Part shown: positions 1 through 64,000 of the stretch, piece after piece | Numbering within the stretch: position 1 is the first letter of the stretch | Layout: every line of letters starts with the position of its first letter | IMG/VR virus record: IMGVR_UViG_3300031555_006030 | Source of the DNA: a virus | Direction: 5' to 3' (one strand) | DNA: 64,000 bases | Notes under the pieces: model-generated | Databases searched by the model: none | The model's input: the letters and a program-made list of their open reading frames with translations, nothing else | Told to the model about the DNA's origin: nothing | Program-made: the position numbers and the translations under genes

Positions 1-129
1 AATTCGGTCAGACTGATTTGTACCATATATCACTAAAATCTCTTGACAGAGAAAAGGAGAAATCTTAATAAGAGTGGTTACATTATAGATATAGCAATCT
101 TTAATTTTAATAAACATATTTATACCCCC

Positions 130-477
130 TTAATAAGTATCGTATCCGAGGATTTCGGCAGTCTCTTCGTCAATCAATTCATCAAAGACCGCATAATCGA
201 AGTTGTCGTCCGCTACCTCTTGACACTTTGCGATAAAGTCTTCCATTTCCTCTCCGTCCTCTTTTTTGAGTTCGACAAGGAAAACCTCCCCGCTCTCTTT
301 ATCATAGAATTTAGCGTCAAGATAATCTCCGACTTTTGTTGTTTCCCATATCTGTTCGTTGCTCATTTGTTTTACCTCTCTTTTATGTATTTGTATCAAG
401 AGCAAGTTGTCTGTCTGCTCTAAACTACTCAATGGTTTCGGGTATCTCAACCGTGCGTTCTCCGAGTTTTCGTTCAT
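130..477 (-). CDS. hypothetical acidic early protein
   Basis: 115-aa minus-strand ORF from the ORF track. The overlapping plus-strand ORF 43-423 is low-complexity and is read as an antisense artefact. Confidence 0.5.
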   Translation of the reverse strand: MNENSENARLRYPKPLSSLEQTDNLLLIQIHKREVKQMSNEQIWETTKVGDYLDAKFYDKESGEVFLVELKKEDGEEMEDFIAKCQEVADDNFDYAVFDELIDEETAEILGYDTY

Positions 478-559
478 CGTTTCCGAGCCTTGCTCTTGAT
501 TACATACATATTATATCATAAATAAATCTATTTGTCAAGTGTTTTTGCAAAAGTTTTTT

Positions 560-700
560 GAAATATCGAATAAGTTTACAAAATGTTCATAATTTAACAG
601 TAGGTGCTAAACTATTGGCTTTACGGGTAACAAATTTGAAATGAAAGGTTCATAATTTTGCGTAAAAAAGTTTACAAACTGTTCACAATTTCTTAAACCG
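560..700 (-). promoter_or_regulatory. early intergenic region with repeated TTTACAAA-TGTTCA(C/T)AATTT motifs (putative operator or promoter elements)
   Basis: Copies are seen directly at 573-597 and 668-692, with a partial copy at 641-653. The core TTGTTCACAA is palindromic. Confidence 0.4.
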
Positions 701-757
701 GCCCGCGCGCGAATGTGTGCGGGCCGGGCAAACAAAAGAAGAGGGCTTGCGCCCTCT
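700..757 (-). terminator. two GC-rich hairpins downstream of gene 757-1041 (minus strand)
   Basis: The hairpins are ccggcccgc...gcgggccgg and aagagggcttgcgccctctt; on the minus strand the latter is followed by CTTTTGTTTG. Confidence 0.45.
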
Positions 758-1041
758 TACTGCATATCCACGGTGCGTTCTTCAACAATCATAACGGTGT
801 CGGTTAAGAACACGGGATTGCGCCACTCCTCATAGAAGCCCATTCCGTCATCTACGAGTTCGGCTCTGTTGCCAATCGTTCTCTTGACATAGTCAATAGC
901 CTTGTCACGGGTAGAGAAAAGCGCAGGCGCGTGGTCTTCGACTTCCCAAGGATTAGGTCCTAAAATCTTGCGCATGGTGGCGGTCCAGATGGTCATAGCA
1001 GATACCTCTTGTAATATGTAGTCAGTAAGAGAGCCTTGCAA
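757..1041 (-). CDS. hypothetical early protein
   Basis: 94-aa ORF with a TTG or ATG start, sitting downstream of a consensus promoter. Confidence 0.5.
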   Translation of the reverse strand: MQGSLTDYILQEVSAMTIWTATMRKILGPNPWEVEDHAPALFSTRDKAIDYVKRTIGNRAELVDDGMGFYEEWRNPVFLTDTVMIVEERTVDMQ

Positions 1042-1105
1042 GGAAGGAGTGCATGTTGCGAGGGTGCTTTTTCAACCCTTATCTCCTCTCCCCTACTGCT
1101 CTTAT

Positions 1106-1134
1106 ATTATACCACATATCGGGATAGAAGTCAA
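1106..1134 (-). promoter_or_regulatory. sigma-70-type promoter (TTGACT, 17-nt spacer, TGgTATAAT)
   Basis: The reverse complement of 1106-1134 reads TTGACTtctatcccgatatgtggTATAAT. It is followed by a leader ATATAAGAGCAGTAGGGGAGAGG that is also found downstream of the promoter at 1902-1930. Confidence 0.6.
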
Positions 1135-1251
1135 TAGGCAAAATGCACAAACTTTCAGCGCCAAATTTGTGCAACCTGCACAGATCGCGTAAATCGTGCC
1201 GCGGCGGGCGGTCGCGGCACGGCGAAAAGAAGAGGGCGCATTTGCGCCCTC

Positions 1252-1449
1252 TTAATATGGGTATACTGACATTCTGCGGATCATTGTGGCGTCACCTTGT
1301 TGCTTCAAGGTGCGCTCGGCTTCTTTCGCTTTTCGCTCCAAGAGATATTCACCACAGCAATACCACCCTTCGCCCACAAGGACATAGAGTTTCCACACGG
1401 TGTGCTTCATCATTCCTCGTTTTCCTCCTCTATAATCTCTAAATCCCAC
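1252..1449 (-). CDS. hypothetical small Cys-containing protein
   Basis: ORF-track entry. The true start is probably the internal ATG overlapping the upstream stop. Confidence 0.3.
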   Translation of the reverse strand: MGFRDYRGGKRGMMKHTVWKLYVLVGEGWYCCGEYLLERKAKEAERTLKQQGDATMIRRMSVYPY

Positions 1450-1589
1450 TCATATCCAAGGGGGTTAACAGGGTCAAGCCAAGTCCATTCATAGTCCTCG
1501 CAGAATTGGACGGCTTCATCGAAAGTGGGGAAGGAACGGAGTTTTTTCTCCGTCCCCCCAAGAGAGAAAGCATATACATTGAATACCAT
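1410..1589 (-). CDS. hypothetical small acidic protein
   Basis: The internal Met of ORF 1410-1715 abuts the stop of the upstream gene at 1591. Confidence 0.3.
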   Translation of the reverse strand: MVFNVYAFSLGGTEKKLRSFPTFDEAVQFCEDYEWTWLDPVNPLGYEWDLEIIEEENEE

Positions 1590-1590
1590 A

Positions 1591-1845
1591 TTAGCACTCC
1601 CCCGTATAGCAACCCATATAAGGGTCAAATCCGCTTTCGTCGGAGTCGTCGTCGTAGTCAAACTCGTCGGTAAGGGGGCAGAAATCCAATCCTCGGTTAT
1701 AGGTGGCTTCAACAAGAGCCTCGGCCTCGTCCTCGGGGATTAAGCCCTGTTCGCAAAGAGCGACAACGCGCCATATGGCTTTGGTATGGACATCTTCGTG
1801 TCCAAGGTCATGGGTTGCAAGGTCTGCGGTTTGTCTGATAGTCAT
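1591..1845 (-). CDS. hypothetical early protein
   Basis: 84-aa ORF. Confidence 0.45.
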   Translation of the reverse strand: MTIRQTADLATHDLGHEDVHTKAIWRVVALCEQGLIPEDEAEALVEATYNRGLDFCPLTDEFDYDDDSDESGFDPYMGCYTGEC

Positions 1846-1901
1846 GGTATTTACCTCTTGATTATGTAGTCAGCAGGGCGGTTCTCCCTTACTGCTCTTA
1901 T

Positions 1902-1930
1902 ATTATATCACATATTGACACAAAAGTCAA
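1902..1930 (-). promoter_or_regulatory. sigma-70-type promoter (TTGACT, 17-nt spacer, TGaTATAAT), paralogous to the one at 1106-1134
   Basis: The reverse complement reads TTGACTtttgtgtcaatatgtgaTATAAT, with the same downstream leader ATATAAGAGCAGTAAGGGAGA. Confidence 0.6.
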
Positions 1931-1949
1931 TGAATATTTTGTAACATAA

Positions 1950-2045
1950 TTGCAAACAGTTTATGAACATTTCGGGACGGGATTTGTTCATACTTTATTC
2001 AAACATTTGAAACAAAAAATTTACAATTTGTTCACAATTCCATTT
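1950..2045 (-). promoter_or_regulatory. cluster of TGTTCA(C/T)A operator-like motifs upstream of the promoter at 1902-1930
   Basis: Copies occur at 1953-1968 (inverted), 1980-1991 and 2015-2040; a GC-rich hairpin lies at 2041-2066. Confidence 0.4.
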
Positions 2046-2110
2046 AGCGGCTCGCGGCGATGGGTCGCGAGCCGAGCAATAAAAAAAGGGCGCCTAAAGC
2101 GCCCCTCCAA

Positions 2111-2281
2111 TTATCCTATGGCTTGGATTACCACTTCATCGGTAGTAGACTCGTATACTGAAAACTCGGCATTGTCACTATGTGAGTACCCTTCTCCCGT
2201 ATAAGGGTCAATAATATCAAGCGCAATGTTTGCATCTTGAGGAAGTTCTTGCAGTTTTGCTATAAGTGTTTTTACAGTCAT
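2111..2281 (-). CDS. hypothetical 56-aa protein (below the ORF-track length cutoff)
   Basis: Found by manual translation of the minus strand; it has an SD-like GGAGAT 6 nt upstream of the ATG. Confidence 0.35.
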   Translation of the reverse strand: MTVKTLIAKLQELPQDANIALDIIDPYTGEGYSHSDNAEFSVYESTTDEVVIQAIG

Positions 2282-2360
2282 AATTATCTCCTTATATTAT
2301 TTTTATTTGGTGGCGCCAAGAGTTACCCCAAGGCGCCATATGGCTTTGGTATAGGTTTTC

Positions 2361-2582
2361 TTATAGCGCGTCGGGCGCACGAAAAAATACTCTGATTTTG
2401 TTATAGCCATATCTTTGCAAGTCTTTAAGTGTCCAGCCTCTTGAGTGACACAGTTTGGTTATGGCATGCTCTTGATAATATTGTTTCCGTTCGTAGTATG
2501 CTTCGGGAGAGGGTACCTCTATGCGGTACCCTGCTTCCTTATATCCCTTGTCACTTGATAACTTTACATATGCGTATATCAT
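2361..2582 (-). CDS. hypothetical early protein
   Basis: 73-aa ORF. Confidence 0.45.
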   Translation of the reverse strand: MIYAYVKLSSDKGYKEAGYRIEVPSPEAYYERKQYYQEHAITKLCHSRGWTLKDLQRYGYNKIRVFFRAPDAL

Positions 2583-2594
2583 GCTTCCCTCCCA

Positions 2595-2774
2595 TTAAGC
2601 ATAGGCATACATCATAATATCCGCTATGCACTCTTGTAAGTCATCACCGTCAGCCGTCCATCCTGTAAAATCAAAGCCTTCTTCTACAAGGTCTTCATAC
2701 CATTCAAGCATTTGCCATCCTTCGATAGCTTCAAAAACAACCTGCCCATTATTGTCGCAAATCTCAAAATACAT
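2595..2774 (-). CDS. hypothetical 59-aa acidic protein
   Basis: Manual translation of the minus strand between the track ORFs. Confidence 0.35.
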   Translation of the reverse strand: MYFEICDNNGQVVFEAIEGWQMLEWYEDLVEEGFDFTGWTADGDDLQECIADIMMYAYA

Positions 2775-2804
2775 TATATATACCTTCCTTTCATATGGGG
2801 CGGT

Positions 2805-3050
2805 TTATACCGCCCCTATTCTTTCGAGCATATGCTCTTCGTACTGTGCGCTTATATCCTCTTCCATGTCATACTTCTGCGCTAATTCCTCATAGTATGC
2901 CATGAGTCCCTCGTGGGCTTCCCTGACCTCTCGGTCAAGGGCGTCCACGGCTTCCTCAAATTCCGCTTGCTTGCGGTTGTCTATGTATCTATCAATAAGC
3001 ATATTCCCAATCTCCTCTCTCGGTATGGATAGTGATAATATAATCGTCAT
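2805..3050 (-). CDS. hypothetical early protein
   Basis: 81-aa ORF. Confidence 0.45.
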   Translation of the reverse strand: MTIILSLSIPREEIGNMLIDRYIDNRKQAEFEEAVDALDREVREAHEGLMAYYEELAQKYDMEEDISAQYEEHMLERIGAV

Positions 3051-3231
3051 GGTCTATGGTCATGCCGTGAATATCACAGCACTCATTGTCTGCCCAATCA
3101 AAGGCAAGTCGCGCATAAATGCGGTGGTGATTATCAAATACCTCTTTGAGTATGGCTCTTGTCGTATCCATATCTTTACCCCCTTTAATCAATGTATACT
3201 TTGCAAATATTGCCATAAACTCGACCGCCAA
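2992..3231 (-). CDS. hypothetical early protein (true start probably internal)
   Basis: 79-aa ORF that overlaps its neighbour. Confidence 0.35.
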   Translation of the reverse strand: MAVEFMAIFAKYTLIKGGKDMDTTRAILKEVFDNHHRIYARLAFDWADNECCDIHGMTIDHDDYIITIHTERGDWEYAY

Positions 3232-3355
3232 AATTATTAGCGTCGCATGCGTTTATAATTTCTTCTTCCGTCATGCCGTCATAGTTTTTAATTCCGTAGG
3301 TTTCCGCGCCGTACTCTTTCATAAGTAAAGTTTTTTCAAAGTTTGCATTTTTCAT
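3185..3355 (-). CDS. hypothetical small protein
   Basis: The internal ATG sits just downstream of the promoter at 3414-3442 and has an SD. Confidence 0.4.
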   Translation of the reverse strand: MKNANFEKTLLMKEYGAETYGIKNYDGMTEEEIINACDANNFGGRVYGNICKVYID

Positions 3356-3413
3356 TTTGTTTACCTCTCTTTTTTTGTTTTTTGTTGAGTGACTCTCTTG
3401 CCCCTCTGTGCAT

Positions 3414-3442
3414 ATTGTACCACAGTTTGGATTGATTGTCAA
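3414..3442 (-). promoter_or_regulatory. sigma-70-type promoter (TTGACA, 17-nt spacer, TGgTACAAT)
   Basis: The reverse complement reads TTGACAatcaatccaaactgtggTACAAT. A direct repeat TTGTGAACAAATTGTGAACAAA lies just upstream at 3466-3492. Confidence 0.55.
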
Positions 3443-3705
3443 TAGGAAAATGAAAATTTCTTTTTGAATTTTTTGTATTTTCTTTTTGAACAAATTGTGA
3501 ACAAATTTTGGGTGTCTTTTGGTAAAAATTGGAAAACTACGCCACATTGTAAAGCTTTACGGGATTTTAACTTTTTAGCACGCTAAAGTGGTTTTGCTCG
3601 CGACAATTCTCTCCTAGAAAATTCAAATAATTTCAAAAAACGATAACCATTTAATAACGCATAATAAAAGAGGGATTTTAAATAAAATCCCTCTTTATCA
3701 CCTAT

Positions 3706-4401
3706 TCAATTTGATTTTTTACGCATGCGTCTCTGTTTAGCTTTTTCGGCCGCTCTCGCGCGTTTCTTTTGTTTACTCCACTCTTTCTCTCTTTTTAACT
3801 CTGCCGCAATATTCTCAATTTTCTCTCCAAGACCAACCCTTACCCATGTCCTATAATGCGCCTCAATGGGCCCACACGCGCTCTCTGCGCCAATCTTCAC
3901 AATTTCTCCTACATGTCTAAAAAAGAAACATACAGGCGGCATATGTGTTACGATATCATTTTTGTTTCTATATACTTTAAAGGTGCGCCAGCGCTCTTTT
4001 AATTTTTGCGGCAGGCGCCAACCCGCATAAATACGCGGGGCTTCGAATCCATATCCTAGTATATGATCTCCTTGGCGCAAATCTCCTCTATGGAACCAAA
4101 CACATTCATGACAAAGTGCGGCGAGCGCGCCTCCATGACTATATCCTACTACTACAATTCTGCGCCATCTATAGCTTCCATTTTCCATAGGATCCTCTTC
4201 AAGAATCTTATTAATAATAATATCCTCTACTGTTTTCCAGCACTTTAGAAAACCGCCGTGCACACGATAAGAGATTTCCATATCTTTATAGGGGCGGCGC
4301 CAATAGGAGAAATTATTGCGCCAATCATCTAAGCCATCGCTTGGTTCAAAGAAAATATATAAAATCCCCTCGCCTGAATCCTCTATGAATCCATAGTCCA
4401 C
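3706..4401 (-). CDS. alpha/beta-hydrolase, lipase class 3-like protein
   Basis: GYSHGGALAAL matches the GxSxG nucleophile elbow of the Lipase_3 family; the C-terminus is K/R-rich. Confidence 0.55.
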   Translation of the reverse strand: MDYGFIEDSGEGILYIFFEPSDGLDDWRNNFSYWRRPYKDMEISYRVHGGFLKCWKTVEDIIINKILEEDPMENGSYRWRRIVVVGYSHGGALAALCHECVWFHRGDLRQGDHILGYGFEAPRIYAGWRLPQKLKERWRTFKVYRNKNDIVTHMPPVCFFFRHVGEIVKIGAESACGPIEAHYRTWVRVGLGEKIENIAAELKREKEWSKQKKRARAAEKAKQRRMRKKSN

Positions 4402-4459
4402 TCCATCTCCTACCTAAGTATAGATTTTATCTTTGTTACACATTTTAAAAAGTTCTAAC

Positions 4460-4648
4460 TCAGTCATCATTTTCAAGTACCTCTAAAGGTTTGTTTAACA
4501 CTGCGGTCAACATCTCTTGTTCGCGGCGGCTATCAACATATCCTGCATCATATGCACCATCAATAGCAGCTTCAAACTCGGCAAGAGTAAGAGTAATAAA
4601 TTCACATCCATTTTTATCTTTGCTTACTTTAACGATAATTGGTTTCAT
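4460..4648 (-). CDS. hypothetical early protein
   Basis: 62-aa ORF. Confidence 0.4.
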   Translation of the reverse strand: MKPIIVKVSKDKNGCEFITLTLAEFEAAIDGAYDAGYVDSRREQEMLTAVLNKPLEVLENDD

Positions 4649-4989
4649 GCGCCCACCTCGCTATTCGGCGCTGAAGGGTGCAGCTCAATCTTCTTTGTAT
4701 CTGGATCGCCGCCAAGATCAATAATATGATATATATATTCGCCTCTTTTAATCGTTCCAACAAAGCACGCATATCTATCTCTTGAATTAAAGATGTGATC
4801 CATCTCCCAACCAGTCCCTACACATGCCATTAGATGATCTTCATATTCAGCAGTTGTGTCTACTTTTGCCCAAAAACATAAATTATTATGAGCATCGGCG
4901 CCAACACTTAACACTATTGCGCCCTTAGGCATTCTATATACCTGATTAATAAAATCTGGTTCAATTTTATATTTCCAAATAGTTTGCAT
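4645..4989 (-). CDS. hypothetical early protein
   Basis: 114-aa ORF. Confidence 0.45.
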   Translation of the reverse strand: MQTIWKYKIEPDFINQVYRMPKGAIVLSVGADAHNNLCFWAKVDTTAEYEDHLMACVGTGWEMDHIFNSRDRYACFVGTIKRGEYIYHIIDLGGDPDTKKIELHPSAPNSEVGA

Positions 4990-5067
4990 TATTTTTCTCC
5001 TTTAATAATCTTTAATTATATTATATCTTGAAAATTTTAAAATGTCAAGCCAAAACTCCTCGATCTA

Positions 5068-5096
5068 TTGACATTTTTCAAAATTTTTGGTATAAT
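5068..5096 (+). promoter_or_regulatory. consensus sigma-70 promoter at the start of the plus-strand late module
   Basis: TTGACAtttttcaaaatttttggTATAAT has an exact 17-nt spacer and an extended -10 TG; it lies about 30 nt upstream of the gene at 5128. Confidence 0.65.
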
Positions 5097-5127
5097 TTGA
5101 TTAAAGATAGATGAAAGGAGCCATAAT

Positions 5128-6297
5128 ATGGAAAAAATAACCTTATCAGACATTCTGCCAGAAGAAGACCCAGATACCGAAGACTCGGCTCCTGAACAAG
5201 AGGCAGAAGTTATTGAGGAGAAATTACTCGAAGAAAATATTGAATCTACTATTAAGCTAGACTATAAATTAAAAACCTGCGAAGAGCGCGCCGACCTTGT
5301 TAATAAGATCGTGGCGCAAACCCCTAAGGAGAAATTAAGCAATCGCTATTTAGAGATTTTAGGTGATTACATAATGGGCGGCATTAGTAAAGAAGAAAAA
5401 AAGGCGCGCCTATACTTGACTGATAATCGCTTGATAACGATTAATAAGCGCGAAACTTCTTTTGAAGGATTGGCAGAAAAGTTTGAAAATGGCGAAGATG
5501 GAATTTATAATTTGATGGTAAATGATAAAAATGTTTTACTTACACCTAAAATTGGAATTACAGATGAAGATATTAACACAATTCCTGGATTAAAAGAGCT
5601 TAAAATTCAAATGCAAGCCACTGAAGAGGCGATAAAAGCGGCAACTGGTAAAAAAAAGTATTTACTTAAAAAGTAGTTGATTGAAATGCGCCGTGATTAG
5701 TATGCGCTTAAGAATTCTGCTAAGCCTCCTATGTATTTGGCGCCCACGCCGCATGGATTAAACAAAGTTGACCTCTCTGAGCATCGGTGGGTTGATTCAA
5801 ATGGAAATCCTCAAAGCGATGGGCTAATATCCTTCTTTAATCCAGTTCACATTTTGGCAATTTTAAGTAATTACAATGCGTTAAAGTTAGAGACCAATGG
5901 GCGCTATCAAAATGACTTTTATTATCTTATGGAAGATTTTGACTTACTCTTGAATAAAAGCCTTGAAAAATATCCCCATTTTTTAGATTTCTTAAAAATG
6001 AAATTTGATGGAAAGACTAGCGCAGAAATTCAAACCATGTTAAAAGAAAAATATAATATCTCTTATTCAATTTAGTATATATCTTCTTTATGGAGAACTA
6101 AAATTCCAAAAATAATTGCAGAGAAGGCGCAAAATGATTATTTAATATGGCATTATACCAATGTAGAAAAGGGCGTTTGGAAAAAGTGCTCTTGTTGTAA
6201 ACAGCTAAAACCTTCTAGCACACGTTTTTTTTCAAAAAATAACACCAGTAAAGATGGATTGTATAGCATTTGTAAAGAGTGCAGAAATAAAAAATAA
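5128..6297 (+). CDS. hypothetical protein with a C-terminal Cys4 zinc ribbon
   Basis: Three in-frame track ORFs (5128, 5731 and the tail) are joined by reading TAG as sense. Every codon across the gaps was checked, and the gene ends in TAA at 6295-6297. Three TAG codons. Confidence 0.5.
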
Positions 6298-6370
6298 ATA
6301 TCAATTTTAATGAAATGATATTGTTCTATTTTTACTTTCAATAGAATTAACTACGAAAGGAGAATAATAA

Positions 6371-7582
6371 ATGGCAAAATATCATTGTGATAAATGCAAT
6401 AAAGAATTAGAAGAAGTTAATTTTTATAAATATCGAGACGGTAGTTATGTAGAATTGTGTAAAAAATGTTTAACAATGCATGTGGATGTTTTTGATCCAA
6501 GTACTTTTACATGGCTATTAGAAAAACTCGATGTTCCTTATATTCCACAAGAATGGAATACGGTTATTGAAAAGAAAATGGCGAAAAAGCCTGATGCGCC
6601 AATTTCACATTCCGCTGTTTTTGGATCTTACTTATCGAAAACAAAACTAAAATAGTGGAAAGACTTTTATTGGGCAGATAATGAAAAAATATAGGAAATG
6701 TATTTTTAGCAAAGCGCCTAGGCGTCTGCGGAAAAAGCTGAACTTGATGCAATGTATCAAGAGCAATTTGAATCTGGCTAGATTTCTGAAGCATAGTATA
6801 AAACTCTTACATCCCCCAAAGCGCGTAACGATTAGATGATGAGTATGCTAGCGGCGCATGGCCCTTATCTAGGAGAAAATAATCCATATGATGAAACTCA
6901 ATTTCTTGATGATGCGGAGATTCCTGATCCTGCAGCACACATGACTCAAGAAGAAAAGATTACTTTTGCAATGAAGTGGGGTAAGTTTTATAAGCCAAGT
7001 GAATGGGTTGAACTTGAAACAGATTATCAAAAGATGAAGAAGTCTTTTGATATTTAGGACGCAGACTCTGAGAATACTTTAATCCTTTTGTGTAAAACGA
7101 ATTTAAAAGCAAATCAAGCTATTGATTGCGGAGATATTGAAGGATTCCAAAAATTGTCTAAAGTGTCTGAGTCATTACGTAAATCAGCAAAATTCACTGC
7201 GGCGCAAAATAAAGAGCAAAAAGGCGACTTTGTTGATTCTGTTGGAGAACTTATAGCTATATGTGAACGAGATGGCTTTATTCCACGTTTTGCAACAGAT
7301 ATTCCTCAGGATAAAGTTGATATGACTTTAAAAGATATGAATGAATATGTGCGAAAGTTAGTTACTCAAGATTTAGGATTTGGACAACAAATTGAGGACT
7401 CGTTGAAAAAGATTATGATTCAAAATGAAATGAATAAAGAAGCCGAACGCCGCCAAGAGGAAGAAGGAGAAGATTATGATCCTTATGCGCCTACGGAACT
7501 TGATGATGAAGATATTATTGAACACTATGATAATCTTCTAGAAATGAGAAAGAAAGACCGAGATCTCTTGGAGAAAGAGTGA
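6371..7582 (+). CDS. hypothetical protein with an N-terminal zinc ribbon (possibly a terminase small subunit or DNA-binding protein)
   Basis: ORFs at 6371, 6836 and 7088 are in one frame and are separated only by TAG codons (about seven). The gene ends in TGA and overlaps the terL ATG. Confidence 0.45.
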
Positions 7583-7586
7583 TATT

Positions 7587-8206
7587 ATGGCAGTTCAAGA
7601 TTTAATTAATCTCGCTCTTGAAGGGGGCTAGAAAAAGATTGGTATTTCTGAAGAGCGAATAAGAGTTTAGATTCCAATAATTCGTTAGTATGTAGCTTAT
7701 TGGCGTGAGTACCCAGATATGTTTGTAGAGTTTCTTTGTGGTTCTAATCCAGAGAACTTTTCACTATTCTTTTATTAGCGTCTTTTTTTGCGCGCAGTTA
7801 TGCGTCATAGATATGCTTATGCCACTTTCCCTCGTGCATATTCAAAGAGCTTCTTATCAGTACTTGTTTTAATGCTTAGATGCATACTTTATCCCGGTAG
7901 TCATTTATTCGTTACTACAGGCGGCAAAGAGTAGGCGGCGGGTATTGCTAAAGAAAAGTCAGATGAGCTTTGTAAGTTAATACCTGGTTTAAAAAATGAA
8001 CTAGATATGACAAGAGGTAAAACTAAAACTAGTAAAGATAATATTGAATTAATATTCAAAAATGGTTCAAAATTAGACATTATGGCTGCGCGCCAGTCCT
8101 CTCGTGGTAAACGTGCTACTGGTGGTTTAATGGAGGAATGTATTCTTATAGACTAGACCTTGTTGAATGAAGTAATAATCCCTAGATACTGGGGCGCAGC
8201 AGCGTG
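7587..8206 (+). CDS. terL: terminase large subunit, ATPase domain (exon 1; includes TAG codons)
   Basis: It has a deviant Walker A PRAYSKS and the pattern RGKRATGGLMEECILID (Arg finger and Walker B). The reading frame ends at TGA 8204-8206 and is followed by GC-rich non-coding RNA. Confidence 0.6.
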
Positions 8207-9293
8207 AGCTACTGTGGAAAACGGTGTGAACCTGTGATACAAGGGTGTGGATCTTCGGATCTGCTAACGGGGAACAGTCAAAAACCCCGTGCCAAGCTTC
8301 ACCGTATGGTGTTGAAGGTGTAGAGACTATCCGGGATGAGTGTACCGGTTAGGGTGGAATTGATCACCACTCGAAGCGCACCGCAACTAAAAATTTTGGT
8401 CAAATTTTGATAATATTGCTACTTTAAATTTTATATATTCATGAAAGGGAATAATCCCGGGATAGAATGTAAATCAAAAGGAGTAATATTATGTGGAAAA
8501 AATTTTATTTTGAAGGTGTTGAAACAGATTATAGTGTTTCAACAGAAGGGGTAGTAAGAAAAGACACAACAGACTATATTTTATCACAATCTTCTTAGCA
8601 GGATTATAAATTTGTAACTTTGCTTATAGCAGGAAAACAAAAAAGAATGAGAGTGCATAGAATGGTGGCTGAAACTTTTCTTGACAATCCAGAAAAGAAA
8701 CCTTATGTAAATCATATTAATGGTAATCGTGGAGATAATAATGTTGAGAATTTAGAATGGGTTACTCCCTCAGAAAATACTCAGCATGCTATAGAAACTG
8801 GTTTATTCATGTCCGGTAGGGCAAGACCAGTAATTCAATATAATCTTGACGGTGTGCAGATGGCAACCTTTGAAAGTGTCTCTGAGGCAGCTCGTCAAAC
8901 AGGCGGTTCACAAAGCAAAATCACAATGTGTTGCAGACGTCAAAGATAGACAGCTAATGATTACCAATGGAGATATTATGATGATATTCAAGATGTGACC
9001 AAAATTGAGAAAAAATTTATAACGGGCAAAAAGGTTGCTCAATGTGATGAAAATGGAAATATTTTGGCAATTTTTCCAAGTTTCAAAGAAGCGGCGAGAG
9101 CCGTAGATGGGACCTCTTCAGCCATTAGCAGAGTATGCAGTGGTATGAATATTCGTCACAAAGGTTATAAATGGAAATTAGTTGATGATATAGTCCAAGA
9201 AGACATCTAATAGATGTTTTCTTGACCATGAACGTAGACCGAAGACTTTCAGACGGCTCTCGTATAGAAGATGAGACTGTTAACAAATCGTAG
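8207..9293 (+). mobile_element. putative group I intron interrupting terL (boundaries approximate)
   Basis: It begins with a ~250-nt stretch of ~50% GC with stops in all frames and a GATCTTCGGATC tetraloop hairpin. An R-like GTAGAGACTATCC at 8320-8332 and an S-like GATATAGTCC at 9187-9196 can form P7 (GACUAU paired with AUAGUC). The HNH ORF lies between them. Confidence 0.5.
8490..9210 (+). CDS. HNH homing endonuclease (NUMOD4 N-terminus, HNH_3 core, two IENR/NUMOD-like C-terminal repeats)
   Basis: The sequence reads YSVSTEGVV...HRMVAETFL...VNHINGNRGDNNVENLEWVTPSENTQHA. The repeats FESVSEAARQTG and FPSFKEAARAVDG follow. Two in-frame TAG codons; the gene ends in TAA. Confidence 0.7.
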
Positions 9294-10373
9294 ATTTATG
9301 TGACTACCGCAGGATGGAAAAACAGCTTCGCATACGAGAAACTTATAGAACTTCTTATTCGTCAGATTATCTACCCTGATGAAGCAGTTGTTATGGGTGG
9401 AACTTGGCGCATTCCTGTTATGGAAAAATTATTGAAGAAAAGTTTTATTGAGGAATTAAAGCTTGATGGAACTTATAATGATGCATCTTTTAGCCGTGAA
9501 TATGAGTCAGAGTGGTCTGGAGATGCCGAAAATGCGTTTTTCTCTGCAGAAAAGTTTGATAAACATCGTCAATTATTACAGCCAGAATATGAATTCTCTG
9601 GCCGCACCTCTAAAAATGGTTATTATGTATTAGGAATTGACGTTGGCCGTTTTAAATGCACTACAGAGGTATGTGTATTTAAAGTTACTCCATAGATATA
9701 GGGCGCTGCACATAAATCTTTAGTTAATCTCTATTCTTATGAAGCAGAGGACTTTGAAGCGCAAGCTATTAAAATTAAGAAGTTATTTTATAAATACAAG
9801 GCGCGTATTGCGGCAATAGACGCGAATGGTCTTGGCGCAGGTCTAATTGACTTTATGACAAAAGGTCAAGAAGATCCAGAAACAGGAGAATATTTACCTC
9901 CTTTTGGAGTTGAAGGCGGAACCTCAGACGAGTTTAATGAATAGTATAAGAAAATTAAGGGTCCCGGTGTTGAGGAAAATGCTATGTATTTAATTAAAGC
10001 TAATGCGCCTATTAATACAGAAGCACATACTTATGTTCAAACTCAATTAGTTGGTGGTAAAATTAATTTATTAATAGATGAAACTTAGGCTAAAACTAAA
10101 TTGATGACAACTAAGATGGGATAGGAAATGGATGCGGCCAAGCGCGCAGAGTATCTAAAACCTTTTACTTTAACCACCATCTTGCGCGAGCAATTATTAA
10201 ATTTAGTAGAAGACAACGAAGGTGTTAATATTATTCTTAAGTAGTCTTCAAGAAGTATTCCCAAAGATAAATTTTCTGCTTTTGAATATGGTTTATATTA
10301 TATTAAACAAGAGGAAGATCGTAGTAGAAAAAGAAAGAAAAGAAACATATCTGAAATGATGTTCTTCTCGTAA
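9294..10373 (+). CDS. terL: terminase large subunit, nuclease domain (exon 2)
   Basis: IYVTTAGWKNSFAY matches the motif III consensus (iiSTPnG.NhFY). YVLGIDVGR marks the start of the RNase-H-like nuclease domain. It is in frame with ORF 9300, spans several TAG codons and ends in TAA at 10371. Confidence 0.6.
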
Positions 10374-10445
10374 CAAAATTTCGGACAATTTTAAATAAAC
10401 TATATTACACATTTTTTATATAACAATAGTAAAGGAGTGATACAA

Positions 10446-10802
10446 GTGAAAGCAAGTCGCGGAGAGATTAAAATTTGTGATATTTTAACTGAAGCGGGTG
10501 TCTCTTTTACTGAAGAATATTCATTTCCAGATCTTGTTGGACATACTAAAACCCCTTTGCGTTTTGATTTTGCGGTTTTAGATGATGATGGAGAAGTTGA
10601 TTTTTTAATTGAATATCAAGGTATCCAACATTATGAGCCCAAGTCTAAATTTGGCGGTGTAGCAGGTTTACGCCAATAGCAATACTATGATATGTTAAAA
10701 AGGGAATATTGTAAAAAACACAATATTCCCTTGGTTTTAATTCCTTACTATGACGAAGGAAGAATAAACTATGACTATATTTTTAAGGCTGCTGGTTATT
10801 GA
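10446..10802 (+). CDS. small PD-(D/E)xK/DUF559-like nuclease-fold protein
   Basis: The pattern DFAVLDDDGEVDFLIEYQGIQHY is present. One TAG codon; ends in TGA. Confidence 0.4.
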
Positions 10803-10827
10803 CAAGATTTAAAATTTTGAATATAAT
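10799..10827 (+). promoter_or_regulatory. consensus sigma-70 promoter immediately upstream of the portal gene
   Basis: TTGACAagatttaaaattttgaaTATAAT has a 17-nt spacer. Confidence 0.6.
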
Positions 10828-10844
10828 ATTTAGAGAAAGAAGAG

Positions 10845-12455
10845 GTGCTTAACTTGAATAACAGAATACAAGAGATTCATTCTAAAGGTTTTGATATAAG
10901 CACCCCAAGAAGTGCTCCAGTAGATGGAAATGTTATTCCAGAGTTGGACTATTCAAAGATAAAAGTAGGAATTAGACATCTTGACGACGCAGTCGTTAAT
11001 TTGGGTAATTATAAGAAACTTGATCCTCGTATGACAAAAGAGCGTATTTAGCAGGCTATTGCTAGAGGCGATATAGAGTTTATGAGAGAGGCTTCTGAGT
11101 TCTACTTTAAAGTAAGTGGTATTTATTCTAGACTTTGTAAACACCTTGCTAATTTTTATAGATACGACTGGTTCATTATTCCTTATGCTACTTCAAATAA
11201 AGTTACTCCAGATAAGATTATTGAAGGTTTTGATAAAAATAGTGCTTATCTCGATGCTTTTGGCGTAAAAGAGTATTTTGGCGAAGTGGCATTAAAAATA
11301 ATGCGCCAAGGGTGTTATTACGGATATATTATTGAGGATACAGATACTGCGCAAGTGCAAGAGCTTTTGCCAAGATACTGTAGATCAAGATATAGCGTAA
11401 AGGGACGTCCGGCAGTAGAGTTTAACATGAAGTTTTTTGATGACTTCTATAAAGATAAAGATCAGCGCCTTCGTATCTTAAAAATGTTTCCACGAGATTT
11501 TCAAAAAGGATATACTGCTTATATTAATGGATAGTTAATTCCAGACTTTCCTGGAGATACTGCGGGATGGTATTTGCTCGACCCAGAGCATACTATGAAA
11601 TTTAATATTAATGGCGAAGATTATCCTCCTTTTATTTCGGTTATTCCACATATTATTGATTTGGATGCCGCTCAAGAGTTGGATAGAAAGAAAATGGCTC
11701 AAAAGCTTCTCAAAATCATTATTTAGAAAATGCCATTAGATAAAAATGGCGATTTGATATTTGATGTTGATGAAGCACAACAGCTTCATAATAATGCTGT
11801 TAGAATGTTAGGTAAGGCTATTGGTATTGATGTATTAACAACTTTTGCAGAGGTAGAAGTTGCTGATATGGCAGATAAAAATACTGCTACTACTATTGAT
11901 GAATTAGAAAAGGTTGAGAGAACCGTTTATAATGAATCTGGTACTGCACAAAATTTATTTAATACCGATGGTAATATCGCATTAGAAAAGAGCATTCTTG
12001 ATGATGAAGCGAATATGTATAACCTTCTTCTTCAATTTTAGTCATTTTTAAATTATATTATCAAACCTTTGAATAAAAATCCAAAAAAGTTATATTATAA
12101 AGTTGAAATACTTCCTACAACAATTTATAATTATAAAGATATGTCAAAAATTTATAGAGAACAAAGCGCGCAAGGCGGCTCTAAGCTGCTTGCTAGCATT
12201 GCTTTAGGACAATCTCAATCGGCAGTTTTAGCAACTGCAAAGTTTGAAAACGAGGTTCTTGACATTTCTAGTCTCTTCCAATCTAAGCAACAAAAAGAAG
12301 AGGCAAAAGCAAAAATTCAAAATAGCAACAAACCTGCTGAAAATAATGAAAACAAGTAGGAAGAAGTTGTTGAAAAAAAGAAAGTCGGCAGACAAGAAAA
12401 GCCTGATGATCAAAAAAGCGAAAAAACAATTCGCAATAAAGAAGCTATGAGCTAA
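10845..12455 (+). CDS. portal protein (SPP1 gp6-like)
   Basis: Four in-frame track segments (10845, 11082, 11730, 12069) are separated only by TAG. YSRLCKHLANFYRYDWFIIP is a portal-like segment. TTG start; ends in TAA. Confidence 0.75.
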
Positions 12456-12472
12456 GGAGAGGAGAAACGCAA

Positions 12473-13894
12473 ATGCATAAATCAGTTGCTACGATAAGCT
12501 CTCCTGAGTTTATCAATTTACAACCCCTTGATATCAATCCACTTATGAGCGCCTGTGAGATTAAGGTCTTATATGTCGGTGAAAATCGAAACAGATCCTA
12601 TATTACCAAAGATGTCGCAACGGAAATGGCGAAGACATTACGCGGCGCGCCCATTGTTGGTTATTATAAGGAAGAAAAAGAAGACTTTAGAGACCATGGC
12701 CGTGAAGTTATTATTGATGACGAGGGCATTAAATTTAACTGCAAAACCGTTCCTTATGGTTTTGTAGCTCCAGACGCAAAGGTATGGTTTAAAGAATTTG
12801 AAGATACCAATGATTTTGGAGAAACTATTTTGAGAGAGTATCTAATGACTACTGGATATTTGTGGACCGGTCAATTTGAAGAGTGTAAGTCCGCCGTTGA
12901 GAGTGATGGCAAGCCGCAATCAATGGAATTGGATGAAGATACCTTACAAGGGCACTGGGAAACCAATACTCGTGGCATGGATTTCTTTATTATAAATGAC
13001 GCAATTTTTTCAAAACTTTGCATTTTGGGCGATGACATTGAGCCTTGTTTCGAAGGCGCTAGTGTTACTGCGCCAAATGTTAGTGCGTCTTTTACAAAGG
13101 TAGACGATACCTTTAGACAAACATTATTTACTATGATGCAGGAACTTCAAACTGCATTACAAGGAGGTCAGCAAATGAACAACGATGTTGTTGAAAATGT
13201 TGTTGTCGAGGAGCCTGTAGTTGAGTTTAGCGCTGAGCCTGAGTTTGAGCCGGTTGTTGAACCTAGCTTTGAGCCAGAGCCTGAGACACCAGCAGAACCT
13301 TCTTTTGCTGCATCACAAGAGCCAGTTGTTGAAGATGCGCCAGTCGTTGCTGAAGAGCCTGTGACTGAGCCTGTTGTGGATGAACCTGTAGTTGAGCCAG
13401 TTGCAGATCCAGAACCTGCGGCTGAACCTACTCCTATGGATCCTGAACCGGCGTCCGCGCCTTCTATAGAGGAGCAGTTTACTGCGCTTCAAGCAGAGTA
13501 TGCAGATCTTCAGAGTAGATTCTCTACTCTTGAGTCTGTCCACAATGATCTTCAATCTAGATTCTCAACTCTTGAAACTGCGCATGCAGAACTTGTTGAA
13601 TTTAAAAGACTAAGTGACGATGCAAAGAAAGATGAAATGATTGGAAAATTCTACATGCTTAGCGATGATGATAAGGCAGATATTATTTCAAACAAAGCTA
13701 ATTACACTGTAGAAGAAATTGAAGAAAAACTTTCTGTAATTTGTTTCAGAAAAAAGGTCAATTTTGAATTAGAGGATAACTCTAAAATTAATAATAAAAT
13801 AGAGCAACCAGCTGTGACATTTAATGTGTCCGACCTTGGCGTTGCTTCTAAGCCCGACTGGTTAAAAGCAGTCGATAATGCGAAAAATCAATAA
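12473..13894 (+). CDS. scaffolding protein (acidic; EPVV and LQSRFSTLE repeats)
   Basis: A 473-aa uninterrupted ORF between portal and capsid, with a coiled-coil/acidic repeat region and no TAG codons. Confidence 0.55.
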   Translation: MHKSVATISSPEFINLQPLDINPLMSACEIKVLYVGENRNRSYITKDVATEMAKTLRGAPIVGYYKEEKEDFRDHGREVIIDDEGIKFNCKTVPYGFVAPDAKVWFKEFEDTNDFGETILREYLMTTGYLWTGQFEECKSAVESDGKPQSMELDEDTLQGHWETNTRGMDFFIINDAIFSKLCILGDDIEPCFEGASVTAPNVSASFTKVDDTFRQTLFTMMQELQTALQGGQQMNNDVVENVVVEEPVVEFSAEPEFEPVVEPSFEPEPETPAEPSFAASQEPVVEDAPVVAEEPVTEPVVDEPVVEPVADPEPAAEPTPMDPEPASAPSIEEQFTALQAEYADLQSRFSTLESVHNDLQSRFSTLETAHAELVEFKRLSDDAKKDEMIGKFYMLSDDDKADIISNKANYTVEEIEEKLSVICFRKKVNFELEDNSKINNKIEQPAVTFNVSDLGVASKPDWLKAVDNAKNQ

Positions 13895-13914
13895 TTTTAA
13901 GGAGGACATATAGC

Positions 13915-14436
13915 ATGGCTACTACTATTAAGCGTATTGGATTTGGTCAGGTTGAGCCTAATCATTTATCCGCTCAAAGAAATGGTCAAGTTTACGCACA
14001 ACTTCCTTGTAATAAGGATATCGCTATTCTTGAGAATGGTCAGTTCGTAAAGTATGACTATAAAACTGGCGAAGTTAACTTCACAGGCGCCGGCGAGTGG
14101 ATGCTCGTTATGAATGAAGTTAAAATTTATGATGCAAGAGAGTCTTATAAAGATTTTGCTCTTGTAAAGACAAATTATGATGATGGAATTATGGTTCCTA
14201 GAGTTCTTGCAACTCATGTTGGAGATATTTACACTACAAACTGCCTTGAGAAGGGAAATACTTCTGGTAAGGCTGAACTTGTTGGTACTGAGGAAATTGA
14301 TGTTGGAACCGAGCTTAAGATTAACGCTCAAGGTTTCCTTTCTACCGAAGGTACTAGCGATATTGTATTCCAAGTTGTAAAAGTTTATACAATGCCTGAT
14401 GGCCAACAAGGCATCAAGGTTATGCGTATTCAATAA
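13915..14436 (+). CDS. hypothetical head protein (possibly decoration)
   Basis: 173-aa ORF with no TAG, located between the scaffold and capsid genes. Confidence 0.4.
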   Translation: MATTIKRIGFGQVEPNHLSAQRNGQVYAQLPCNKDIAILENGQFVKYDYKTGEVNFTGAGEWMLVMNEVKIYDARESYKDFALVKTNYDDGIMVPRVLATHVGDIYTTNCLEKGNTSGKAELVGTEEIDVGTELKINAQGFLSTEGTSDIVFQVVKVYTMPDGQQGIKVMRIQ

Positions 14437-14456
14437 TAAAAGGGAGGGAAATAGTA

Positions 14457-15494
14457 ATGGCATTAAATAGAGAAGATTTACGTACATTAGCAATGCAGAC
14501 AGCAGGCGCTAATCCTTCTGCTCCCGTTGCATACTCGTTTAGCGGCACTAATTATAGTTATGCAGATTTAAACCAAGCTCTTCGTAATGAGTTAAAAGAG
14601 CTTGTTGGTTCATATGCTCTTTGGAGAGAAAATCATAATGTTGTGTTTGCACTTATGGAAGAAATTATCACAGATAAACTTCCTGCCAAGGTTATGCAAC
14701 AATATGGCGCCTTCGCTGAAATTAAAACTTATAAACAGGGTGAAAAGCCTATCTTTACTCAAAAGATTACTGAGGCTTCTCGTAGACGTGCAAAGCAATT
14801 CGTAACCAAGGTTGGTTCTGCTGGTCGTTATGAAGTTTTCAAGCTTGATGGTCGTAGCTACGAAGTAACTACATCGGCTATCGGTGCAGCTTGTCAAATC
14901 GCTATTGAGGAATTCCTTGATGGACGCGTTGATATGGCTACCCTTATCGACATTATTATGGAGGGTATGGATGACAAGATTTATCTTGAAATCGCTAATG
15001 CTCTTATCGCAACTGTTGAGACAATTCAGACTGCGAATAAGTTTAAGACTGATAAGTTTGATGAAGGTGAAATGGATGCGCTTCTTGCAGTTGCCGATTC
15101 TTATGGTAATGGCAGATCTACGATCTATTGCACATTTGAGTTTGCATCTACAATGATTCCTGCAGAGGGTTGGGTATCTGACACAATGAAGGATCAAATG
15201 TGGGCAAATGGTTACCTTGGTAATTACAAGGGACATCAAGTAATTGTTCTTCGTCAGTCTTTCACTGATGAAACAAATACAAAGAAAGTCATTGATCCTG
15301 CTTATGCTTGGATTATTCCTGGCGGAGCTGAAAAGCCTGTTAAGATTGCCTTTGAAGGTGATACTTGCATTAAGGAAGAGGATAATGATGACTGGTCTAA
15401 GGGCATTCACTTCTATAAGAAGGTTGGAGTTGCCGCTATCGTTAATAATGATATTTGTGTTTATCAAAACACATCTCTCACACTTGATAGATAA
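14457..15494 (+). CDS. major capsid protein
   Basis: 345-aa ORF in the expected position, followed by a strong terminator. No TAG. Confidence 0.65.
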   Translation: MALNREDLRTLAMQTAGANPSAPVAYSFSGTNYSYADLNQALRNELKELVGSYALWRENHNVVFALMEEIITDKLPAKVMQQYGAFAEIKTYKQGEKPIFTQKITEASRRRAKQFVTKVGSAGRYEVFKLDGRSYEVTTSAIGAACQIAIEEFLDGRVDMATLIDIIMEGMDDKIYLEIANALIATVETIQTANKFKTDKFDEGEMDALLAVADSYGNGRSTIYCTFEFASTMIPAEGWVSDTMKDQMWANGYLGNYKGHQVIVLRQSFTDETNTKKVIDPAYAWIIPGGAEKPVKIAFEGDTCIKEEDNDDWSKGIHFYKKVGVAAIVNNDICVYQNTSLTLDR

Positions 15495-15504
15495 TTAAGA
15501 TAAA

Positions 15505-15550
15505 GCAAGAGGGAAGAGAAGATATACTTCCCTTCCCTCTTAAATTTTTT
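15505..15550 (+). terminator. rho-independent terminator after the capsid gene
   Basis: An agagggaag...cttccctct stem is followed by TAAATTTTTTA. Confidence 0.5.
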
Positions 15551-15573
15551 AGGAGATAAAAGGAGTTAAAAAT

Positions 15574-16152
15574 ATGTTAAATAACACTGATAAAATTAGA
15601 ATTGAAAATAGATCTAATTCTATTGTTTCGTATCATGTGCCAGAATCCAATACTATTAGACGTTTTGTTGGAAATGAAGTAAAAGAAGTTTCTATGGGAG
15701 AATTGCGTCAAGCGATTCAAATTCCCGGCACTAGAAGATTAATTGAAAGTGATTTAATTATTCATAGCAAAGAAGCAGTCGATGAATTGCTACCTAATGC
15801 TGAGCCCGAATATTTTTATAATACTAAGGATGTAGAGTTTCTTTTAGAGCGTGGTACACTTGATCAGCTTTATGATGCTCTTGACTTTGCGCCAGAGGGT
15901 GTCGTTCAACTAATTAAAGATGAAGCTGTTAAGACCAATCTTAATGATATGCGCAAGAGAGAGGCTATATTAGAGAAAACAAACTTTGATGTTACTAAGG
16001 CTATTGAAATTAGACGCTTAAGTGAAACTGCAGTTAAAACCGAAGTAAAAACAAGACGCGCAACCCCTTTAACTGAAGATGCTGTTGAAAATAAGTCTGA
16101 AACACCTACAAGACGCATGAGCGCGCCTAAGTATACTATCGTCAAAGAATAA
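15574..16152 (+). CDS. hypothetical structural protein
   Basis: 192-aa ORF with no TAG. Confidence 0.45.
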   Translation: MLNNTDKIRIENRSNSIVSYHVPESNTIRRFVGNEVKEVSMGELRQAIQIPGTRRLIESDLIIHSKEAVDELLPNAEPEYFYNTKDVEFLLERGTLDQLYDALDFAPEGVVQLIKDEAVKTNLNDMRKREAILEKTNFDVTKAIEIRRLSETAVKTEVKTRRATPLTEDAVENKSETPTRRMSAPKYTIVKE

Positions 16153-16178
16153 TATATAAAGAAAAGGGGTGATTAATA

Positions 16179-17142
16179 ATGAATATTATTATACCATCAC
16201 TTGATTCCGTTAAAATAACAGAGACAAATTCTGCGTCTTTAACTACAACTAAAATATTTATTATAAGTAATTATATACCACAAACTCTTATATTAACAAA
16301 TACTGCTAAGCAAGAGTTTAATTGTATTTTAATTAGAGATGAAAAGCAAGATAAGTTTTCTTTGGGTTTAAATTGCTATTTAATAAGCTCTAAAGAAAAT
16401 ATTCCTGCTGGAGGATATACGGGAAAATTAACCGTAATAGAAGATGTTGAAAATGCTACTTAGAAAATAATTGATCTTGGATCTTTTGAATTTTCTTCAG
16501 GATTAGTAGATGAACATGCTCCAATTTATATTAAAGAAAGAAGAATTGGGGAGATTACTACACCAATTTTAGCATAGGATTTAAATTCTCAATAGATTAT
16601 TTTCTATATTTAGAAATCTTATGATGGAATATCTTTTTTGGATGAAACAAAAACTGTATGGGTAGATTATATACCAGCAGATTTTGAGCCTATTTATGAT
16701 CCAAACACTGGAAAAACATTAGAATTTTTATCGTCAAACGACGTAGAAGTTGATGATGCTAATCCTGAACCCGAAAGTGGAATTGATTGGATTAGATTAA
16801 TATGGGATGTTCCTAAAGCTGCAATGAGAGCTCCTGGAGAGGTTAAGTTTGCCATTTCTGTTTTAAACAGCTTTGCAAAAGAAACCTAGTCTGTAAGTTA
16901 TGTTTGGCAGACTTTTCCATCATCTTTTATAGTATATAAAAATCTTGGTTCTCGTCCTGAACTTCCAGTAGAAAGTCAAGATGACAGTGATTTTGCAACT
17001 GAACTTGATAATCGTGTTAAAGATTTAGAAAAAGCAGTAGACGCCTTATAGACTTTAGATAATACATCTGATAAAACAGATTATAAATTTGAATTAGGCG
17101 GAGGCGGAGCAGACTCTGTATTAAATGAGGAGGCAACGACAT
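16179..17142 (+). CDS. hypothetical structural protein (six TAG codons)
   Basis: ORFs 16179 and 16638 share a frame and are joined through TAGs; the gene ends in TGA at 17140. Confidence 0.45.
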
Positions 17143-17755
17143 GACTGATTTAAATGTTATTTATAACAGCTTTCTTGATTAGATTACAGATGATATGTAT
17201 ATGGAATTAACAAAAGAAGAAACAGAAAGTATGCTGTTTAATCTTTTTGAAAGCGCCTTACCGTGGTTTGAGTTTCCTCGTTTTGATTTATTTAGTTATG
17301 ATAAAGAGTTTGGCATGTATAAAGCAAATTTAACTTATGAAGAGATTAAAATTATCTCAATCTATATGATCGTTGAGTGGATTGGACAATAGTTAGCAAA
17401 TATTGAACTAGTTCGCATGAAATATAGTGGTAGTGATTTTAAGTTTACTTCTTAGGCTAATCATATGCATAAGCTCAAAGATATGCAAAAGGAATATGAG
17501 AGAAAAGGATTCCATTTGCAAAGACTATATAAGCGAAGAAAAGCAGATATAAATGGAGTTATGAGATCTACTTTTGGAAGTATAATGGATCCTCCTCAAA
17601 CACCTGTTTTCATAGACAGTGTTGCCGCTAAAAACGCAATTGAAAAATTAAATGAAGAAGTAAAAGGATTGCAACAATTTGTTGGAAATCAAGCAAACAC
17701 TAATCCTACTGATGATGAAGAGGTAATTATCTCTGGCGGAAAAGCTTTATAGTAA
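17141..17755 (+). CDS. head-tail connector/adaptor-like protein
   Basis: ORFs 17195 and 17465 are in frame with the ATG at 17141. TAG codons are present; ends in TAA. Confidence 0.45.
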
Positions 17756-17767
17756 GGAGATATTGCC

Positions 17768-18085
17768 ATGCTGTTAAAGTACGATTTTAATATTGATAAC
17801 AATGCAATTCAAGCAAATCTTAAGAGATTAACAAATCAAGTTTATAAATTGCTCCCAATAAGAGAAGAGGGCGCCGATTGGTAGAAACCTTTAACCACTA
17901 TCTTAGAGGAGTTGTCTGGAATGGACAGTTTGTTTTTCGGTCAACATACTGTTTTATTTACTTTAATCTGTAAGCTTGAAGGACTTTTTAATTTAACTGA
18001 AAAAAATGATTTCTTATTATATCGAGGAATTATTTTTGAATGTTTAAATCTATTAAGTGAGTTAAATAAAATATGTCAGGTTTAA
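17768..18085 (+). CDS. hypothetical head-tail joining protein
   Basis: ATG at 17768; one TAG; ends in TAA at 18083 and overlaps the next gene's start. Confidence 0.4.
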
Positions 18086-19098
18086 CGGATTTACAAAAAA
18101 GATTAAACTATCGCGGCGGCGCGCGATAGATAGACCGAATGATTGCGGATAAAGAACGAAGCTTAAATAAGGCATTACTTTATTCGTATTAGTCTGCAAC
18201 TATTGAATTAGTTAAAAACGGCAATTAGTTTAGATGTTTAATTAATCCAAACAAACTTACAATGGAAGCAGACGATAAAGTTATTTCAATACCTTTTGAA
18301 GATATCTGTCTCAATACAGAAAAACCCGAAGGTGAAATTACTTCAACTGGTAAGTAGAAGATTGATTTAGCCGTTGGTGATGTTGTAAAGTGGAAAGGAA
18401 AAACAGAAGATAGAGATACTTATTGGATTGTTTATTCTTAGTATTTACAAGAGACTGCCTATTTTAGAGGTCAAATGCGCCAATGTGAATCTGAGCCTAT
18501 TTCTATTAATGGAGTAGATTATTACTTCTATCTTAAGGGTCCTGATGAGAAAGGAATCGATTGGCAAAAATCTAAGCGTTTTATTTTTAACGATTTGAAT
18601 TATTCGTTAGAAATTTATATTACTAAGACAATAGAATCAAATGAGTTCTTTCAAAGATTTAAAAAATGTAAAGTCTTAGGGAAAAATTGGGAAGTACAAG
18701 CAGTTGACAGATATTCAACTGATGGTATTTTGATTGTTTATTTAAAAGAAGATTATGAGAATAAATGGGAAGATGCGCCGGACCAGGTTGAAGAAGATAT
18801 TATCTAGTCTGAACCAGAAACGCCAGCTACATTTGGTCTTAAACAGGCACCAGCGCCTGTTTCTCCAAGCATTGAAGGGCCAAATGAGGTATATCCTTAT
18901 GACATCGCTTCCTATAGCATTCTTAATGCAACTGGTGGTCAGTGGTTTTTAAGCAACAAGCGCGCCCGCATTAAGAGTTCTAATGATTCTTCTGTTGTAG
19001 TTGAGATTACTACTGGCAGAAGTGGTAGTGTTAGCTTAATATATAGAGTTGAAGGTATGAATGATATTACTTATAATATTAATATACTTTCATTATGA
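18073..19098 (+). CDS. hypothetical tail/neck protein with a C-terminal Ig-like region
   Basis: In frame with ORF 18475; six TAG codons; ends in TGA. Confidence 0.45.
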
Positions 19099-19115
19099 GA
19101 TAAAAGGAGTTTGTT

Positions 19116-19685
19116 ATGCAGAGAAATTTAATTGATACAAAACCATTAACTTCATCATTTCTTTCTTGTGAAAAAGATACGGAGCTTATTTTACGAAAGC
19201 TTTTTGTTGAGTCTTGTCAACATGGAGAGACTCTTAAAAAATTATTAGTAGTTTAGGCGCCAGATGTTCTTGACAAGAATTATGATGTAAGTGAGTATAC
19301 ATTAAAAAAGCTAATTGATGAAGAGTATATTAATATGGATCCTCTTATTAAGTTGCCAGAACATGCTCAAATCAAGGCTTTTATGGGACTTCATTTTGAT
19401 AACTTTACACCCAATGCAACGAATCCAGAGTTTAGAGATTCTATGATTCATATTGATGTTGTTTGCCACCATGACCATTGGCATCTTGGAAACTATCGTC
19501 AAAGACCTTTTAAAATTTTAGGTTAGATTGATGGTATTTTAAATAAGAGTAAATTGACCGGTATTGGTCAAATTAATTTTGTAGGATGTAGTAAAGCGGT
19601 TCTTAATGAGGATTGGAGTGCTTTTGCGCTAACCTATATGGCAATTCATGGAAGCGAGGACAAGATTCCTTTTGTTGAAGAATGA
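19116..19685 (+). CDS. hypothetical tail-completion-like protein
   Basis: In frame with ORF 19335; two TAG codons; ends in TGA. Confidence 0.45.
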
Positions 19686-19686
19686 G

Positions 19687-20424
19687 TTGGTTTTACTCTC
19701 TGGAGCAGATATTCCTTTTGTTGAAGGAACTGTAACCATTCACTAGCCAAAATTATATGAAATCTCTATGCTTGGAGAAGAGGCTTTATTTATTGGCTGT
19801 GAATTGTTGCGTTTTAGCAAAGATATATTAAATATTGAGGACAAAAATAGATTAATCAATTAGAAAGATTTTAATATATTAATGTCGATAATGAATGATA
19901 ATAGTGAATCAATGATATTTAATGTATCTTGTGCAAAACAAGTGTTAGAATTAATTTTCCCATTGTATGAAGTTATTTATACTCCAATGGCAATTTTACT
20001 TGTTGATCGGAATGATAGCACTACTTTGTGTGGAGAAATTAATTCAGAGAATTTTGATGCTTTTAAAGATATCTTAAATTAGATGTTTTGTTTAAAAAAA
20101 GCATCCTCTGCGCCTACTTATAACGCGTAGAGCGAATTAGCGAAACAGATTGCGGAAAAGTTTAAGCGTAGACAACAAAAGCTTGCCGAATTATAGTCGT
20201 CTACTAGTAAAAAGAAAATTGCAGTCTTTAGTAGATATATTTCGATATTAACAGTTGGATAGCATAAGGATATGAATTCTTTTATGTAGTACACTGTTTA
20301 TCAATTATTTGATGAATTTCAGCGGTGGGAGCTTAAAGTAGCTTTTGATAGTTATGTATAGGCGCGCATGGCTGGGGCAAAAGATTTAGAAGAACCTTAG
20401 GATTGGATGAAAGACCTCCATGAA
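19687..20424 (+). CDS. hypothetical protein (tail terminator position)
   Basis: TTG start; in frame with ORF 19882. Codons were checked one by one; six TAG codons; ends in TAA. Confidence 0.4.
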
Positions 20425-20465
20425 TAAAAGTTCTTAATATTAAAATTATAAGGAGGATAAGTCCT

Positions 20466-21347
20466 ATGAAATTTGGCGTACGCGAAATATGCAATGTCGT
20501 TTTCAAGGCTAAGTCACAGGTTAAGATTGGTAATACTACTTTCCAAGCCGGTCAACCCGTCCTTTATATCGATAGTGCAAAAACTTCTACTCTTGAAGGT
20601 GCTGCTACAACAGTTTATGCAACCGGTGGACGTGGAAATTCAAGATTACTTGCTTGGGAAGGAGAGAAGACTTTAACATTTACTGTTGAAGATGCTCTTC
20701 TTTCTCCTATTGGATTTGCTATTCTTTCTGGAGCAGGTCTTTTCAAGGGTAAGGAAGGTGACTCTGAAAAGGTTCATGTTCATGCAACGGCAACCGTCTC
20801 TTTTGATGATGAAGGTAAAGTTGATTTAGCTAACGCTTTATCTGCGTATGATGGCACAGAAGAACTTGATACAGTATCTCCTATTTATGTTTTAGAGATG
20901 GATGGAGACGATATTGTAGGTGAACCTAAAACAGCAACAGCAACAGCTGAAAAAACTACCATTACGGTAACTGGTTTAGAAGGAAAAACAGCATTTGTAG
21001 ATTTCTACATTTTAAAAGATGCTGGTAAAGTAAGTGAGCTTCAAATTGACGCTGAAACTTTTGCTGGCTACTTTTATGTTGAAGCCAACTGCCTATTCAA
21101 GAGAAAGAAGGATGGAGTTGATATGCCTGCAGAATTAACACTTCCTAAGGTTAAGATTCAATCTAACTTTACTTTCAGCATGGCGGCAACTGGCGATCCT
21201 TCAACATTTACTTTCACAATGGATGCAATGCCTGATTACACATTCTTTGATAAGACTCGTAAAGTTCTTTGCGCAGTTCAAATTATTGAGGATGCTGTTG
21301 GCGGAAATATCGTTGTTGATTCAGTATTTGACGAAGATTACGTCTGA
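20466..21347 (+). CDS. major tail protein
   Basis: 293-aa TAG-free ORF upstream of the chaperone and tape-measure genes, followed by a terminator. Confidence 0.6.
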   Translation: MKFGVREICNVVFKAKSQVKIGNTTFQAGQPVLYIDSAKTSTLEGAATTVYATGGRGNSRLLAWEGEKTLTFTVEDALLSPIGFAILSGAGLFKGKEGDSEKVHVHATATVSFDDEGKVDLANALSAYDGTEELDTVSPIYVLEMDGDDIVGEPKTATATAEKTTITVTGLEGKTAFVDFYILKDAGKVSELQIDAETFAGYFYVEANCLFKRKKDGVDMPAELTLPKVKIQSNFTFSMAATGDPSTFTFTMDAMPDYTFFDKTRKVLCAVQIIEDAVGGNIVVDSVFDEDYV

Positions 21348-21354
21348 TTTAAAT

Positions 21355-21405
21355 AAGCACTTTATGGAGGAAGGAGGCGCGCCCGGCGCCACCTTCCTTT
21401 TATTT
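21355..21405 (+). terminator. rho-independent terminator after the major tail gene
   Basis: A ggaaggaggcgc...gcgccaccttcc stem is followed by a T-run. Confidence 0.5.
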
Positions 21406-21424
21406 TATAGATAAGGAGAGAGAG

Positions 21425-23138
21425 ATGAAAAAAAGAGAAAAATACAGATCTGCGCATGGTTGGTTTTATACTTATTATTACGCCAGTGATTATATTAAAA
21501 ATTATGGTGGTTCAGATGCAATTGAAAGAGCTTTAATGGAAACACATATAGAAAGTATTAAAAATCAAATTGCTAATAATCCTCTTTTTATCTCTTCTGA
21601 AGATGCAAAAAGAATTTAGATAATTTTAAATAGAAGAATAAAAAATCAAAATAAATAGATGCAAACTCTTTTACAAGCGGCAAAAAATGATCCGAATTCT
21701 GAGGCACATAAAGCTTTAATTGCATATATTTAGTAGTTGGGTAAAAAAGTGGATATTCAAACCGCAGAAGAAATTTTGCAAAAGTTAGAATGGGACGAGG
21801 TTTCTGGAGTATATAAATATACTGGAACCAATAATTTTTTTGACTCTAAAAAAACTGCATTTTATACCTGGTCACCTGGGGATGCCTCAATTTATCGTGT
21901 AAAAAGTAAAGCTTTAGAAAAAATAAATAGTTTTTTAAAAATTCTTTTAGAGACATTTTCAGAAGAGCAAATAAAATCTGTATAGAAGTCGATAGATGCA
22001 TTAAAAGATATTAAAAAAGATATAGAAAACGAAGATTGGTTAAATAATCCAACTATAAAAACCTTAGAAAGAAAAGACTCAATTCCTATTGAATATACTC
22101 GAACAGTAGAAGGACAAGAGTTAGATATTGCCAACGCAATATTTTCTTATATTTCAAATATAAAAAATGCTTTATCAGGAATAAGTGAAATTAATAAAAA
22201 CTTATCTTGGATTTATGCAGAATTAGTTGGTAACATAGCAGGATCATACGCAAAACCAATTGCAGAAGAAAAGCTAGCAAAAGAAATTTAGAACTGGGCA
22301 AAAAAAGGAAACACTAATTCTGGAAAAACTCATACTAGAGTTAAAAATCAAAAAACTTTTATAGATGCACAGGTCAGACTTTTAGATTAGGATTTTTTAT
22401 CAGCTACTCAAAAGGCAATAGATGAAGAAAAAGAGAAAGCAAAAAGACATATTGAATCTTATATTTAGAAAGTAAATAAAAATAGTAATAATGTACAATA
22501 TTCTTTAAAACCACAAGTCAGCGCTTAGGGAAAAGCTGATGCAGAATTGACAGTTACTATTGATAATAAAAAGAAAAAACTTGGAATGTCTTTTAAAAAC
22601 TATAATTTGGAAACAGGAAATGGAATTACTTTACAAGACTCTGGTTTCTTATTAAATTATCTTGCAGATGCTCCTTCTGACTATTTTATGGAACATATTC
22701 TAAATATTTATGCAGAACATCCAAGTGAGGGACAAGAATCTTCTTATGCTCAGCAAGTTAATGGTTTAAGAGAGAAGGCAAAGAATGCTTTAAAAATAAA
22801 TTTATTATTTAGTGCATTAACTGGTTATAATTAGGGAAGAAGAGGTCGAGAAGCATAGCTATTAGTTGTATATAATAAAAACAGTGGCGCAAAAAAAGGA
22901 GAACTTCCTCCAGTTAAAGTATATAGTATGGGATCAATAGTCTTAGATATTTTAGATAATCAAGATTTTTCTGCTATAAGAACTACACCTAATTTTTCAA
23001 ACACGCTATTTGAAAATACATGGGAAAACTCTATTGATAATAGTCCAAATAAAAAAGAAGCTGCATTAAGAAACACAAAATTATTATATGAGGCAAGATA
23101 GAAAAATATCTCTGTTTCTTTGGCAAAACGCATATTGT
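21425..23138 (+). CDS. hypothetical 570-aa protein (about 13 TAG codons)
   Basis: ORFs 21425, 21737 and 22547 share one frame and are linked only by TAG; ends in TAA. Confidence 0.45.
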
Positions 23139-23141
23139 AAC

Positions 23142-23170
23142 TTGACAAGTTAAAAAATTTTTTCTATAAT
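23142..23170 (+). promoter_or_regulatory. consensus sigma-70 promoter inside the late module
   Basis: TTGACAagttaaaaaattttttcTATAAT has a 17-nt spacer. Confidence 0.55.
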
Positions 23171-23211
23171 ATATATAGAAAACAAATCGAGATAAAAGGA
23201 GATTAATTAAT

Positions 23212-23730
23212 ATGAATTTTAAAGATTTAGATATTAAATTAATAAATGAATATAATACTTTTAACTTTAACGGTAATGAAATTAAAGTATTAAAATATCT
23301 TCCAATTGAAGATAAATTTGATTTAATTATGATTGCTCTTCAAAAATCTGTTACTAATGGTATTTATAATCCAATTAGACTTCAAACATTTTTTGAATTA
23401 AATATTATGTATCTTTATACTGATATTTTATTTGAGGTTGAGGAAAGAGTTGATGAAGGAGTACTTTATGATAAAATTAAAACATCGGGCCTCTTAGGAA
23501 AAGTGATGGAAAATATTGAAGAAAGCGAGATGCTTGAATTAAGTCACTTTTTGAGTGAGTGTTTAGAACTTGAAAAGAATTATCGCAATAGTGCGGCTGC
23601 AATTGTATCCAAAATTGTTGATGATTTGCCAAAGAACGCAGAAGCTGCAAAAGACATTGTTGATAATTTTGATAAAGAGAAGTATAGTGAAGCTTTAAAT
23701 TTTGCCAGATCCATTGGAATGAAGATTTAA
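23212..23730 (+). CDS. putative tail assembly chaperone
   Basis: 172-aa acidic TAG-free ORF directly upstream of the tape-measure gene. Confidence 0.4.
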   Translation: MNFKDLDIKLINEYNTFNFNGNEIKVLKYLPIEDKFDLIMIALQKSVTNGIYNPIRLQTFFELNIMYLYTDILFEVEERVDEGVLYDKIKTSGLLGKVMENIEESEMLELSHFLSECLELEKNYRNSAAAIVSKIVDDLPKNAEAAKDIVDNFDKEKYSEALNFARSIGMKI

Positions 23731-23734
23731 GGTC

Positions 23735-23795
23735 AATTTAAATTAATATAATTACCCTATTTATTATAATTAATAAGTAGGGTATTTTTATATCC
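23735..23795 (+). terminator. hairpin plus T-run after the chaperone gene
   Basis: taccctatttat...ataagtagggta is followed by TTTTTA. Confidence 0.4.
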
Positions 23796-23819
23796 AATAA
23801 AGAGTTAAAGGAGGATATT

Positions 23820-26800
23820 ATGGGTAAAAATTAGGCAAGATTAGGTATTGGTATTGATTTTAATGTTAATACTGCTAGTTTAAATAATGTAAAGTAGTCT
23901 CTTGAGAAACTAAGAAAAATGAGCAAGGATGAAATTGAAAAATCTGGAGGCAATATTCTTGGCTTATCTAATATGAAAACAAAAAGCTGGAAAAACGATC
24001 TTGGCGATATGCGAAAAGAATTAGCATCATTGGAAAAGGCCTTTGAAGCAGCGTATAATCCAAAACTGGGTACATATGAATTAAATAAATTTAATGAAAG
24101 CTTGAAAGTGTCTGGAACTACTGCAGGATAGGCCTTTGCCACCATTGCAAATTATGGCACCGAGGGAAAAACAGCATTGCTTGATATGACTACAAGTATG
24201 TTAGCTATTGACCGAGTTGGGAAACAAACAAATGAAACCTTTAAAAAACTTGGCGATACAATGATGAATACCATTAGATGGACTATTACATCTACAATTA
24301 TTAACAGTATTTCAAGCGCTATTCAATAGGCATTTAATTATGCGGTAGATTTAGATGGTGCACTGAATGATATTATGATTGTTACCGATAAATCTTCGCG
24401 TGAAATGGAAAATTTTGCAAAATCTGCGAACAAGGCGGCAAAAGAGCTTGGCGCCTCTACTCGAGATTATACAGAAGCATCTTTAATATATTATCAATAG
24501 GGTTTAAGTGATGCAGAAGTTAAGGCGCGTACAGAAACAACTGTAAAAGTAGCTGCTATCACAGGATAGAATGCAGATGTTGTTTCTAAACAACTTACTG
24601 CTGTATGGAATGGTTATAAGGTTAGTGCCGAAGAGTCAGAAATGTATATTGATAAACTTTCTGCCGTTGCAGCAAGTACCGCAGCCGATCTTGAAGAATT
24701 ATCAACTGGTATGTCTAAAGTGGCTTCGGCTGCTAATGTTATGGGTGTTGGAGCTGATTCATTAAACGCTTAGCTTGCAACAATTGTTTCAGTTACTCGC
24801 GAAGCACCAGAATCTATTGGTACAGCTTTAAAAACAGTATATGCGCGTATGAGTGATATTGAAGCTGGACTAGATACTGAAACCACATTAGGTGAGTACA
24901 CTTCTCAAATGGCTCAAATGGGCATTAACGTACTAGATGCTAATGGTAAATTGCGTGATATGGAAGATATTATTAATGAAATCGGTAACGGATGGTCAAC
25001 CATGACTCGCGAATAGCAAGTATCCTTGGCGCAATCTATTGCTGGTACTAGATAGTATTCCCGTATGATGGCATTATTTGATAATTGGGGCATGTATCAA
25101 GAACAGTTTAATGTCTCTATGGAAGCTACTGGTACTTTAAATCAATAGCATATTGAGTACCTATAGTCGATTGAAGCACATCAAAACAAATTAAAAGCTT
25201 CGGCCGAAGGATTATATGATGCAATTTTTGATTCAGACTCTATTAAAGGAGTTTATGATGTTTTAAGTGGCTTTACTGAAATGGTAACTGGTTTAGTTAA
25301 AGGTTTAGGTGGAATGCCAGGTATCCTTTCTGTTATGTTAATGTTAATTACCACTCTTGGAAAAAGAAACATGCAAGATCTTATAATAAAAAGAGAGTCT
25401 AATAAGTTACAGGCATAGCTGTATAGAACATAGATGGAAAATAGTTAGGCTACTATTAAAAGTCTTGAAGAAGAAGTAAAAGGTCGTACGGAGTTAAAAG
25501 AATAGCTTCAAGACATCTTAGATCTTGAAAAAAGAATTATTGAATAGTCAGATAATTTAACTGATGATTAGTTTAATAATTTATAGGCTGGTATTAAACA
25601 ATATGCTGAAAATTTAAAGGCTGTTATTGCTATTGAAAAAGAATATAATAATATTAAAGCTGAACGAGATCAATTAAAGTAGTCTTTATCAGGTGAAACT
25701 ACTCAAACTTTTAAAAATGAAGCTGGCGAAAGAGTTGTAAGTTATGATTTAAAAAATAAAGAAAATGTAAAAGGAAGAATAGGAACAATAGAAGCGCGAA
25801 AGCGGTTATCCGACTTGGAAAAGGCAGAACATAAGGCCACTTTTAATCAAAATGCAAAATAGCTAACAAAACAAGAGTAGGATGAATTAAAATTTTTAAG
25901 AGAGTATTTACCATTAGCTGAGCGTAAATTAAAACTAGACGAAGAGTTAAAAAAAGCAGAAGAAAAATTAGCTAATGCAACTGAAAACACTGCTAACGCT
26001 AATAAAAACTTAAAAAGTAGTATGAATGACAGTCTTGATGCAGTAGGGCGCGCGGCAGTTGTGACTGAGGTTGCATAGGGGATTGCCTCGGTTGGCATGA
26101 CTGCAGCGATGGCTTCGGGGGCAGTACAATCTTTTGCAAGCGCTATGAGCGCTTCTGGAGGAGGCTTTTCAGATTTTCTTGGAGGTATTACCGGAGTAGC
26201 GGGTGCAGCTGGCTCAATGATAGGTAATATTACAGCTGCAAACAGAGCATTAAAAAAAGCAGGGCCTACTGCGCAAAGAGTAGGAGCAAAAATTTAGCTT
26301 GCTTTTGGCTGGGTAAGTCTTGTAATCGGTGCTCTTTCTGCGTTAATTTAGATAGTAAAGGAATTTAATTAGGCGCAAATAGATAGCGCAAATGCTACAA
26401 TTGAAGCAGAGCGAGAGAGATAGAAAGAACTTTAGAAAACCTTAGATTTAGAATAGTCTTTTTTAAAATTATATGAAACATATCAAAAAACTGGTGAAGA
26501 AACTGAATAGTTAATTTCTGCTACGGAGTAGATGTGTGAAGCTCTTGAAAGCTCTTAGTTAAAAGCTCTTGCCGCAGCTGGAGCATATGATTAGTTAGCA
26601 GCGTCTATTAGAGACAAAACTTCTGCAACATATGATGATTTGGCACAATCTGCTAATGCAGAAAAAAGCGCGGCAGAGACGAAATTAAACAAAGTAAAGG
26701 CTTCTAACACTGGAGGTATTGCAAATGCATCAGAAACTCTGGATTATATTAACGCAGGAGATTCTGTAACAGATGGAGATGCAGAAAACTTAGAAATTTT

Positions 26801-29423
26801 AAAAAATATTTTTGAAAACAGTAATAATGATAAAGTACGAGCTTTAATTTCACATAGCGATGACTATAATATTTGGTTTAAACGCATGGCCAATATGACA
26901 GCTGAAGAAAAATCATTATTTTACCATGCCCTTAAAGAGGCCACCGCGCAAGATGGATGGAATACAAGTTCAAAAAGTGAGCTAAATAAGAAAGTTCGAA
27001 AAATTTTAGATGATGAAGATTTTGCAGGAGCTGTTGCTGATTATGATACCGCAAATAAAACTGGTTCCACTGCGAAGGTTGCAAAATCAGTTAGTCAAAA
27101 CTCATATTCAAAATCGACCTCTATAAGCTAGTTTAAAACAGATCGTGAAGCTCTTATTTAGGATATAAAAAACTCACAAAATATTGACTATGACACCGCT
27201 GCTTCACGAGTAGATGCCCAATATGCTAAGGTAGGAGATTCAAATGCTTAGGCATTATTGGCTAGAACATAGTGGTTACAAGGTAGTGTTCAAGCAAAAA
27301 CTATGACACAAGAATTTGCGGATGAGTTAGCAGGAAAAATATCGTTAGATCAGCTAGGCACATCAGGTTTTAATGCATTAAAAACAATTGATTTATCAAC
27401 TTTTACCGGCTCTGCAAAAGATCTTGTGGATGCAGCAAAGACAAAGGCAGTTGAGCTACAAGATGAAGCATGGACTGAGTTTGGAGAATCTCGTCTTAAA
27501 GTTCTTGAAAAAAATTATAACGATTTAGAAAAAACTATTGATGAATCAGTTGGCTCGGATAAAGCAAAAAAGATTTTAGAGTTAAATAAAAATCTAGAGG
27601 CTTAGCAAGTAATTTTGTAGTCCCTTAGTGAAGAAGAACAAAAAGCTTTTGATAAAAAAGTAAAAGAATTTAAAACAAAAACAGGCATTGATTATACAAA
27701 TCCAGAAGATGCTAAGGACTTAATTGCAAAAAAATATGCTAATGATGAAGATAAAAGAGCAGAATATTTATAGTTGCTACAAGATGTAACTACTGCTGAA
27801 ATAGCCTATAACGATGCCACTAAAGCGGTTACTGAAAATCAAGAGCAAATATATCAAAAGAAACTTGAATCATTTGATACAGAGCTTGAATATTTAGACA
27901 CTTTAAAAAGTCGTTATGAGAGTCTTCAAGGTACTCTTTAGGAAGTTGCAGACTTATACAAGAAAATTTATGGTGAAAATGAATTTTCTAAAATGGTTGA
28001 GTTGTACGATTCTATGGCATTGTTATCTTCTACGTCTTATGGAAAAGCTGGAGAGAAATATCAAACATTACTAAATGCGACGAATCAGGGTGGTTTTACG
28101 GGCGCCGATGGGGTTTGGTATAGTTTTGAAGATGACGCCTCTCGACAAAAATATTTAGATGAGCTTGTTGCGGCAGGAGGAGATTATGTAAGTGCATTAA
28201 CAAGTCATGTTGAGCTTCTTAGAGAGAAGATGGCTAATAGTATTAATGCAGCTTTTCAAGAGAGTGCAAAAAGAGCTACTGGCAAAGGTCTTGATTATCT
28301 TGATCGAGAATGGAGATATATTCAAGAAGATGCAGATAAATATTTAGATACAGTAGAAAAAACTTATCGCATTGAAAACCTTGAACTTGATGTTAAAGAG
28401 AAAATTAATAAGTTGACTAATAAGAGCGCCTAGGCGCGCCTTTCTAGTGAACTTGATAGACAGCTTAGCGTTTTGCGCGAAATGGATAAGCTTTCTGAAG
28501 AAGATATTACTCGCGCCGAACAAAAACTTTCACTTCTTGAAGCTGAGATTGCTCTTGAGAATGCGCGTAATAATAAAAATAAGATGCGTTTAGTTCGTGG
28601 AGCAGACGGCACTTATAGTTATCAATATGTGGCAGATCAATAGGCTATTGCTGCCGCCGAGAGGTAGAAGAGAGAGGCTCAATAGGCAGTTTATGACTCT
28701 TCTAAATCAAGTTACATGGGCACTGTTGATGAATTTAATTCATTGCGCTAGTCTTTTGCTGAAGAATATGCGTCTGCCGCAACCGATAAAGACAAATAGC
28801 AAGTAGTGGCTAAATATAGAGAGTGGTTTGGCACAGCCATAGAGCGTAATCAAGTCGCTTTAGGTGATTTTAGAAAAGCTGGAGGAACAGCTAGTTCTGG
28901 AATGCAAACTTGGTTAGATGCTTTCTCTACTGGTGGTAGCAATGCTTTAATGGAGGAATTAATTAAAGCGGCAGAGGCTACTAATTACACCGATGAAATT
29001 AAATCTATCACTGGAGATGTTGGTAACATTGCTAGTGATATTAGAGGTATGGCTGAAAAATTTGGAATATAGCCATCTTCCAATGACACAGGAGGATATA
29101 CAGGTTCTTGGGGATTAGATGGTAGACTTGCAATTCTTCATGAAAAAGAGTTGGTTCTTAATAAACAAGATACTAGCAATATTTTGCAATCTGTAGAAAT
29201 TGCGCGAGCTCTTTAGTCTAAGATGCTTGATACTGTCTCTTCAATGCGCGTAACCCCAATGACGCGCGCATTTACAGATTCTAATAATTCTTCTACTATT
29301 GAACAAAGAGTAGAAATTCATGCAGAGTTTCCAAATGCTACTAATCATAGTGAAATTGAGCAAGCTTTTGATAATCTTGTTGGATTAGCTACATAGCATG
29401 CCTATAAAAATACTCGTGGATAA
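23820..29423 (+). CDS. tail tape measure protein (about 1867 aa; about 50 in-frame TAG codons)
   Basis: Track ORFs 23919, 26097, 26640, 27303, 27993 and 28806 are all congruent mod 3 with the ATG at 23820. The protein is long, coiled-coil-rich, alpha-helical and Ala/Gln-rich; it ends in TAA at 29421. Confidence 0.75.
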
Positions 29424-29435
29424 TTAAAATAATTT

Positions 29436-29480
29436 GACCAAAAGATGTTAATAGCAAACATTGATATCTTTTGGTCATTT
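29436..29480 (+). terminator. rho-independent terminator after the tape-measure gene
   Basis: A perfect 11-bp stem gaccaaaagat/atcttttggtc is followed by TTTTT. Confidence 0.55.
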
Positions 29481-29540
29481 TTAATTAAAGAAAATATTCA
29501 ATTTTTTATAATATAAAGTAGAGAAAAAGGAGTGAGTTCA

Positions 29541-29806
29541 TGAATAGTACAGATTATTCTAATGCAATTTTTAATTCTATTGATATAATAGTAGATAAAA
29601 AATTGCGAGAACTAGGTTTTGATAAAACCATAAAATGCAAAGTGAAAGCCGATACCTCAGAGAATGCTTTAGTTAGTGTTGAATATTAGGGCATTACTTT
29701 TTTTGCAGACAGGCTAGATAAAATATATAAAAAAGATGATATTGTATATGTTCTCATACCACAAAATGATATGAGTAATAAAAAATTTATTATTGGAAAA
29801 AAATAA
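29541..29806 (+). CDS. small ORF region with a frame break (34-aa ORF 29541-29645, then a -1 frame 29642-29806)
   Basis: Codon-by-codon reading hits TGA at 29643 in the ATG frame, while a GTG-initiated frame continues to TAA at 29804. Confidence 0.25.
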
Positions 29807-29844
29807 TAAATTTACCTTGAGAAAAAGGAGGTTTTTTATATTAT

Positions 29845-32013
29845 ATGAGTAATAAGACTATAGTAGAAGTTAATCTTGGATATGCTATAATTAAAGATGG
29901 TAAATTATATGTTGAATAGACCATTACTTATTCAGATGGCACTATAGAAACAGAAGAATAGTAGTTATCTTTTCCAGTGATTGACGCGGATGAAACTAAA
30001 GTTCCTAGTAATGTTGTTAATAGTAGCGATTAGAGAATTGCTAGAGCTTATGTTAGAGTTGAAGAAGGTGAGGAGAGTTAGGTTTATGGACCAATGTATT
30101 TTACCTCAAATATGGAAAATATTTTATTTACTCCTACTACTGAGGACGCTATTATCAAACATAAAAGGTCTTTAAAAGATGTGTTATTTGGCAAATTTGA
30201 TGATAACAACAAGTTAATAAACCATTATGACTTTAACCCAGATGTTACTTCTTTTTATCATGAAATTTTAAGTACCAAAAGCGAATGGGAAAAAGATCTT
30301 TTTGGTATTTATATGATAAAATCATACTCTGATTTAAAAGAAATTTACAAAAGTGATGGAAAAACTCCTCTTAGTAGCGAAGAAAAACAACGCTTTGAAG
30401 GGAAAAATCAAGGAGATTATTTAGGATCCTTCTTGGCGGAGGGAGATATTACTAGTTTACTCTTAATTCCTTTTATTGATGAAAAAGGAGCTTTGTAGTA
30501 TCGCTTAGTTGGAGAAGATGATTTAATATATTTTAATTTTGATATAACTAAGGGAGAAAACAAAACTTCTGTTTGGCAAGCTTTACTTGAGAATAGCCAT
30601 TTGTTAGATTTAGTAAGTGGTGAAAAATATATAGATCCAACTTATTTAATTGCGTCTCAAGAAGAAGTTCTAAATATAATTCCAGAATGGACAGATTCTA
30701 TTGAAGCAGAAAAAGAAACAAAATCTGCGGACAATAATAAATTAGTTACATTATAGGGATTAAAAGACTATGATAAAAAGCTAAGAACTTGGATTCCATT
30801 GGAACCAGGAGAGGGTAGTGATTCATTACAAACTCCACAGTTATCAGAAACCGATTCTCCAAATTCAGTAAAGGGAGAAAGATCATTTGCTATTGGGTCT
30901 GGCAACACTATAGATCAGGCTCATTTTATATCTGGCGCCATTGGTAAGGGATTAAAGTCCAACAATAGCTCAGAGTTGGTTATTGGAGAATATAACGATG
31001 ATACTCTTGATGGGTATGCTCCTTATTTTGAAGTGGGTACGGGTACATCTTCTTTAAATAGAAAAACCAAGTTTTATGTAACTGATAAGTTTGTATAGGT
31101 TAGTGGTAATAAGCTTAATTATATTAATAATAATTTTGCTAATGAAGATGGAAAAATTCTTAGACTGGAAAATACTTGTGGAATTGGAGGCACTTCATCT
31201 GGTTATCCTTATTTAAAGCTTTGGGAAATATATGATACTAATACAGGTAATAGAAGATTAGATATTGTTCCTTCGATTAATGCATCTGCGACTAATCGAC
31301 TAAATTTAGGATAGAGTTAGTATCGTTTTGGCAATATTTATACAGATGCGGTTATAACTAACAGTCTTACTGTTGAAGGAGACGGTTTTTCTGTTGGTAA
31401 AATATATGAGCTAGAAGAACTTTATTGGAAAAGTAGTAATAGTTCAATTGGTAGGTTTTTAAGATTTGAAGGTGATTTAATTGCTCCAGGTTTAGATTAT
31501 ACCATTAATCTTGGAAAAGATGAGTCAAGATTTAATAATATTTACACTTATAATATAGATATTTTAGGAAAAATCTAGAGTCATAAAATAGATTTAACAA
31601 GAACTAATCATAGTAGTTATGTATAGCAAGAATTGATTGTTTTTGAAAACGAATGTGGTTTTGGAAATAATTATAATAGCTATAAAGACGAGGGAGCTAA
31701 ACTTTAGCATTTTTAGATTTAGACTTGGAATGAGAGTGGAAGTAATCATGTTGCTCTTCAACCCTTTAGCGATAGTTTAATGGATTTAGGATATAATAAT
31801 CATACTTATAGAACCGTTTGGACGAATAGTATCAGAACCACAGATGGATACCTTCATTTTTATCCACAATTGGGTTTACATGGGGTTACAATAAGTTTAA
31901 CAGGTTTAAATATTGATACAGACATAAGTTCTTAGGATGATATTTCTAATGTTATAACAATCCTCTTTGCAGATGGTAAAAAAGGATATGTACCGATTCA
32001 ATTGAAATCTTAA
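29845..32013 (+). CDS. distal tail/baseplate protein (722 aa; about 20 TAG codons)
   Basis: ORFs 30094 and 30799 are in frame with the ATG at 29845 and joined through TAGs. The position after the tape-measure gene suggests a distal tail or baseplate role. Confidence 0.5.
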
Positions 32014-32017
32014 TTAT

Positions 32018-32050
32018 AAAGGGCGGCGGTCCGCCGCCCTATTAATATTA
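32018..32050 (+). terminator. GC-rich hairpin terminator
   Basis: agggcggcggtccgccgccct is followed by an A/T run. Confidence 0.45.
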
Positions 32051-32144
32051 AAAATACATTTAATTAAATACTATTAATTAGCCACATTAATCTGAAAAGA
32101 TGATTAATGAATTATAATAATTCTTTGAAAGGAGATTAAGAATA

Positions 32145-34352
32145 ATGGCAAGCAACAAAGAAATGAAAGCGCGTATTGTTAATAAACACGATATTGAAGC
32201 TAATTGGCTTAAGGCAGTTAATTTTATTCCTTTGTAGGGAGAAATTATTATTTATGATGCCGAAACTTCTTCTGATAGTCTAGAAGGAACGGGTAGAATA
32301 GAAAGAATAACACTGCCTAGGTTTAAAGTTGGAGATGGAGTTAGCACTGTTAACAATTTGCCTTTTACTAAAACAGAATTGGCTTATTACAAAGAAGATG
32401 TTGACAATAAAACAAGTGAAGTTTTTATAAAAAACACTGATGATTATTACAAAGACGGATCTATTTCTGGTTTTAAAGTTCAAGATAATCAAACTACTAT
32501 TGTTGCTGAGGATAAGCACGGAGGTCATGATTATGGACAAGACTTGCACCATACAGATTCATAGATTGAAGTATCTACGCAGTTTCTTAAGTTAAGTAAT
32601 GAAAGAAAAGATGAAATCTGGATACGCGATGAAAACGATTATTTCACAGGTGAAACTGAATATTATACAAATAATAGTTCGATAGAAATGAAGAACGGTA
32701 ATGTTTCTATTGAGACTTCAGGAAAGCTTTTATATAATAATAATGAAGTAGGAACAGCAGGTAAAAAAACTTCTAATGAAGGAGAGGTTTTTAACGACTA
32801 TAAGTATAATAAAGCTTCTGGATTTAGATCTCACGCAGAGGGTTCTCAAACTCAAGCAACTAAAGACAATACTCATGCAGAGGGTTTTAGAACGCATGCA
32901 GCTAACAATAACGCGCATGCTGAAGGTAGCGGAACAACCGCAAGTGGAATATCCTCTCATGCAGAAGGTAATGAATCGATAGCTATGGGTAATTATTCTC
33001 ATGCAGAAGGTATAAAAACTCAAGCAAACCAAACAAGCGCGCATGCAGAAGGAGATAATACCCTTGCTAATGGAGAAGGTTCTCATGCAGAAGGTATATT
33101 GTCTGAGGCTGTTGGACCAGCCTCTCATGCCGAAGGATCTTCAACCAAAGCTATGGGAGTAGCGTCCCACACAGAAGGCAGAGATACGGTTGCAAAGGGC
33201 GAAGCAGCTCATGCAGAAGGACATTCTACTATTGCAGAAGGAAAAGAATCTCATGCGGGAGGATTGAACGCGAGAGCGGTTGGAGATTATTCTTTTGCTC
33301 ATGGTATTCGAGCAGAGGCGCTTGGTAAAAATTCTTATGCTTTGGGTGCAGACACAGAAGCCACAGCGGATCATGCAATAGCAATGGGTAATAAAACCTT
33401 GGCTAGTGGAACAGAATCTATGTCTATTGGTTATGGAACGAGTGCACTAGGAAATCACTCTTTTGCGCAAGGTGCGTTAACTCTAGCAAGAGGAGAAAAT
33501 TCTATTGCTACTGGTTAGGGAACGGTTGCGGCTAAAGATAATTCTTATGCTGGTGGTTATGGAGAATATGGTGATACTTATACTTTTTATAAAGTATCTG
33601 ACAATATTGGAGTATGCCAAAATGTTGAAAATGATTTTATAAATGGATTAGAGTATCCAGTTGTTCTTCATTATCCCAATGCTGTTACGATGTGTATAAT
33701 GACACCTCATCATGTATATGATGAGACTGCTGGTTTCCATTATATGGAGACACAATGTAGCTTTAGCAGATCCTTAAAGGAAGAGGTAAGCTCTTTTACA
33801 GTTATAAAAGCAACCATAGCCAATCATAATAATTCTTTTGCTCATGGAGTTAGAGTTGAAACAGGTAGAGATAATCAAGCAGTATTCGGACAATATAACA
33901 AAGTAGATTCTTCCGCTTTGTTTATTATTGGTAATGGAGATAATAACACCCCTAAAAACGCTTTTGTGATTACTGATGATAATAAAGCTTATATAGATGA
34001 CAAACAAATCCTTGTAAAAGGAGATGTTCCTACTAAAATTAGTGAATTTACAGACGCTAAAGACTATGTAGAAAAAGTAAAGAATTCTGCAGATGCTCGA
34101 GAGTCTGTTACAATAGAAAGAGGTTTTATGTCATCTGAAATGAGTAAATCTTTAGTATTTATAGATCCAGATAAAGTTGAATTACGCAGTAGTGTTTCAT
34201 TAGTAGATCCTGGTAGCTCAAAAACTCCTTATTCAACAATTCTTTCTGTCGGTGAAAAAGTAATGATAAATGACAAAGAAGTTACAACTGTTGATATGGT
34301 TCCAACAATTTCATTAGCTCTTGCTAGTGATATTGAAAGTTTATTTAATTAA
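32145..34352 (+). CDS. tail fiber/receptor-binding protein paralog 1 with S-H-A-E-G beta-roll repeats
   Basis: ORFs 32358, 32688 and 33690 are in frame with the ATG at 32145. It has more than 10 consecutive 14-residue repeats of the form HAEGxxTxAxGxxS. It ends with the QAVFGQYN...ALFIIGNGxxNTPKNAF module. Confidence 0.6.
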
Positions 34353-34408
34353 TGCCACGCATAACTGAAAAGATGTTATGATGTTTAAATTTGAAAGGAG
34401 ATAAATTT

Positions 34409-37400
34409 ATGGCAAATTATGATAAAATTATTGATTTTGAACTTCTTCAATTGTATGACGAGAAAATTAAAAACTACATTGTAGAACAAGCTCCTATAGT
34501 TGAAGGCGTTTATAAATTTAAAGGCAGTGTTAATGAATATAGCCAACTTCCTGCGCTGGCCGAAGTTGGAGATGTTTATAATGTTGTTAACTTAAATGGA
34601 ATGAATTTTTCTTGGACAGGTAGTCAATGGGATGCGCTTGGCGCCGAACTTGTGGGTAAGCGAGGTTCCGTAAATAGCGCGGAAATATTTAATGATTATT
34701 CAAGAAATACAGCTACTGCTATTTATGCACACGCCGAAGGCGCAAATACTCATGCAACTGGCGCAAACTCTCATACCGAGGGTTGGGGAACACACGCAAC
34801 AAACAACAATGCGCACGCTGAGGGCGGTGGCACGCATGCTGAGGGCGCAGATTCGCATACTGAGGGTAATAGTACTTATGCAACTGCTAATACGGCTCAT
34901 GCAGAGGGGTATGCAACTAGAGCGGAGGCAGCATAGTCTCATGCAGGCGGTGATCACTCTAATGCAAAACATGCAGTTTCTTTTGTGCATGGTTCTTATG
35001 TAAACTCTTCTCGTACTAATCAAGCTGTCTTTGGACAATATAATGCAGATGATACAGAAGCATTATTTATTGTGGGTAATGGATCTTCTAATAATAGAAA
35101 AAATGCTTTTAAAGTAAATATAGATGGAACCGCTTATGCAGGAGATAAAAAGATTCTTGTTGAAGGAGATGTCTCAGACAATGGCTCTTCTGTTGGATAG
35201 CAAGGAGCTGGTATTACAGATGAAATCTTCAATGGTTATTCTGGAAATGGGTTAAACACAGCGTCGGGCGGCTATACGCATGCTGAGGGGTATGCAACAA
35301 AAGCAACTAATAACAATGCCCATGCAGAAGGCAATAGCACAGAAGCCAGTGGAGAACACTCTCATGCAGAAGGGTATTTTACTATAGCTTCGGCAAATCA
35401 AACGCATGCTGAAGGCGCCAATACAAAGGCAACGGCTAGCGCCGCACATGCTGAGGGATATCAAACTGCGGCTGAGGGGAATTTTTCTCATGCGGAAGGC
35501 GCATATAATAAAGCAACAGGCGGATCTTCTCATGTTGAAGGCGGTCATGCAAGAACGGCAGATCAATTAACTCGTCGCGGTGGTAGAAACATTGCGGCAG
35601 GCGGTTCTGCGCATGCCGAGGGTATAAGCACATGCGCAGGAAGTGAGTTTAATCATCTTGGAGCACATGCTGAAGGCGCTTATACTAAAGCTTTGGCGCC
35701 CTATGCGCATGCTGAAGGTTGTGGTTATATTGGAGATATCTCTTATCAAGGTTCAATGAGTCCTGCGGAAGGAGAAACTCAAAAAACTAATATTTGTATT
35801 ATCCCTTCTCTTGCTAGTGAATTCCGTAGTGTTGGAGATATTTTAATTCTTCAAAGTATAGAAGAACCAGATAAAGAATATGATGTAACTATTCAAGAAA
35901 TTAAAGATGATGGTTCTTTGGTATTGGATCTTTCTTTTGGTATAAATTTTACATTTAACGCTAAACGAGTTTATCCTACTACAGCTAATGGTAAGGCATC
36001 ACACACTGAAGGATATGGTACGTATGCCACCAATGATTTTACACATGCAGAAGGAAATAGAGCACGAGCAACCGGGGATTGGGCCCATGCTGAAGGTGGT
36101 TATAGCATTGCGCAAGGTAGTGCTGCGCACGCAGAGGGTGGACATGTTAAAGACAGGAATAACGATATCTATATTGGTGGAGGAACCAACGCTATTGGAG
36201 GAGCTTCTCACTCAGAGGGTATGACAACTCAAGCCGGTTCAGAGTTTACTCATTATGGCGCACATGCTGAAGGAGTATTCACGAAGGCTCTTGGCGAAGG
36301 CGCTCATGCTGAAGGAGCAGGATTTATTATTTCTCTTCCATTTACCGCAGAAGGTGGAGACGAACATCCGAATGCAAAAGTTGGAGAAGCTACAAATGCA
36401 TTTACAATATCATTTCATTCCGATGAAGAGGCCGATTCTTTTTCTTCTTATCTTAGTCTCGGTGATGTTGTTAGATTTACAGAATTAAGCTTGCCAACTA
36501 AAAGTTTTGATGCATAGATTGAAAACATTTCTGTAGGAGGTTATGCTTCTTGTCGGATAAAAAATAGTTTATTAAAATATGGAACTAGTTATAGCATTTC
36601 AAAAGTAATATTTAACGAAGCACAAGGCAAAGCTTCTCATGTAAGTGGTATTGGAACAAAAGCAACGGCAGATGCTCAAACTGTTATTGGTAAATTTAAC
36701 GAAACTAATGATGATGCTTTATTCATTGTAGGAAATGGAACATCAGATACTCGAAGCAATGCTTTTACTGTAGACACAGATGGAAATGCTTATGCTGGCA
36801 ATGGCGGTAAACTTATAACAGCAAGCGAAAAAGGACTTTTCTCTAATGCTTTAAAAGGTAATATAAGCGGAGAGGTTATTAGCATTATTGATGTTTCACC
36901 TATTGTACATGAAATGGGCGTTAAGGTAGAGAGTAAAAATCTTATATCCTATCCGTATTATAACACCTCAAAAACAGAAAACGGAGTAACTATTACTGAC
37001 AATGGAGATGGTAGTCTAACACTTAACGGAACTGCAAGTGGTAGTATTATATTTTACTTGCAGAACAAGCCTACGCTTAGCGAGGGTACATATACAATAA
37101 GCGGTGGTACTACTGATATAGTTGTTTACGCAAGAAAAAATGCTACTACATGGATTGAAACAGGATCGGGAGCGCCTTCCACGGGTGTTGTAAATAAAGG
37201 TGATGTAATTAACATGATTGGGGTGCTAATCAATAGCGGTAAAACCTTCGACAATGTAACCATCTATCCACAGATTGAAAAAGGTACAGTAGCAACGGCA
37301 TACACGCCATATATTGAGGATATAAGCGTAGTAAGGATGTACGCACAAGGCAAAAACTTATTTAATAATGATACATCATTAATTAAAAAGTTAAACTATA

Positions 37401-37942
37401 CGGGTAGAGATGGCAGTAAATATACAAGATGCGGTTATGAAATACATTTGCCTGCTGGTGAATATGTATTAAGTGTAAAAACCAATGTAACAAATAGATA
37501 TATTTATACTTGTGTTAATGATACAGAAGGAAATTTTATAACAGATGCTATGTATACATTAGAAGGCACAATTAAAACAGATGGTTATGTCGTAGCCGCC
37601 GCGAATATACATCCTGTTGTTTATAAGCTAAAAGAAAATTATGTTATTTATATATACGACGGGGTAGATGAAAACGAAGAGAATGCAAAAGTGGTATTTA
37701 GCCTTATGCAAATTCAACTTGAAAACGGCAAGGTTATTACAGAATATGAACCTTTTATCGAGCCTATTGAGTACACAGTAGCAGCAGACGGCACGGTAAA
37801 GGGAGTAAATTCTATTTATCCTAACATAACACTTACAACAGATACACATGGCGCTTTAATTAGTGCAGAATATAACAGAGATTTAAATAAAGCTTTTGCC
37901 GAGCTTTATAACGCAATTATTTCTATGGGAGGTAATGTATAA
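34409..37942 (+). CDS. tail fiber/receptor-binding protein paralog 2 (1177 aa; two HAEG-repeat blocks and two NAF modules)
   Basis: Track ORFs 34391, 34985, 35693 and 36914 are all in one frame. The gaps contain only TAG (at 34934, 35198 and 36515); ends in TAA at 37940. Confidence 0.6.
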
Positions 37943-38136
37943 TGTTTAGCATGTAGCAGTTTATAAAAAGGGGACTTTTGGATGCAGTTGGAAAGATGTC
38001 TGATTATCAAGTTATTCTTAATGCTGCGGGATGGCATGAGAAGGGTGTCTTGACGGAAGACGATCTGAAGGAGATCGACGAAAAGATCAATGCTCAATAT
38101 CCTGAAGTTGAAACAGAAAACGAAGAGTTAGTTTAA
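37942..38136 (+). CDS. XkdX-like small protein
   Basis: A 64-aa protein ending in GVLTEDDLKEIDEKI. It follows the fiber gene with a TAATG overlap; one TAG codon. Confidence 0.4.
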
Positions 38137-38149
38137 TTAAAAATAAAAA

Positions 38150-38185
38150 TCTCTTATAGCCTACTAAAAAGTAGGCTATAAGAGG
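38150..38185 (+). terminator. perfect 14-bp hairpin ctcttatagcctac/gtaggctataagag
   Basis: Seen directly; the downstream T-run is weak. Confidence 0.4.
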
Positions 38186-38263
38186 CTTAAAATGAAATTA
38201 TAAAAGCCGCTATTTGTCTGGAAAGATGATGAATAGAAAATTCTTTGAAAGGAGATTAAGAAT

Positions 38264-40270
38264 ATGGCGACAGTAAATAATAGTAGTGTTCGTATTATTA
38301 ATAAACATGATATTGAAGCTAAATGGTTGACAGTTTCTAACTTTATTCCAAAAGCAGGAGAAATCATTGTTTATGATATTGAGATAGATAAAGATGAATA
38401 GGTTTTAGATTTGACTGGGACAGGTAGAACGAAGCCTTATACTTACCCTCGATTTAAAATTGGTGATGGAAAGACGATCTTAAAGGACTTGCCCTTTTAG
38501 GGAGTTGGAAAATCGTATTCAGAAGGTGAAGTATTTAATGACATTAAAAATAATGAAGCCACTGGTAAATTTTCACATGCAGAGGGTTCTTAGACAAAAG
38601 CTTTAAGAGCTTATTCACATGCTGGAGGATACGATTCAAAAGTTAGCGGGAAAAAAATTGCAGTTGTTGATTATGAAGACTGGGTTGATACCGAAGATAT
38701 TCAAATTTTTAATGAAACAGAATAGGAAGATGGTAGTATATCTATAACTTTTCCAAACGATGAATATTTTTATTTTAGTACCCAATGTGCATTACAAGGA
38801 ATAAATATTAAAATTGGAGATAAAATTCGATATAATTGGACATATGGGGGACAAACTGGTGAAGGTAGTGGAGAAATAACAGATATTTGGAATAATTTTC
38901 TTTAGGTAAATGGTAGTTATATTTTTGCTATAGAAGAAGCGTAGGATTACACTTATTCTAATTGGCAAATAAGCAAAGCAATATATGGGCAAACAGAGGC
39001 GGGTATTGCAGCTTTTGTTCATGGAACCGGACTTTCTGCAACAGCAGATAATCAAGCTGTCTTTGGACAGTATAATGAAAATGACGCAGATGCGTTGTTT
39101 ATTGTGGGCAATGGAACGCAGTATGCATAGAAAAACGCCTTTGTTGTTGATAACGAAAAGGCTGTTCTTCATGGAGAATAGATTGCAACACTTAGTGATA
39201 TTCCAAAAGTTCCTACAAAGATTAGTGCATTTACAAATGATATTGGTTACACTAGTGTTGGTAAGCCCTATGGGGAAGCTGGTGGAGAGGTGTTTAACCA
39301 TACCACTTACAACAAAGCTTCAGGTACCTTTGCTCATGCAGAAGGATCTCAAACTCAAGCAACAAATGATAATACACATGCAGAAGGTTTTAAAACTATA
39401 GCGAGCGGTTTAAATGCACATGCTGAGGGTGGTGCAACAACTGCAAGTGGAGATAATTCTCATGCAGAAGGAAATCAAACTATTGCAAGTGGAAAATACG
39501 CTCATGCTGGTGGCGCAAACTCAGAAGCTAGTGGTAACTACTCATTTACACATGGTATTCGCTCTAAAGCAACTGGTAAAAATTCTTACGCCTTTGGCGC
39601 AGATGTTCAAGCTACAGCAGACCATGCGATGGCAATTGGTAATGAAACTTTGGCATCTGGAACGGAATCAATAGCTATCGGATATGCAACTGCTGCTTTT
39701 GGGAGACATTCTATTGCAAGTGGCGCATTAACAGTGGCAGAAGGAGAAAATTCAGTCGCAGGAGGTTTAGGAACCGGTATTGGTCCTGGTTATACCATTA
39801 AGGGAACGGGCTTAGGCCATTTTGTTATTTCTGAAACAGTAGCATGGGTAGCTGGAGATTTAGTAATAATTAGTCTTGTAAATGATTCTCGATTATTAGT
39901 GGCAAAAATTGAGAGCATTGTTCGTAGCGAAGATAATGTTTACACAGAAATAACAATGAATCCTCAATTCGAAAACATAGATATTGTTGGTGCTACTATT
40001 AAATTAGCATAGCCTTCTTTAGCTCAAAAAAATGCTTCTTTCGCACATGGTATTTCAGTACAGTCTACTGTAGATGCGCAAGCAGTATTTGGAAAATATA
40101 ATGAAGTTAATAATGATGCTTTATTTATTATTGGCAACGGAAGTAGCAACACTCCTTAGAACGCCTTTATTGTAACAACTTCAAACGAAGCTTATTTAAA
40201 TGGTTCACCCGTTCTGACCGTGGAGAATATTAGCACTTTCATTCCATCAGCAGAAGGAGGTAGTTTCTAA
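38264..40270 (+). CDS. tail fiber/receptor-binding protein paralog 3 (HAEG repeats; two NAF modules; about 11 TAG codons)
   Basis: In frame with ORF 39290. Its N-terminal 40 aa are paralogous to the gene at 32145 (NKHDIEA.WL...NFIP..GEII.YD); ends in TAA. Confidence 0.6.
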
Positions 40271-40668
40271 TGACAAAATATCTTATTGATGAAAGCACTT
40301 TAACAGCTCTTGGAGATGCCGTTCGAGAAAAAACAGGAAGTAGCGCTACTTTGTCCTTAAATGAAATGATTGATTCTATTAAAAACATCTCAGGAGAAAA
40401 TGGAGGAAATAATGGAGTAGGATCAGTAGATTCTGTAGGATATGTTGTTTAGAATGCGGATTCAGGCGGCGGTTTTGAATTTTCTCCTGATCCACAATGG
40501 TACAATAATGCAGGAATGTTAGTTTTTGTTAAAAGTCCAACTAATAAAACTGGATTTGCAACAATTAATAATTTGGGTGGAAATGACTATGAATTAACTC
40601 CAAGTTATATTGACATTTGGGGAGTAGATGAATTTGAGGGGTCTTCTATTTATAAATATATATTATAA
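40270..40668 (+). CDS. hypothetical small tail-associated protein
   Basis: Its ATG overlaps the previous stop; one TAG codon; ends in TAA. Confidence 0.4.
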
Positions 40669-40671
40669 GTA

Positions 40672-40712
40672 ACATTAGGCGCGGATTAAATTCCGCGCTT
40701 AATTTTTTTAGG
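40672..40712 (+). terminator. rho-independent terminator
   Basis: A gcgcggaat/attccgcgc stem is followed by TTAATTTTTTT. Confidence 0.5.
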
Positions 40713-40798
40713 TCATTTTAGTTGATTTTGATTTAATGATTTTTTATATTATTTTGTATAGAGATTAATAATTCTGGAAAGGAGGAAAATAAAACTAC

Positions 40799-41303
40799 AT
40801 GTCAGAATTTTTACAATTGCTAGCTACATATGATATTGTAACAATTTTAACTATTGCTATTCTTGTAATAGTTGGTATTTACAAATTAATTGTATGGAGT
40901 AAGAAAACTTGGGCGCAGAGAGAAGTCTTTAAGAAAGAAAATATTGAAAAAGGTGTAGAAATTCAGCGCCAAAAAGATAAGGAACTTGAGGCTGAGCAAG
41001 AAGAAGAAACTCGTTTACAAAGACTTGAGTCAGCTATTGAAGCTCTTGCTCTTGTAAACGAAGAACAACAAAAACATATTGCTCTTTTAATTGAGTCTGA
41101 TTAGCTTAACATCAAAGCTTGGATTAAAGATCAGCATGAGAAATGGATGGCGCTTGGCGCAATAGATAGTCAAAGTTTAGACCTATTGGAATAGCGCTTC
41201 GGAATATACGAAGAAGAGGGCGGCAATAGCTGGGCGCGCCGCCTTATGGATGATATTAGAGGATTACCTTTAATTACCGTGGTTCCAGTTCATCCAGAAT
41301 AGT
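40799..41303 (+). CDS. membrane protein with an N-terminal transmembrane helix and coiled coil (holin-like or XhlA-like candidate)
   Basis: Hydrophobic segment TYDIVTILTIAILVIVGIYKLIV; in-frame TAG codons; ends in TGA. Confidence 0.35.
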
Positions 41304-41335
41304 GATAAATTAAGAGATAAAAGGAGTTGATAAAT

Positions 41336-43790
41336 ATGGCTGAAGATACGAGACTATATCCGCCAATTATTGATAATACCATTGGCGCCTTCGAGTTAAA
41401 GAAGGCGCAAGATGGTAAAACATATATGCCTATAAAACTTTATTTTTAGACAAACAAAGCAGATTATTCTTATAACTGTGTTCTTGTAAAAGTTGAATAT
41501 GATGGAAAAGCCGTTTTAAGAGATACGGTTATTTGTTTGCCTATTAACATAGTACGAGAACCTACTTTATTATTAAAAAATTTAGCTAATCAAGAATATT
41601 ATTCTGGAGAGCTTGATATAACCTATTTTAATAAGGATGACTTAAAAATTAATAAAGGATTTAATATTTATATAGCAGCGGTTTCTGAAAGCGTAGTTCC
41701 AGGTACAGATTATTCAAAAGTAGACATTGATAAAGTTATTAGTAATATTTCTACAACTGATTTTGTATTAAAGTCGGAATATTCTAATTATCACTCTGAG
41801 TGGAGTGCTGTGGCTGTTAAATATGCCATTCCTGAAATTAGCTTTCCTATGTTTGGAGGACTAACCAAAGAAGAGTTTTCTCAGGCGCCTAATGTAAAGT
41901 TTGACAATAAGCTTTTAGTGAACAATAATCCTTTTTTATATTTATATGATGCTTACCGTATTAAAGGAATGCTTGAGTTTAAAGATTTACCAACAGACAT
42001 TGCTTACGGTGACACAGAATTTTATGATTTTAGCGATCCAATAGGAGAAAATGATACTCTTCTGTGGTATTAGGTATAGCTTTTAGATGTTTCTAAAACA
42101 GGAAGTTCCTAGAAAATAGATTCAACTGCATCTAGAGAATACTTAGATTATTTTTACGATGCAACTGGTAGGGCTTTTGTATATGAGTTTAAAAAAGATT
42201 TAGAAACTATATACATGGAGAAGCTAAAAAAGGGCGGCGGCAATTTTGAAATAGTTGGAATATACTAGACTCGAAAAGGATATCTAGGTAGTTTTAACTA
42301 TACCTTAAAGACTTCGACTGTTGAAGTTCTATTGGGAGAAGATTCTTTTATTTAGCCAGATAAAAACCTTTGGCTAACCGAGTTTAAAGCAGAAAGCTTT
42401 CCTTCTCATGGGGGAATTTTCTTAAGTTGTAAGGCAACTAAAGTTTCTGAGTATGTTTCTCCAGTAGGTATATTTAGAATAGAACGAGCAATTGATAAGG
42501 ATGGCGCAGATGGAATGGCGCTATCTTATGAAACCATTTATGAAGAAACTGGTATGATTACTGGACAATATTTTGTATATTTGGATTAGAGCGCTGAAAG
42601 TGGAATCCCCTATAAGTATCGTATTTGTTTCTCTTATACGGCAGACAAACTTAATGGAACTGATGAAAATGGAAATCCTTTATATCAAACAGTTTCTTAT
42701 TTTGCGGTAGACAAAAATAAAAGAGGTACTATTACTATAGAAGAGTGGGAGCCAACAATATCAGACTTCTATTGCACTGATGATAAAGATCATATCATCT
42801 TAATAGAAGATATGTTTTTAACTTCTCAAGATATGACGCTGAAGATTCGTTTTGATCCTGCCTTAACTCAATATAAGAGAAACTATTAGGATATCATTAC
42901 TCCAACTTTAGGTGGCGCATATCCTTTTGTTAGAAGAAATGGCGCACAGTTGTATAAAACCTTTACTATTGGTGGATTAATTTCTTATCATGGAGACCTT
43001 AATGAACTTTCTTTAAGCAGTTCAGAAGAACGAATCAATGAAGAAAACTGGTTAAAAGAACCTTATTTATTTTATAATAAAAATACAGCTTCTAATTATG
43101 CAATTTCTTATAAAATGTTTTCGTAGTTAAGTCGTTATGAGCAAGAAAGAGTAAGAGAAAAACTGTTTAGAGAACAGGTTTTAGAATTTTTATATAAAGA
43201 TCAGCTTTTGCTATTTAAGTCATTCCAAGAAGGAAATTCTTTTATTCGATTGAGCAATATATCATTAACCTCTAAAAAAGAGCTTGATAGAAATATTTAT
43301 TCTTTTACTGCAACTGCAACTGAAGTTCAAGAAGCTAATGACGCCAATTACAGAAAGTTCTTTTCAAATCTAAAAGAAGATTTGACTTATGTTTTAACAC
43401 GCCTTTTTGTGAAAGCTTCAGCGTTTAATGGAGAAGCTGTTACTATTAGTAATGATGATTTAGTTGATTTAGATGAAAGTTACGGAGATGACTTTTCTCT
43501 TGTTACCGTATAGAGTGAGTTGCAATATGCAATTAATCCTGCGGCTAGCTTAACTAATAATGAGCACTGGACTTCTGAAATTAACCCAGATTTAACTTAT
43601 TATACAGAAGCTGGATAGAGGGTAAAACCAGAATCTTATAAATTAGAGGGAGAGTCTATTGAACGATATCGTTTTAGTTTGAGAAAAATGCCTCGTACTA
43701 GAACAGTAAATATAAAAACAACAACTTCTGAGTGTCATGGAACGGCTATTAATTTATATTATTAGCCATATACCTTTGATCTTAATTAAT
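41336..43790 (+). CDS. hypothetical large tail/baseplate protein (818 aa)
   Basis: ORFs 41537 and 43208 are in frame with the ATG at 41336; many TAG codons; ends in TAA. Confidence 0.45.
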
Positions 43791-43804
43791 AGGGGGGTGA
43801 AATA

Positions 43805-46474
43805 ATGGCACATAGTAGATATGAATATTTGTCTAATCCAGTTATGCTAGATTATATCTCTAAACTTTAGCACCGAACTTAGTGGACTAGATTAATTATT
43901 TTAAATCGACAAGATTTGCCCCTTAAGGCAATCGAAGGGCGCGCCACTGGAGGTTCTATTACAATAAATAGTGCCTCCGCCGTAAGGCGCACAGGTTCTA
44001 TTACTCTTGTTACCGACTATGATAAAAGTACTAGAGCTGATACTGATGATCTTGATATTATGAATGAGGTCACAAATATAAAAACGCTTATCTCAATGAA
44101 TAAACGAGTTTAGGTTGAAATTGGTATAAAAAACACTGGAGGTCAGTATCCTGACTTTGATATTTTCTGGATACCCTTGGGTACTTTTGTCATTTCAAAT
44201 GCCTCGGTTTCTTATAATAATCAAGGTATCACAATAAGCTTGAAACTAAATGATAAAATGGCTCTTTTGAATGGAGAAGAAGGAGGCACTTTTTCTATTG
44301 AAATGACTCATTCTCCATTAGAAGATGGTCCAGTAAAATATAAAGACTTAATAAAGTCTCTAGTTTGTATCATGGGTGAGTTACCAGAATGGCAGGTAGT
44401 TATTGAAGATATTCCAGATACTACTGAATAGATTTTGACTTGGAATCCAACTATAGAGGTAAAAGGATTTGGACATAATGATGAATATGGAATAATTAAT
44501 GTTGATAAAAGTGGAGAGCCCCCTAATGTAGATATTATAGAAGGTTCGACAGAAATTGTAATAGACTCAGATAGAACAGACTTGCCTTATGGTTTAGAAA
44601 ATTATCTAAAAACAAAACTTCCTACTGATATATGGGTAATTTTTTTTAATAGCGGAACTGAATAGTGGGAGAACTTTAAAGCTTCTAACTATGAATATAA
44701 ACCTGTTACTTTTAATGATGGAATAATAAAACAATGTTATACTTTTCTAATAGACAAAGGCTGGCAACCAGAGAGGCGTTTTGTAAATAAAGTATGGTTT
44801 AGAGGGCTTGTTGACGAACCTATTACTGGGTTACCTTCATTGTATTTAAATACTAAAAACTCTGAAAATATTGAAGGAAATATACAAGTTGGGTTTTTAT
44901 CAACTGATAATGAGATAAGATAGAGTTACGATACTGTTTTTTGGCCCGGAGCTGTTGTAGGATATACGACTACTGATTTTACATATCCAACAGGTAGCGA
45001 ATTAACTTCATAGGTAGGAGAATCAATCTAGTCTGTTTTAGAGAAAATTAAAAATTCTCTAGGTAACTATGAATATTTCTTTGATGTGGATGGAGTATTT
45101 CATTTTCAAGAAATCAAAAACTACTTAAACGAAGGAAATACTTCAGATAATTGGGAAACAGCTTTAGTAGATAAGTATTTTCTAAAAACGAGAAAAAACA
45201 AAGCTGTATACTCATTTAAAAATAGTGAATTGATAACTTCATATTCTAATGATCCTTAGTATACCAATATTAAAAATGACTATGCTGTTTGGGGAGAGAC
45301 TAATGATTAGTAGTCTTCAATATATTATCATTTAAGACTTATGAAGGATTTAGACTAGGGCAAAAAAGAGTGGGGCGTATTTTATAAAGATAATTATTAT
45401 AGTCTTAGAGGATAGTTAGAAGAGATTGCACTTGTATCTAACGACCCAGACTTACAAGAGGGAACAACAGGGAGTGGCTCTACCAACAATGTGATATTTG
45501 GAACATGGCTATTAAATGATCAAATATCTTTTAAAGATACTTCTTTTTCCTCTAAAAATAATATATCAGCTATTGGAAAAACGGGATTAACATTATAGGT
45601 TAATAATGAAGAAAGTAAATTGTCTTTTTAGTCCGAAGATAATTCTACTGAAACTATTTATGAAAATGGCTCATGGAGTTTAAACTCAGGAAGAATATTG
45701 ACTTTTGTAGGAACAGTGGAACAGGATAGTGACTTTTACAACTGGCTTAGACAAAATGCAGTTCCTTGTTAGAAATATACTTTTTCTGACTGGCGCATTA
45801 ATTCTTTTTTAGAAGCTAAATTAAAACAGTAGAATAAGCAAACTTTAAAACCTCTTGAGTATGAACTTTTGAATTTTTTACCTTCTTCCTTTAGAATTGC
45901 AAATATAACAGGAAAAAAATGGGAGTTCGTAACAAAACCTTTTATAACCTACTTTATAGATGCTATTGATGTTAATAGTCCTAATCTTCCACCTGAGATT
46001 GATATAAAAAACTTTTCAATAGAAGATATTGGATAGCGTACAAAAACAATCTAGGATAAAGATATTGATTGTATTTTTGTAGATAATTATCCGCAATATC
46101 TATATTATCAAGAAGTAGCTCCTTTAACAAAAAAAACCCCAGTAGACTATTCAAATTTTGAAGTAGCTAATACAGTAAATGCTAACGAATAGCTATTGGG
46201 TGCAGACTTTTTTGAAAAATCTGTTACTACATCATTAGCTCAAAATCCTGCATATGACGCTTTGCGCATAAGTATCCATGAACATTTAAGTTATAATAAT
46301 AATATTAATATATAGACAATGCCTGTTTATCATCTTGATGTAAACTAGCGCATCGAAGTTGAAAATGATGAGGCTGATATTCATGGTGACTATATTATTA
46401 AGAGCATTACCATTCCACTTGGTTTGGATGGCATGATGAATATTTAGGCGCAAAAGGCAGTAGAGCGAATTTAA
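43805..46474 (+). CDS. hypothetical large tail/baseplate protein (889 aa; about 25 TAG codons)
   Basis: ORFs 43916, 44177 and 44435 are in frame. I walked every codon from 44666 to 46474 and found only TAG internal stops; ends in TAA. Confidence 0.5.
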
Positions 46475-46480
46475 TATAAA

Positions 46481-46592
46481 AATAAAGGAACTCAATTTGA
46501 GTTCCTTTTTTATTGAAAGAATTAGTTTAATTGAATTTTAATTGAATAGGGTTAAAATGATTTCCTCATCACATTGATGAGGATTTTTTTAT
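46481..46592 (+). terminator. two tandem rho-independent terminators
   Basis: ggaactcaatttgagttcc plus a T-run, and cctcatcacattgatgagg plus a T-run. Confidence 0.5.
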
Positions 46593-46688
46593 TCACCTGC
46601 TAAATTTTAAAATTTATATCAAAATTAAATAAAAGCATTAGTTAAATTTTAATATAAATTTGAACAAGAGTGAAAGGAGTTCAAAAGT

Positions 46689-47159
46689 ATGTATAATAAT
46701 CTATCTCAGGCACCTGCATATTATTATGTGCCACAACAATTTTAGAGAGGCGCGGCGGCCGCTCAAGGATCTTTAGACCAGACCCCTACTCAAACGGCAA
46801 TGACCGGCGCCCCATATCCAATGCCTTCTCTATTGCCAGCGCAACAAAATTTTATTAAAGGTCGTCCAGTAGTTTCGATCGACGAAGCAAGAGCTAGTCA
46901 GATTGATTTAGATGGTTCACTTTATGTTTTCCCTGATCTAGGAAATAAGAAAATTTACACCAAATAGATCAATATGGATGGAACTGCAACCTTTAATGTG
47001 TTTGAGTTAACTGCGCCTGCGAAAGAGGCGCCAGCCCCGGTTTATGTTACCAAAGACGAGCTTGACGAAATTTTAACTAACTTTAAAGCATCCTTAGTCT
47101 AGGCAAAACCGAAAGAAGCTGCACCGGCGCCCAAACCAACACAAAATTTTAATCTATAA
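46689..47159 (+). CDS. hypothetical protein
   Basis: Stitched through three TAG codons; ends in TAA. Confidence 0.35.
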
Positions 47160-47170
47160 GGAGGTATAAC

Positions 47171-47419
47171 ATGTCTTACAATGTAGACCCCGCATATTTA
47201 ATTATGCAAATGCGTCAAGGTAAAAACCCTGAGCAACTTATGATTGACATTCTCGAAGGAGAAGCGTCCTAGAACCCAATTATGGGAAACCTATTGACAA
47301 TGGCAAAAGATAATCGTACTGCAGATATTGAAAGATTTGCGCGTAATCTTGCTAAGGAATAGGGTATTGATTTTGATAAGGAATTCAGTAGATTCAAAAA
47401 GCAGTATTTTGGACTCTGA
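47171..47419 (+). CDS. hypothetical small protein
   Basis: Two TAG codons; ends in TGA, which I checked. Confidence 0.35.
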
Positions 47420-47455
47420 TTTCTAAATATATTTTATTAAAGGAGGACATTAATT

Positions 47456-48319
47456 ATGTTCAATTCAACAACTGGATACTCTTTATCCGACATCGCTGCT
47501 GTAACAGGTAGCAATAGAGGAAATGGTGGTTTCGGTGATGGCTTCGGCGAAAACGGATGGTGGATCATCCTTTTATTCCTCTTCACTGGATGGGGAAGAA
47601 ATGGCTGGGGTGGAAACGGTGGATCTAATGATGGAAACGGATACATGATCAACCCTTATTTCTGCGGCTCAGCTCCATGTGCAACTAAAGATGATGTTCG
47701 TGCAGCCATTGATCAGCAAACTCTCGTTTCTAAACTCGATAACCAGACCTATGGTTTGGCCGACAGTACCTATGCATTAAGCAATGCAATTACAAGTGGT
47801 TTCCATGGAGTAGACAACGCTATCTGTACTCTTGGTTACCAAAATCAGGCTGGTTTCACTGCTCTTGGTAATCAGTTAGCTAATTGTTGCTGCGATACTC
47901 GCGCCGCAATCGCTGACGTGAAAACTCAAGGTGTGATGAATACCAACGTACTCTCAAGCCAGCTCGCCGCTTGTTGCTGCGACCTTGAGAAATCTTCTAT
48001 GGAAGATCGTTTTGCCGCTCAAACCTATAACTGCAATACGCTTCAAGCTATTGACAAACTTGGCGACAGAATCATTGACTTTATGACTCAAGACAAGATC
48101 GCTTCTCTTACTGCAGAGAATCAGTCTCTTAAGTTCGCCGCTTCTCAGGCTGCTCAAAATGCGTTTATTACTGCAAACCAAGATGCGCAGACTGCAGAGC
48201 TTATTCGTAGACTTTCTACTCCTTGTCCCGTTCCAGCATATGTGGTTCCCAACCCTAACTGCTGCTACGACTATCAAGTAACTAGAAACTACGGTTGCGG
48301 AAGCTGCTCTAGCTTCTAA
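47456..48319 (+). CDS. Gly-rich membrane protein with a YjcZ-like N-terminus and a Cys-rich (CCCD) C-terminal domain
   Basis: The N-terminus reads GNGGFGDGFGENGWWIILLFLFTGWGRNGWGGNGG, followed by CCCD repeated twice and CCYDY...GCGSCSSF. No TAG. Confidence 0.5.
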   Translation: MFNSTTGYSLSDIAAVTGSNRGNGGFGDGFGENGWWIILLFLFTGWGRNGWGGNGGSNDGNGYMINPYFCGSAPCATKDDVRAAIDQQTLVSKLDNQTYGLADSTYALSNAITSGFHGVDNAICTLGYQNQAGFTALGNQLANCCCDTRAAIADVKTQGVMNTNVLSSQLAACCCDLEKSSMEDRFAAQTYNCNTLQAIDKLGDRIIDFMTQDKIASLTAENQSLKFAASQAAQNAFITANQDAQTAELIRRLSTPCPVPAYVVPNPNCCYDYQVTRNYGCGSCSSF

Positions 48320-48345
48320 TTAATTAAATGGAGGCTTAGATAAGA

Positions 48346-48765
48346 ATGGAATTAACAGCTAATGCTCTACAAACAGTAGAGGTAAATCAGAATGTTTTAT
48401 TTACTGATACTCCCGTATGTGGTAGCTGTAGCATACTCCATCGTGATGGCAGTGGTCAAGTGACTCTTCGTGGAATCACTAGCCAATGTCGCGCAAGATT
48501 TAAGGCTTTCTTCAGCGGGAATATTGCTATTCCCGCTGATGGAACTGTTGAGGCAATCTCACTTGCGCTTGCGATCAATGGAGAAGCTATTGCATCTACA
48601 ACAATGATTCAAACTCCTGCAGCAGTTGAAGAGTTTGCTAATGTGGCTAGCGCAGTGTACATTGATGTTCCTGCAAATTGTTGTGTAACAGTCAGTGTAA
48701 GAAACACAAGTGCTCAAGCTATTGATATTCAAAATGCAAATTTAATTATCGAAAGGGTGGCATAA
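48346..48765 (+). CDS. BclA C-terminal-domain-like (C1q/TNF-fold) protein
   Basis: The C-terminus ...PANCCVTVSVRNTS...NANLIIERVA resembles the ...SIIIEKVA ending of BclA. No TAG. Confidence 0.45.
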   Translation: MELTANALQTVEVNQNVLFTDTPVCGSCSILHRDGSGQVTLRGITSQCRARFKAFFSGNIAIPADGTVEAISLALAINGEAIASTTMIQTPAAVEEFANVASAVYIDVPANCCVTVSVRNTSAQAIDIQNANLIIERVA

Positions 48766-48784
48766 TATGGAAAAATTAAAGTAG

Positions 48785-49483
48785 ATGAAAGAGGCGCTTG
48801 TGGGTTGCGTTCAAGGCCAGATCTATGGTAACATGGAAAAGGTTGATGCGCAAGAATTGGGCGCCGCAGTGGATATGATTAAAGATCTTTCAGAAGCCAT
48901 TTACTATTGCACAATTACAGAAGCAATGGAAGAAGAGGGCGAAGGAAAAGAAGAAAAAGGCAAGCACGGAATGATGTATTATCCTCGCACTACTCCAATG
49001 TATCATATGCCTTACCCTATTGAAATGTATGATCCTCGTTATAGAGAGAGATATAACTCTGGCTCTATGTACGCGCAAAATTCTGGCGGAAATAGCGGCA
49101 GTGGCTCTTCTAATGGTGGTAACAATGGATCTAACTCTAATAGCGGCAATATGCGCGGATATCATGAAGGTATGATGCCGATGGAAGAACCATGGCGTCC
49201 TATGTATAATGATGGTTCTATGTATGCAATGTATGAACGCGGTGGAAATCGCAATTACATGGAAGGAATGATGCGCGATCCTAGAGAAGGAAGAAGCGGT
49301 GAACGCCGCAAGATGTATATGGAAGGTAAAGGAATGAAGGATAAAACTCATCAAATGAAAGAGCTTGAAACTTACATGACCGAGCTTTCTCAAGACTTAA
49401 CCGAAATGATTCAGGATGCTTCTCCTGAAGAAAAACAATTATTACAACAAAAGATTAGCACTCTCGCAACAAAAATTAAATAA
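48785..49483 (+). CDS. low-complexity Met/Tyr/Gly-rich protein (spore-coat-like composition)
   Basis: It contains MMYYPRTTPMYHMPYPIEMYDPRYRERY and MYAMYERGGNRNYMEGMM. No TAG. Confidence 0.45.
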   Translation: MKEALVGCVQGQIYGNMEKVDAQELGAAVDMIKDLSEAIYYCTITEAMEEEGEGKEEKGKHGMMYYPRTTPMYHMPYPIEMYDPRYRERYNSGSMYAQNSGGNSGSGSSNGGNNGSNSNSGNMRGYHEGMMPMEEPWRPMYNDGSMYAMYERGGNRNYMEGMMRDPREGRSGERRKMYMEGKGMKDKTHQMKELETYMTELSQDLTEMIQDASPEEKQLLQQKISTLATKIK

Positions 49484-49485
49484 TC

Positions 49486-49806
49486 ATGTTCACAATAAAC
49501 GGAGAACAATGGTGGATAGTCTTAGTAATGCCATACGACGTTGCACTTTTAATGCCGAACGGTGACTTTGCTATTGGGGCGTGTAATGACTCTACTAAGA
49601 CTATTTATATCAGCAATGAACTTCATGGTGAGGCATTTGAAAAAGTATTGTGTCATGAGCTAGTCCATGCCGCTATGTTTGCATATGATGTTAGGTTAGA
49701 GCACGATGAAGAGGAGTTGTTAGCGGAAATAATCGCTACTTTTGGCGAGGAAATAATAGATTTGACTGATATAATGTTCGAGAGAATAAGAAGAGGAAGA
49801 TATTAA
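49486..49806 (+). CDS. ImmA/IrrE-like (DUF955) HExxH metallopeptidase-domain protein
   Basis: TIYISNELHGEAFEKVLCHELVHAAM matches the family pattern. No TAG. Confidence 0.45.
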   Translation: MFTINGEQWWIVLVMPYDVALLMPNGDFAIGACNDSTKTIYISNELHGEAFEKVLCHELVHAAMFAYDVRLEHDEEELLAEIIATFGEEIIDLTDIMFERIRRGRY

Positions 49807-49825
49807 AATCTTCCTCTTTTATTTT
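49785..49825. terminator. bidirectional hairpin terminator closing the late module
   Basis: aagaggaagat/atcttcctctt is followed by TTTATTTTT. Confidence 0.5.
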
Positions 49826-50334
49826 TACCATTCTAAAGCAGCACTATAATCTTTTTCTTTTTTTGGATGTAAATATGCATAACCAATACAGATAGCATCT
49901 GCTATATCATCATTAACTAAGGATAATCCATATGTTTGATTTGCAAAAGCTATGTCTTTTTGCTTTTTCTATTCTCTTTTTGACCCGCGCCCGTCTTCTA
50001 TTCCACATACTGAGCGCCAAGAGCTAGGATAAACTAATTCGATCTATACTTCAGGATGCTTATCATGCATTTCAATATGAATTAGCGCCTATAGATACAT
50101 TAAGGCTTTAAAGGTATTTGTATTTTTACTATGATCTGGAATAACTTCTTCCATCACAATCTTTTCAATGCCCAACTATTCTACTATTGCAAGAATATTA
50201 TCAACCATTTTATGTATTCTTTTATATAAATCATTTGAAGATGCTGTAATACAGCTCTATCCCATTAACTCTTTATCTTTAAAAATTGCTACTCCCGTGC
50301 TTTTTGTAGAGCAGTCTAGTGCAAGTAAATACAA
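49825..50334 (-). CDS. RuvC-like Holliday junction resolvase (contains five in-frame TAG codons)
   Basis: Manual minus-strand translation gives YLLALDCSTKSTGVAIF...DIADAICIGYAYL. It has a TTG start after GGAGGTG. The ORF track misses it because of the TAGs. Confidence 0.55.
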
Positions 50335-50360
50335 AATATATGCACCTCCATTCTAATCAT

Positions 50361-50389
50361 ATTATACTTGAAATTTTTTATAAAGTCAA
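50361..50389 (-). promoter_or_regulatory. consensus sigma-70 promoter for the RuvC-like gene
   Basis: The reverse complement reads TTGACTttataaaaaatttcaagTATAAT; a terminator hairpin at 50391-50418 lies just upstream. Confidence 0.55.
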
Positions 50390-50401
50390 AAAGAAGTAGC
50401 A

Positions 50402-50632
50402 TTATTCTGCTACTTCTTCGTTTTTATTCTTTTCATTCTCAACTGCTGTGTTATATTCAGTTTCAGCTTTCTTTAATTCTTGTTCTACAAGATTTGTAAG
50501 ATCTGCGCCGAGAGTATCAAAAATTGCCTTCATTTCGTATAGCGGAACACCTTGTTGAACAAAATAATTTACAGTATTGATTAAAGCATTTTGAGCTTCA
50601 TTGTGTAATAAGATTGCAGGTTTCTATGCCAT
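50402..50632 (-). CDS. hypothetical 76-aa protein with TAG as codon 3
   Basis: The sequence reads ATG GCA TAG AAA..., with an SD GGAGAAAGAAA; ends in TAA. Confidence 0.35.
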
Positions 50633-50649
50633 TTTCTTTCTCCTTGTGT

Positions 50650-51150
50650 TTAATTAGAGCCGGTTGATCCAAAACCACCTTCTCCACGAGCGGTAGTTCC
50701 AATATTATCTACTTCATCAAATACCACAGAGATATAAGGTTGAACAACAAGTTGAGCAATACGCTCACCATGTTCAATATATTGTAGTTCATTACTTTCG
50801 TTTTTTAGAGCCACGATAATTGGACCTCGATAATCTGCATCAATAACTCCGACTTTATTCGCGGGTGCAAGTCCTCTTTTTGTTGCCATACCAGAGCGTG
50901 CATAGATTGCGCCAAACGTGCCTTGAGGAAGCGCAATAGCAATGCCTGTAGAAATCTTGCGTACTTCGCCAGGAAGAATTGTAGCTCGATCTAAACTACC
51001 AAGATCAGCATGAAGATCATAACCCGCTGCCCACTTGCTACCTTGGGTGGGCGCATGTGCAGAAGGGGAAAGTTTTACATAATCAATATGAGTATTCCAA
51101 TTACCATTTTCATCACACGATTTTACAGTTACCATATCAAAATGCTCCAA
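50650..51150 (-). CDS. dut: dUTP diphosphatase
   Basis: Motifs AAGYDL, ARSG, GVIDADYRG and RGEGGFGSTG are present. Confidence 0.8.
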   Translation of the reverse strand: MEHFDMVTVKSCDENGNWNTHIDYVKLSPSAHAPTQGSKWAAGYDLHADLGSLDRATILPGEVRKISTGIAIALPQGTFGAIYARSGMATKRGLAPANKVGVIDADYRGPIIVALKNESNELQYIEHGERIAQLVVQPYISVVFDEVDNIGTTARGEGGFGSTGSN

Positions 51151-51388
51151 TCTTATATTCTACGCTTGCTTCTCCACAAGGCTCTTTAGCATCATCAAAT
51201 ACTTTAACTAAAGTTACAATAAAATATTCATCAATGATTTCGCCTTTTGCTTTACGCTCTTTTTTTACAGAAGAGTACTTAGAAAGTACATAACGCCCAT
51301 CTGCTTTGGCTGCACTGATAAGCTCTGTTGCTTCGGCTTCAGTGTCTGCGCGATGTTCTTCTGTTGTTTTCAATAAATATTTAGCCAT
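51137..51388 (-). CDS. hypothetical protein
   Basis: 83-aa ORF. Confidence 0.4.
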   Translation of the reverse strand: MAKYLLKTTEEHRADTEAEATELISAAKADGRYVLSKYSSVKKERKAKGEIIDEYFIVTLVKVFDDAKEPCGEASVEYKIGAF

Positions 51389-51409
51389 ATCCTTTTATCT
51401 CCTTTAGTA

Positions 51410-51676
51410 TTAGACATAATTAATTCTTATGTCATTAACTCCAAAATCCAGCATTGATTTCTCTTGAAACTCATGCACAAGCCCTTCTGCATAGCTATGG
51501 GTACCTGAAAAATCAAGACGATTAATAGTATATTTGTTAACTAGGGCTGTAAGAGTATCGCTTAAGTTTTCAGGCTCAACCCCCATTTGATCTATAAGGG
51601 CGCCATCTTTAAATACATAAAGTTTTTGAAAACGCTCGGTTGGCGAGGTCCAAATTACAATTCTATCGTATGTCAT
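51410..51676 (-). CDS. hypothetical protein
   Basis: 88-aa ORF. Confidence 0.4.
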   Translation of the reverse strand: MTYDRIVIWTSPTERFQKLYVFKDGALIDQMGVEPENLSDTLTALVNKYTINRLDFSGTHSYAEGLVHEFQEKSMLDFGVNDIRINYV

Positions 51677-51687
51677 ATTATATCTCC

Positions 51688-52116
51688 TTAATATTCAAGA
51701 ACGGCATTGCCATACGGAAATAAATAGTATGCAAAGCATCCTTCTTCATTACGAATCCATATTTCCCAAGAATTAGCATCTTGTTCATCAATAATTAATA
51801 AACTACCTCTATTTGTCATACAGTCAATAATATCTTCCACTGCCTGATAAATTGTCTGTGGTTTGGCTATTGCCCAAGAGCTAGTTTTGTCAAGATTAAA
51901 CAAAGTATAATCACGCAATTCGTGACATAGAAGCATTAAATACTTTTGATTAAAAATATTTGTAATCCATGTGCGTAAATGCTCTTTCGCTAATTGAAGC
52001 TCTGTAGCAGTTATTTCTGGTTCATTTTCCATTAATTGCTTATTAACTTCGTATAAACTACCAAAAGAAACCTCTGAAGTTCTCTGTGGAATTTTATCTG
52101 TATAATTGGCCTTCAT
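51688..52116 (-). CDS. hypothetical protein
   Basis: 142-aa ORF. Confidence 0.4.
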   Translation of the reverse strand: MKANYTDKIPQRTSEVSFGSLYEVNKQLMENEPEITATELQLAKEHLRTWITNIFNQKYLMLLCHELRDYTLFNLDKTSSWAIAKPQTIYQAVEDIIDCMTNRGSLLIIDEQDANSWEIWIRNEEGCFAYYLFPYGNAVLEY

Positions 52117-52171
52117 TTATTTTCTCCTTAAATTACTTATATTATAATTATAATTTAATTTTTTATATTTG

Positions 52172-52363
52172 TCAATCTTCTTTAATATATAAACCACAAT
52201 TACAGATTGCGCCAATGGGCGCCTCACGAAACTCTTTACACATGCATTTAGTGTCTGCACAGCGATAAATTTCAAGCACACAAGGACAATGACCTTGCGC
52301 CTCTTTTATTGCTGCACGAATAACGCTAGCAAATTCTGGATCTGCATATTGTTTTATTTTCAT
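52172..52363 (-). CDS. small Cys-rich (zinc-binding?) protein
   Basis: It contains CPCV...CADTKCMCKEF...CNCG. Confidence 0.35.
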   Translation of the reverse strand: MKIKQYADPEFASVIRAAIKEAQGHCPCVLEIYRCADTKCMCKEFREAPIGAICNCGLYIKED

Positions 52364-52842
52364 TAACTAATCCTTTCTGCATATTGATTTGGACTTGCGA
52401 GTTTTACTCCTAGCACTTCATCAAAATGAGATTCACAATTAGGAATATAGCGTCCAAATTTAACTACTATATTGGGAAACTGTTTTAATTGAGTTAATTC
52501 ATTTTCAATCTCATTTTTATTATAACCCGTGTAAATAACAATATCATCATCTATAGAATAACAATTACGAAATTGAAAAACAAAGTTGCGCAGATCTTCA
52601 ATAGAATCAAAAGGCTCTAGACCTTGGAATACCACCGCGCGCGTAATCGGATTTTTTCTATAGGTTTTAATAATACTTTCTATTGAGTAATTTAATAGTG
52701 GGGCATTAGCTAGTGGCCCATTTTGGCACACTGGCTTACCACATTCTTTATCGCATTTGAAACTGCAATAAGGTGATTCTATTGTCATACATGGCACTTT
52801 ATAATTAACAAAATCTTCAAATATAATGCCTCGTGTAATCAT
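52363..52842 (-). CDS. nrdG: anaerobic ribonucleotide reductase activating protein-like protein
   Basis: A Cys cluster plus an AVVFQGLEP segment resembling the GGEP motif; the start overlaps the nrdD stop (ATGA). Confidence 0.5.
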   Translation of the reverse strand: MITRGIIFEDFVNYKVPCMTIESPYCSFKCDKECGKPVCQNGPLANAPLLNYSIESIIKTYRKNPITRAVVFQGLEPFDSIEDLRNFVFQFRNCYSIDDDIVIYTGYNKNEIENELTQLKQFPNIVVKFGRYIPNCESHFDEVLGVKLASPNQYAERIS

Positions 52843-54776
52843 TTATTAATAGGCTCCCACTTTCTCATTTTATATTCATTTGTGCGCTCTTTTGACCAAG
52901 TCTTAATTGGTGTATAAAAACCAACAATTCGAGTATACTCTGTTTCAACAGGTCTACCACACTGAGGGCAAGTGCGTCCATAAAATGCATGATTATTGTC
53001 ACATGCTTGAATCTTTGTGTTAAATGCAAAATAAGTTACCCCAGCATCGGAGATATAGTTTACCATATCCCAAGCCTTTTCAAAGCTATCAAAGGGGGCG
53101 TCTATGTTTGCATGAAGAATGGAACCTCCGTTACAATAACCGTCAAACTCTGCGGCAATACGCACACGCTCTGCAAGAGTGGTCTGAATACCAAGAGGGA
53201 TAAACTGGTTGCCATAAAGAGGTAGATCAAAGACTTCTGCATTTGGATAGAAGAATTTATCTTTGCGCATTAGTTTCGCGGCGGCCGACTCTCCGGGAAT
53301 TTGCTCGGTATTAATGTGATAATCGGCACCCATTTCTGCTATAAATTCATCTGCTACTTGGCGCATTGTTTCAAAAATTAACTTACCAAGGCGAGAAGCA
53401 TCTTCTGTGTAGAATACATTGCCAAATTCATCAGTATGAGTATATCCAAAGCGTTTCATAGTTTCATATACTCCAATAAAACCTATTGTGTTATAAAGAT
53501 GCTCGAAATCAACCAGTCCATTGGAAAAATTTGGTAAAAGTCCTTTCTCAACATTGCGACGAATGATATTTCGTACGCAGTGTAAAGCTTCAAGATTAAG
53601 TCTTGTACGATACTTAAGTTGTTCAATATATTCTTCTTCTGTTTCAACATCAAGCGCAAGGCGCGCAAGATTGATTGTAGACACCTTTACAGAGCCAACT
53701 TTAAGTGCGGTTCCTCCGATACTATTAAAATAACCTAGGTCTTTAATATCACTCTTCAAACGGCAACAGTTAGAAAGTGAAGTTACAGAGTCATCAATAA
53801 ATAAATTACTATCAGACCAGCGCATGTTGTGCTTTACGGCCCAGCGTGCAAATTCTTCATCCTGGAATTTTCCTTCTTGTTTTAAAAGAGAGATTGAAAG
53901 GACTGGGAAAGTAAACATATTCTTGTCTCTAATATCAGCAACGGTTTCCATATACCACTTCTGGAATTCAATAACCTCTTCCTCATAGTCAATCATAAAT
54001 TCTCCATTGGGGAATGTACTGCCGCCAAACAGAGCTTCATAATAAGGATGGTCGAACACGCTTGTATTAGTAAACGCAGATTGCGACCCATCGCGAACAT
54101 ACGGTTGGTTCACCGCGTAAACAAAACGCTGGAAGTTTTGGCGCGCATATTTCTCTCCATTGCCACTGCTCTTGATACCGAGATAATCTTCTTCCATATC
54201 CTTGTGCCAGAAGTAATACATATAAGGAATAAGGTTAGGAAGACCAACGGCACCTGAAGAGCGATTAGAAGCGTAACTAATATATTCTTTAACAAAGTCT
54301 ACAAAAGTGGTTAAGTGTTGTGCAGGCTCTGGATTAAATGGAGCGCCGATAAAGTATAGTCCTTTTTCAGCTAGATCTTTAAGATCATAAGCGAAACAGT
54401 AATGTTTAAAGGTCGAAGTATCGGCATCATGCATATAGAGCTGTCCAATCCACTCTGCTCGTAACCACTCGTTTGCGCGCTTAAATCCAAAATGTTTTTG
54501 CATTTCATAGTGAATCTTATTATAAGATAACAATTTTCTATGAGGCTTAGGCATCTCATTTAATAGAGTAACCATATCCTTTTTACTAACATTGCTATTG
54601 CCATCAATGCTCGCATCTGCGACGACTTTAGTATCGATAAAGGAGCTAATAAAGTCAGTATAAGATAATTGTTCATCAGCGAATCCATTCAATTTTGCCA
54701 TTTCAGTACCAAATTCATCTTGCATTTTGTTATAAGCGGTAACAAAATTTTTTTTCAATTTAACATTAATTTCCAT
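52839..54776 (-). CDS. nrdD: anaerobic ribonucleoside-triphosphate reductase (class III)
   Basis: The C-terminus has a CPQCGRP zinc ribbon and the glycyl-radical motif RIVGFYT. The likely start is MEINVKL at 54776 (the track start at 54851 is too early). Confidence 0.8.
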   Translation of the reverse strand: MEINVKLKKNFVTAYNKMQDEFGTEMAKLNGFADEQLSYTDFISSFIDTKVVADASIDGNSNVSKKDMVTLLNEMPKPHRKLLSYNKIHYEMQKHFGFKRANEWLRAEWIGQLYMHDADTSTFKHYCFAYDLKDLAEKGLYFIGAPFNPEPAQHLTTFVDFVKEYISYASNRSSGAVGLPNLIPYMYYFWHKDMEEDYLGIKSSGNGEKYARQNFQRFVYAVNQPYVRDGSQSAFTNTSVFDHPYYEALFGGSTFPNGEFMIDYEEEVIEFQKWYMETVADIRDKNMFTFPVLSISLLKQEGKFQDEEFARWAVKHNMRWSDSNLFIDDSVTSLSNCCRLKSDIKDLGYFNSIGGTALKVGSVKVSTINLARLALDVETEEEYIEQLKYRTRLNLEALHCVRNIIRRNVEKGLLPNFSNGLVDFEHLYNTIGFIGVYETMKRFGYTHTDEFGNVFYTEDASRLGKLIFETMRQVADEFIAEMGADYHINTEQIPGESAAAKLMRKDKFFYPNAEVFDLPLYGNQFIPLGIQTTLAERVRIAAEFDGYCNGGSILHANIDAPFDSFEKAWDMVNYISDAGVTYFAFNTKIQACDNNHAFYGRTCPQCGRPVETEYTRIVGFYTPIKTWSKERTNEYKMRKWEPINK

Positions 54777-55437
54777 ATCTCCAATGATATCCTCCTGTTG
54801 TTTGTAAAATTCCTTGGCAACAACGAGATATATTTTCATGATGTAAGCCAAGTTCTTTCTCTGCTTCTGCTAGAGATTTAAAAGTTTTGTTTAGTTCTAC
54901 ACAATATACACTAGTAGTCCTTTGATCTATTGAAGATGGAATATTATTGGATAGAAAATCTTCATAGTATGCCCAATGAAATTTATAAGCAGTGTGTAAT
55001 TTACCACGACAGCAAGCAATAATGTTTGCATTTGCGAATCCTTTGAGTCGCTCAATCTCTTTGGCGCTATCAAAAATCTCTTGTGTTTCTAAACATATAA
55101 TTTTTCTTTTAGTTTTGCAACTGTTGCTCATTTTTTGACGAGATTCTATCGAATATTCATTATTTAATCCGCCACTTTTTATATTATAACCGTTATTTAC
55201 AGTATCATATTTTGTAATAAGCTCTTCTTTTTGATTTGCTTCTTGTAAAGTTAGGTTTTGACATAAAATAGTTTGTTCAAAATTATCCCAGCCATATTTT
55301 TTAATAGCATTATAAAATTTAATACAGCCAGTATAATTGGATGGATGGCAACGACGAGCCATATCTTTAGACTAACCAATGTATTTTTTACCATTTGTTT
55401 TATTAGTATAGCAGTAAATACAATATTGATTATCCAT
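54766..55437 (-). CDS. free-standing GIY-YIG homing endonuclease with TAG inside the catalytic motif
   Basis: The sequence reads MDNQYCIYCYTNKTNGKKYIG-TAG-SKDMARR. Two NUMOD-like C-terminal repeats follow. It overlaps nrdH by 8 nt and nrdD by 11 nt. Confidence 0.6.
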
Positions 55438-55639
55438 TAGCATGCTCCTTTAACCATTTTATAGCTTCTGGAAATTTATAAGTTACATTATCAACTTTAA
55501 GAATTGGCGCCGAACGGAATCCTAAAGCAACCATAGTCTCTTGGTCAGAGACAATTCTGTATTCAATTCCCGCTGAATCAAGCTTTGCCTTTAAGACAGC
55601 ACATTGCGGACATCCTGTGGAATATAAAGTAATATCCAT
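55430..55639 (-). CDS. nrdH: glutaredoxin-like NrdH
   Basis: It has a CPQC redox motif in a 69-aa protein. Confidence 0.6.
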   Translation of the reverse strand: MDITLYSTGCPQCAVLKAKLDSAGIEYRIVSDQETMVALGFRSAPILKVDNVTYKFPEAIKWLKEHANG

Positions 55640-55696
55640 TTCATTTTCTCCTTATCATTTAATTTTGTATTTATTATAAAAATTATAATAAATAAT

Positions 55697-56365
55697 TTAA
55701 TTATCTTTGACCTCGTTTTCAATTGATTCTGCCTTTGTCGCCATTGAGCTTTCCCAACGCATAATAGTCTCGAATGAAGTATCAGCGCCTAACGCCTCCC
55801 ACATTTCACTTATTGCATCAAGACAACTGTTTGAAGCAGTTAAAAGGTCTAAATCTGCGCCATCCCAGTTGTCAATTTGATACCTATCAAAATCTAAAGC
55901 AGAAAAATCTTTTTCATCAGTAAAGTATCGTCTACACATTTCAGCACAGTCAGGGACTTCTTCTCTATTAAGATAGCGCATTAAACGCTGTTTGTCAGGC
56001 GCAGTTACTTCAAAGACTATAACATCTAGTCGAGAGTCTTCAAGCAATGCTTCTACTCCTGCGGGATTAAACACTCCAATGTTGATTTTGTCTTTTGAGA
56101 GAGATTCAAGAGTAGTTCCATAGAACCAATCTCTAAACTCTGTTGCTTCAAGCATATCTCCATTAAGCACTTTGCGTGTAAAATCATTAAGTGAAATAAA
56201 GTGATAATTTACTCCCTCTACCTCACCCTCTCGTGCCGGACGCGTAGTGCAGCTGACAATAGGGTGAAACATGAGTGGATGAAGTTCACAAGTTGCCTTT
56301 TGAATTGAGTCTTTACCTGCGCCCGCTTTCCCTATGAGCGCAACTACTTGATATTTATTTTCCAT
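55697..56365 (-). CDS. guanylate kinase / nucleoside monophosphate kinase
   Basis: P-loop GKAGAGKDS, plus TTRPAREGEVEGVNYHFIS. Confidence 0.65.
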   Translation of the reverse strand: MENKYQVVALIGKAGAGKDSIQKATCELHPLMFHPIVSCTTRPAREGEVEGVNYHFISLNDFTRKVLNGDMLEATEFRDWFYGTTLESLSKDKINIGVFNPAGVEALLEDSRLDVIVFEVTAPDKQRLMRYLNREEVPDCAEMCRRYFTDEKDFSALDFDRYQIDNWDGADLDLLTASNSCLDAISEMWEALGADTSFETIMRWESSMATKAESIENEVKDN

Positions 56366-56537
56366 TTTTATTTTCTCCTTTTGTCTGTCTTTTTAAAAAT
56401 AGTTTACTTTCTTCTGTTGCTTGAGAGAGATATTTTTCTAAAATATCTCTCTCAAAAGCATAGTCGTAATTAACAACCATTTGATATGAATAACTATTTT
56501 CATAGTTTTCAATAGTTTTCTTTTCAATTATTATCAT
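56355..56537 (-). CDS. hypothetical small protein
   Basis: 60-aa ORF. Confidence 0.3.
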   Translation of the reverse strand: MIIIEKKTIENYENSYSYQMVVNYDYAFERDILEKYLSQATEESKLFLKRQTKGENKNGK

Positions 56538-57935
56538 TCTTCCATGTCCTTTCTTTCATGCACCAATTCCATATCGCGCCCATCATTGAAAAGCGAAATC
56601 TTATAGATTTGATGAGTAGGTGTGTGCTTATAGGTTTTGGTTACGAACTGATCACCTCGTCTAAAACCAGTTAAGAGTAGCATCGTTCCTCTCTTGAACC
56701 AGCCCTTCTCCGTCACCTTTTTAGACCCATCATCTTGAAGCTCCGACAATTGCTTCTTGTATTGCGCGTAATATTCTTTCGTAAACTTAACCGTTACAAC
56801 ACCCGAGGGGGTCAATAGGGTAATGGATGCTTTGTTATCATTCTTTGCGATTACAGTTCCAATGATTTTATGCGTTTTCCAAATTGGAATTTGTTGACCA
56901 TTGCGCTTAAAGTAATAATCAACTTCTGGCTCTTCTGGAAGCGCAAAGAAGTTTGAAATGCCATACTTGTAGGTATCAACATTCGCTAACTCATGCTCGT
57001 GATAATAGAAACACAAGGATTCCATTTCCCAAGAGGACAAAGAACCTTGGGCATATTTATTCCAAGCATCTATAAAGAGCTGCTTATTAAGTTCGTGCAA
57101 AACCTCGCTCTGATGCTCTTTTAACCAATCTCTGGCGCCATCCATTTGTTTTTGATAAATTCCATCCCAAGTTTTTTGTTGAATACAAGTTAAACCATTA
57201 ATAATCTCTAACTTTTCAATATCAAAGTTATCTTTATAGAATTTATCACAGGGTTCATCAAACACAAAATATTTTCCAACTTTTGTATTTGCTTTAAGAT
57301 ATTTATTAAACTCAAACACTCTGCGCTCAAAGTCAAGCGACTCTGGAACCAATCTACGCTGAATAAGTCCATTGAAGTTTTGTAAGGTTAATTTACTTTT
57401 AGGTTCACAAGCTTTCGATAAATAATATGCCATTACTACAAATCTTGGGTGAATATTTAACTCTTTACCCCATTCTATCTCAAGCTTATCAAAAGCGCCC
57501 GCCTTAATAAGAGAAATCATCTGCGTTTTATTAAGCGGACAGCGCTCCATGAAGTCTGCGATATTCGCGTACGGTCTGCCGCTTATTATCTGCTCAATAA
57601 CTTCACTATTGATTCCACTTAACGCTTTCATACCAAAAAGGATTTGATTATTTTCTACATCGGGTTTAAAACTAAATTGAGATTTATTTATGTCTACCAA
57701 AGACACATCGATACCAGCGGATAAAATATCACCAAGCGCTTTTGCCAGCTTAGTATAATCTGTCTGCTTGTCTTTTGCCTCTTCGTCATCATCCTCGTTA
57801 TCATATCCTTCAAGCGAACCACTATTGACAATTAAGTTTGCAGTATTCCAATAGATAGGATTCCATCTTGTGGCGGCGTATGCCGTCTGGAAACCAATGA
57901 AGCTGTAAGCGAGCGCATGGATAATACTAAAACTA
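56534..57935 (-). CDS. dnaE: DnaE-like DNA polymerase III alpha, C-terminal exon 2
   Basis: The in-frame sequence upstream of track ORF 56534-57706 reads FSIIHALAYSFIGFQTAYAATRWNP, matching the DnaE pattern [24 protein letters not shown]. The 5' boundary is approximate. Confidence 0.6.
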
Positions 57936-59125
57936 TCACGTAAATCCAGTATTCCTACTGGCGTAGACTATCTCTTACTTATCTTTGAGAGTAAGATAAG
58001 TACACCCATTTCCCGCCTCGTACCAATAGAGGAGGTACTTCCGATCTCACTCGGAATAGTCGTTACAGGGTTTTAAAGGATAACTTAATTTTTCATCATA
58101 AAAACATTCTCCAACCTTAATGCGGCGAACAGTTTCTTCGGAAGCTTTTACCATTTCTGCAATTTCTCTATTGGAAAAAGAAGTAGTTAACAAAAGCTCT
58201 TTAATTTTATTCGCGCGCTGTTCATTTGCAGATATTTTTCGGATTGGATAAGAAGGATATAATCCTTTTCTTAATGTTCCAGCATTAATTTTTTTAACAG
58301 TGGAATATCCTAATCCTAGCATTCTTGCAATTTCTGCTAAGCTATAAGTTGAATTTAATAGAAGTTCAATTAATTCATCATAGTCTTTATCCTCTTTATA
58401 GTATTTACAAAGTGGATATTCTTCATTTTCATCAAAATAATAAATACCATGATTTAGAGAAGAAATGAAAGAGGCGCTTGCGCCATACTTAATAGTAATA
58501 TCTAAAAATGGTGTTTTATCTTTGATGAGTTGCTTCATGTCTTGGATTTCTTCTTTTGTCCAGGTTCTAGCATGCTCTCGAGAATCTCCTCCCCAAGAAA
58601 CATTATATCCTTTGCCAGTACTGCAATGAGATTCTAATTTTTTAACCCAATATTTTTCTCTTTCATTTACTTCTTGGATATCTTCTGTGTAGAGCTTCTC
58701 AAGTAAAGATATTTCAAAAGCGGCTTCTCCATATTGTCTTATCTTTTGATGAATTAAATTATTATAAGATGAAGCCTTCTCATTGAAAGCGCATGAGCGA
58801 TGTTCTCTTACTCTTCTATTAAAATTGTTTGTTTGACCAACATATTTATGTTGATTAATTTTGTTTGTGTAGCAGTAAATATAATACATACCATTTCTCT
58901 CCTTTTTAATATTATATTACTGTTATCATTATCCTTTAATTTCCCACGGGATTGTCTGATAACAGTTAGGATATTTTTTGTATCCTCACTGTTATATAAG
59001 ATTTCCCCGTTAGCATTTATCTAAATTTGACCTTAATTTTAAAAATTTTTTAGATAAATACCCCACTGGTTAGTGGAAAAGGTGTATAGGGGCAAGTTTT
59101 TGTTTACCCCATTTGCGGGCCAATA
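57936..59125 (-). mobile_element. putative group I intron in dnaE (boundaries approximate)
   Basis: An S-like AAGAGATAGTCTACGCC at 57961-57977 and an R-like ACGACTATTCC at 58054-58065 can form P7 (GACUAU paired with AUAGUC). A P8-like hairpin CTTATCTT...AAGATAAG lies between them. The GIY-YIG ORF sits inside, and there are stops in all frames. Confidence 0.5.
58047..58889 (-). CDS. GIY-YIG homing endonuclease (intron-encoded; standard code)
   Basis: The N-terminus reads YYIYCYTNKINQHKYVGQTNNFNRRVREH; the C-terminus has a helix-turn-helix. Confidence 0.7.
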   Translation of the reverse strand: MYYIYCYTNKINQHKYVGQTNNFNRRVREHRSCAFNEKASSYNNLIHQKIRQYGEAAFEISLLEKLYTEDIQEVNEREKYWVKKLESHCSTGKGYNVSWGGDSREHARTWTKEEIQDMKQLIKDKTPFLDITIKYGASASFISSLNHGIYYFDENEEYPLCKYYKEDKDYDELIELLLNSTYSLAEIARMLGLGYSTVKKINAGTLRKGLYPSYPIRKISANEQRANKIKELLLTTSFSNREIAEMVKASEETVRRIKVGECFYDEKLSYPLKPCNDYSE

Positions 59126-61620
59126 CCATGCTTCCAAACATAATGACCCATGCATGGAGAGCTAGCTTGATCAAGAACTTGCTGTTGCAAAGCAGGGATC
59201 TTAGACATTTGCTTTTTTCCGACGATTTTTCTGGCGGCGTTGGCATCTGCAAGGCTAAACCCACAAATCTTAGGATCCATCAACATCTGCATCATCTGCT
59301 CCTGAGAAGGGGGAACGCCGTGAGACTTTAAGAAATAAGGTTTCAATACTTCTTGTTCCTCTTTTGTGAGTCCATATTCATCCATTTCTTTATACCAAAG
59401 GTTGATGTTATTCTTAAAACGAACATATTTTTCCATTGGTGTTTCCTGACCTTTTTCATTGGTCATAAGTCGCATCAGTCCATTGGCGTCCGCTAACTCA
59501 AGAATACTTGATGGACGAATCTTCTTAGCGGCTTGGGCGCCCACATCCGAGTCAAATTGAAAAAGACCTAATACTGCAACATCTTGGATTGGTTTCCAAT
59601 ACTTTTCTTCTTCAATGGGAAGAACATTCGGATGAAAATATTTATCATATATCTGGCGCAAGGTCATATCTGACTCTAACTCACCAGTCTCTTGCAGCAT
59701 GTTAATAGTCTCTACAAGCTTGTCTTGCACTTCCGTTACGAGGAAGTCGTATTTCACCATTCCAAGTGCTTCACAAGTGTGAAGGTCAAATTGCGTTATA
59801 ACTTCGCCTTTTGGCGTTCTCATGAAGGCGCCAAACTCATATGGATCTTCATCAAACAAGATTACTCCAGATGCGTGAGATGAGCGCTTATTCTTAAGAC
59901 CTTCAATCGAGGTCATAATTTCCAAAAGTCCAGGATAATGATTTACTTCTCTAACGAATGATGCTACTGGTTTACGATCTTTGTCTGGATTACCATTAAC
60001 AACATCACTAATACTCCACAAGAAACCACGCTCTTGCGGCACAAGAGAAGTTAGATACTGCGCCATGTCAACATCAATACCGTCTGGATATTCTTCACTA
60101 CGATATCCGCGGCAAGCGGTCAATATCGCGCTCTTTGTAGTCTCTGTACCAAAAGTTGCGATAAGTGTGCAACCCAAATTGGCGCGAGACAATTCATCAA
60201 TATTTGCATTAAACTTGGCGCCACGCTCCTCTTTAATCTTCTTAAGGATATAGGGTCTTTTACTCGGACATAGATCTAAGTCTATATCACCTAGCTCTAC
60301 TCTTTCCTTATTGAGATATCGCCAGAAAGGCAAGTCCCACTCAATCGGATCAAGCTGAGTAACTCCAAGAAGATAATGGTTTAGACCTGAGCAGCTTGAA
60401 CCACGACCGGCGCCAACCATAGAGCCACATTCCCAGAAGAGATTAATATAATGCTGAAGTGTAACAGGATATGCAAACATATTCGTTTCCAGCTTCTCAC
60501 TAATCGCTCTCTTGATATCTGCCTCTTCTTCAAGTCTTGAAAGATACTGTGTTTCAAGATGACCTATTTCCACTAATTTATTTACACATTCATTTACCCA
60601 ATATCTCTCAACGACATTATCTGAATTATACATATCATCAAGTATTGGAAACTCTGTTTGCTGTTGTCTTTTAGGATATTCTCTTACTTCAACTTTAGGA
60701 ATTCTTTGCTTATGTCGAATACTATAATTTTCAATTTTATCATAGATAGATAAGCTATTTTCAAATAAATTGCTAATATACTCATCATCATTGAAAGATT
60801 TTCGTAAGTTTTCAAAAATCTCGTCTTCAGTTTGAAGATAAGAATACTCATAGAAGCTATCTACCTCTCTCTCACCGCCCTTTGAATTAAGATACGCTTT
60901 ATGAACATATCTATCTTCCTTTGAGAGATAGTGCGCGTCACTACCAATTACCATTGGAATTCGCATTGCTTCAGAGATTTGACGCAACTTTTTATTAACC
61001 ACTATCTGATCTCTTGAAGCGGCGGGTGCGCATTCCAAATAAAAGTCATCTCTAAAAAGATTCTTACACCAAGAGATAAAATCAACTATATGATTATACT
61101 CTTGCTGTCTTGTTTCCATGTCAAACATCGCTTCTGCGCTTAACATATTTGCAACTGCTGTTGATAACTCTCCACCGAGACAAGCAGTTGTTGCTATAAG
61201 TGAACTTGGATATTTGTTTACGATTTCTTCAAGATCTGACTTAAGAGTTACCACTCTTTCCATACCACGATCCCAATAACTATTGAGCCAAGCGCGTGAT
61301 GATAATTCTCTTAATGCGCGCCACCCAGTAGCATTTTTAGCCAAAAGTATAAAGTGATAATACTTTTGACTCATATCTCTTGTATCACAGAGATATATTT
61401 CATTTCCAAGAGCAATTTTGAAATCAGGATGCTCTTCTCTTATCTTTTCGCCATAAAAACTTGCGGCTGGTAGATTACTTAACGACTCATGGTCTGTAAT
61501 ACTTATACCTGCAAGTCCAATCTTCACAGCCTTATCAATTAAATCTTCTACGCGGTTAATACTATCAAGCAGTCTTGTATTTGAAGTATCTGTGTGCGTG
61601 TGTATTTCAAATCGAAGCAT
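59104..61620 (-). CDS. dnaE: DnaE-like DNA polymerase III alpha, exon 1 (PHP, palm and fingers)
   Basis: It has the PHP signature HTHTDTS and catalytic aspartates in ELGDIDLDLC, plus QFDLHTCEALGMVKYDFL. The last ~10 codons before the stop at 59104 are probably intronic. Confidence 0.75.
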   Translation of the reverse strand: MLRFEIHTHTDTSNTRLLDSINRVEDLIDKAVKIGLAGISITDHESLSNLPAASFYGEKIREEHPDFKIALGNEIYLCDTRDMSQKYYHFILLAKNATGWRALRELSSRAWLNSYWDRGMERVVTLKSDLEEIVNKYPSSLIATTACLGGELSTAVANMLSAEAMFDMETRQQEYNHIVDFISWCKNLFRDDFYLECAPAASRDQIVVNKKLRQISEAMRIPMVIGSDAHYLSKEDRYVHKAYLNSKGGEREVDSFYEYSYLQTEDEIFENLRKSFNDDEYISNLFENSLSIYDKIENYSIRHKQRIPKVEVREYPKRQQQTEFPILDDMYNSDNVVERYWVNECVNKLVEIGHLETQYLSRLEEEADIKRAISEKLETNMFAYPVTLQHYINLFWECGSMVGAGRGSSCSGLNHYLLGVTQLDPIEWDLPFWRYLNKERVELGDIDLDLCPSKRPYILKKIKEERGAKFNANIDELSRANLGCTLIATFGTETTKSAILTACRGYRSEEYPDGIDVDMAQYLTSLVPQERGFLWSISDVVNGNPDKDRKPVASFVREVNHYPGLLEIMTSIEGLKNKRSSHASGVILFDEDPYEFGAFMRTPKGEVITQFDLHTCEALGMVKYDFLVTEVQDKLVETINMLQETGELESDMTLRQIYDKYFHPNVLPIEEEKYWKPIQDVAVLGLFQFDSDVGAQAAKKIRPSSILELADANGLMRLMTNEKGQETPMEKYVRFKNNINLWYKEMDEYGLTKEEQEVLKPYFLKSHGVPPSQEQMMQMLMDPKICGFSLADANAARKIVGKKQMSKIPALQQQVLDQASSPCMGHYVWKHGIGPQMG

Positions 61621-61623
61621 TTA

Positions 61624-61806
61624 TTACTCCTCATCTAAAGCGTTCTCAATTTCGTTACATTTATCTTCTATTGCTTGAATAATAAGCGCCATCGCAGGAA
61701 AGCTTAAACCTGCTCTATTCATATTATCTACAAATCGACAATCTTCACTCATTAAAAATTCTCTTACCTCTTGAATTGTTTCTCTGTCAATTGATGTACT
61801 AAACAT
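61624..61806 (-). CDS. hypothetical small protein
   Basis: 60-aa ORF. Confidence 0.35.
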   Translation of the reverse strand: MFSTSIDRETIQEVREFLMSEDCRFVDNMNRAGLSFPAMALIIQAIEDKCNEIENALDEE

Positions 61807-61903
61807 ATTTATTATTCTCCTTTCGCATACTTTTATATATAATAATTATAACTTATTTTTTACAATAAATCAAGCCGTATCACCTGATACGGCTTTTATT
61901 ATT

Positions 61904-62095
61904 TTAAAGCGTGTCTAAAATTATGCGCCAATTATTATAGTTGACTTCGGTTCTAATCATACGCATACCTCCTGCATCATTAACCAGCCATAAATTAGAT
62001 CCATATGGTGCAGGTTCAATTTCTGCTATAAAGCGTGTATTGATAATGATAGAATGGCTAGAATCATAGGGTTGAATTTCTACAAATTGCTTCAT
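61904..62095 (-). CDS. hypothetical small protein (the internal start abuts the upstream stop)
   Basis: ORF 61904-62134, trimmed to Met14. Confidence 0.3.
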   Translation of the reverse strand: MKQFVEIQPYDSSHSIIINTRFIAEIEPAPYGSNLWLVNDAGGMRMIRTEVNYNNWRIILDTL

Positions 62096-62334
62096 TATTC
62101 CCTCCAAATATGAATTGGTAAATTGTATCGGCAAGGAAAGACATTGATTATCTTTCGATCTTGACTATAAGAACAATAAACATCAAAACCTCGTTTCTTC
62201 ATTTGGTACTCAATAATCTCCTCTTTAAGCAAGCCAAGATGTGTGTAGTTTTTAGCTCTTTGCTCTTCGATATAGTTATTAAGATACTCAAAAGTTTCTT
62301 TTATTGCTTGTTCATATTTTTCTGTCATAGCCAC
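62095..62334 (-). CDS. hypothetical protein
   Basis: 79-aa ORF. Confidence 0.35.
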   Translation of the reverse strand: MAMTEKYEQAIKETFEYLNNYIEEQRAKNYTHLGLLKEEIIEYQMKKRGFDVYCSYSQDRKIINVFPCRYNLPIHIWRE

Positions 62335-62335
62335 C

Positions 62336-63514
62336 TCATTTCCGCACTATTACGCACTTATCGGCCGCTCTAGTCACAGCCGTATAAAGCCAGCGCTGGT
62401 GCTCTTCTTTCCCGAACGGGAAGTTTTCTTCAAATATCAACACCTTATCGAATTGTGAACCTTGAGCCTTGTGCGTCGTGATAGCGTAACCATAAGTAAA
62501 CTCTTTGGGAACCATCCAAGAAAGATTTTCACTTTTCATAAGGCGCCATTCGACTTTCTGATCAAGACTCTTTTTACCTTCGAGTATAAGTTTCTTATCC
62601 ATCATCAAATCATGGAAATATGAACCAGTCTCCGTAATAATATCTGTACGGATAATATTAAAAGTACCTCCACCATTAATAAAAGAAGGATATCGTAGTG
62701 TTTGAGCGTAGTTGTTACATAACACACCAATGGTTCCATTTATCAATGGGTTTTCATCATTATCAAGAATATCCCAATAGTTGCGAAGACAAATTACCTT
62801 ATCGCCTTCTTGAGGTTCCCCTTCGCGCCCAAGCAGCTCGCGCATATGATTATTAATCCCGATACGAGTATCATTTTTGGCGCATAGTATCTGATCTGCC
62901 CACATATACATACCTTCTACAAGGTCTGCTTTATCAATGATTTTTACATCTTTGCCATCAAGCAGCTCTAAGGGGCGTCCGGCGCGAATATCCATAGAGA
63001 CTCTTATAATCTCTGACTCTTGCGCTTGGCGATGAATTTCATTAAGGAAAACGTGCGGCTTATCGAGAAGATGGTTATCATCCTCAGGGTTAATAGGTGG
63101 AAGCTGAAATGGGTCGCCGAGGAATATTACATGAACCTGATGCCTTAAGAGCTGTTTAATCAAGTCTTTTGATACCATCGAGCACTCGTCAACTATAATC
63201 AGCTTGTAAGGTTCGATATCAGGCAATGGAAGTCTAAAGAAGGTTCCGTCAGACTTAGGTCTGTGTTCATAAAGCAGACGGTGAAGAGTGCTTACATTTT
63301 TATTACCTTTCTGTTGAAGAACATTACAAGCTTTGCCAGTAAAGCAGGCGTATACAACCTCATTCTCGGGGATCTGAAGTGCTGCGACTAAGAACTTAAC
63401 CAGGGTTGACTTACCAGATCCAGCATATCCCGAAATGACTGTATACTTTTCCCCTGCCTTATATCGTTGAAGTGCGATCGTAAGTCCAGTTAATTGCTGA
63501 TCGGTTAAGACCAT
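62336..63514 (-). CDS. Dda/RecD-like SF1 DNA helicase
   Basis: Walker A GYAGSGKST, Walker B LIIVDECSMV, and the motifs LGDPFQLPPI, TTHKAQGSQFD and LYTAVTRA. Confidence 0.75.
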   Translation of the reverse strand: MVLTDQQLTGLTIALQRYKAGEKYTVISGYAGSGKSTLVKFLVAALQIPENEVVYACFTGKACNVLQQKGNKNVSTLHRLLYEHRPKSDGTFFRLPLPDIEPYKLIIVDECSMVSKDLIKQLLRHQVHVIFLGDPFQLPPINPEDDNHLLDKPHVFLNEIHRQAQESEIIRVSMDIRAGRPLELLDGKDVKIIDKADLVEGMYMWADQILCAKNDTRIGINNHMRELLGREGEPQEGDKVICLRNYWDILDNDENPLINGTIGVLCNNYAQTLRYPSFINGGGTFNIIRTDIITETGSYFHDLMMDKKLILEGKKSLDQKVEWRLMKSENLSWMVPKEFTYGYAITTHKAQGSQFDKVLIFEENFPFGKEEHQRWLYTAVTRAADKCVIVRK

Positions 63515-63849
63515 ATTGCCTCCTTTACTTTGTCAAGAGTTTTCTCAAGGTCTTTATAATCTTCCTCCAGATCTTCGTATTTAACCATTAGAGTATCATA
63601 TTCTTCCTTTTGTTCTTTAATAGTATCTTCAAGAGCCTCGATTTCTTCTTCAAATTCTTCGCGTTCGGTTAAATCAAGATCGCTCACTGTGCTATCAACA
63701 GTATCATAAATATCTTTTAATTCGGCTTCACAAATATTTCTATCTGCGGCTGTTTCAAAGAATTGTGATTCATACTTGTAGCATCTTTCGATCAGTTGCT
63801 TTGTAATTTCTATCATTTGTTTATTAACAGGTAGTATTTTATCTTCCAT
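63505..63849 (-). CDS. hypothetical acidic coiled-coil protein
   Basis: 114-aa ORF that overlaps the helicase start. Confidence 0.4.
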   Translation of the reverse strand: MEDKILPVNKQMIEITKQLIERCYKYESQFFETAADRNICEAELKDIYDTVDSTVSDLDLTEREEFEEEIEALEDTIKEQKEEYDTLMVKYEDLEEDYKDLEKTLDKVKEAIWS

Positions 63850-64000
63850 TATTTATCCTCCAATTTATATCCGTATTTCTTTATCATCTCATCTTCTTTA
63901 TCCCACTCAATACAAGGCTTAATAGAGAAATAAACATACTGCGCTATAGCCCAGATTTCATTCGGTGGTGCTTTAACGCATCTCAGATTCTCTTTAGTAG

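Follow-up and report, generated by a model that had tools for sequence, protein, structure and literature searches.

What is the short repeated motif that precedes several early promoters of this large gut phage, and what would read it? The stretch analysed (the window) covered 64 kb of a genome that likely measures ~135 kb and has an SPO1-like architecture, in which a host-takeover block of small operons adjoins a phage sigma-factor-like gene. An earlier note had described a palindromic operator, TTGTTCACAA, repeated before three paralogous promoters. The reverse complement of TTGTTCACAA is TTGTGAACAA, so it is no true palindrome, and its occurrence was at chance level (8 matches to the 10-mer in the window with ≤1 mismatch, versus 7.35 expected). 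The actual repeat was direct, with an 11-bp period. Its unit, AAWT-TRTRAAY on the transcribed (minus) strand, has the variants AAAT-TGTGAAC and TGTAAAC, and reads TTYAYAA on the other strand, resembling a Rex half-site. Units were arranged as phased pairs or arrays in intergenic DNA upstream of the sigma-A-type early promoters P1, P3 and P4 (Table 1).

Distribution of the unit was analysed in the window and among related phages. The 21-mer TTTACAAANTGTTCAYAATTT was found at 575-595, 671-691 and 2020-2040 (three window matches with ≤3 mismatches, 0.10 expected), and single or degenerate copies were located at 648-654, 1962-1968, 1986-1992 and 3484-3505. The ~1.1 kb of intergenic DNA within positions 1-3600 contained 7 of the 23 window copies of TRTGAAC, as well as 6 of the 10 window matches to TRTRAAY-N4-TRTRAAY (≤1 mismatch), the remaining 4 representing chance level (4.15 expected). 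Copies in the window were alike over ~24 bp only, and other consensus promoters of the window, such as those at 5020-5048, 5068-5096, 10799, 23142 and 52175, were devoid of the motif. Among 111 pairs from eight phage loci, the spacer was composed of A/T only and the 11-bp period held throughout; neighbouring units outside the constraint of the search pattern repeated T.T.AAY in ~60% of cases. TATGAAC and TGTGAAC were among the commonest units across phages, the best-conserved positions being those of the non-A-tract core, including its G and C (TGTGAAC).

Table 1. Promoters, repeat sites and terminators of the early region
Feature	Position	Strand	Details
Promoter P1	510-538	-	TTGACA-17-TATAAT with TG extension, 12/12 consensus; missed by the earlier note
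A/T-rich UP-like stretch	539-573	-	ATTTCAAAAAACTTTTGCAAAAACAC; between site A and P1 -35
Site A, two-unit direct repeat	574-595	-	AAAT-TATGAAC-ATTT-TGTAAAC
Single unit	648-658	-	AAAT-TATGAAC; shares the 11-bp register of site B
Site B, two-unit direct repeat	670-691	-	AAAT-TGTGAAC-AGTT-TGTAAAC
Double terminator, operon upstream of P1	689-758	-	hairpin 739-758 followed by T-run; GC-rich hairpin within 689-736
Promoter P2	1106-1134	-	TTGACT-17-TATAAT; core and leader common with P3
P2 upstream element, inverted repeat	1144-1173	not assigned	TGCACAAAC-N-AAATTTGTGCA
Double terminator upstream of P2	1195-1253	-	hairpins 1230-1253 and 1195-1221
Promoter P3	1902-1930	-	TTGACT-17-TATAAT
P3 array	1951-2040	-	two-unit site 2019-2040 (GAAT-TGTGAAC-AAAT-TGTAAAT); weaker in-phase units 2000-2018; TATGAAC 1986-1992
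Double terminator upstream of P3 array	2048-2108	-	hairpins 2084-2108 and 2048-2074
Promoter P4	3414-3442	-	TTGACA-17-TACAAT
P4 array, opposite orientation	3457-3505	+	11-bp direct repeats TTTTGAACAAA/TTGTGAACAAA at 3484-3505

The three minus-strand promoters listed earlier (P2, P3 and P4) were confirmed, each with 11 of 12 consensus positions and a TG extension. The assumption that every copy lies upstream of one of them was valid for P3 and P4, but the copies at 573-692 precede P1, not P2. The proximal unit of site A begins 42 nt upstream of the P1 -35 hexamer, and site B directly follows the upstream operon's double terminator. Site A was identical in the relative L003; the P1 region from -180 to -10 was ~94% identical to L003 throughout, so the motif was not singled out by conservation there. 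At P3, substitutions between the window and L003 affected degenerate positions of the units (TGTGAAC to TGTTAAC, TATGAAC to TGTGAAC). The P3 array also includes an inverted copy (1962-1968, plus strand), which forms the pair TATGAACA-N15-TGTTCATA around TCCCGTCCCG. The P4 copies, formerly placed at 3466-3492, are present but centred on 3484-3505 and oppositely oriented; on the promoter strand the P4 units start at about -60, -49, -38 and -27, degenerate units with 11/22-bp spacing reaching down to the -35.

No AAWT-TRTRAAY-type unit was found at P2, which carries the different inverted repeat TGCACAAA-N14-TTTGTGCA of the earlier note, present at 1144-1173. Its proximal arm stops 9 nt before the -35, and the arrangement TTTGTGCAA-N8-TTGACA recurs in the sister phages L014, L023, L048, L054 and L055. 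The leader ATATAAGAGCAGTA(G/A)GGGAGA is common to P2 and P3 as described, and these two promoters are the only truly paralogous ones. Since their cores and leaders are alike whereas their upstream elements differ entirely, the motif is not hitch-hiking on a duplication.

Positions relative to the -35 hexamer were not distributed at random in the phages. Same-strand proximal units started at -21, -30, -41, -52 and about -96, and opposite-strand units at -17, -27, -38 and -49. These classes are ~10.5-11 bp apart (Rayleigh p ~1e-5 to 1e-7, for promoters that are partly paralogous), and the two orientations are offset by ~4 bp, which would fit an oriented protein and not a symmetric curvature. Of the initial proposal, a cis element that accompanies promoters of the early operons is supported, though not as a palindrome: the motif is intergenic, conserved in relatives and phased to the -35, and is very probably a site to which a protein binds.

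The same repeat was found in bacterial chromosomes. The exact 21-mer, scanned as a single pattern with no scrambled control over 185,579 species genomes, gave 102 stretches, and ~70 of the 80 titles listed were from Clostridia or Bacillota MAGs; about 90 copies in all are put down to Clostridia chromosomes. About 85% of the matches were intergenic, and the 7 clearly non-Firmicute ones lay mostly inside ORFs. Some 27 matches were non-independent (~18 from ABC-transporter loci orthologous to each other, and 9 from a single MAG), and only 4 of the 102 loci had any protein in common with the phage set. Downstream genes encoded Hsp20, HrcA, PPDK (ppdK), RpsB (rpsB), PadR and two HtpG-like proteins, the latter recognized by a Pfam HSP90-type ATPase domain and their N-terminal sequence; LexA genes were divergent neighbours, and genes for an ABC transporter and for surface proteins also adjoined the motif. 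Distances to good host promoters were 19-21 (7 cases), 29-31 (3) and 41-42 (4), the same classes as in phages (Rayleigh p = 3e-5), and in ~18 host loci the motif overlapped the -35 hexamer and spacer rather than lying upstream. Pairs stood singly at host sites: a relaxed search of 722 kb added only 7 more. With an identical 21-mer at matching distances before host promoters, the phage repeat is most likely the docking site of a host regulator.

Among the SPO1-like, TAG-recoded phages of this large family, the 11-bp repeat was present in a minority, with as many as 42 two-unit pairs at a single locus. The 42 overlapping pairs of L010 form tandem runs of ~12 units in both orientations, and both L010 and L002 carry long arrays of 11-bp period that diverge around a hairpin. 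Most sister phages lacked the motif; lineages of the family without it carried other enriched words. Canonical host Rex operators were present in the early regions of sister phages: 129 Rex palindromes were counted in 1.46 Mb of family loci, upstream of early promoters, versus 4 in shuffles. A cultured Enterococcus relative, phage VRE9_2, matched the Rex operator 7 times (0.24 expected) and the cre site 4 times (0.01 expected), and carries both kinds of operator in its early region.

The anatomy, conservation and phasing of the units, and their sharing with host chromosomes, are direct observations. As an explanation, we give about an even chance to the units being tandem binding sites for a Clostridial host-encoded, sequence-specific regulator that binds head-to-tail. 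One DNA-binding domain would occupy each 11-bp unit, and with successive units one helical turn apart, protomers would line up head-to-tail on one DNA face, a geometry that is that of OmpR/PhoB-type winged-helix regulators. Since the arrays precede both the core promoter and its A/T-rich UP-like stretch, at distances from the -35 that rise in steps of ~10.5-11 bp, the bound protein would face RNA polymerase and most likely act by contacting it, probably through the alpha C-terminal domain. From such contacts we infer two possible outcomes, the host-takeover operons being either boosted or held back while the regulator is active; in both cases the phage would make the transcription of its first genes depend on a physiological signal from the cell. 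A like coupling seems to be gained by sister phages through operators of host Rex (NADH/NAD+). Several observations speak against a host regulator. Runs of ~12 tandem units in some phages would be unusual for it, host sites being single pairs; the absence of the motif from most sister phages would fit lineage-specific phage regulators too; and near-consensus early promoters argue against the need for an activator.

These same observations can be read in favour of operators for a phage-encoded regulator, for instance a protein that shuts early promoters off after infection, as exemplified by SPO1 TF1 and phi29 p4/p6. Arrays amplified within the early region only, a motif restricted to some lineages of a family whose others have different words, and near-consensus promoters for which a repressor makes sense would all agree with it, and the host copies could be targets that the phage protein also manipulates, or the phage could mimic a host specificity. 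The candidate search covered the 64-kb window, which takes in only about half of the genome, so that such a binder could be encoded beyond it. However, none of 40 window proteins analysed had a DNA-binding or regulator domain save the HTHs of homing endonuclease(s), the window yielded no gene resembling p4, p6 or TF1, and no early protein family was common to the motif-bearing phages. Together with the identical, identically phased 21-mer that precedes promoters of housekeeping and stress genes across many families of Clostridia, and with the host-type (Rex, cre) operators of sister phages, this makes a phage regulator unlikely, and the small early phage protein formerly proposed as binder is not favoured.

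An element acting without any protein seems more doubtful still. Strong promoters of Gram-positive bacteria and early promoters of phages are known to have curved DNA or distal UP-like subsites, and phased A-tracts (AAAT every 11 bp) could wrap RNA polymerase in this manner and raise promoter strength; the A/T-only spacers, the 11-bp period phased to the -35, the occurrence of both orientations and the presence before highly expressed host genes would agree with this. Conservation was nevertheless strongest in the G/C-bearing core and the exact 21-mer was kept across bacterial families. A separate A-tract UP-like stretch lies between motif and -35, also in sister phages without the motif, and a single phase would be expected of AAWT tracts, which are nearly symmetric, where a ~4-bp offset between orientations was found; in the ~18 host loci above, moreover, the motif overlaps the -35 hexamer and spacer. 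The long divergent arrays of L010 and L002 recall replication-origin iterons, a packaging site or a partition centromere, such as R1 parC with its 11-bp repeats, located near promoters by coincidence. This is very improbable, as the units of the window fall into three or four small, distinct clusters, each in constant helical phase with a promoter of its own, single pairs precede many unrelated chromosomal genes, and the units are not DnaA boxes.

If a host regulator does bind the arrays, early transcription would be conditional on a host signal in widespread large phages of gut and rumen Firmicutes, which would bear on when they can productively infect. The arrays would then serve as 'bait', naturally present in high copy, for identifying the Clostridial factor that recognizes them and the regulon it controls on the chromosome; no description of either was found in the literature. 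A more specific scenario is possible, and is put forward tentatively. The repeat might be the site of a so-far undescribed Clostridia-wide regulator, which would read the Rex half-site in a 'direct-repeat version' before strong promoters, among them those of stress and chaperone genes. In TAG-recoded SPO1-like gut phages it would have been amplified into arrays before the host-takeover operons, alongside Rex operators in sister phages and cre sites in the Enterococcus relative, and these lytic phages would thus sense redox or physiological state before committing. The Rex and cre operator clusters of sister phages, including cultured Enterococcus phages, offer an immediately testable system for the host-signal idea.

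Comparison with known systems showed partial likenesses. Phage-encoded proteins such as phi29 p4 and SPO1 TF1 bind upstream of or at early promoters; by contacting the polymerase from one helix face, a protein bound upstream can repress even a strong early promoter. The SPO1-like architecture recalls these systems, whereas here host chromosomes carry the motif too and no such gene was found in the window. The operator of a classical phage repressor is palindromic, overlaps the core promoter and has its cognate repressor gene nearby. This does not correspond to a direct repeat located upstream of the core promoter, and the early block yielded no gene resembling a repressor. With UP elements and curved DNA the motif shares A/T-rich spacers, phasing to the -35 and strong promoters, but UP elements are A/T-only and extend from -40 to -60, while the motif has a G/C-containing conserved core, an orientation-dependent offset and a location at about -56 to -90 and beyond. 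The separate A-tract stretch spans roughly -37 to -60, and the 'tttcaaaaaa' found next to P1 abuts the -35 in many sister phages. A DnaA box cluster was rejected, as most units differ from the 9-mer TTATNCACA at one or two positions and only TGTGAAT-AA units fit it, a small minority (e.g. 5 of 84 in L010).

The Rex operator is TTGTGAA-W4-TTCACAA (PMC2883068), or TTGTTAA-N4-TTAACAA in Clostridiaceae (PMC8457756). Plus-strand units (TTCACAA, TTCATAA, TTTACAA) equal its right half-site or a one-mismatch variant, with the same 11-bp centre-to-centre spacing; exact half-sites occur at 681-687 and 2030-2036 (TTCACAA) and at 3495-3501 (TTGTGAA), other units being one base off. The halves are direct here and inverted in the Rex operator, and a symmetric Rex dimer would not be expected to read a direct repeat. 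The 18-bp Rex palindrome had a single window match at two mismatches (44058; 0.66 expected), and the early-region units were direct. The site of WalR/VicR, of the OmpR/PhoB family, is TGTWAH-N5-TGTWAH (PMC9210968, PMC4168254) and is comparable in its direct TGT..A hexamers spaced 11 bp centre-to-centre, its multiple tandem boxes and its location upstream of or overlapping the -35. TGTGAA-N5-TGTAAA spacing was observed at 574-591, 670-687 and 2019-2036. The proximal TGTAAA(C/T) fits TGTWAH exactly, but the distal TGTGAA/TATGAA breaks the W or G position, so that the pair is not a WalR/VicR site with both hexamers TGTWAH, and host genes near the motif are not those of the cell-wall hydrolase regulon.

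Spo0A '0A boxes' adjoin early promoters of the Bacillus phages phi29 and Nf, the latter with two TGTtGAA boxes in tandem direct repeat, 3 bp apart (PMC2731898). The 0A box TGTCGAA itself was found 4 times in the 64 kb (5.5 expected), never between early operons, the copy at 271-277 being inside an ORF. The period here is 11 bp versus 10 bp, and the sites are farther upstream of the core promoter. The likeness lies in the arrangement: in a lytic phage of Firmicutes, host response-regulator sites stand beside the sigma-A promoters of the early genes and couple early transcription to host physiology.

The element upstream of the early promoters had been described in the earlier note as a palindromic, operator-like motif. 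Its 10-mer TTGTTCACAA is not a palindrome and occurs at chance level in the window (8 matches for 7.35 expected); what recurs is a directly repeated sequence of 11-bp period. It reads AAAT-TGTGAAC-ANTT-TGTAAAC on the transcribed strand, and additional units, single or degenerate, lie in register with it. Three copies of its long form were found against 0.10 expected in the window. The proposed link with promoters was borne out: 7 of the 23 TRTGAAC cores of the window and 6 of its 10 relaxed two-unit matches fell within early intergenic DNA amounting to about 1.1 kb, and the other four two-unit matches correspond to chance expectation. The copies between 573 and 692, previously attributed to P2, belong to P1. 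The claimed paralogy of the promoters holds for the core and leader common to P2 and P3 but not for their upstream elements, and similarity among motif copies is limited to about 24 bp; on both counts, the motif is not a passenger of promoter duplication. A reading of the units as an alternative-sigma promoter was rejected, their tandem arrangement and 11-bp distance being incompatible with -35/-10 spacing.

The inverted repeat reported at P2 (TGCACAAA...TTTGTGCA) was confirmed as the upstream element of that promoter, unlike the main motif, and its proximal arm stops 9 nt before the -35. This inverted repeat is a second type of upstream element, TTGCACAAA...TTTGTGCAA, seen in the window and in five loci of the family (L014, L023, L048, L054 and L055), with a proximal arm 8-9 nt before the -35 and 11-18 occurrences per locus in several sister phages.

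Features of the window and of one cultured relative. Distances of motif units are counted from the -35 hexamer.
Feature	Position	Strand	Remarks
Promoter P1	510-538	-	near-consensus sigma-A-type, TG-extended -10; units at -53/-42 and -149/-138/-116
Promoter P2	1106-1134	-	near-consensus sigma-A-type, TG-extended -10
Promoter P3	1902-1930	-	near-consensus sigma-A-type, TG-extended -10; units at -106/-95/-62, inverted unit at -38
Promoter P4	3414-3442	-	near-consensus sigma-A-type, TG-extended -10; units on opposite strand at about -60/-49/-38/-27
Promoter P5	5020-5048	-	near-consensus sigma-A-type, TG-extended -10
Promoter divergent from P5	5068-5096	+	perfect sigma-A consensus; drives plus-strand block
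Long motif TTTACAAANTGTTCAYAATTT	575-595, 671-691, 2020-2040		three copies
Tandem 11-bp pair TTTTGAACAAA/TTGTGAACAAA	3484-3505		opposite orientation, before P4
Second upstream element type	1144-1173
Stretch without ORFs (about 200 bp)	3508-3705		between terminator 3667-3696 and P4 array; no Rfam match
Sigma-like gene	5128-6297	+	first gene of plus-strand block
ORFs of split gene	7587-8207, 9222-10373	+
HNH/NUMOD endonuclease gene	8491-9210
Longest ORF with TAG as sense	23742-29423	+	about 1,890 aa
DnaE-type polymerase gene	56534-61620	-	PHP, pol III alpha and finger domains 59104-61620; HHH_6 56534-57706
GIY-YIG/HTH homing-endonuclease gene	58047-58889		interrupts DnaE-type polymerase gene
L193, Enterococcus phage VRE9_2	PP680568.1 122759-140257		cultured; operators especially at 8500-9800

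The first 5000 nt of the window carry small minus-strand genes in consecutive short operons, each headed by one of the promoters P1 to P5; two consecutive hairpin terminators stand at the end of each operon lying upstream of P1, P2 or P3, and a single hairpin at the end of the one upstream of P4. G+C content is 0.40-0.44 in this early block (1-4000) versus 0.28-0.40, mostly about 0.33-0.37, elsewhere in the window. Apart from a class-3 lipase and a DUF7352 protein, its products had almost no Pfam or PHROG matches, no Rfam family scored above threshold in 1-5300, no annotated close relative was found in the phage collection for 1-5000 or for a 126-nt array, and the lipase-like gene, used as anchor, yielded no relatives. 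A 10-mer, CCCGTAAAGC, is common to the P1 upstream region (620-629) and to about 3554-3563, possibly by chance. The plus-strand block can be read only with TAG as a sense codon: between 5100 and 47000, genes are broken up under table 11 and become long ORFs when TAG is taken as sense, whereas no recoding is needed to read the early block or the replication block (50-64 kb). The window lacks tRNA genes altogether, those for a suppressor tRNA included. The first product of the plus-strand block matched PHROG 5767, annotated 'sigma factor' (E = 1.7e-44), bears a zinc-ribbon-like tail at its C-terminus and shares 38% identity with proteins of Enterococcus phages VRE9_1-4, EF1, EF5 and H1, whose genomes span 134-142 kb. 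With its promoter and operon layout and the sigma-like gene, the window has the architecture of a large SPO1-like phage of Firmicutes, in which an early block is devoted to host takeover. The two ORFs of the split gene, separated here by the HNH/NUMOD gene, form one continuous gene in three family loci (L010, L080 and L083), which suggests an intron or a homing-endonuclease insertion.

Scanning of viral contigs with the 21-mer yielded ten loci. The copies in L008 and L009 were coding, inside a conserved NCE(H/Q)FVN peptide, and L005 was of uncertain status; the remaining seven came from six contigs, L002 and L007 lying on the same one. The motif was located upstream of TTGACA-17-TATAAT-type promoters in L001, L003, L004, L006 and L007, and formed long arrays in L002 and L010, the latter with runs of some 12 tandem units in either orientation. 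L003 is a close relative syntenic with the window, and L010 a distant one, with structural genes at about 50% amino-acid identity. With the sigma-like gene as anchor, 80 further family loci were fetched. The two-unit pattern was restricted to a minority of the family: 42 in L010, 24 in L083 and 10 in L066, with further occurrences in L080, L084, L002/L007, L006, L003 and the window, versus three copies in the motif-less loci (about 1.2 Mb combined). Among 111 pairs, the spacer was A/T-only and T.T.AAY recurred in about 60% of neighbouring units outside the search pattern. Between the window and L003, the P1 region from -180 to -10 was about 94% identical throughout while terminators and leader diverged, and substitutions in the P3 units fell at degenerate positions.

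In the motif-bearing phages, the promoter-proximal unit began at discrete distances from the -35 hexamer, counted from its first base: -21, -30±1, -41±1, -52 and about -96 for units on the same strand, and -16/-17, -27, -38 and -49 for those on the opposite strand. Rayleigh tests gave p values of about 1e-5 to 1e-7 for a period of 10.5-11 bp, which are optimistic because the promoters of any one phage are in part paralogous to each other. An A/T-rich stretch of the 'tttcaaaaaa' type separates motif and -35, and is also present in sister phages devoid of the motif.

The exact 21-mer, the single pattern used for the host scan, was found in 102 stretches of bacterial and archaeal contigs (one genome per species). 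Among the 80 titles listed, about 70 were Clostridia or Bacillota MAGs (Oscillospiraceae, Ruminococcaceae, Lachnospiraceae, Clostridiaceae, Hungateiclostridiaceae, Eubacteriales); seven were clearly non-Firmicute, mostly within long ORFs, a number consistent with a background of a few to about 20, itself a rough chance estimate. About 85% of the host matches were intergenic, and only 4 of the 102 loci shared any protein with the phage set. About 18 shared a single orthologous setting, the divergent operon of an ABC-2 transporter, in which TTTACA within the motif takes the role of -35 hexamer; no two-component system was found among its neighbours. Nine others belonged to a repeated cassette of one Oscillospiraceae MAG (SIG642), and the rest lay in diverse contexts. 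This cassette (about 110 bp, the 21-mer followed by promoter-like sequence) was observed on at least seven contigs examined (L099, L104, L109, L121, L129, L146 and L151), whose loci had no protein similarity to the phage family. Where a good promoter, predicted by consensus only, followed in the same orientation, the proximal unit lay 19-21 (7 cases), 29-31 (3), 34 (2) or 41-42 (4) bp from the -35, the same distance classes as in phages (Rayleigh p = 3e-5). Downstream genes included those for Hsp20, two HtpG-like proteins, HrcA, PPDK, ribosomal protein S2, PadR and a MerR-like protein, and in three of the four Hsp20, HtpG-like and HrcA loci the promoter was followed by a CIRCE element; LexA genes were divergent neighbours in three MAGs. 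Host sites were single pairs; over 722 kb, no more than 7 additional relaxed pairs were found. The P2-type word TTGCACAA was enriched about 5-fold at distances of up to 100 bp from these sites (5 observed, about 0.9 expected).

Operators of host-regulator type were also found in the family. Rex palindromes (TTGTKAA-N4-TTMACAA, at most one mismatch; consensus from PMC2883068 and PMC8457756) numbered 129 in 1.46 Mb of family loci versus 4 after block shuffling, with 6-15 per locus in L039, L047, L048, L061, L067, L072, L075, L077, L078, L081, L083 and L088. They were located upstream of early promoters, often paired around a short GC-rich core. Clusters in early regions took the form TTGTTAA-N4-TTAACAA or TTGTGAA-N4-TTCACAA, and no paper describing Rex sites in phage genomes was found in the literature searched. 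The early, non-coding region of VRE9_2 contained 7 Rex-operator matches (0.24 expected) and, by the cre consensus, 4 cre-type sites TGTAAGCGCTTACA (0.01 expected).

The motif fits tandem candidate sites at which a sequence-specific protein would occupy one helix face, turned towards RNA polymerase. This reading is based on the confinement of the repeats to intergenic DNA, on their 11-bp head-to-tail units and the G/C-containing core conserved in them, on the quantised distance to the -35 in phages and hosts, and on an offset of about 4 bp that depends on orientation. A protein-free curved or UP-like element is disfavoured by this same offset and core conservation, as well as by the separate UP-like stretch already there. 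Nor does an origin or centromere fit, the motif forming several small clusters, each promoter-linked, and single sites on chromosomes.

Three points lead us to infer that the putative binding protein is host-encoded: copies of the motif stand on chromosomes, the early regions of motif-bearing phages have no protein in common, and the family uses Rex and cre operators. It is possible that the regulator is instead phage-encoded: the phages have multiplied the repeat into arrays well past what hosts carry, the motif is restricted to some lineages, and the window covers only about half of the genome. Pfam and PHROG scans of about 40 window proteins found no regulator. The sign of the effect may be read in two ways. 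The -35 phasing suggests polymerase contact, which would lead to class-I-type activation or to p4-like over-stabilisation, while conditional silencing is suggested by how close the promoters are to consensus and by the parallel with the repressor Rex.

Comparison with the consensus sequences of known sites ruled out the Rex palindrome and the 0A box (consensus sequences of Rex, 0A and WalR being checked in papers), as well as LexA (GAAC-N4-GTTC), CtsR, CodY, cre, TnrA/GlnR, ARG box, PurBox, CRP/FNR, DnaA box and parS. No paper treating the motif 16-mers or 10-mers in a regulatory sense was found in the literature searched, and the text of a C. thermocellum DAP-seq paper held no matching motif. 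The motif would fit the ResD consensus, which we take to be TTGTGAA-N3-TTT-N4-A, and this is retained as a lead only. The geometry of the window repeat matches that of OmpR/PhoB-type winged-helix regulators. The window has no Rex palindrome; its units on the plus strand (TTCACAA, TTCATAA, TTTACAA) nevertheless resemble the right half of the Rex operator and share the 11-bp centre-to-centre spacing of Rex halves, but these half-site-like units are in direct orientation.

Follow-up and report, generated by a model that had tools for sequence, protein, structure and literature searches.

Based on exact hexamers, an unvarying spacer, position relative to genes and conservation among related phages, three plus-strand sites at 5068, 10799 and 23142 (P1, P2 and P3) appear to be genuine, conserved sigma-70/sigma-A-type promoters, and we consider it probable that they function with host RNA polymerase carrying its primary sigma factor (sigma-A/sigma-70). 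As far as the sequences tell, nothing sets them apart from other strong sigma-A promoters except a spacer-defined class of modest interest, and they belong to the normal transcription layout of the family and are not a partner of recoding. The phage itself is by all appearances a Firmicutes-infecting virus of roughly 100–140 kb, kin to the Enterococcus phages EF1 and VRE9 and to the mixed-code "Agate"-type gut phages. Recoded gut phages are uncultured, and a popular hypothesis places the control of their late expression at translation.

Consensus promoters in the window

The window, meaning the whole 64-kb stretch of DNA, was analysed together with an extension of about 10 kb; the G+C content of the genome is 28–44%. 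TTGACA-N17-TATAAT occurs at 5068–5096, 10799–10827 and 23142–23170, always on the plus strand and with 12 of 12 positions matching, just as the initial annotation had it. That list fell short on the minus strand, where three further exact copies (510, 5020 and 52147) and four intergenic copies with one mismatch (1106, 1902, 3414 and 50361) had been missed. The sites are as follows.

510..538, minus strand: early-class promoter, exact, TGATATAAT; first of the leftward array
1106..1134, minus strand: early-class promoter, one mismatch (TTGACT), TGTGGTATAAT
1902..1930, minus strand: early-class promoter, one mismatch (TTGACT), TGTGATATAAT
3414..3442, minus strand: early-class promoter, one mismatch (TACAAT), TGTGG before the -10 hexamer
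5020..5048, minus strand: divergent partner of P1, exact, spacer TTTTAAAATTTTCAAGA; upstream of the leftward gene 4645–4989
5068..5096, plus strand: P1, exact, TGn extended -10, spacer TTTTTCAAAATTTTTGG; 32 nt before the ATG of gene 5128–6297
10799..10827, plus strand: P2, exact, spacer AGATTTAAAATTTTGAA, without TG; 18 nt before the portal start, at the head of a putative unit from portal to capsid-like gene
23142..23170, plus strand: P3, exact, spacer AGTTAAAAAATTTTTTC; 42 nt before gene 23212–23730
50361..50389, minus strand: resolvase promoter, one mismatch (TTGACT), spacer TTATAAAAAATTTCAAG; 27 nt before the RuvC-like resolvase gene 49825–50334, itself with 5 in-frame TAG codons
52147..52175, minus strand: replication-strand promoter, exact; 31 nt before gene 51688–52116, in a unit that runs on to the dUTPase gene

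The promoters at 5020 and 5068 form a back-to-back divergent pair with their -35 hexamers 19 bp apart. All window promoters are intergenic and 18–65 nt upstream of same-strand starts; P1, P2 and P3 lie within intergenic gaps or at their edges, and the starts behind them each have a strong Shine-Dalgarno sequence. Of two overlaps with upstream genes that had been reported, the one at P2 holds (4 nt, the -35 hexamer containing the TGA stop of gene 10437–10802), while P3 only abuts its neighbour, beginning 2 nt past the TAA stop of gene 21425–23140.

Low G+C makes TATAAT-like strings frequent, and weak sites with 9/12 matches are barely above expectation (85 vs. 69 in shuffled sequence), as would be expected if the sites were functionless chance matches in an AT-rich genome. 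The exact consensus, however, was observed 6 times in the window against 0.02 expected from dinucleotide shuffles, and 14 sites against 1.04 expected were present over the whole window when up to one mismatch was allowed. Moreover, the exact copies all lie just upstream of same-strand genes, and both the orthologous positions and the spacer, whose length is an exact 17 nt both in the window and in every orthologue with at most one mismatch, are kept although the flanking proteins are only 40–70% identical. Counts, gene-proximal position and conservation across relatives refute a chance origin of the exact matches, a reading to which we give practically no credence.

Conservation across genetic codes

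P1 has exact or near-exact orthologues 50–170 nt upstream of the same gene in relatives L001–L007, L010 and L012–L014 and in Enterococcus phage EF1, at protein identities of 42–68% in the IMG/VR relatives and 38% in EF1. An orthologue of P3 (at most one mismatch, 17-nt spacer) was found in 40 of 43 relatives, 2.0–3.3 kb after the tube-like gene, and is absent from EF1. For P2, 23 of 60 related loci carry an orthologue with at most one mismatch at -46 to -59 from the portal start. Since P2 is missing in most relatives and P3 in EF1, neither is indispensable for late expression. In a set of 40 late 20-kb segments, the positions of P3 and the portal are the only ones where near-consensus plus-strand sites cluster.

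Members of the clade differ in code (TAG-recoded, TGA-recoded or standard), and the promoters occur in all three groups: P1 is also found in standard-code relatives, and P3 is retained by 7/7 TAG, 7/9 TGA and 26/27 standard-code members. Because standard-code relatives keep the sites at the same places, we take the promoter layout to predate recoding and not to depend on it.

Two promoter classes defined by the spacer

We propose that the promoter system would be genome-wide, with at least 25 consensus promoters in two classes sharing the same hexamers. Class I, with a TRTG/TGn extended -10, forms a dense leftward early array with one promoter per small gene. The mark of class II is AAAATTTT, an A-tract/T-tract whose centre lies at about -22 to -18 within the spacer. 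This class occupies a few fixed places: the divergent pair P1/5020(-) at the front of the rightward packaging/morphogenesis module; the portal (P2); the gene ahead of the tape measure (P3); and, on the other strand, the resolvase (50361).

Clade-wide, A3+T3+ was present in the spacer of 20 of 28 late-strand promoters, 5 of 67 early-strand promoters and 2% of random 17-mers, a count that includes promoter orthologues and hence overstates independent events, as orthologues are not independent observations. In the window alone, it occurs in five sites (5020, 5068, 10799, 23142 and 50361) and in none of the four early sites. The class II A/T junction is fixed at spacer position 9–11, and divergent A/T-tract promoters likewise occur in L004, L011 and L015. 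Locus L078, an exact extension of the left end of the window, adds 13 exact copies over 10 kb, all 13 with TGnTATAAT. Because class II also heads minus-strand units (5020, 50361) and the replication strand has its exact promoter at 52147, consensus promoters are not late-specific. We infer that timing relative to class I would be set by promoter class or by a phage factor, not by TAG decoding.

Proposed late transcription units and terminators

Units of the late module would start at these promoters and end at intrinsic terminators (at about 10732, 15542, 21400 and 23782), delimited by the following features.

10700..10732, plus strand: 13-bp hairpin followed by TTGGTTTT, in the 3' part of gene 10437–10802, 67 nt before P2
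10845..15494, plus strand: predicted P2 transcription unit; portal (5 TAG), then TAG-free 12473–13894, 13915–14436 and 14457–15494 (capsid-like)
15506..15542, plus strand: intrinsic terminator, 16-bp stem then TTTTTT, closing the P2 unit
21366..21400, plus strand: GC-rich terminator hairpin after the TAG-free tube-like gene 20466–21347
23212..23730, plus strand: predicted P3-driven gene, 172 aa, phrog_30570; no TAG and only 2 Gln codons
23755..23782, plus strand: terminator-like hairpin and T-run, closing the single-gene P3 unit

Genes past the terminators would be reached by read-through, which is proposed because no promoter fits between a terminator and the next ribosome-binding site; behind the terminator ending at 15542, that site directly adjoins. 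The 10700..10732 hairpin may terminate the P1 unit, and since relatives without P2 also have it, a link between this hairpin and P2 is not established. The gene behind P3 lies just upstream of a 1867-aa tape-measure-like gene, and the same PHROG occupies the same position in VRE9_2. We infer both this unit structure and the recognition of the promoters by the host sigma-A holoenzyme.

The gene behind P1 and the search for another late system

5128..6297, plus strand: first gene of the rightward module, YonG-like, 389 aa, TAG at codons 183, 191 and 316

This gene is conserved and is labelled "sigma factor" in PHROGs (family 5767). The N-terminal region of its protein matches Pfam PF27269 (YonG_N) and the C-terminal part has a sigma-4/LuxR-like HTH and a Cys4 zinc ribbon; the three TAGs align to conserved Q, Q and Q/E columns. 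Sigma region 2, which serves core binding and -10 recognition, was not found in the protein, and its HTH is at most a candidate sigma region 4. The assignment to the sigma-70 family is unconfirmed, the recognisable parts being YonG-like, HTH and zinc ribbon. A small terminase, typically an HTH protein that binds DNA and whose gene directly precedes that of the large terminase, is a further possible identity. We know of no established function for YonG. The product is a predicted DNA-binding protein and may alter which polymerase form uses these promoters.

The 64-kb window has neither a verified sigma factor nor a verified RNA polymerase of the phage, and the full annotation of the syntenic Enterococcus phage VRE9_2 likewise lists no RNA polymerase. 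The earlier statement that the window holds no dedicated late sigma factor stands to this extent, but such an absence is not assertable because the gene behind P1 carries the PHROGs label. When 329 late intergenic gaps from about 50 relatives were searched for a rival late motif by k-mer enrichment, only Shine-Dalgarno sequences, T-runs and TTGACA/TATAAT elements, including TTTGACAA, were returned. AAATTT..TATAAT never occurred without TTGACA, and a Kayvirus-type two-tier late motif without -35 did not turn up in these gaps in this crude scan, which could miss a degenerate late promoter lacking a -35, like the Kayvirus TGTTATATTA.

Recoding and the timing of late expression

Reading TAG as sense raises ORF coverage of 5–47 kb from 40% to 95%, which bears out the TAG recoding claimed for the plus-strand module, and in-frame reassigned stops are concentrated in late genes. 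None of the 40 Gln-type codons in the three genes that follow the portal (12473–15494, one of them capsid-like) is TAG, against 33% for the module, and the tube-like gene carries no recoded stop in 16 of 16 recoded relatives. This pattern argues for exclusion of the reassigned codon from the most abundant virion genes. No suppressor tRNA was found in the window, its 10-kb left extension or 27 related loci, and no tRNA of any kind in the 64-kb window.

The initial annotation had placed temporal control at TAG decoding: P1–P3 would be constitutive host promoters yielding late mRNA from the start of infection, and a TAG suppressor tRNA would set the timing. Such an account draws on the heavy recoding of the late module, with TAG codons in the gene behind P1 and in the portal, on consensus promoters that need no phage factor and on the failure to find another late motif, and the general idea has been proposed for recoded phages (bioRxiv 10.1101/2021.08.26.457843). 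Yet the promoters sit at identical positions in standard-code and TGA-recoded relatives, and the search for a suppressor tRNA in the window and its extensions came back empty. Furthermore, TAG is missing from the scaffold-like, 13915 and capsid-like genes, which encode the main products of the portal operon, and the most abundant of the late proteins therefore cannot be controlled through TAG decoding; with the tube-like gene also free of recoded stops, bulk virion proteins would escape the gate. We consider timing by TAG decoding rather unlikely and do not uphold it.

Regulation could instead lie in the gene behind P1. If P1 were an early or middle promoter, it could express the YonG-like HTH/zinc-ribbon protein, which would direct or license transcription of the structural genes as an activator, as an alternative sigma or by Q-like antitermination, with P2 and P3 auxiliary; we regard this as unlikely but a serious possibility. 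The spacer block AAAATTTT might likewise be an operator, at which a phage or host protein bound between -35 and -10 would repress or activate class II jointly and so set its timing. The block is class-specific, held in fixed register and palindromic like dimer-binding sites, and lambda Q, which binds PR' between -35 and -10, offers a precedent; but the factor-independent T5 promoter PN25 has an almost identical block, the position of the block is that of the polymerase's own Z-element contact, an 8-bp palindrome of pure A/T is very short for a specific operator, and no candidate binder was identified, all of which makes an operator very doubtful. Still more improbable, in our estimate, is a YonG-like protein acting as a late-transcription licensing factor (Q-like or a sigma appropriator) that would recognise AAAATTTT between the class II hexamers. 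In recoded members, the gene for this protein always has reassigned stops before the part encoding the DNA-binding domain, at TAG codon 183 here and as 1–7 TAG/TGA codons in the nine recoded relatives with a cleanly readable copy. Were it true, a suppressor tRNA would gate one regulator atop the late cascade, not each late protein, and control of the bulk virion genes, which lack TAG, would be indirect, via transcription.

Implications and comparison with known systems

The clade is a natural comparison, in which TAG-recoded, TGA-recoded and standard-code members share one promoter/terminator layout, which argues that transcriptional organisation came first and that recoding was added later without altering the layout. 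The two-class, spacer-defined promoter model may be used for annotating these phages, and the "sigma factor" label of PHROG 5767, which has no sigma-2 backing, calls for caution. The cultured Enterococcus relatives EF1 and VRE9 allow direct tests of P1, the early array and the YonG-like protein.

In SPbeta, the gene sharing the YonG N-terminal family likewise stands at the head of a terminase/portal block, but SPbeta transcribes its late genes with the YonO polymerase that it encodes, of which no counterpart was seen here. In lambda, the strong constitutive host promoter PR' heads the late operon, with terminators downstream, and Q is a zinc-containing DNA-binding regulator with its site between -35 and -10; here, such a likeness is suggested only by the spacer motif and by the terminators downstream.

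Staphylococcus Kayvirus vB_SauM-515A1, one of the large Firmicutes phages, shares with this phage numerous strong, TG-extended consensus promoters for short early genes, a few consensus promoters inside morphogenesis units and beside homing-endonuclease genes, read-through at terminators, and a gene that carries the annotation phage sigma factor (PMC7698491). Its separate late class, mapped by RNA-seq, lacks the -35 element (TGTTATATTA), whereas the late-strand promoters here retain the -35 as well as the -10 hexamer and are set apart by the spacer alone. The "Agate" clade (bioRxiv 10.1101/2021.08.26.457843), likened here by description, shares large genomes, recoding concentrated in structural genes and close relatives with TAG, TGA or standard code; that paper differs in proposing translational gating, and promoters were not analysed in it.

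Sigma-70 can sense the spacer (PMC3130263), and the spacer Z-element at -22 to -18 is contacted by the beta' zipper of the E. coli, T. aquaticus and B. subtilis enzymes and modulates open-complex formation, the B. subtilis sigma-A holoenzyme included (PMC3173786). The class II junction falls in the same interval. The described Z-element sequence is AACCT/AACAT and not AAAATTTT. Comparable to P1–P3 in the spacer is the coliphage T5 promoter PN25 (spacer TCAGGAAAATTTTTCTG; PMC4447248), which has a 17-nt spacer with GAAAATTTTTC and the A/T junction in the same register, is very strong and host-dependent, and needs host polymerase alone. PN25 differs in being an early T5 promoter of a Gram-negative host with TTGCTT as its -35, for which no spacer-based class distinction has been described.

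Consensus promoters and transcription units

An exact search for TTGACA-N17-TATAAT returned six sites in the window against 0.02 expected from dinucleotide-preserving shuffles, and 14 sites against 1.04 expected when one mismatch was allowed. The three plus-strand promoters that the initial annotation had assigned to the late module (P1, P2 and P3) were all found at the positions it named, together with three exact minus-strand sites absent from it and four intergenic one-mismatch sites.

Promoter sites from the exact and one-mismatch searches
5068-5096, plus strand: P1, exact; divergent gap between leftward gene 4645-4989 and rightward gene 5128-6297
10799-10827, plus strand: P2, exact; -35 hexamer includes the TGA stop of gene 10437-10802
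23142-23170, plus strand: P3, exact; starts 2 nt past the TAA stop of gene 21425-23140
510, minus strand: exact
5020, minus strand: exact
52147, minus strand: exact
1106, minus strand: intergenic, one mismatch
1902, minus strand: intergenic, one mismatch
3414, minus strand: intergenic, one mismatch
50361, minus strand: intergenic, one mismatch

In a relaxed scan of the window, all exact and intergenic one-mismatch sites except 3414 lie 18-65 nt upstream of a same-strand gene start, and numerous weaker matches fall within genes. Site 3414 falls within a predicted ORF, the real start of which is probably farther downstream. P1 stands back-to-back with the exact promoter at 5020, with 19 bp between their -35 hexamers. 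Two of the three had been said to overlap the 3' ends of upstream genes; this holds for P2, whereas P3 abuts its neighbour without overlap.

Gene blocks and stable hairpins followed by a T-run
5128-49806, plus strand, start: YonG-like gene, PHROG 3314 protein, large terminase split by an HNH-endonuclease insert
5128-49806, plus strand, middle: small endonuclease-like gene, portal, scaffold-like, decoration-like and capsid-like genes
5128-49806, plus strand, end: tube-like and tape-measure-like genes, then tail genes
Right-hand part, minus strand: replication and nucleotide metabolism (RuvC-like resolvase, dUTPase, NrdD/NrdG, split PolIII alpha, helicase)
Left-hand part, minus strand: small genes without homologues
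10700-10732: hairpin within the endonuclease-like gene, 67 nt before P2
15506-15542: hairpin past the capsid-like gene
21366-21400: hairpin past the tube-like gene
23755-23782: hairpin past the P3 gene
29435-29477: hairpin past the tape-measure-like gene

Directly after the hairpins ending at 15542, 21400 and 23782 comes the next ribosome-binding site, so that no promoter can fit between and the genes downstream would be reached via read-through. The hairpin at 10700-10732, a perfect 13-bp stem, is encoded in the conserved peptide REYCKKHNIP and occurs at the same codons in several related IMG/VR loci (L001, L019, L029, L031, L042 and L055), with or without a portal promoter. The idea that P2 compensates for a terminator in the upstream endonuclease-like gene is thus unproven, as the hairpin is also present in relatives lacking P2.

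The large terminase lies in two ORFs (7587-8207 and 9222-10373) separated by the HNH endonuclease gene (8491-9210), which is preceded by a 283-nt G+C-rich, structured-looking segment; EF1 and VRE9_2, two cultured Enterococcus phages, also carry an endonuclease at this position. PolIII alpha is likewise split on the minus strand (59104-61620 and 56534-58009) around an endonuclease gene of the GIY-YIG type (58047-58889), another GIY-YIG gene (54766-55443, minus strand) follows nrdD, and GCTAACGGGG near 59000 is repeated near 8270 in the terminase insert. The latter looks like a group I intron with a homing endonuclease; Rfam gave no match for group I introns at either split gene, even at E <= 1.

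Two classes of promoter spacer

Late-strand promoters carry a spacer in which an A-tract gives way to a T-tract at spacer position 9-11. This class II block, AAAATTTT, contrasts with the TRTG type of class I, the extended -10 promoters of the leftward early array. It occurs in 20 of the 28 non-redundant sites on the late strand, as opposed to 5 of 67 sites on the opposite strand, and in 2% of random 17-mers. Within the window it is present at 5068, 10799 and 23142 and, on the minus strand, at 5020 and 50361, while the four early sites in 510-3442 lack it and have TGnTATAAT. The related locus L078, which continues the window exactly beyond its left end, adds 13 exact consensus promoters over the next 10 kb, all of them with TGnTATAAT and oriented away from the late module; similarly dense early arrays are seen in relatives, at 7-13 promoters per 10 kb, and in EF1.

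The early leftward region (window 1-5000, L078 7000-16700) has a G+C content of 40-44%, compared with 28-39% elsewhere in the window, and encodes dozens of 50-140-aa proteins, mostly without homologues; nearly each of these small genes has its own exact consensus promoter. The L078 extension also carries a PemK-like toxin, a nucleoside deoxyribosyltransferase and tRNA-Pro(AGG).

The A/T block might represent either an operator or an intrinsic feature of polymerase-DNA contact. A spacer of 17 nt places the A|T junction at about -21 to -19, within the -22 to -18 'Z-element', for which contact with the beta' zipper has been shown in the polymerases of E. coli, T. aquaticus and B. subtilis (PMC3173786). 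Further, coliphage T5 has a strong promoter, PN25, that needs no additional factor; its spacer, TCAGGAAAATTTTTCTG (PMC4447248), has its A|T junction in the same register as class II spacers. On the strength of this position and likeness, we favour the interpretation that the block would act intrinsically.

Conservation of P1-P3 and the genetic code

The YonG-like protein encoded directly behind P1 has more than 4,500 metagenome homologues, and through this protein and the tube-like and capsid-like genes we gathered 72 related IMG/VR loci on contigs of up to 175 kb. Searches for a close GenBank phage gave no match, and megablast of 20 kb against INPHARED returned nothing useful; the cultured relatives are Enterococcus phages EF1, EF5, H1 and VRE9_1-4 (134-142 kb; 38% identity in the YonG-like protein), and VRE9_2 shares PHROG families with the window in nearly identical order.

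In most loci covering the region, an exact or near-exact P1 orthologue with a 17-nt spacer lies 50-170 nt before the orthologous gene; in EF1 the match is exact, 71 nt ahead. P3 orthologues (at most one mismatch, exactly 17-nt spacer) were present in 40 of the 43 loci with enough sequence, 2.0-3.3 kb past the tube-like gene, and were spread over all codes: 7/7 TAG-recoded, 7/9 TGA-recoded and 26/27 standard-code loci. Of 60 loci, 23 have a P2 orthologue, positioned -46 to -59 relative to the start of the portal gene, and the others lack it; EF1 has neither P2 nor P3. When 40 late segments, each 20 kb long, were compared, near-consensus plus-strand sites concentrated only at the P3 and portal positions. 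Only the spacer-defined class and the fact that it persists under three genetic codes strike us as unusual, and mildly so.

In the interval 5-47 kb, ORF coverage was 40% and reached 95% once TAG was read as sense, whereas TGA or TAA recoding gave no such gain. Since the three TAGs of gene 5128-6297 align with columns of Q, Q and Q/E in homologues, TAG is most likely decoded as glutamine. The clade is of mixed codes, some loci requiring TAG as sense, some TGA and most neither, which fits the published description of the 'Agate' recoded gut phages (bioRxiv 10.1101/2021.08.26.457843). Among relatives at 40-80% protein identity (L001-L066), gene order and promoter positions are unchanged across the three codes, while the number of reassigned stops in the YonG-like gene varies between genomes, from 0 to 7. 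This gene carries such stops in the 12 recoded relatives examined, nine of them cleanly readable; in one other, L012, 20 stops of all three types interrupt the matched frame. No tRNA of any kind was found in the window, and a suppressor tRNA was missing from its extensions and from 27 related loci as well.

The initial annotation had proposed that late timing is exerted through TAG decoding. The promoters cannot be tied to recoding in this manner, as standard-code and TGA-recoded relatives have the same layout and class II promoters also drive leftward genes. A translational gate on late proteins fares no better. In the scaffold-like, 13915 and capsid-like genes of the P2 unit (12473-15494), TAG makes up 0 of 40 Gln-type codons, against 33% module-wide, and the tube-like gene has no reassigned stops in any of 16 recoded relatives (7 TAG, 9 TGA; loci L016-L059), so that the most abundant virion proteins would escape such a gate. 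The P3 gene also lacks TAG, but with only two Gln codons this absence carries no weight.

Overall, the scaffold-, decoration-, capsid- and tube-like genes of the window (12473-16152, 20466-21347) are without TAG; it appears that the virion genes with the highest expression avoid the reassigned codon. On the replication strand, the RuvC-like Holliday-junction resolvase gene (49825-50334, minus strand), behind the class II promoter at 50361, has five in-frame TAGs, which shows that recoding extends beyond the plus-strand module.

Candidates for a dedicated late factor

A k-mer enrichment analysis of 329 late intergenic gaps from about 50 loci revealed no second promoter type, only Shine-Dalgarno contexts, T-runs/terminators, TTTGACAA and TATAAT; AAATTT..TATAAT without TTGACA was not found. 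The motif CTGRAAAGATG, picked by eye from the full set of late intergenic gaps, was rejected as a late motif on account of its three copies, restricted to tail-fibre genes, and its lack of overall enrichment. Its exact copies (32092, 34365 and 38218) lie 25-40 nt before tail-fibre-like genes 32145, 34391 and 38264, two of which have an almost identical leader (..AATTCTTTGAAAGGAGATTAAGAAT); this is probably a duplicated 5' region, though it could instead be a local regulatory element. Late-gap ribosome-binding sites share an extended context, GAGATAAAAGGAG, reaching well past the core AGGAGG, the 8-mers of which are about 6-7x enriched in late-module gaps of the window and its relatives.

No phage RNA polymerase is annotated in the syntenic VRE9_2, and none was detected among the window genes scanned, a set that excludes nine large tail genes. 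The protein behind P1 might seem to be the missing factor, as it matches PHROGs family 5767, 'sigma factor', at E = 1.7e-44, and pharokka-annotated Enterococcus phages carry this PHROG-derived name. In PP680567-70, NC_029073, NC_028749 and PV389078 the name comes from the PHROG label alone. Sigma-factor identity was not confirmed by other searches: Pfam returned no sigma domain for the protein itself, for 55 diverse members of its family or for the phi36, E3, Sundance and EF1 homologues; NCBIfam gave no match, and no sigma domain in four annotated homologues; and a profile search of PDB sequences returned nothing relevant. The N-terminal part matches Pfam PF27269 (YonG_N), and the C-terminal part contains a zinc ribbon made up of four invariant cysteines. 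In SPbeta, yonG heads an operon with yonF and yonE, thought to be head-packaging components (PMC8880864). Judged from these sequence features, the product is a predicted conserved DNA-binding protein heading the packaging block; it could act as a transcription factor or serve in packaging recognition.

The claim that late genes are transcribed by host sigma-70 without a dedicated late sigma factor in the window is thus supported insofar as host-type promoters head the late units and neither a proven sigma factor, a phage polymerase nor a rival motif was encountered; recognition by the host enzyme is itself predicted from sequence, and the PHROG label behind P1 qualifies the second half.

Comparison with known systems

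The closest described system is the transcription programme of Kayvirus, in which 58 early promoters have the sigma-70 consensus, some within morphogenesis units or beside homing-endonuclease genes, and 12 late promoters without a -35 element are attributed to a phage sigma (PMC7698491). Unlike in Kayvirus, no late class without a -35 element was seen in our k-mer and motif searches. Both phages have an early array as well as embedded consensus promoters, and the P1-P3 layout is a further case of an already known promoter arrangement.

Follow-up and report, generated by a model that had tools for sequence, protein, structure and literature searches.

The virion genes in a 64,000-nt stretch of viral DNA (hereafter the window), which is about half of the genome of a ~130 kb tailed gut phage, raise the question of how proteins are made from reading frames that are repeatedly interrupted by TAG. 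These genes form a late module on the + strand (5128..49806; early and late labels were assigned by gene function and strand) of 34-35 genes that, with TAG read as sense, comprise 13,925 codons and 197-198 in-frame TAG. The presence of in-frame TAG across the module, first reported in an initial annotation, is confirmed, as is the statement that the late-gene fragments share one frame and are broken by TAG alone. The 34 reconstructed genes, spanning 41,877 of 44,679 nt, contain 197 in-frame TAG and not a single TAA or TGA, against 590 and 1,595 TAA and TGA in their off-frames; one more in-frame TAG comes from a 35th gene (10446-10802). A comparison of genetic codes, which had been proposed as a check, gives the same picture: coverage of 5128-49806 by ATG-started open reading frames (ORFs) of at least 80 aa rises from 39.9% under code 11 to 94.2% with TAG as sense; reading TGA as sense gives 40.1%, and TAA 48.4%. 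The + strand total of stop-to-stop ORFs of at least 150 aa likewise grows from 15.9 kb in the standard code to 44.3 kb with TAG readthrough (18.9 kb for TGA and 29.5 kb for TAA), and the longest + strand ORF lengthens from 485 to 1894 codons.

The stitched terminase, portal, tape measure and tail proteins find full-length family matches, as the initial annotation had anticipated, and alignments to relatives do not end at the TAG positions of the window; they run through them, including those to the standard-code contig L007, whose terminase large subunit (TerL) is a single 575-aa ORF without TAG. These observations support the conclusion that the phage reads TAG as a sense codon, not a stop. 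Under the standard code the genes do appear fragmented, as they would in a decayed, pseudogenised prophage or through an assembly or sequencing artefact, but the restriction of the interruptions to TAG (197 against no TAA or TGA) effectively refutes that explanation, whose probability is next to nil: the same TAG pattern recurs in many independent assemblies, a JGI contig from an independent assembly shows 100% identity across 5,016 nt, and the proteins are conserved over their full length.

The module opens with a gene at 5128..6297 (3 TAG) whose product carries a C-terminal zinc ribbon and matches phrog_5767, 'sigma factor' (E=9e-44), a label that is weak because neither Pfam nor solved structures provide a match. 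It is followed by a gene for a YonG_N-like protein (6371..7582; 8 TAG), which takes its Pfam name from the ortholog in a relative, L124, and by the gene for the terminase large subunit, in which exon 1 (7587..8183; 6 TAG) and exon 2 (9225..10373; 7 TAG) are separated by an intron-like insertion. The putative spliced product of 581 aa equals most of the best database homologs in length. Next come a small DUF2726-like gene that starts at GTG (10446..10802; 1 TAG), the L007 ortholog of which stops at a true TAG, and the portal gene (10845..12455; 5 TAG), for which the start is uncertain between 10845, 10854 and 11031. A TAG-free block of four head genes (12473..16152) then encodes YonD-like, 173-aa, major capsid and 192-aa proteins, the YonB-like major capsid protein lying at 14457-15494, and is succeeded by six head-completion or connector-type genes (16179..20427) with 1-9 TAG each.

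Distal to these lies the TAG-free gene for a YomU_Tube-like tail tube protein (20466..21347), followed by the tape measure gene (23820..29423). The latter encodes 1867 aa with 49 TAG, or 50 when counted stop to stop, in agreement with the initial estimate of about 1867 aa and about 50 TAG, and matches tape-measure PHROGs at E=2e-69. Beyond a 722-aa tail protein without a family match (29845..32013; 16 TAG) stand three paralogous fibre genes with SHAEG-type repeats (32145-34352, 34409-37942 and 38264-40270; 3, 3 and 10 TAG); four fibre paralogs had been proposed, and mutual similarity is confined to these three. Two large proteins of tail or baseplate type (41336-43789 and 43805-46474) contribute 12 and 23 TAG. 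The last four + strand genes (47456..49806) are TAG-poor, with TAG as 2 of their 37 Gln codons, and end with one for a SprT-like metallopeptidase.

Termination within the module falls to TAA in 27 of the 34 genes and to TGA in seven. The earlier observation that all genes end in TAA or TGA is circular as stated, following from the way the ORFs were built; what stands is that TAG-free genes of the window, early or late, all stop at TAA or TGA, unlike L007, in which the portal gene and one small gene terminate in true TAG. TAG is thus not plausibly the terminator of any window gene, early or late, though in two genes a TAG immediately precedes the final TAA or TGA and may act as the stop.

The minus-strand genes on either side of the module are nearly all readable in the standard code. 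At the left, ~14 small genes including one for a class 3 lipase (130..4989) contain no TAG and all stop at TAA or TGA. At the right, the genes for nucleotide metabolism and replication (50650..63852), encoding dUTPase, NrdG, NrdD, guanylate kinase, DnaE and helicase, likewise stop at TAA or TGA throughout and lack in-frame TAG, except for a free-standing GIY-YIG endonuclease gene among them. Together with the gene for a RuvC-like Holliday junction resolvase (49825..50361, minus strand; 5-6 TAG), this endonuclease gene qualifies the description of a late module in an alternative code: the late genes are indeed rich in TAG, but two minus-strand genes carry it and the most abundant virion proteins are free of it. 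A host that itself reads TAG as Gln, with the phage matching the host code, would agree with the avoidance of TAG stops even in early genes. This is nevertheless extremely unlikely, since the same early and replication genes are also without sense TAG, which fits a need for readability in the standard code; moreover, the code differs among close relatives (L007 being standard), those relatives with a suppressor tRNA carry their own, and the published hosts of such phages use the standard code (Borges et al., bioRxiv 10.1101/2021.08.26.457843).

The residue at TAG was estimated from comparisons with five relatives independent of one another (L003, L004, L005, the standard-code L007, and phAss-1), and in 5/5 of these glutamine is the maximum-likelihood residue, by 9 to 80 log units over the next residue overall and by 29-80 in the four closer comparisons. 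Gln residues in database homologs add no independent evidence, because those proteins have already been called with TAG as Gln. In L007, Gln faces 25 of 60 aligned window TAGs on a background frequency of 4.3%. The codons that face window TAGs in relatives are almost only TAG, CAA and CAG (28 TAG, 16 CAA and 7 CAG among 62 in L124; 22 CAA and 8 CAG in L007). With TAG counted as Gln, the late proteins contain 4.2% Gln instead of 2.8%, beside 3.5-3.9% in the mostly early minus-strand proteins, and TAG accounts for 33% of the Gln codons in virion genes. The proposal that TAG encodes Gln, as originally put forward, is supported by both likelihood and the CAA and CAG codons opposite TAG. It had been argued from two GIY-YIG paralogs, in which YVG-CAA-TNN (58835-58833) and YIG-TAG-SKD (55374-55372) occupy equivalent positions; both motifs are real and agree with the statistics, and a relative has YIG-TAG-AQN at the same place as the latter, though a single position is an anecdote.

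A different sense reading of TAG (Glu, Lys, Tyr, Leu, Ser, Trp or pyrrolysine) would draw on Glu and Lys ranking directly after Gln in frequency opposite TAG, on Lys falling only ~9 log units behind Gln in the most distant comparison, that with phAss-1, and on ARAGORN calling the CUA tRNAs of relatives "tRNA-Pyl", though from the anticodon alone. Such a reading is quite unlikely, as Gln leads in every comparison, TAG exchanges with CAA and CAG as a synonymous codon would, the CUA tRNAs resemble tRNA-Gln, and neither the window nor the inspected loci showed any pyl genes. In close relatives Glu ranks second among the residues that face TAG, and TAG may be decoded as a mixture of Gln and Glu; in many Firmicutes, Gln-tRNA is formed by an indirect route that uses GluRS and GatCAB.

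Within the module, the use of TAG is uneven. Eight of the 34 late genes lack it altogether, the capsid and tail tube genes among them, and in the abundant virion proteins (capsid, scaffold-like, decoration-like and tail tube) 0 of 50 Gln codons are TAG, compared with 197 of 539 elsewhere (p=6e-10), a pattern kept in four relatives. Slower decoding by suppression than by the ordinary route probably accounts for this avoidance. The same avoidance, and the lack of any tRNA gene in the window, would also be expected if TAG were a leaky stop, read through by near-cognate host tRNAs with no dedicated suppressor and full-length proteins as minor products; recoded phage genomes lacking suppressor tRNA genes are on record (PMC10607447). 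This account is highly unlikely, for leaky readthrough of the 49 TAG in the tape measure gene would leave no useful amount of full-length protein, TAG is never a real terminator in the window, and the closest long relatives encode a tRNA(CUA).

The model that we favor, and hold to be very probable on comparative sequence grounds, is that TAG serves as a third Gln codon beside CAA and CAG, and that a suppressor tRNA(CUA) would allow the late genes with TAG to be read in a standard-code host. In such a host, early and replication genes without TAG would be translatable at once. The early region beyond the window is predicted to encode a glutamine-type tRNA with the anticodon CUA, which, on accumulating, would outcompete release factor 1 at UAG. 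The TAG-rich genes for terminase, portal, tape measure, fibres, baseplate, the RuvC-like resolvase and two homing endonucleases would then become translatable, in keeping with the timing model proposed by Borges et al. (bioRxiv 10.1101/2021.08.26.457843).

The suppressor itself is placed by analogy with relatives, because the 64 kb window contains no tRNA genes and the rest of the genome was not recovered, exact-match scans of viral and metagenome collections giving no match. Three relatives, L044, L045 and L047, each have one tRNA(CUA) 2-4 kb upstream of a GyrB-like gene; in L044 and L045, the two for which ORFs were listed, this tRNA comes just after an RNase H gene. L045 is part of the same contig as L003, with TAG-recoded late genes and a major capsid protein 79% identical to that of the window. 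In both L044 and L045 the tRNA(CUA) has the same D arm and G73 as E. coli tRNA-Gln. It is the single tRNA of the close relatives in the ~40 kb of replication region inspected, and no aminoacyl-tRNA synthetase or release factor genes were seen beside it or in the window. From synteny, we infer that the corresponding site would lie ~25-30 kb past the right end of the window. Three tRNA-Sup-CTA genes are annotated in phAss-1, and some recoded phage genomes have no suppressor tRNA genes (PMC10607447).

The homing endonucleases of the window differ in their use of TAG. The terminase insertion (8184..9224) holds an HNH homing endonuclease ORF (8491-9210; 2 TAG; HNH PHROG match at E=2e-48), while the minus-strand gene for the DNA polymerase III alpha subunit, DnaE (exons 59106-61620 and 56534-57936), is split by a second intron-like insertion (57937..59105) with a TAG-free GIY-YIG ORF (58047-58916; YVGQTNN, with CAA). 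The free-standing GIY-YIG/NUMOD endonuclease gene (54766..55449, minus strand) lies upstream of nrdD and has a single TAG, that of its YIG-TAG-SKD motif. Three GIY-YIG endonucleases had been counted; two were found, that inside the terminase gene being of the HNH type. The two GIY-YIG genes, each on the minus strand, fall outside 5128-49806, the interval given in the initial annotation.

Removal of either insertion (1,041 nt in the terminase gene and 1,169 nt in dnaE) leaves an intact reading frame, and relatives lack them, that of the terminase gene being missing from L003 and L005. Group I introns have a conserved catalytic RNA core (P3-P9), and at their splice sites the 5' exon ends in U and the intron itself in G. 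Both insertions show this U and G: terminase exon 1 ends in CCT, its insertion in TTG, and exon 2 starts with ACC, and the corresponding dnaE sequences are GGGGT, ACGTG and ATAGT. They also resemble phage group I introns in placing a homing endonuclease ORF (HNH or GIY-YIG) within a conserved gene; unlike these, they gave no match to the Rfam models of group I and group II introns, whether at the gathering score or with E relaxed to 10, and are intron-like by sequence. As the embedded ORFs may hide a catalytic core, the missing match is weak negative evidence. A recoded intron and homing endonuclease have been described in Agate phages (Borges et al., bioRxiv 10.1101/2021.08.26.457843).

Among known phages, that of the window is related to phAss-1 and Enterococcus phage EF1, and has an SPbeta-like virion module (Bacillus phage SPbeta). 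The similarity to phAss-1 (proposed Phassvirus; 'Caudoviricetes code 15 clade' at NCBI) extends to a genome of ~130-140 kb, the long tape measure expected of a siphovirus, TAG as Gln in terminase, portal, tape measure and fibre genes, and a layout in which the virion block, on the + strand, precedes nrdD, nrdG and the genes for replication, on the minus strand (Babkin et al., 2023; PMC10607447). Its capsid protein is a homolog of that of the window (47% identity over 94% of the length), and the code-15 proteins of the window align with phAss-1 ORFs over ~4,600 residues at 35% identity. Hosts in the Eubacteriales are predicted for phAss-1 (PMC10607447), and a host of this order is probable here as well. 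The suppressor tRNA-CTA genes of phAss-1 lie on its early strand, two of them, among 36 tRNAs, adjoining nrdD, where the window has no tRNA and the GIY-YIG endonuclease instead. Pieces of the window of 5.7 kb and 5.1 kb found no megablast match among 50,697 phage records, and the three described Phassvirus species share 80-86% identity (PMC10607447). By these sequence comparisons the window phage is assigned to a different genus-level lineage, as a distant relative of phAss-1 and no Phassvirus.

The standard-code relatives comprise Enterococcus phages EF1, VRE9 and H1 (~140 kb) and L007 (IMG/VR contig 3300028591_000212). Their terminase, portal, tube and tape measure genes are homologs of those in the window and follow one another as they do there, and the capsid protein of the window is 39% identical to that of EF1 and 55% to that of L007; unlike the window, these relatives carry no in-frame TAG in the genes aligned to its late genes, and L007 has TAG stops. 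The code-15 phages surveyed by Borges et al. (crAss-like, Lak, Garnet, Amethyst and others; bioRxiv 10.1101/2021.08.26.457843) resemble the window in confining TAG mainly to structural and late genes, in keeping replication genes compatible with the standard code, in having close relatives with the standard code, and in bearing recoded stops in homing endonuclease genes also; their suppressor tRNA is located in the standard-code part of the genome. The window phage differs from the crAss-like, Lak, Garnet and Amethyst phages in belonging to another lineage, with an SPbeta-like virion module, and from crAss-like phages, which preferentially recode the tail tube family, in that its tail tube and capsid genes are without TAG. 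For crAss-like phages, proteomics supports TAG as Gln (Peters et al., 2022; PMC9523058). Code 15 in phages, and in relatives of phAss-1, is thus already published, and what is new here is a further member.

The late, or virion, module runs along the plus strand of the window (64 kb, 35.7% GC) from 5128 to 49806, and the initial annotation held that its genes share frames broken only by TAG, a codon proposed to be sense there and probably read as glutamine (Gln). Plus-strand open reading frames (ORFs) of 150 aa or more add up to 15.9 kb under the standard code and 44.3 kb when TAG is read through, compared with 18.9 kb when TGA and 29.5 kb when TAA is read through, and the longest of them grows from 485 to 1894 codons once TAG is passed. 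The coding density check proposed alongside the claim gave the same picture: ORFs that begin with ATG and reach 80 aa cover 39.9% of 5128-49806 under the standard code (code 11) and 94.2% with TAG as sense, against just 40.1% when TGA, and 48.4% when TAA, is given that role. The 34 reconstructed genes occupy 41,877 of the 44,679 nt of the module, and their 13,925 codons contain 197 in-frame TAG and not one TAA or TGA, whereas reading these genes in their two other frames gives 590 and 1,595 TAA and TGA codons. A 35th gene with a GTG start (10446-10802, plus strand) contributes one additional TAG. Given this count and the gain in coverage, the observation is real and far exceeds chance; it is thus confirmed, and its interpretation supported, subject to the corrections given below. 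A pseudogene reading of the module was considered and rejected. In practical terms, standard-code annotation shatters the module into more than 100 meaningless fragments, and calling with translation table 15 (TAG as Gln) is needed to obtain the terminase, portal, tape measure, and fibre proteins.

One such correction concerns termination. The assertion that reconstructed genes stop at TAA or TGA without exception was circular as stated, because the construction of the ORFs guarantees such ends, but a non-circular form of it holds: each of the 14 small genes on the minus strand at 130-4989 has TAA or TGA as its stop, and the other genes without in-frame TAG all stop at these two codons. At 17141-17755 and 40799-41305, a terminal TAG is followed immediately by TAA or TGA, and could be either a C-terminal Gln or a stop.

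Family searches with the stitched proteins, in which X was placed at TAG positions, returned the terminase large subunit (TerL, as two separate parts), portal, virion structural, and tail proteins, along with a PHROG that bears a sigma factor annotation (5128-6297, plus strand) and a tape measure protein of 1867 aa (23820-29423, plus strand; 49 TAG, E=2e-69). Orthologs in close relatives match the Pfam families YonG_N, YonD_N, YonB, YomW, YomV, and YomU_Tube, which are named for proteins of Bacillus phage SPbeta. Solved-structure searches with the "sigma factor"-like protein and with the capsid protein gave no match, and no clear candidate for a lysis gene was identified within the 64 kb window. 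The last four plus-strand genes (47456-49806) are TAG-poor, with TAG at 2 of 37 Gln codons, and include a Gly- and Cys-rich protein of 287 aa whose N-terminal segment is hydrophobic, a low-complexity protein rich in Met, Tyr, Gly, and Asn, and an SprT-like metallopeptidase. At the opposite end, about 14 small and mostly acidic genes on the minus strand of 1-5000 diverge from the late module starting at 5128; their block reaches 52% GC against 36% overall, and a GC-rich hairpin with a run of T comes after several of them.

Two genes are interrupted by insertions that are absent from relatives. The terminase gene contains an insertion at 8184-9224 (plus strand) with an HNH endonuclease ORF carrying 2 TAG, and its excision yields a TerL of 581 aa, the length shared with most of the best database homologs. 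The gene for DnaE (DNA polymerase III alpha) contains the other, at 57937-59105 (minus strand), with a TAG-free GIY-YIG ORF. The 5′ exon of group I introns ends in T and the intron itself in G, and both insertions resemble them in that a T closes the 5′ exon and a G closes the insertion. The Rfam models for group I and group II introns gave no match at either insertion in the window. The two elements are intron-like and are treated here as putative introns.

The residue placed at TAG was approached by aligning the window proteins to ORFs of relatives bounded by TAA and TGA only, comprising three recoded IMG/VR contigs (L003, L004, and L005; 66–78% protein identity), a standard-code IMG/VR contig (L007; 42%), and phAss-1, a phage of the proposed Phassvirus (35%). 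For each comparison, an empirical substitution profile per amino acid was scored against the residues opposite window TAG, and Gln was the best-fitting profile in all five, leading the runner-up by 56, 31, 79, 29, and 9 log units, respectively. As a standard-code genome, L007 is the key control: one uninterrupted, TAG-free ORF of 575 aa encodes its TerL, true TAG stops occur in its portal gene and one small gene, and of the 60 window TAGs aligned to it, 25 lie opposite Q, whose background frequency is 4.3%. Homologs of TerL in a large protein database also have Q at the TAG positions, but their genes fail to yield the stored protein under table 11; TAG had therefore already been called as Gln in these entries, which do not constitute an independent test, and the DNA of homologs was used for the codon comparison instead. 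Opposite window TAG, the counts of TAG, CAA, and CAG are 28, 16, and 7 in one relative (L124), 8, 25, and 14 in another (L127), and 0, 22, and 8 in L007, and reciprocally the TAGs of relatives face CAA and CAG in the window. Counting TAG as Gln raises the Gln content of late proteins from 2.8% to 4.2%, with 3.5–3.9% in the mostly early minus-strand proteins. By these comparisons, TAG behaves as a sense codon equivalent to Gln; pyrrolysine at TAG was considered and rejected.

Two paralog comparisons had been put forward for the same question. The first, which set YVG-CAA-TNN in the GIY-YIG endonuclease of the DnaE insertion against YIG-TAG-SKD in the free-standing one, is correct, and a relative has YIG-TAG-AQN at the same position, though as a single site it adds little beside the statistics. 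The second, among the fibre paralogs, proved uninformative: these repetitive genes share about 30% identity, and Q lies opposite only 1 of 25 TAG positions.

No tRNA gene is present within the 64 kb window. Exact 52-mer scans of viral and metagenome collections for the source contig gave no match, and an exact-protein look-up found only a 5.9 kb JGI contig, 100% identical, that reaches 912 nt past the window. In JGI sample 3300029305, contig Ga0307249_10193239 overlaps the right end of the window. Because the window has no tRNA and the rest of the genome was not recovered, related IMG/VR contigs were walked starting at the helicase at the window's right end. The first two steps, covering about 20 kb past that end in the closest contigs, contained no tRNA, and three related contigs each carry a single tRNA with anticodon CTA (L044, 7792-7867; L045, 5953-6028; L047, 6886-6982), all three recognized as tRNAs by Rfam. 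In the closest relatives, inspection of some 40 kb of the replication region turned up this tRNA(CUA) and no other tRNA. In L044 and L045 it has the orientation of the replication genes, with RNase H and GyrB-like genes on either side. L045 and L003 are parts of one 130 kb contig, and the late genes of L003 are TAG-recoded. L044 also encodes, among replication and early genes at 3123-3977, a second copy of a tail-tube-like protein with 1 TAG, whose neighbours include genes for an RNA ligase-like and a sigma-70 family protein.

In direct alignment to E. coli glnV and glnU, the L044 and L045 tRNAs have in common the D arm and G73 discriminator of E. coli tRNA-Gln, and their first acceptor-stem pair is mismatched (A1/A72 and U1/C72, respectively). 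BLAST searches for the isotype against E. coli genomes and phage records gave no match or T-arm matches only. The variable region of the L047 tRNA is enlarged by about 20 inserted nt, as is that of one phAss-1 suppressor. No aminoacyl-tRNA synthetase or release factor gene was found near the tRNA(CUA) of relatives, and an Rfam ribozyme search beside these tRNAs returned the tRNAs themselves as the sole matches. TAG is absent from the early genes, and relatives carry the suppressor tRNA. The phage genome probably has a tRNA(CUA) of its own, predicted to lie on the minus strand some 25–30 kb past position 64000, with an RNase H gene and a GyrB-like gene as flanks, and this tRNA would be charged with Gln and compete with release factor 1. 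If expression timing follows the published model, standard-code early genes and the suppressor tRNA would be expressed first, and the TAG-containing late genes would become translatable only afterwards (Borges et al., bioRxiv 10.1101/2021.08.26.457843). Use of code 15 by the host itself was considered and rejected.

The distribution of TAG is uneven within the module as well. TAG is carried by 26 of the 34 plus-strand genes and, on the minus strand, by a RuvC-like resolvase gene (49825-50361; 5–6 TAG) and the free-standing GIY-YIG/NUMOD endonuclease gene upstream of nrdD (54766-55449; 1 TAG), with none in the genes for dUTPase, NrdG, NrdD, guanylate kinase, DnaE, or the helicase, nor in the small left-hand genes. 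Embedded in the TAG-rich module is a TAG-free island of plus-strand genes, consisting of four head genes at 12473-16152 and the tail tube gene at 20466-21347, whose products include capsid, scaffold-like, decoration-like, and tail tube proteins. TAG accounts for 0 of 50 Gln codons in the island and for 197 of 539 in the rest of the late genes (Fisher p=6e-10), a contrast that recurs in four recoded relatives (p from 2e-3 to 3e-8), and capsid and tube genes are without TAG in all five genomes. The share of TAG among Gln codons is 46% in the tape measure, 56–59% in baseplate-type proteins, and 54% in the terminase. The most recoded proteins are low-copy ones (terminase, tape measure, and baseplate), and those needed in hundreds of copies are TAG-free, a division that four related recoded genomes share. 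Should supply of the one suppressor tRNA be limiting, the stoichiometry of the virion would be set during translation by TAG density, and it is conceivable, though we would not favor it at present, that TAG within the module acts as a dosage-setting codon and not just as a gate on timing. Two features give testable hints that protein amounts, too, are adjusted through recoded codons: the absence of TAG from the capsid and tail tube genes, and the lone suppressor tRNA, with no other tRNA, in the inspected part of relatives' genomes. They are the only aspects that might repay further work.

By capsid, the nearest annotated relative is an unannotated 12 kb human faecal phage contig (62% identity), followed by phAss-1 (47%) and the Enterococcus phages EF1, VRE9, and H1 (about 140 kb; 39%). 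phAss-1, placed by NCBI in the "Caudoviricetes code 15 clade," has been described as reading TAG as Gln, with recoding in 41 ORFs and a set of three tRNA-Sup-CTA genes (Babkin et al., 2023; PMC10607447). Two suppressor tRNA genes of phAss-1 lie upstream of nrdD, where the window instead has its GIY-YIG/NUMOD endonuclease gene. Two segments of the window, searched by megablast in 50,697 phage records, gave no match; without a nucleotide-level match, and with late-protein identity to phAss-1 of about 35%, the window is not a Phassvirus. It represents a new, divergent member of an already described kind of phage, and the wider monophyletic group around phAss-1 mixes recoded and standard-code genomes (PMC10607447). 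The relative L127/L128 is a 106 kb contig (JAZKZW010000082.1) with a capsid 83% identical to that of the window, binned into a metagenome-assembled genome labelled "Eubacteriales bacterium." Eubacteriales is also the host order predicted for phAss-1 (PMC10607447), and the agreement between bin and prediction is weak evidence for a Eubacteriales host.

TAG-to-Gln recoding of late genes is known in crAss-like phages, Lak phages, and several other clades (Borges et al.), with proteomic validation in crAss-like phages (Borges et al.; PMC9523058), and has already been described for large Eubacteriales-associated siphoviruses, the window's own group (PMC10607447). Proteins of the window lineage are likewise already held in a public collection with TAG translated as Gln. 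The findings leave current understanding unchanged; they add to the phages that change the meaning of TAG in the course of infection one lineage, a relative of SPbeta and phAss-1 with Eubacteriales as its probable hosts, whose nearness to standard-code relatives makes it useful for studying the evolution of the code switch.

Follow-up and report, generated by a model that had tools for sequence, protein, structure and literature searches.

Architecture of the terminase locus

The 64-kb stretch of viral DNA analysed here (the window) carries the gene for the terminase large subunit (TerL) on the plus strand as two blocks of coding sequence, which we treat as exons: exon 1 at 7587–8183 (199 codons, six of them in-frame TAG codons read as glutamine) and exon 2 at 9225–10373 (382 codons plus a TAA stop, with seven in-frame TAG codons). 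Between them, on the same strand, lies an insert of 1,041 nt (8184–9224), preceded by the exon base T8183 and ending in G9224. The first-pass annotation had correctly recognised that TerL is split by roughly 1.1 kb; however, it ended the first part at 8206, began the second at about 9294 and proposed a join near 8200/9293, which misses the boundaries found here (8183/9225) by 17–23 nt at the 5′ side and 69 nt at the 3′ side.

The insertion point falls between TerL codons 199 and 200, within the ATPase domain. The TerL reading frame is lost after about 8183–8206 and regained downstream; translation that reads through from exon 1 adds seven codons and then meets a TGA stop (8184–8207). The insert had been described as opening with GC-rich non-coding sequence that includes a hairpin. 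There is indeed no convincing open reading frame (ORF) in 8184–8490 and the GATCTTCGGATC hairpin is present at 8250–8261, but with a G+C content of 43% against 36% in the flanks the segment is only mildly GC-rich. A scan of 7400–10500 for promoters and terminators gave counts no higher than in shuffled sequence.

Joining the exons yields a TerL of 581 aa, the same length as more than 30 uninterrupted homologs. Aligning the spliced protein with intact homologs, as the first-pass annotation had suggested, bore out the prediction: the two are colinear across NEVIIP/TMNVDRR at 94–97% identity, with exon 1 matching the 581-aa homologs up to ...NEVIIP and exon 2 from TMNVDRR onward, so that the TMNVDRRLSDGSRIEDETVNKSQ stretch at the start of exon 2 represents 23 TerL residues according to the uninterrupted homologs. 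The predicted ligated junction would read ...GTAATAATCCCT followed by ACCATGAACG (in longer form, GAAGTAATAATCCCT followed by ACCATGAACGTAGAC). Alleles lacking the insert also exist at the DNA level: L001–L005 align over the junction without gaps at 82% nucleotide identity, with L005 reading ...GAAGTAATCATACCTACCATGAACGTAGACC... at the insertion site. To judge by amino acid identities of 94–97% at nucleotide identities to relatives of about 77–82%, the TerL exons appear to be under purifying selection.

Identification of the gene relied on family matches—exon 1 to phrog_15503 and phrog_2 (terminase large subunit), exon 2 to phrog_24618 and phrog_2, and TerL to phrog_2 (E = 1.7e-19, residues 56–437) and phrog_5909 (E = 1.3e-7)—and on the likeness of exon 2 to the annotated putative TerL of Geobacillus virus E3, which has the portal gene downstream. 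TerL found no match in sequence searches of Pfam, NCBIfam or the PDB, and its AlphaFold model (mean pLDDT 44) was unusable. The 13 TAG codons of TerL align with glutamine in 30–34 of the 34 colinear homologs compared and this placement of TAG at glutamine positions of homologs supports TAG-to-glutamine recoding (genetic code 15); a suppressor tRNA was not found in the 64-kb window.

Within the insert, an ORF of 239 aa runs on the plus strand from an ATG at 8491 to a TAA at 9208–9210, with GGAG at 8480–8483. Pfam searches found HNH_3 (38 bits, cut-off 24.8), NUMOD1 (34 bits), I-HmuI_NUMOD-like (31 bits) and NUMOD4 domains; the protein also matches phrog_59 (E = 8e-49) and, over residues 7–162, the structure of I-HmuI (PDB 1U3E, E = 4.8e-12), and has 932 homologs. 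On its domains and its location, we identify the product as a putative I-HmuI-like HNH homing endonuclease. As had been noted beforehand, the ORF holds exactly two in-frame TAG codons, at 8596–8598 and 8947–8949, which are replaced by CAA or CAG in relatives.

Secondary structure and covariation of the insert

Structure and covariation were analysed on a set of 21 different alleles drawn from other metagenomes, each with the insert at the same TerL codon boundary. P1 (8180–8194) pairs exon bases CCCU (8180–8183) with a guide GGGG (8191–8194), the 5′ splice site being marked by the wobble pair U8183·G8191. It has only 4–5 bp and, including the U·G, is invariant in 21/21 alleles; no convincing candidate for P10 was found. 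The P2 hairpin (8196–8215) shows changes on both sides of all eight pairs across the 21 alleles, and its GNRA loop (GUGA, 8204–8207) contains the in-frame TGA (8205–8207) that stops read-through from exon 1. The 5′ strand of P3 (CGGUGUG, 8222–8228) pairs with 8377–8383; both sides change in four of its seven pairs and 100% of cells remain paired. An alternative P3 built from a second GGUGUG copy (8244–8249) was rejected, as covariation favours the first copy.

Two extra hairpins (8231–8264) occupy the interval between the P3 5′ strand and J3/4: hpA (8231–8233/8242–8244), with changes on both sides in two of three pairs, and hpB (8247–8253/8258–8264), capped by a UUCG loop, with such changes in five of seven; the GATCTTCGGATC hairpin is part of hpB. 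J3/4 (UAA) and P4 (8268–8272/8285–8289) follow within 8265–8289, and allele L015 has UA/UA in P4 in place of GG/CC. The 12-nt loop that P4 closes, AACAGUCAAAAA (8273–8284), is invariant except at two linked positions. A Watson–Crick P5 is absent, with pairing in the P4 loop in 0/21 alleles; a non-canonical mini-stem is possible there. A P5 formed in trans, between UGAY in the hpA loop and GUCA in the P4 loop, was also considered and discarded, since the variants AGAA and AGGC break the pairing. The core thus departs from the textbook layout in having no Watson–Crick P5 and in carrying two hairpins between P3 and P4.

Segment 8291–8319 forms P6 (GC 8291–8292 with GU 8318–8319, the outer P6 being assigned from the Rfam alignment of the ORF-less allele L158) and P6a (8297–8303/8308–8314, both sides changing in six of seven pairs). 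The R element and the P7 5′ strand (8320–8329: G8323, bulged A8324 and G8325–A8329) are invariant in the 21 alleles and align to the Rfam P7 consensus; G8325–C9195 is the presumed guanosine-binding pair. The first-pass annotation had proposed a 6-bp P7 from GTAGAGACTATCC at 8320 and GATATAGTCC at 9187, and precisely this helix is found, with 8323 and 8325–8329 pairing with 9191–9196 around the bulged A. P7.1 (8331–8334/8345–8348, loop GAUGAGUGUA) and P7.2 (8352–8357/8367–8372) follow in 8330–8372, with changes on both sides of all P7.1 pairs and of three of six in P7.2. Next, in 8377–8390, come the P3 3′ strand (8377–8383), a single C (8384) and the P8 5′ strand (AACUAA, 8385–8390).

The ribozyme 3′ domain (9178–9224) comprises P8′ (UUAGUU, 9178–9183), J8/7 (GAUGAUA, 9184–9190), P7′ (UAGUCC, 9191–9196), P9 (9199–9207/9213–9221) and the omega G9224. 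The HNH ORF sits in the P8 loop, flanked by the two P8 strands, and as had been predicted it runs into the S element at its 3′ end: its last 11 codons also encode P8′, J8/7, P7′ and the P9 5′ strand, and its stop codon lies in the P9 loop. In L012 a U–A pair of P8 is replaced by C–G, across the ORF, and P9 covaries in six of nine pairs. The P7 bulge and J8/7 align to the Rfam consensus (AGACUA/GAUAUAGUC). The insert presents P3, P4, P6, P7, P8 and P9 in core order with the P3/P7 pseudoknot, the P1 U·G and the omega G, and its precise excision restores the reading frame found in alleles that lack it.

The structural model comprises 13 helices with 73 pairs. Of the pair cells in the 21 alleles, 97.8% are standard, against 40–45% with slid partners, and 44 of the 73 pairs show compensatory changes, including the long-range P3 and the ORF-spanning P8. 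The covariation score of 0.456 (versus 0.07) was reached by none of 500 shuffles. RNAalifold, independently of the manual model, predicted P1, P2, P3, hpA, hpB, P4, P7.1, P7.2, P8 and P9, while the single-sequence minimum free energy of the ORF-trimmed intron gave z = −3.4. Covariation across the 21 alleles is very strong. P7.1 and P7.2, located between P7 and the P3 3′ strand, reportedly define subgroup IA according to Michel and Westhof (1990); both are present and both covary. The two helices have also been named as class features (PMC3984707).

Searches with the Rfam group I model (RF00028) returned no match at any threshold in 7500–10500, 8150–8480 or the whole window, so that the Rfam check proposed by the first-pass annotation for 8150–9300 came out negative. 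We consider this uninformative because the 787-nt P8 loop (8391–9177) splits the core and because controls also fall below the gathering threshold of 50 bits, namely the proven T4 td intron (42.5 bits with its ORF in place) and an intron from Geobacillus virus E3 (48.7 bits). Among ORF-less siblings of the window's insert, L042 scored 13.8 bits and L158 31.2 bits (E = 4.5e-5, full-length, the best sibling score); the Rfam alignment of L158 gives the same P1, P2, P3, P6, P7, P8 and P9 as the covariation model.

Sibling alleles and competing readings

With frame restoration, the helices, the splice-site rules, covariation and the likeness of the ORF to I-HmuI all in agreement, we put the probability that 8184–9224 is a mobile group I intron of phage IA type, inside the large terminase gene, at roughly 0.92, in line with the group I intron and HNH ORF first suggested for this locus. 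[quoted passage not shown] The 16-mer GAAGGTGTAGAGACTA occurs in more than 120 IMG/VR contigs, where, a few chance matches aside, it is flanked by the P, Q and S elements of a group I intron. The element occupies one TerL codon boundary in more than 20 different alleles, always following a T (position −1) and always ending in G, and excision restores the frame in every one of them, even though the exon residues flanking the junction differ visibly between intron-bearing alleles. Labels of the metagenome-assembled genomes to which related contigs were assigned are inconsistent: mostly Bacilli, Erysipelotrichaceae, Anaeroplasmatales or Clostridia, and also Treponema, Bacteroidales, Prevotella and Methanobrevibacter.

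In all relatives, gene callers find three ORFs here (206, 239 and 381 aa), and in the window codon 2 of exon 2 is an ATG (9228), which, along with the lack of an Rfam match, could be taken to mean that TerL is truly split, that its 206-aa and 381-aa fragments assemble with one another, that the HNH gene is free-standing and that the RNA fold has some other use, for example in regulation. We regard this as very improbable. The break lies inside the ATPase domain, no Shine–Dalgarno sequence precedes 9228 and the methionine encoded there is internal in uninterrupted homologs, some of which have leucine instead; the intron-bearing alleles L150, L155 and L164 have threonine at this position and no ATG where exon 2 begins, which argues against separate translation of a C-terminal fragment. 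Siblings that lack the ORF or have lost it nevertheless hold a non-coding insert of 260–334 nt at exactly the same point (L042 and L146, 292 nt; L149, 260 nt; L158, 295 nt; L152, 334 nt; L160, 318 nt), and the ORF-deleted ones keep precisely the ribozyme 3′ segment equivalent to 9178–9224; retaining such an insert (260–330 nt in ORF-less siblings) makes sense only if it is removed. Moreover, the fold is that of a canonical group I core, complete with the splice-site U·G and the terminal G.

Slightly less probable again is that the intron has decayed and can no longer splice, leaving TerL a pseudogene in a defective phage, or that it reflects an assembly artefact. The absence of a Watson–Crick P5, mismatches in the window's own P2 (one C·A) and P6a (two U·U) and, once more, the silence of Rfam would fit such a view. 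However, P5 is missing from all 21 alleles, which marks its absence as a family trait rather than decay; the core pairs and junction nucleotides of the window are all intact, as is the HNH ORF; and the exons seem to be held by purifying selection. Besides, the same architecture turns up in independent assemblies from dozens of samples, where the contigs measure 126–143 kb.

Nothing beyond the interruption of the gene speaks for an intervening element of another kind, be it an intein, a group II intron or an insertion sequence, and the sequence already contradicts such readings, since a TGA after seven codons and a frame that is not kept exclude an intein, the HNH ORF is the only one with a family match (no reverse transcriptase or transposase is present) and the fold is that of group I.

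The sequences show the boundaries, the restored frame, the structure with its covariation and what the ORF is; how the intron would be excised, when its endonuclease would be made and how it would spread we infer as follows. The intron would be transcribed within the TerL mRNA and fold into its P3–P9 core, with P1 formed by the exon CCCU and the guide GGGG. An external guanosine, bound at the P7 pair G8325–C9195, would attack after U8183; the omega G9224 would next occupy the same guanosine site and ligation of the exons would give the mRNA for the 581-aa TerL. Some phage introns are known to require cellular factors for splicing (PMC11878797). The I-HmuI-like endonuclease would be made from the P8 loop using its own ribosome-binding site and, given its two TAG codons, probably only while TAG-to-glutamine decoding by the phage is active. 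It would presumably nick or cut intron-less TerL genes of co-infecting relatives near the insertion site, whereupon repair would copy the intron in.

Recent homing is not evident, as the divergence of the HNH ORF (80–91% nucleotide identity) comes close to that of the exons (73–79%). Co-conversion was considered and set aside: among intron-bearing alleles, unusual uniformity is confined to about 12–18 nt of upstream exon (AATGAAGTAATAATCCCT), and no long tract was found, exon identity farther away being no higher than to intron-less alleles.

Relation to known introns and significance

An intron in TerL that carries an HNH gene belongs to a well-known kind of selfish phage element, and the terL gene of Lactobacillus phage LL-H contains a further group I intron. 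Terminases are among the conserved phage genes that offer targets to homing endonucleases and ORFs that overlap intron core sequence have been noted (PMC3984707). A close parallel comes from Bacillus phages of the Bastillevirinae, whose TerL genes contain group I introns with phrog_59 HNH ORFs, the commonest intron-encoded family there and one that combines HNH, NUMOD4 and I-HmuI NUMOD-like domains (PMC11878797). Those introns likewise are of the self-splicing group I type with an IA-like core, and relatives have 2–3 introns per TerL gene, as does the gene of allele L015. The window differs in that its TerL lacks Pfam and NCBIfam matches, its phage is an uncultured animal-gut phage that reads TAG as glutamine, and its intron belongs to a subfamily without a Watson–Crick P5.

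I-HmuI itself, from the DNA polymerase intron of SPO1 (PDB 1U3E), is of the same HNH family and is also encoded inside a phage group I intron; here the host gene is TerL rather than DNA polymerase and the 239-aa protein has an extra C-terminal NUMOD-like module. The T4 td intron (IA2, encoding I-TevI) resembles the intron of the window in its P, Q, R and S elements (ACGGGGAAC...CCCGUGC, ACGACUA and GAUAUAGUC), in its P7.1/P7.2 extension and in meeting an in-frame stop shortly downstream of the 5′ splice site. It differs in placing a GIY-YIG ORF in the P6 loop, where the window has an HNH ORF in P8, in its short P5 and in lacking hairpins between P3 and P4. A 14-mer shared with T4 td (TAGATGTTTTCTTG) lies in td exon 1 and differs in sibling introns, and was put down to chance.

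The control intron from Geobacillus virus E3 (NC_029073, about 33514–33800) is an unannotated, ORF-less intron that splits a tape-measure gene. It follows the same layout (P2, P3, GUGAAC-hpA-GGUGU-hpB-GCUAA-P4, P7.1/P7.2), and its RF00028 alignment assigns P3 as in the window, but it lies in another gene, has a normal P5 and contains no ORF. The putative TerL of E3 is uninterrupted and is followed by the portal gene; 185 nt of it match exon 2 of the window at 68% nucleotide identity.

For recoding of the endonuclease, a precedent exists in the Agate phages, which have a group I intron endonuclease with a recoded stop codon; its authors predict that the recoded codon delays the endonuclease until the code switch (Borges et al., bioRxiv 10.1101/2021.08.26.457843). 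The Agate genomes, of about 127–154 kb, have close standard-code relatives, as is the case here. In those phages TGA is read as tryptophan and the intron lies in an early gene, whereas in the window TAG is read as glutamine and the host gene, TerL, is late.

Several consequences follow for the annotation of viral genomes. Routine gene calling breaks TerL of this widespread lineage of gut phages into three ORFs, when 7587–8183 and 9225–10373 should be joined; as TerL is a standard phylogenetic marker for tailed phages, unrecognised introns truncate that marker. Because P8 holds an ORF, insertions separate P3 from P4 and P5 is missing, a whole family of phage introns escapes RF00028, and intron counts in viromes are therefore underestimates.

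Rather speculatively, the TerL introns might form a distinct clade that covariance models miss, with an invariant 12-nt loop in place of P5, a three-way junction of hpA, hpB and P3, a single TerL codon boundary occupied across divergent animal-gut phages and an endonuclease recoded in step with the genome (0 to 9 TAG codons across the intron family), the code itself then possibly hindering homing between phages that use the standard code and recoded ones. A TAG-bearing endonuclease could probably be expressed only after the code switch, and homing of the intron into a relative with the standard code would leave it truncated, which offers a testable connection between a change of genetic code and the spread of a selfish element.

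Exon boundaries of the terminase gene and the site of insertion

With TAG read as a sense codon, a terminase large subunit (TerL) frame runs from ATG 7587 to TGA 8205–8207, while a second long TerL-like frame, open by 9225 at the latest, ends at TAA 10371–10373. Between them lie ~300 nt devoid of a convincing ORF (43% G+C vs 36% in the flanks). Joining 7587–8183 to 9225–10373, with TAG as Gln, gave a protein of 581 aa. A search of a large protein collection returned >30 uninterrupted homologs, each exactly 581 aa (94–97% identity, full coverage), in which ...LNEVIIPTMNVDRRL... is continuous over the proposed junction; in a comparison with 34 colinear homologs, each of the 13 TAG positions in TerL corresponds to Q in 30 to 34 sequences. 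DNA from five intron-less alleles (L001–L005) aligned with the joined exons gap-free at 82% identity. The intervening sequence is therefore 8184–9224 (1,041 nt), preceded by T8183 and ending in G9224. The joined TerL proposed in the first-pass annotation thus corresponds to a 581-aa protein colinear with intact homologs, with no gap at the DNA level in L001–L005. Its junctions near 8200 and 9293 were wrong, as the same comparisons give 8183/8184 and 9224/9225; the 23 residues TMNVDRRLSDGSRIEDETVNKSQ, which it had left outside its exons, are TerL exon sequence.

The assignment as TerL rests on matches to phrog_2 (E = 1.7e−19) and phrog_5909, together with a 185-nt stretch of 68% nucleotide identity to a Geobacillus virus E3 gene that is annotated as TerL and adjoins a portal gene; Pfam, NCBIfam and PDB sequence searches with TerL were all empty. 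Directly 3′ of TerL, a small gene (10437–10802; 118 aa in relatives, one in-frame TAG) is also found in intron-less relatives.

Relatives were reached through homologs of the intron-encoded HNH protein (932 matches), which led to contigs of 126–143 kb with the same three-part arrangement, and through a degenerate P4-region pattern, which yielded 13 viral and 14 metagenome loci. All loci found lie inside TerL homologs and share a single insertion point, the codon boundary between ...[VI]IIP and T[MT]N..., even as the exon residues flanking the junction visibly differ between alleles. In every one of >20 distinct alleles, T precedes the insert, G is its last base and excision restores the frame. 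Translation of the second frame as a separate C-terminal TerL fragment is not a general solution, because exon 2 starts without an ATG in alleles L150, L155 and L164.

A group I fold under selection

After removal of the ORF, 21 distinct intron alleles were aligned and a structure was written by hand on the alignment (all helices on the plus strand). P1 (8180–8183/8191–8194) places a U8183·G8191 pair at the 5′ splice site, and P2 (8196–8203/8208–8215) has a GNRA loop whose UGA supplies the in-frame stop. Long-range P3 (8222–8228/8377–8383) is followed by two extra hairpins, hpA (8231–8233/8242–8244) and hpB (8247–8253/8258–8264, UUCG loop), set between the P3 5′ strand and J3/4. P4 (8268–8272/8285–8289) closes a 12-nt loop and is followed by P6 (8291–8292/8318–8319), P6a (8297–8303/8308–8314) and P7 (8323, 8325–8329/9191–9196, A8324 bulged). 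P7.1 (8331–8334/8345–8348) and P7.2 (8352–8357/8367–8372) are IA-type extensions and place the intron in class IA. P8 (8385–8390/9178–9183) closes over the ORF, J8/7 occupies 9184–9190, P9 (9199–9207/9213–9221) carries the ORF stop TAA within its loop, and omega G is 9224. By analogy with established group I chemistry, guanosine would attack after U8183, and omega G9224 would then replace it before exon ligation.

Standard pairs fill 97.8% of 1,470 cells in this alignment, compared with 40–45% when partners are slid by 1–3 columns, and 44 of 73 pairs show changes on both sides. The covariation score of 0.456 contrasts with ~0.07 in slid controls and was reached by none of 500 shuffles. Four compensatory pairs support P3 and three support P8, including U-A to C-G in L012 (AACCAA/UUGGUU), a change that spans 800 nt of ORF. 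P7 is invariant, as expected of a catalytic-site helix. Given the alignment as sole input, RNAalifold, which is incapable of predicting the pseudoknotted P7, recovered the same P1, P2, P3, hpA, hpB, P4, P7.1, P7.2, P8 and P9; the window's own trimmed intron folds into most of these helices (z = −3.4). Together with the homolog comparisons, these results establish the intron's boundaries, the restoration of the frame and an RNA fold that is under selection, has the topology of a group I intron and obeys group I splice-site rules.

The core deviates from the textbook form in two respects, the hpA/hpB pair and P5. P5 has no Watson–Crick version: in all alleles, P4 closes the invariant loop AA[C/G]AGUCAA[A/G]AA, with C..A and G..G the only combinations at its variable positions. 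The E3 phage also has an intron with hpA/hpB-type hairpins, which, unlike that of the window, has a normal P5. As the same two hairpins occur in other phage introns too (e.g. L060, L101 and L137), they are a trait of a wider clade. Neither the absent P5 nor hpA/hpB was matched to any named subgroup.

The Rfam group I model RF00028, proposed in the first-pass annotation as a check, found nothing in the window, as expected when a 787-nt P8 loop containing an ORF separates the two halves of the core. Two ORF-less siblings scored below the 50-bit cut-off: L042 (13.8 bits) and L158 (31.2 bits, E = 4.5e−5), the latter aligning to the full model with P1, P2, P3, P6, P7, P3′, P8, J8/7, P7′ and P9 exactly as in the hand model. 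Controls show that this cut-off is too strict for such introns, since the T4 td intron, proven by experiment, scored 42.5 bits when its ORF was left in, and the E3 intron 48.7 bits (E = 2e−11); in E3, the two P3–P4 hairpins shift the model's P4 out of register. The E3 intron, ORF-less, unannotated and of window-type architecture, lies in a tape-measure gene, where it fills the gap between the separately annotated N- and C-terminal CDSs (L167 1215–1505; NC_029073 ~33514–33800). The R-element 16-mer GAAGGTGTAGAGACTA was found in >120 IMG/VR contigs, surrounded, bar a few chance matches, by group I P, Q and S elements; L034, one of these contigs, scored 63 bits.

A recoded endonuclease gene and its apparent decay

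The HNH ORF (8491–9210, 239 codons) is intact and I-HmuI-like, with a ribosome-binding site of its own (GGAG, 7 nt 5′ of the ATG). It matches Pfam HNH_3, NUMOD1, I-HmuI_NUMOD-like and, weakly, NUMOD4, as well as phrog_59 (E = 8e−49) and the I-HmuI structure 1U3E (E = 4.8e−12). The first-pass annotation correctly placed it in the P8 position with its 3′ end overlapping the S element: its last 11 codons (WKLVDDIVQEDI) double as P8′, J8/7, P7′ and the P9 5′ strand. Overlap of ORFs with intron core sequence is already known (PMC3984707).

The two TAG codons noted earlier in this ORF are also confirmed, and relatives have CAA or CAG there. As TAG positions vary between alleles, and their number ranges from 0 in standard-code L015, L079, L128, L150 and L155 to 9 in L145, the gene has been recoded in place together with the host genome. 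The endonuclease would be produced only while TAG is read as Gln, and its target would be intron-less TerL alleles. ARAGORN detected no tRNA gene, and thus no amber suppressor, within the 64-kb window, despite heavy use of TAG in TerL and the HNH gene; a suppressor must either escape detection or be encoded in another part of the genome.

Nucleotide identity between alleles is little higher for the HNH gene (80–91%) than for the exons (73–79%), which points to long residence rather than recent spread. The unusually uniform upstream exon tract among intron-bearing alleles spans only ~12–18 nt. A small hairpin in the P8 loop (8447–8458, GGGAAUAAUCCC), ~30 nt 5′ of the HNH start, is kept in all ORF-bearing alleles (GGGAUAUAAUCCC in L015) and may control endonuclease expression. 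A weak sigma-70-like match (8441–8468) overlaps it; promoter-like matches in this region are no commoner than in shuffles.

ORF-less or ORF-deleted versions occur naturally in five kinds: L042/L146 (292 nt), L149 (260 nt), L158 (295 nt), L152 (334 nt) and L160 (318 nt). L152, L158 and L160 still include the final portion of the ORF, where it forms the ribozyme 3′ core. Only this 3′ end of the ORF persists in L158 and L160. In L152, the ORF has shrunk to ATGATTACATGGAAA followed directly by ATAGTTGAAGATATAGTCC, with an N-terminal MxxWK fused to the C-terminal ...WKIVEDIV, as if the sequence between two TGGAAA repeats had been deleted. These three alleles look like snapshots of a cycle of homing-endonuclease gene gain, decay and loss.

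Further introns and precedents

Standard-code and other relatives carry extra TerL insertions (L015 3220–5720; also L016–L018, L145/L147 and L158). Their second intron starts directly after ...KSQIYV, 26 codons 3′ of the first; in L015, where a GIY-YIG ORF sits inside it, its RF00028 score is 95.6 bits, and another HNH ORF then follows. One TerL gene may thus hold up to three introns.

The window itself probably contains a second group I intron, a ~1,160-nt insert on the minus strand (59105–57946) that interrupts a DnaE-like gene for DNA polymerase III alpha. The first exon closes with ...GIGPQMG and T59106, beside a candidate P1 (GGGGU/GCCCC); the insert has P/Q-like elements (GCTAACGGGGAAATC...CAATCCCGTG) as well as R (GTAACGACTA) and S (AGAGATAGTC), and 57946 would serve as omega G. 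A GIY-YIG ORF (58889–58047, 280 aa, Pfam E = 7e−9) lies in the P6 position and extends through P7 into P7.1. The joined frame reads ...QMG followed by YLRDSFSIIHALAYSF... and matches Pfam DNA_pol3_alpha, finger and HHH_6 domains. TAG is absent from both the polymerase gene and this ORF. Rfam did not report the insert.

Over its last 14 nt (TAGATGTTTTCTTG; 9211–9224, also L006 1284–1297), the TerL intron perfectly matches a segment of T4 td exon 1 whose end lies 4 nt short of the td 5′ splice site. This match is probably due to chance, because sibling introns differ at those positions.

Phage TerL genes are on record as carriers of group I introns, in some cases two or three to a gene and in some cases with HNH ORFs that belong to the same PHROG (PMC11878797), and terminases figure in a list of conserved phage genes well suited as targets for homing endonucleases (PMC3984707). 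For recoded Agate phages, earlier work (bioRxiv 10.1101/2021.08.26.457843) describes an intron endonuclease that contains the reassigned stop codon. TerL introns, their same-PHROG HNH ORFs and recoded intron endonucleases are therefore already known kinds, and some novelty lies only in the P5-less core and in the blindness of Rfam to this intron family.
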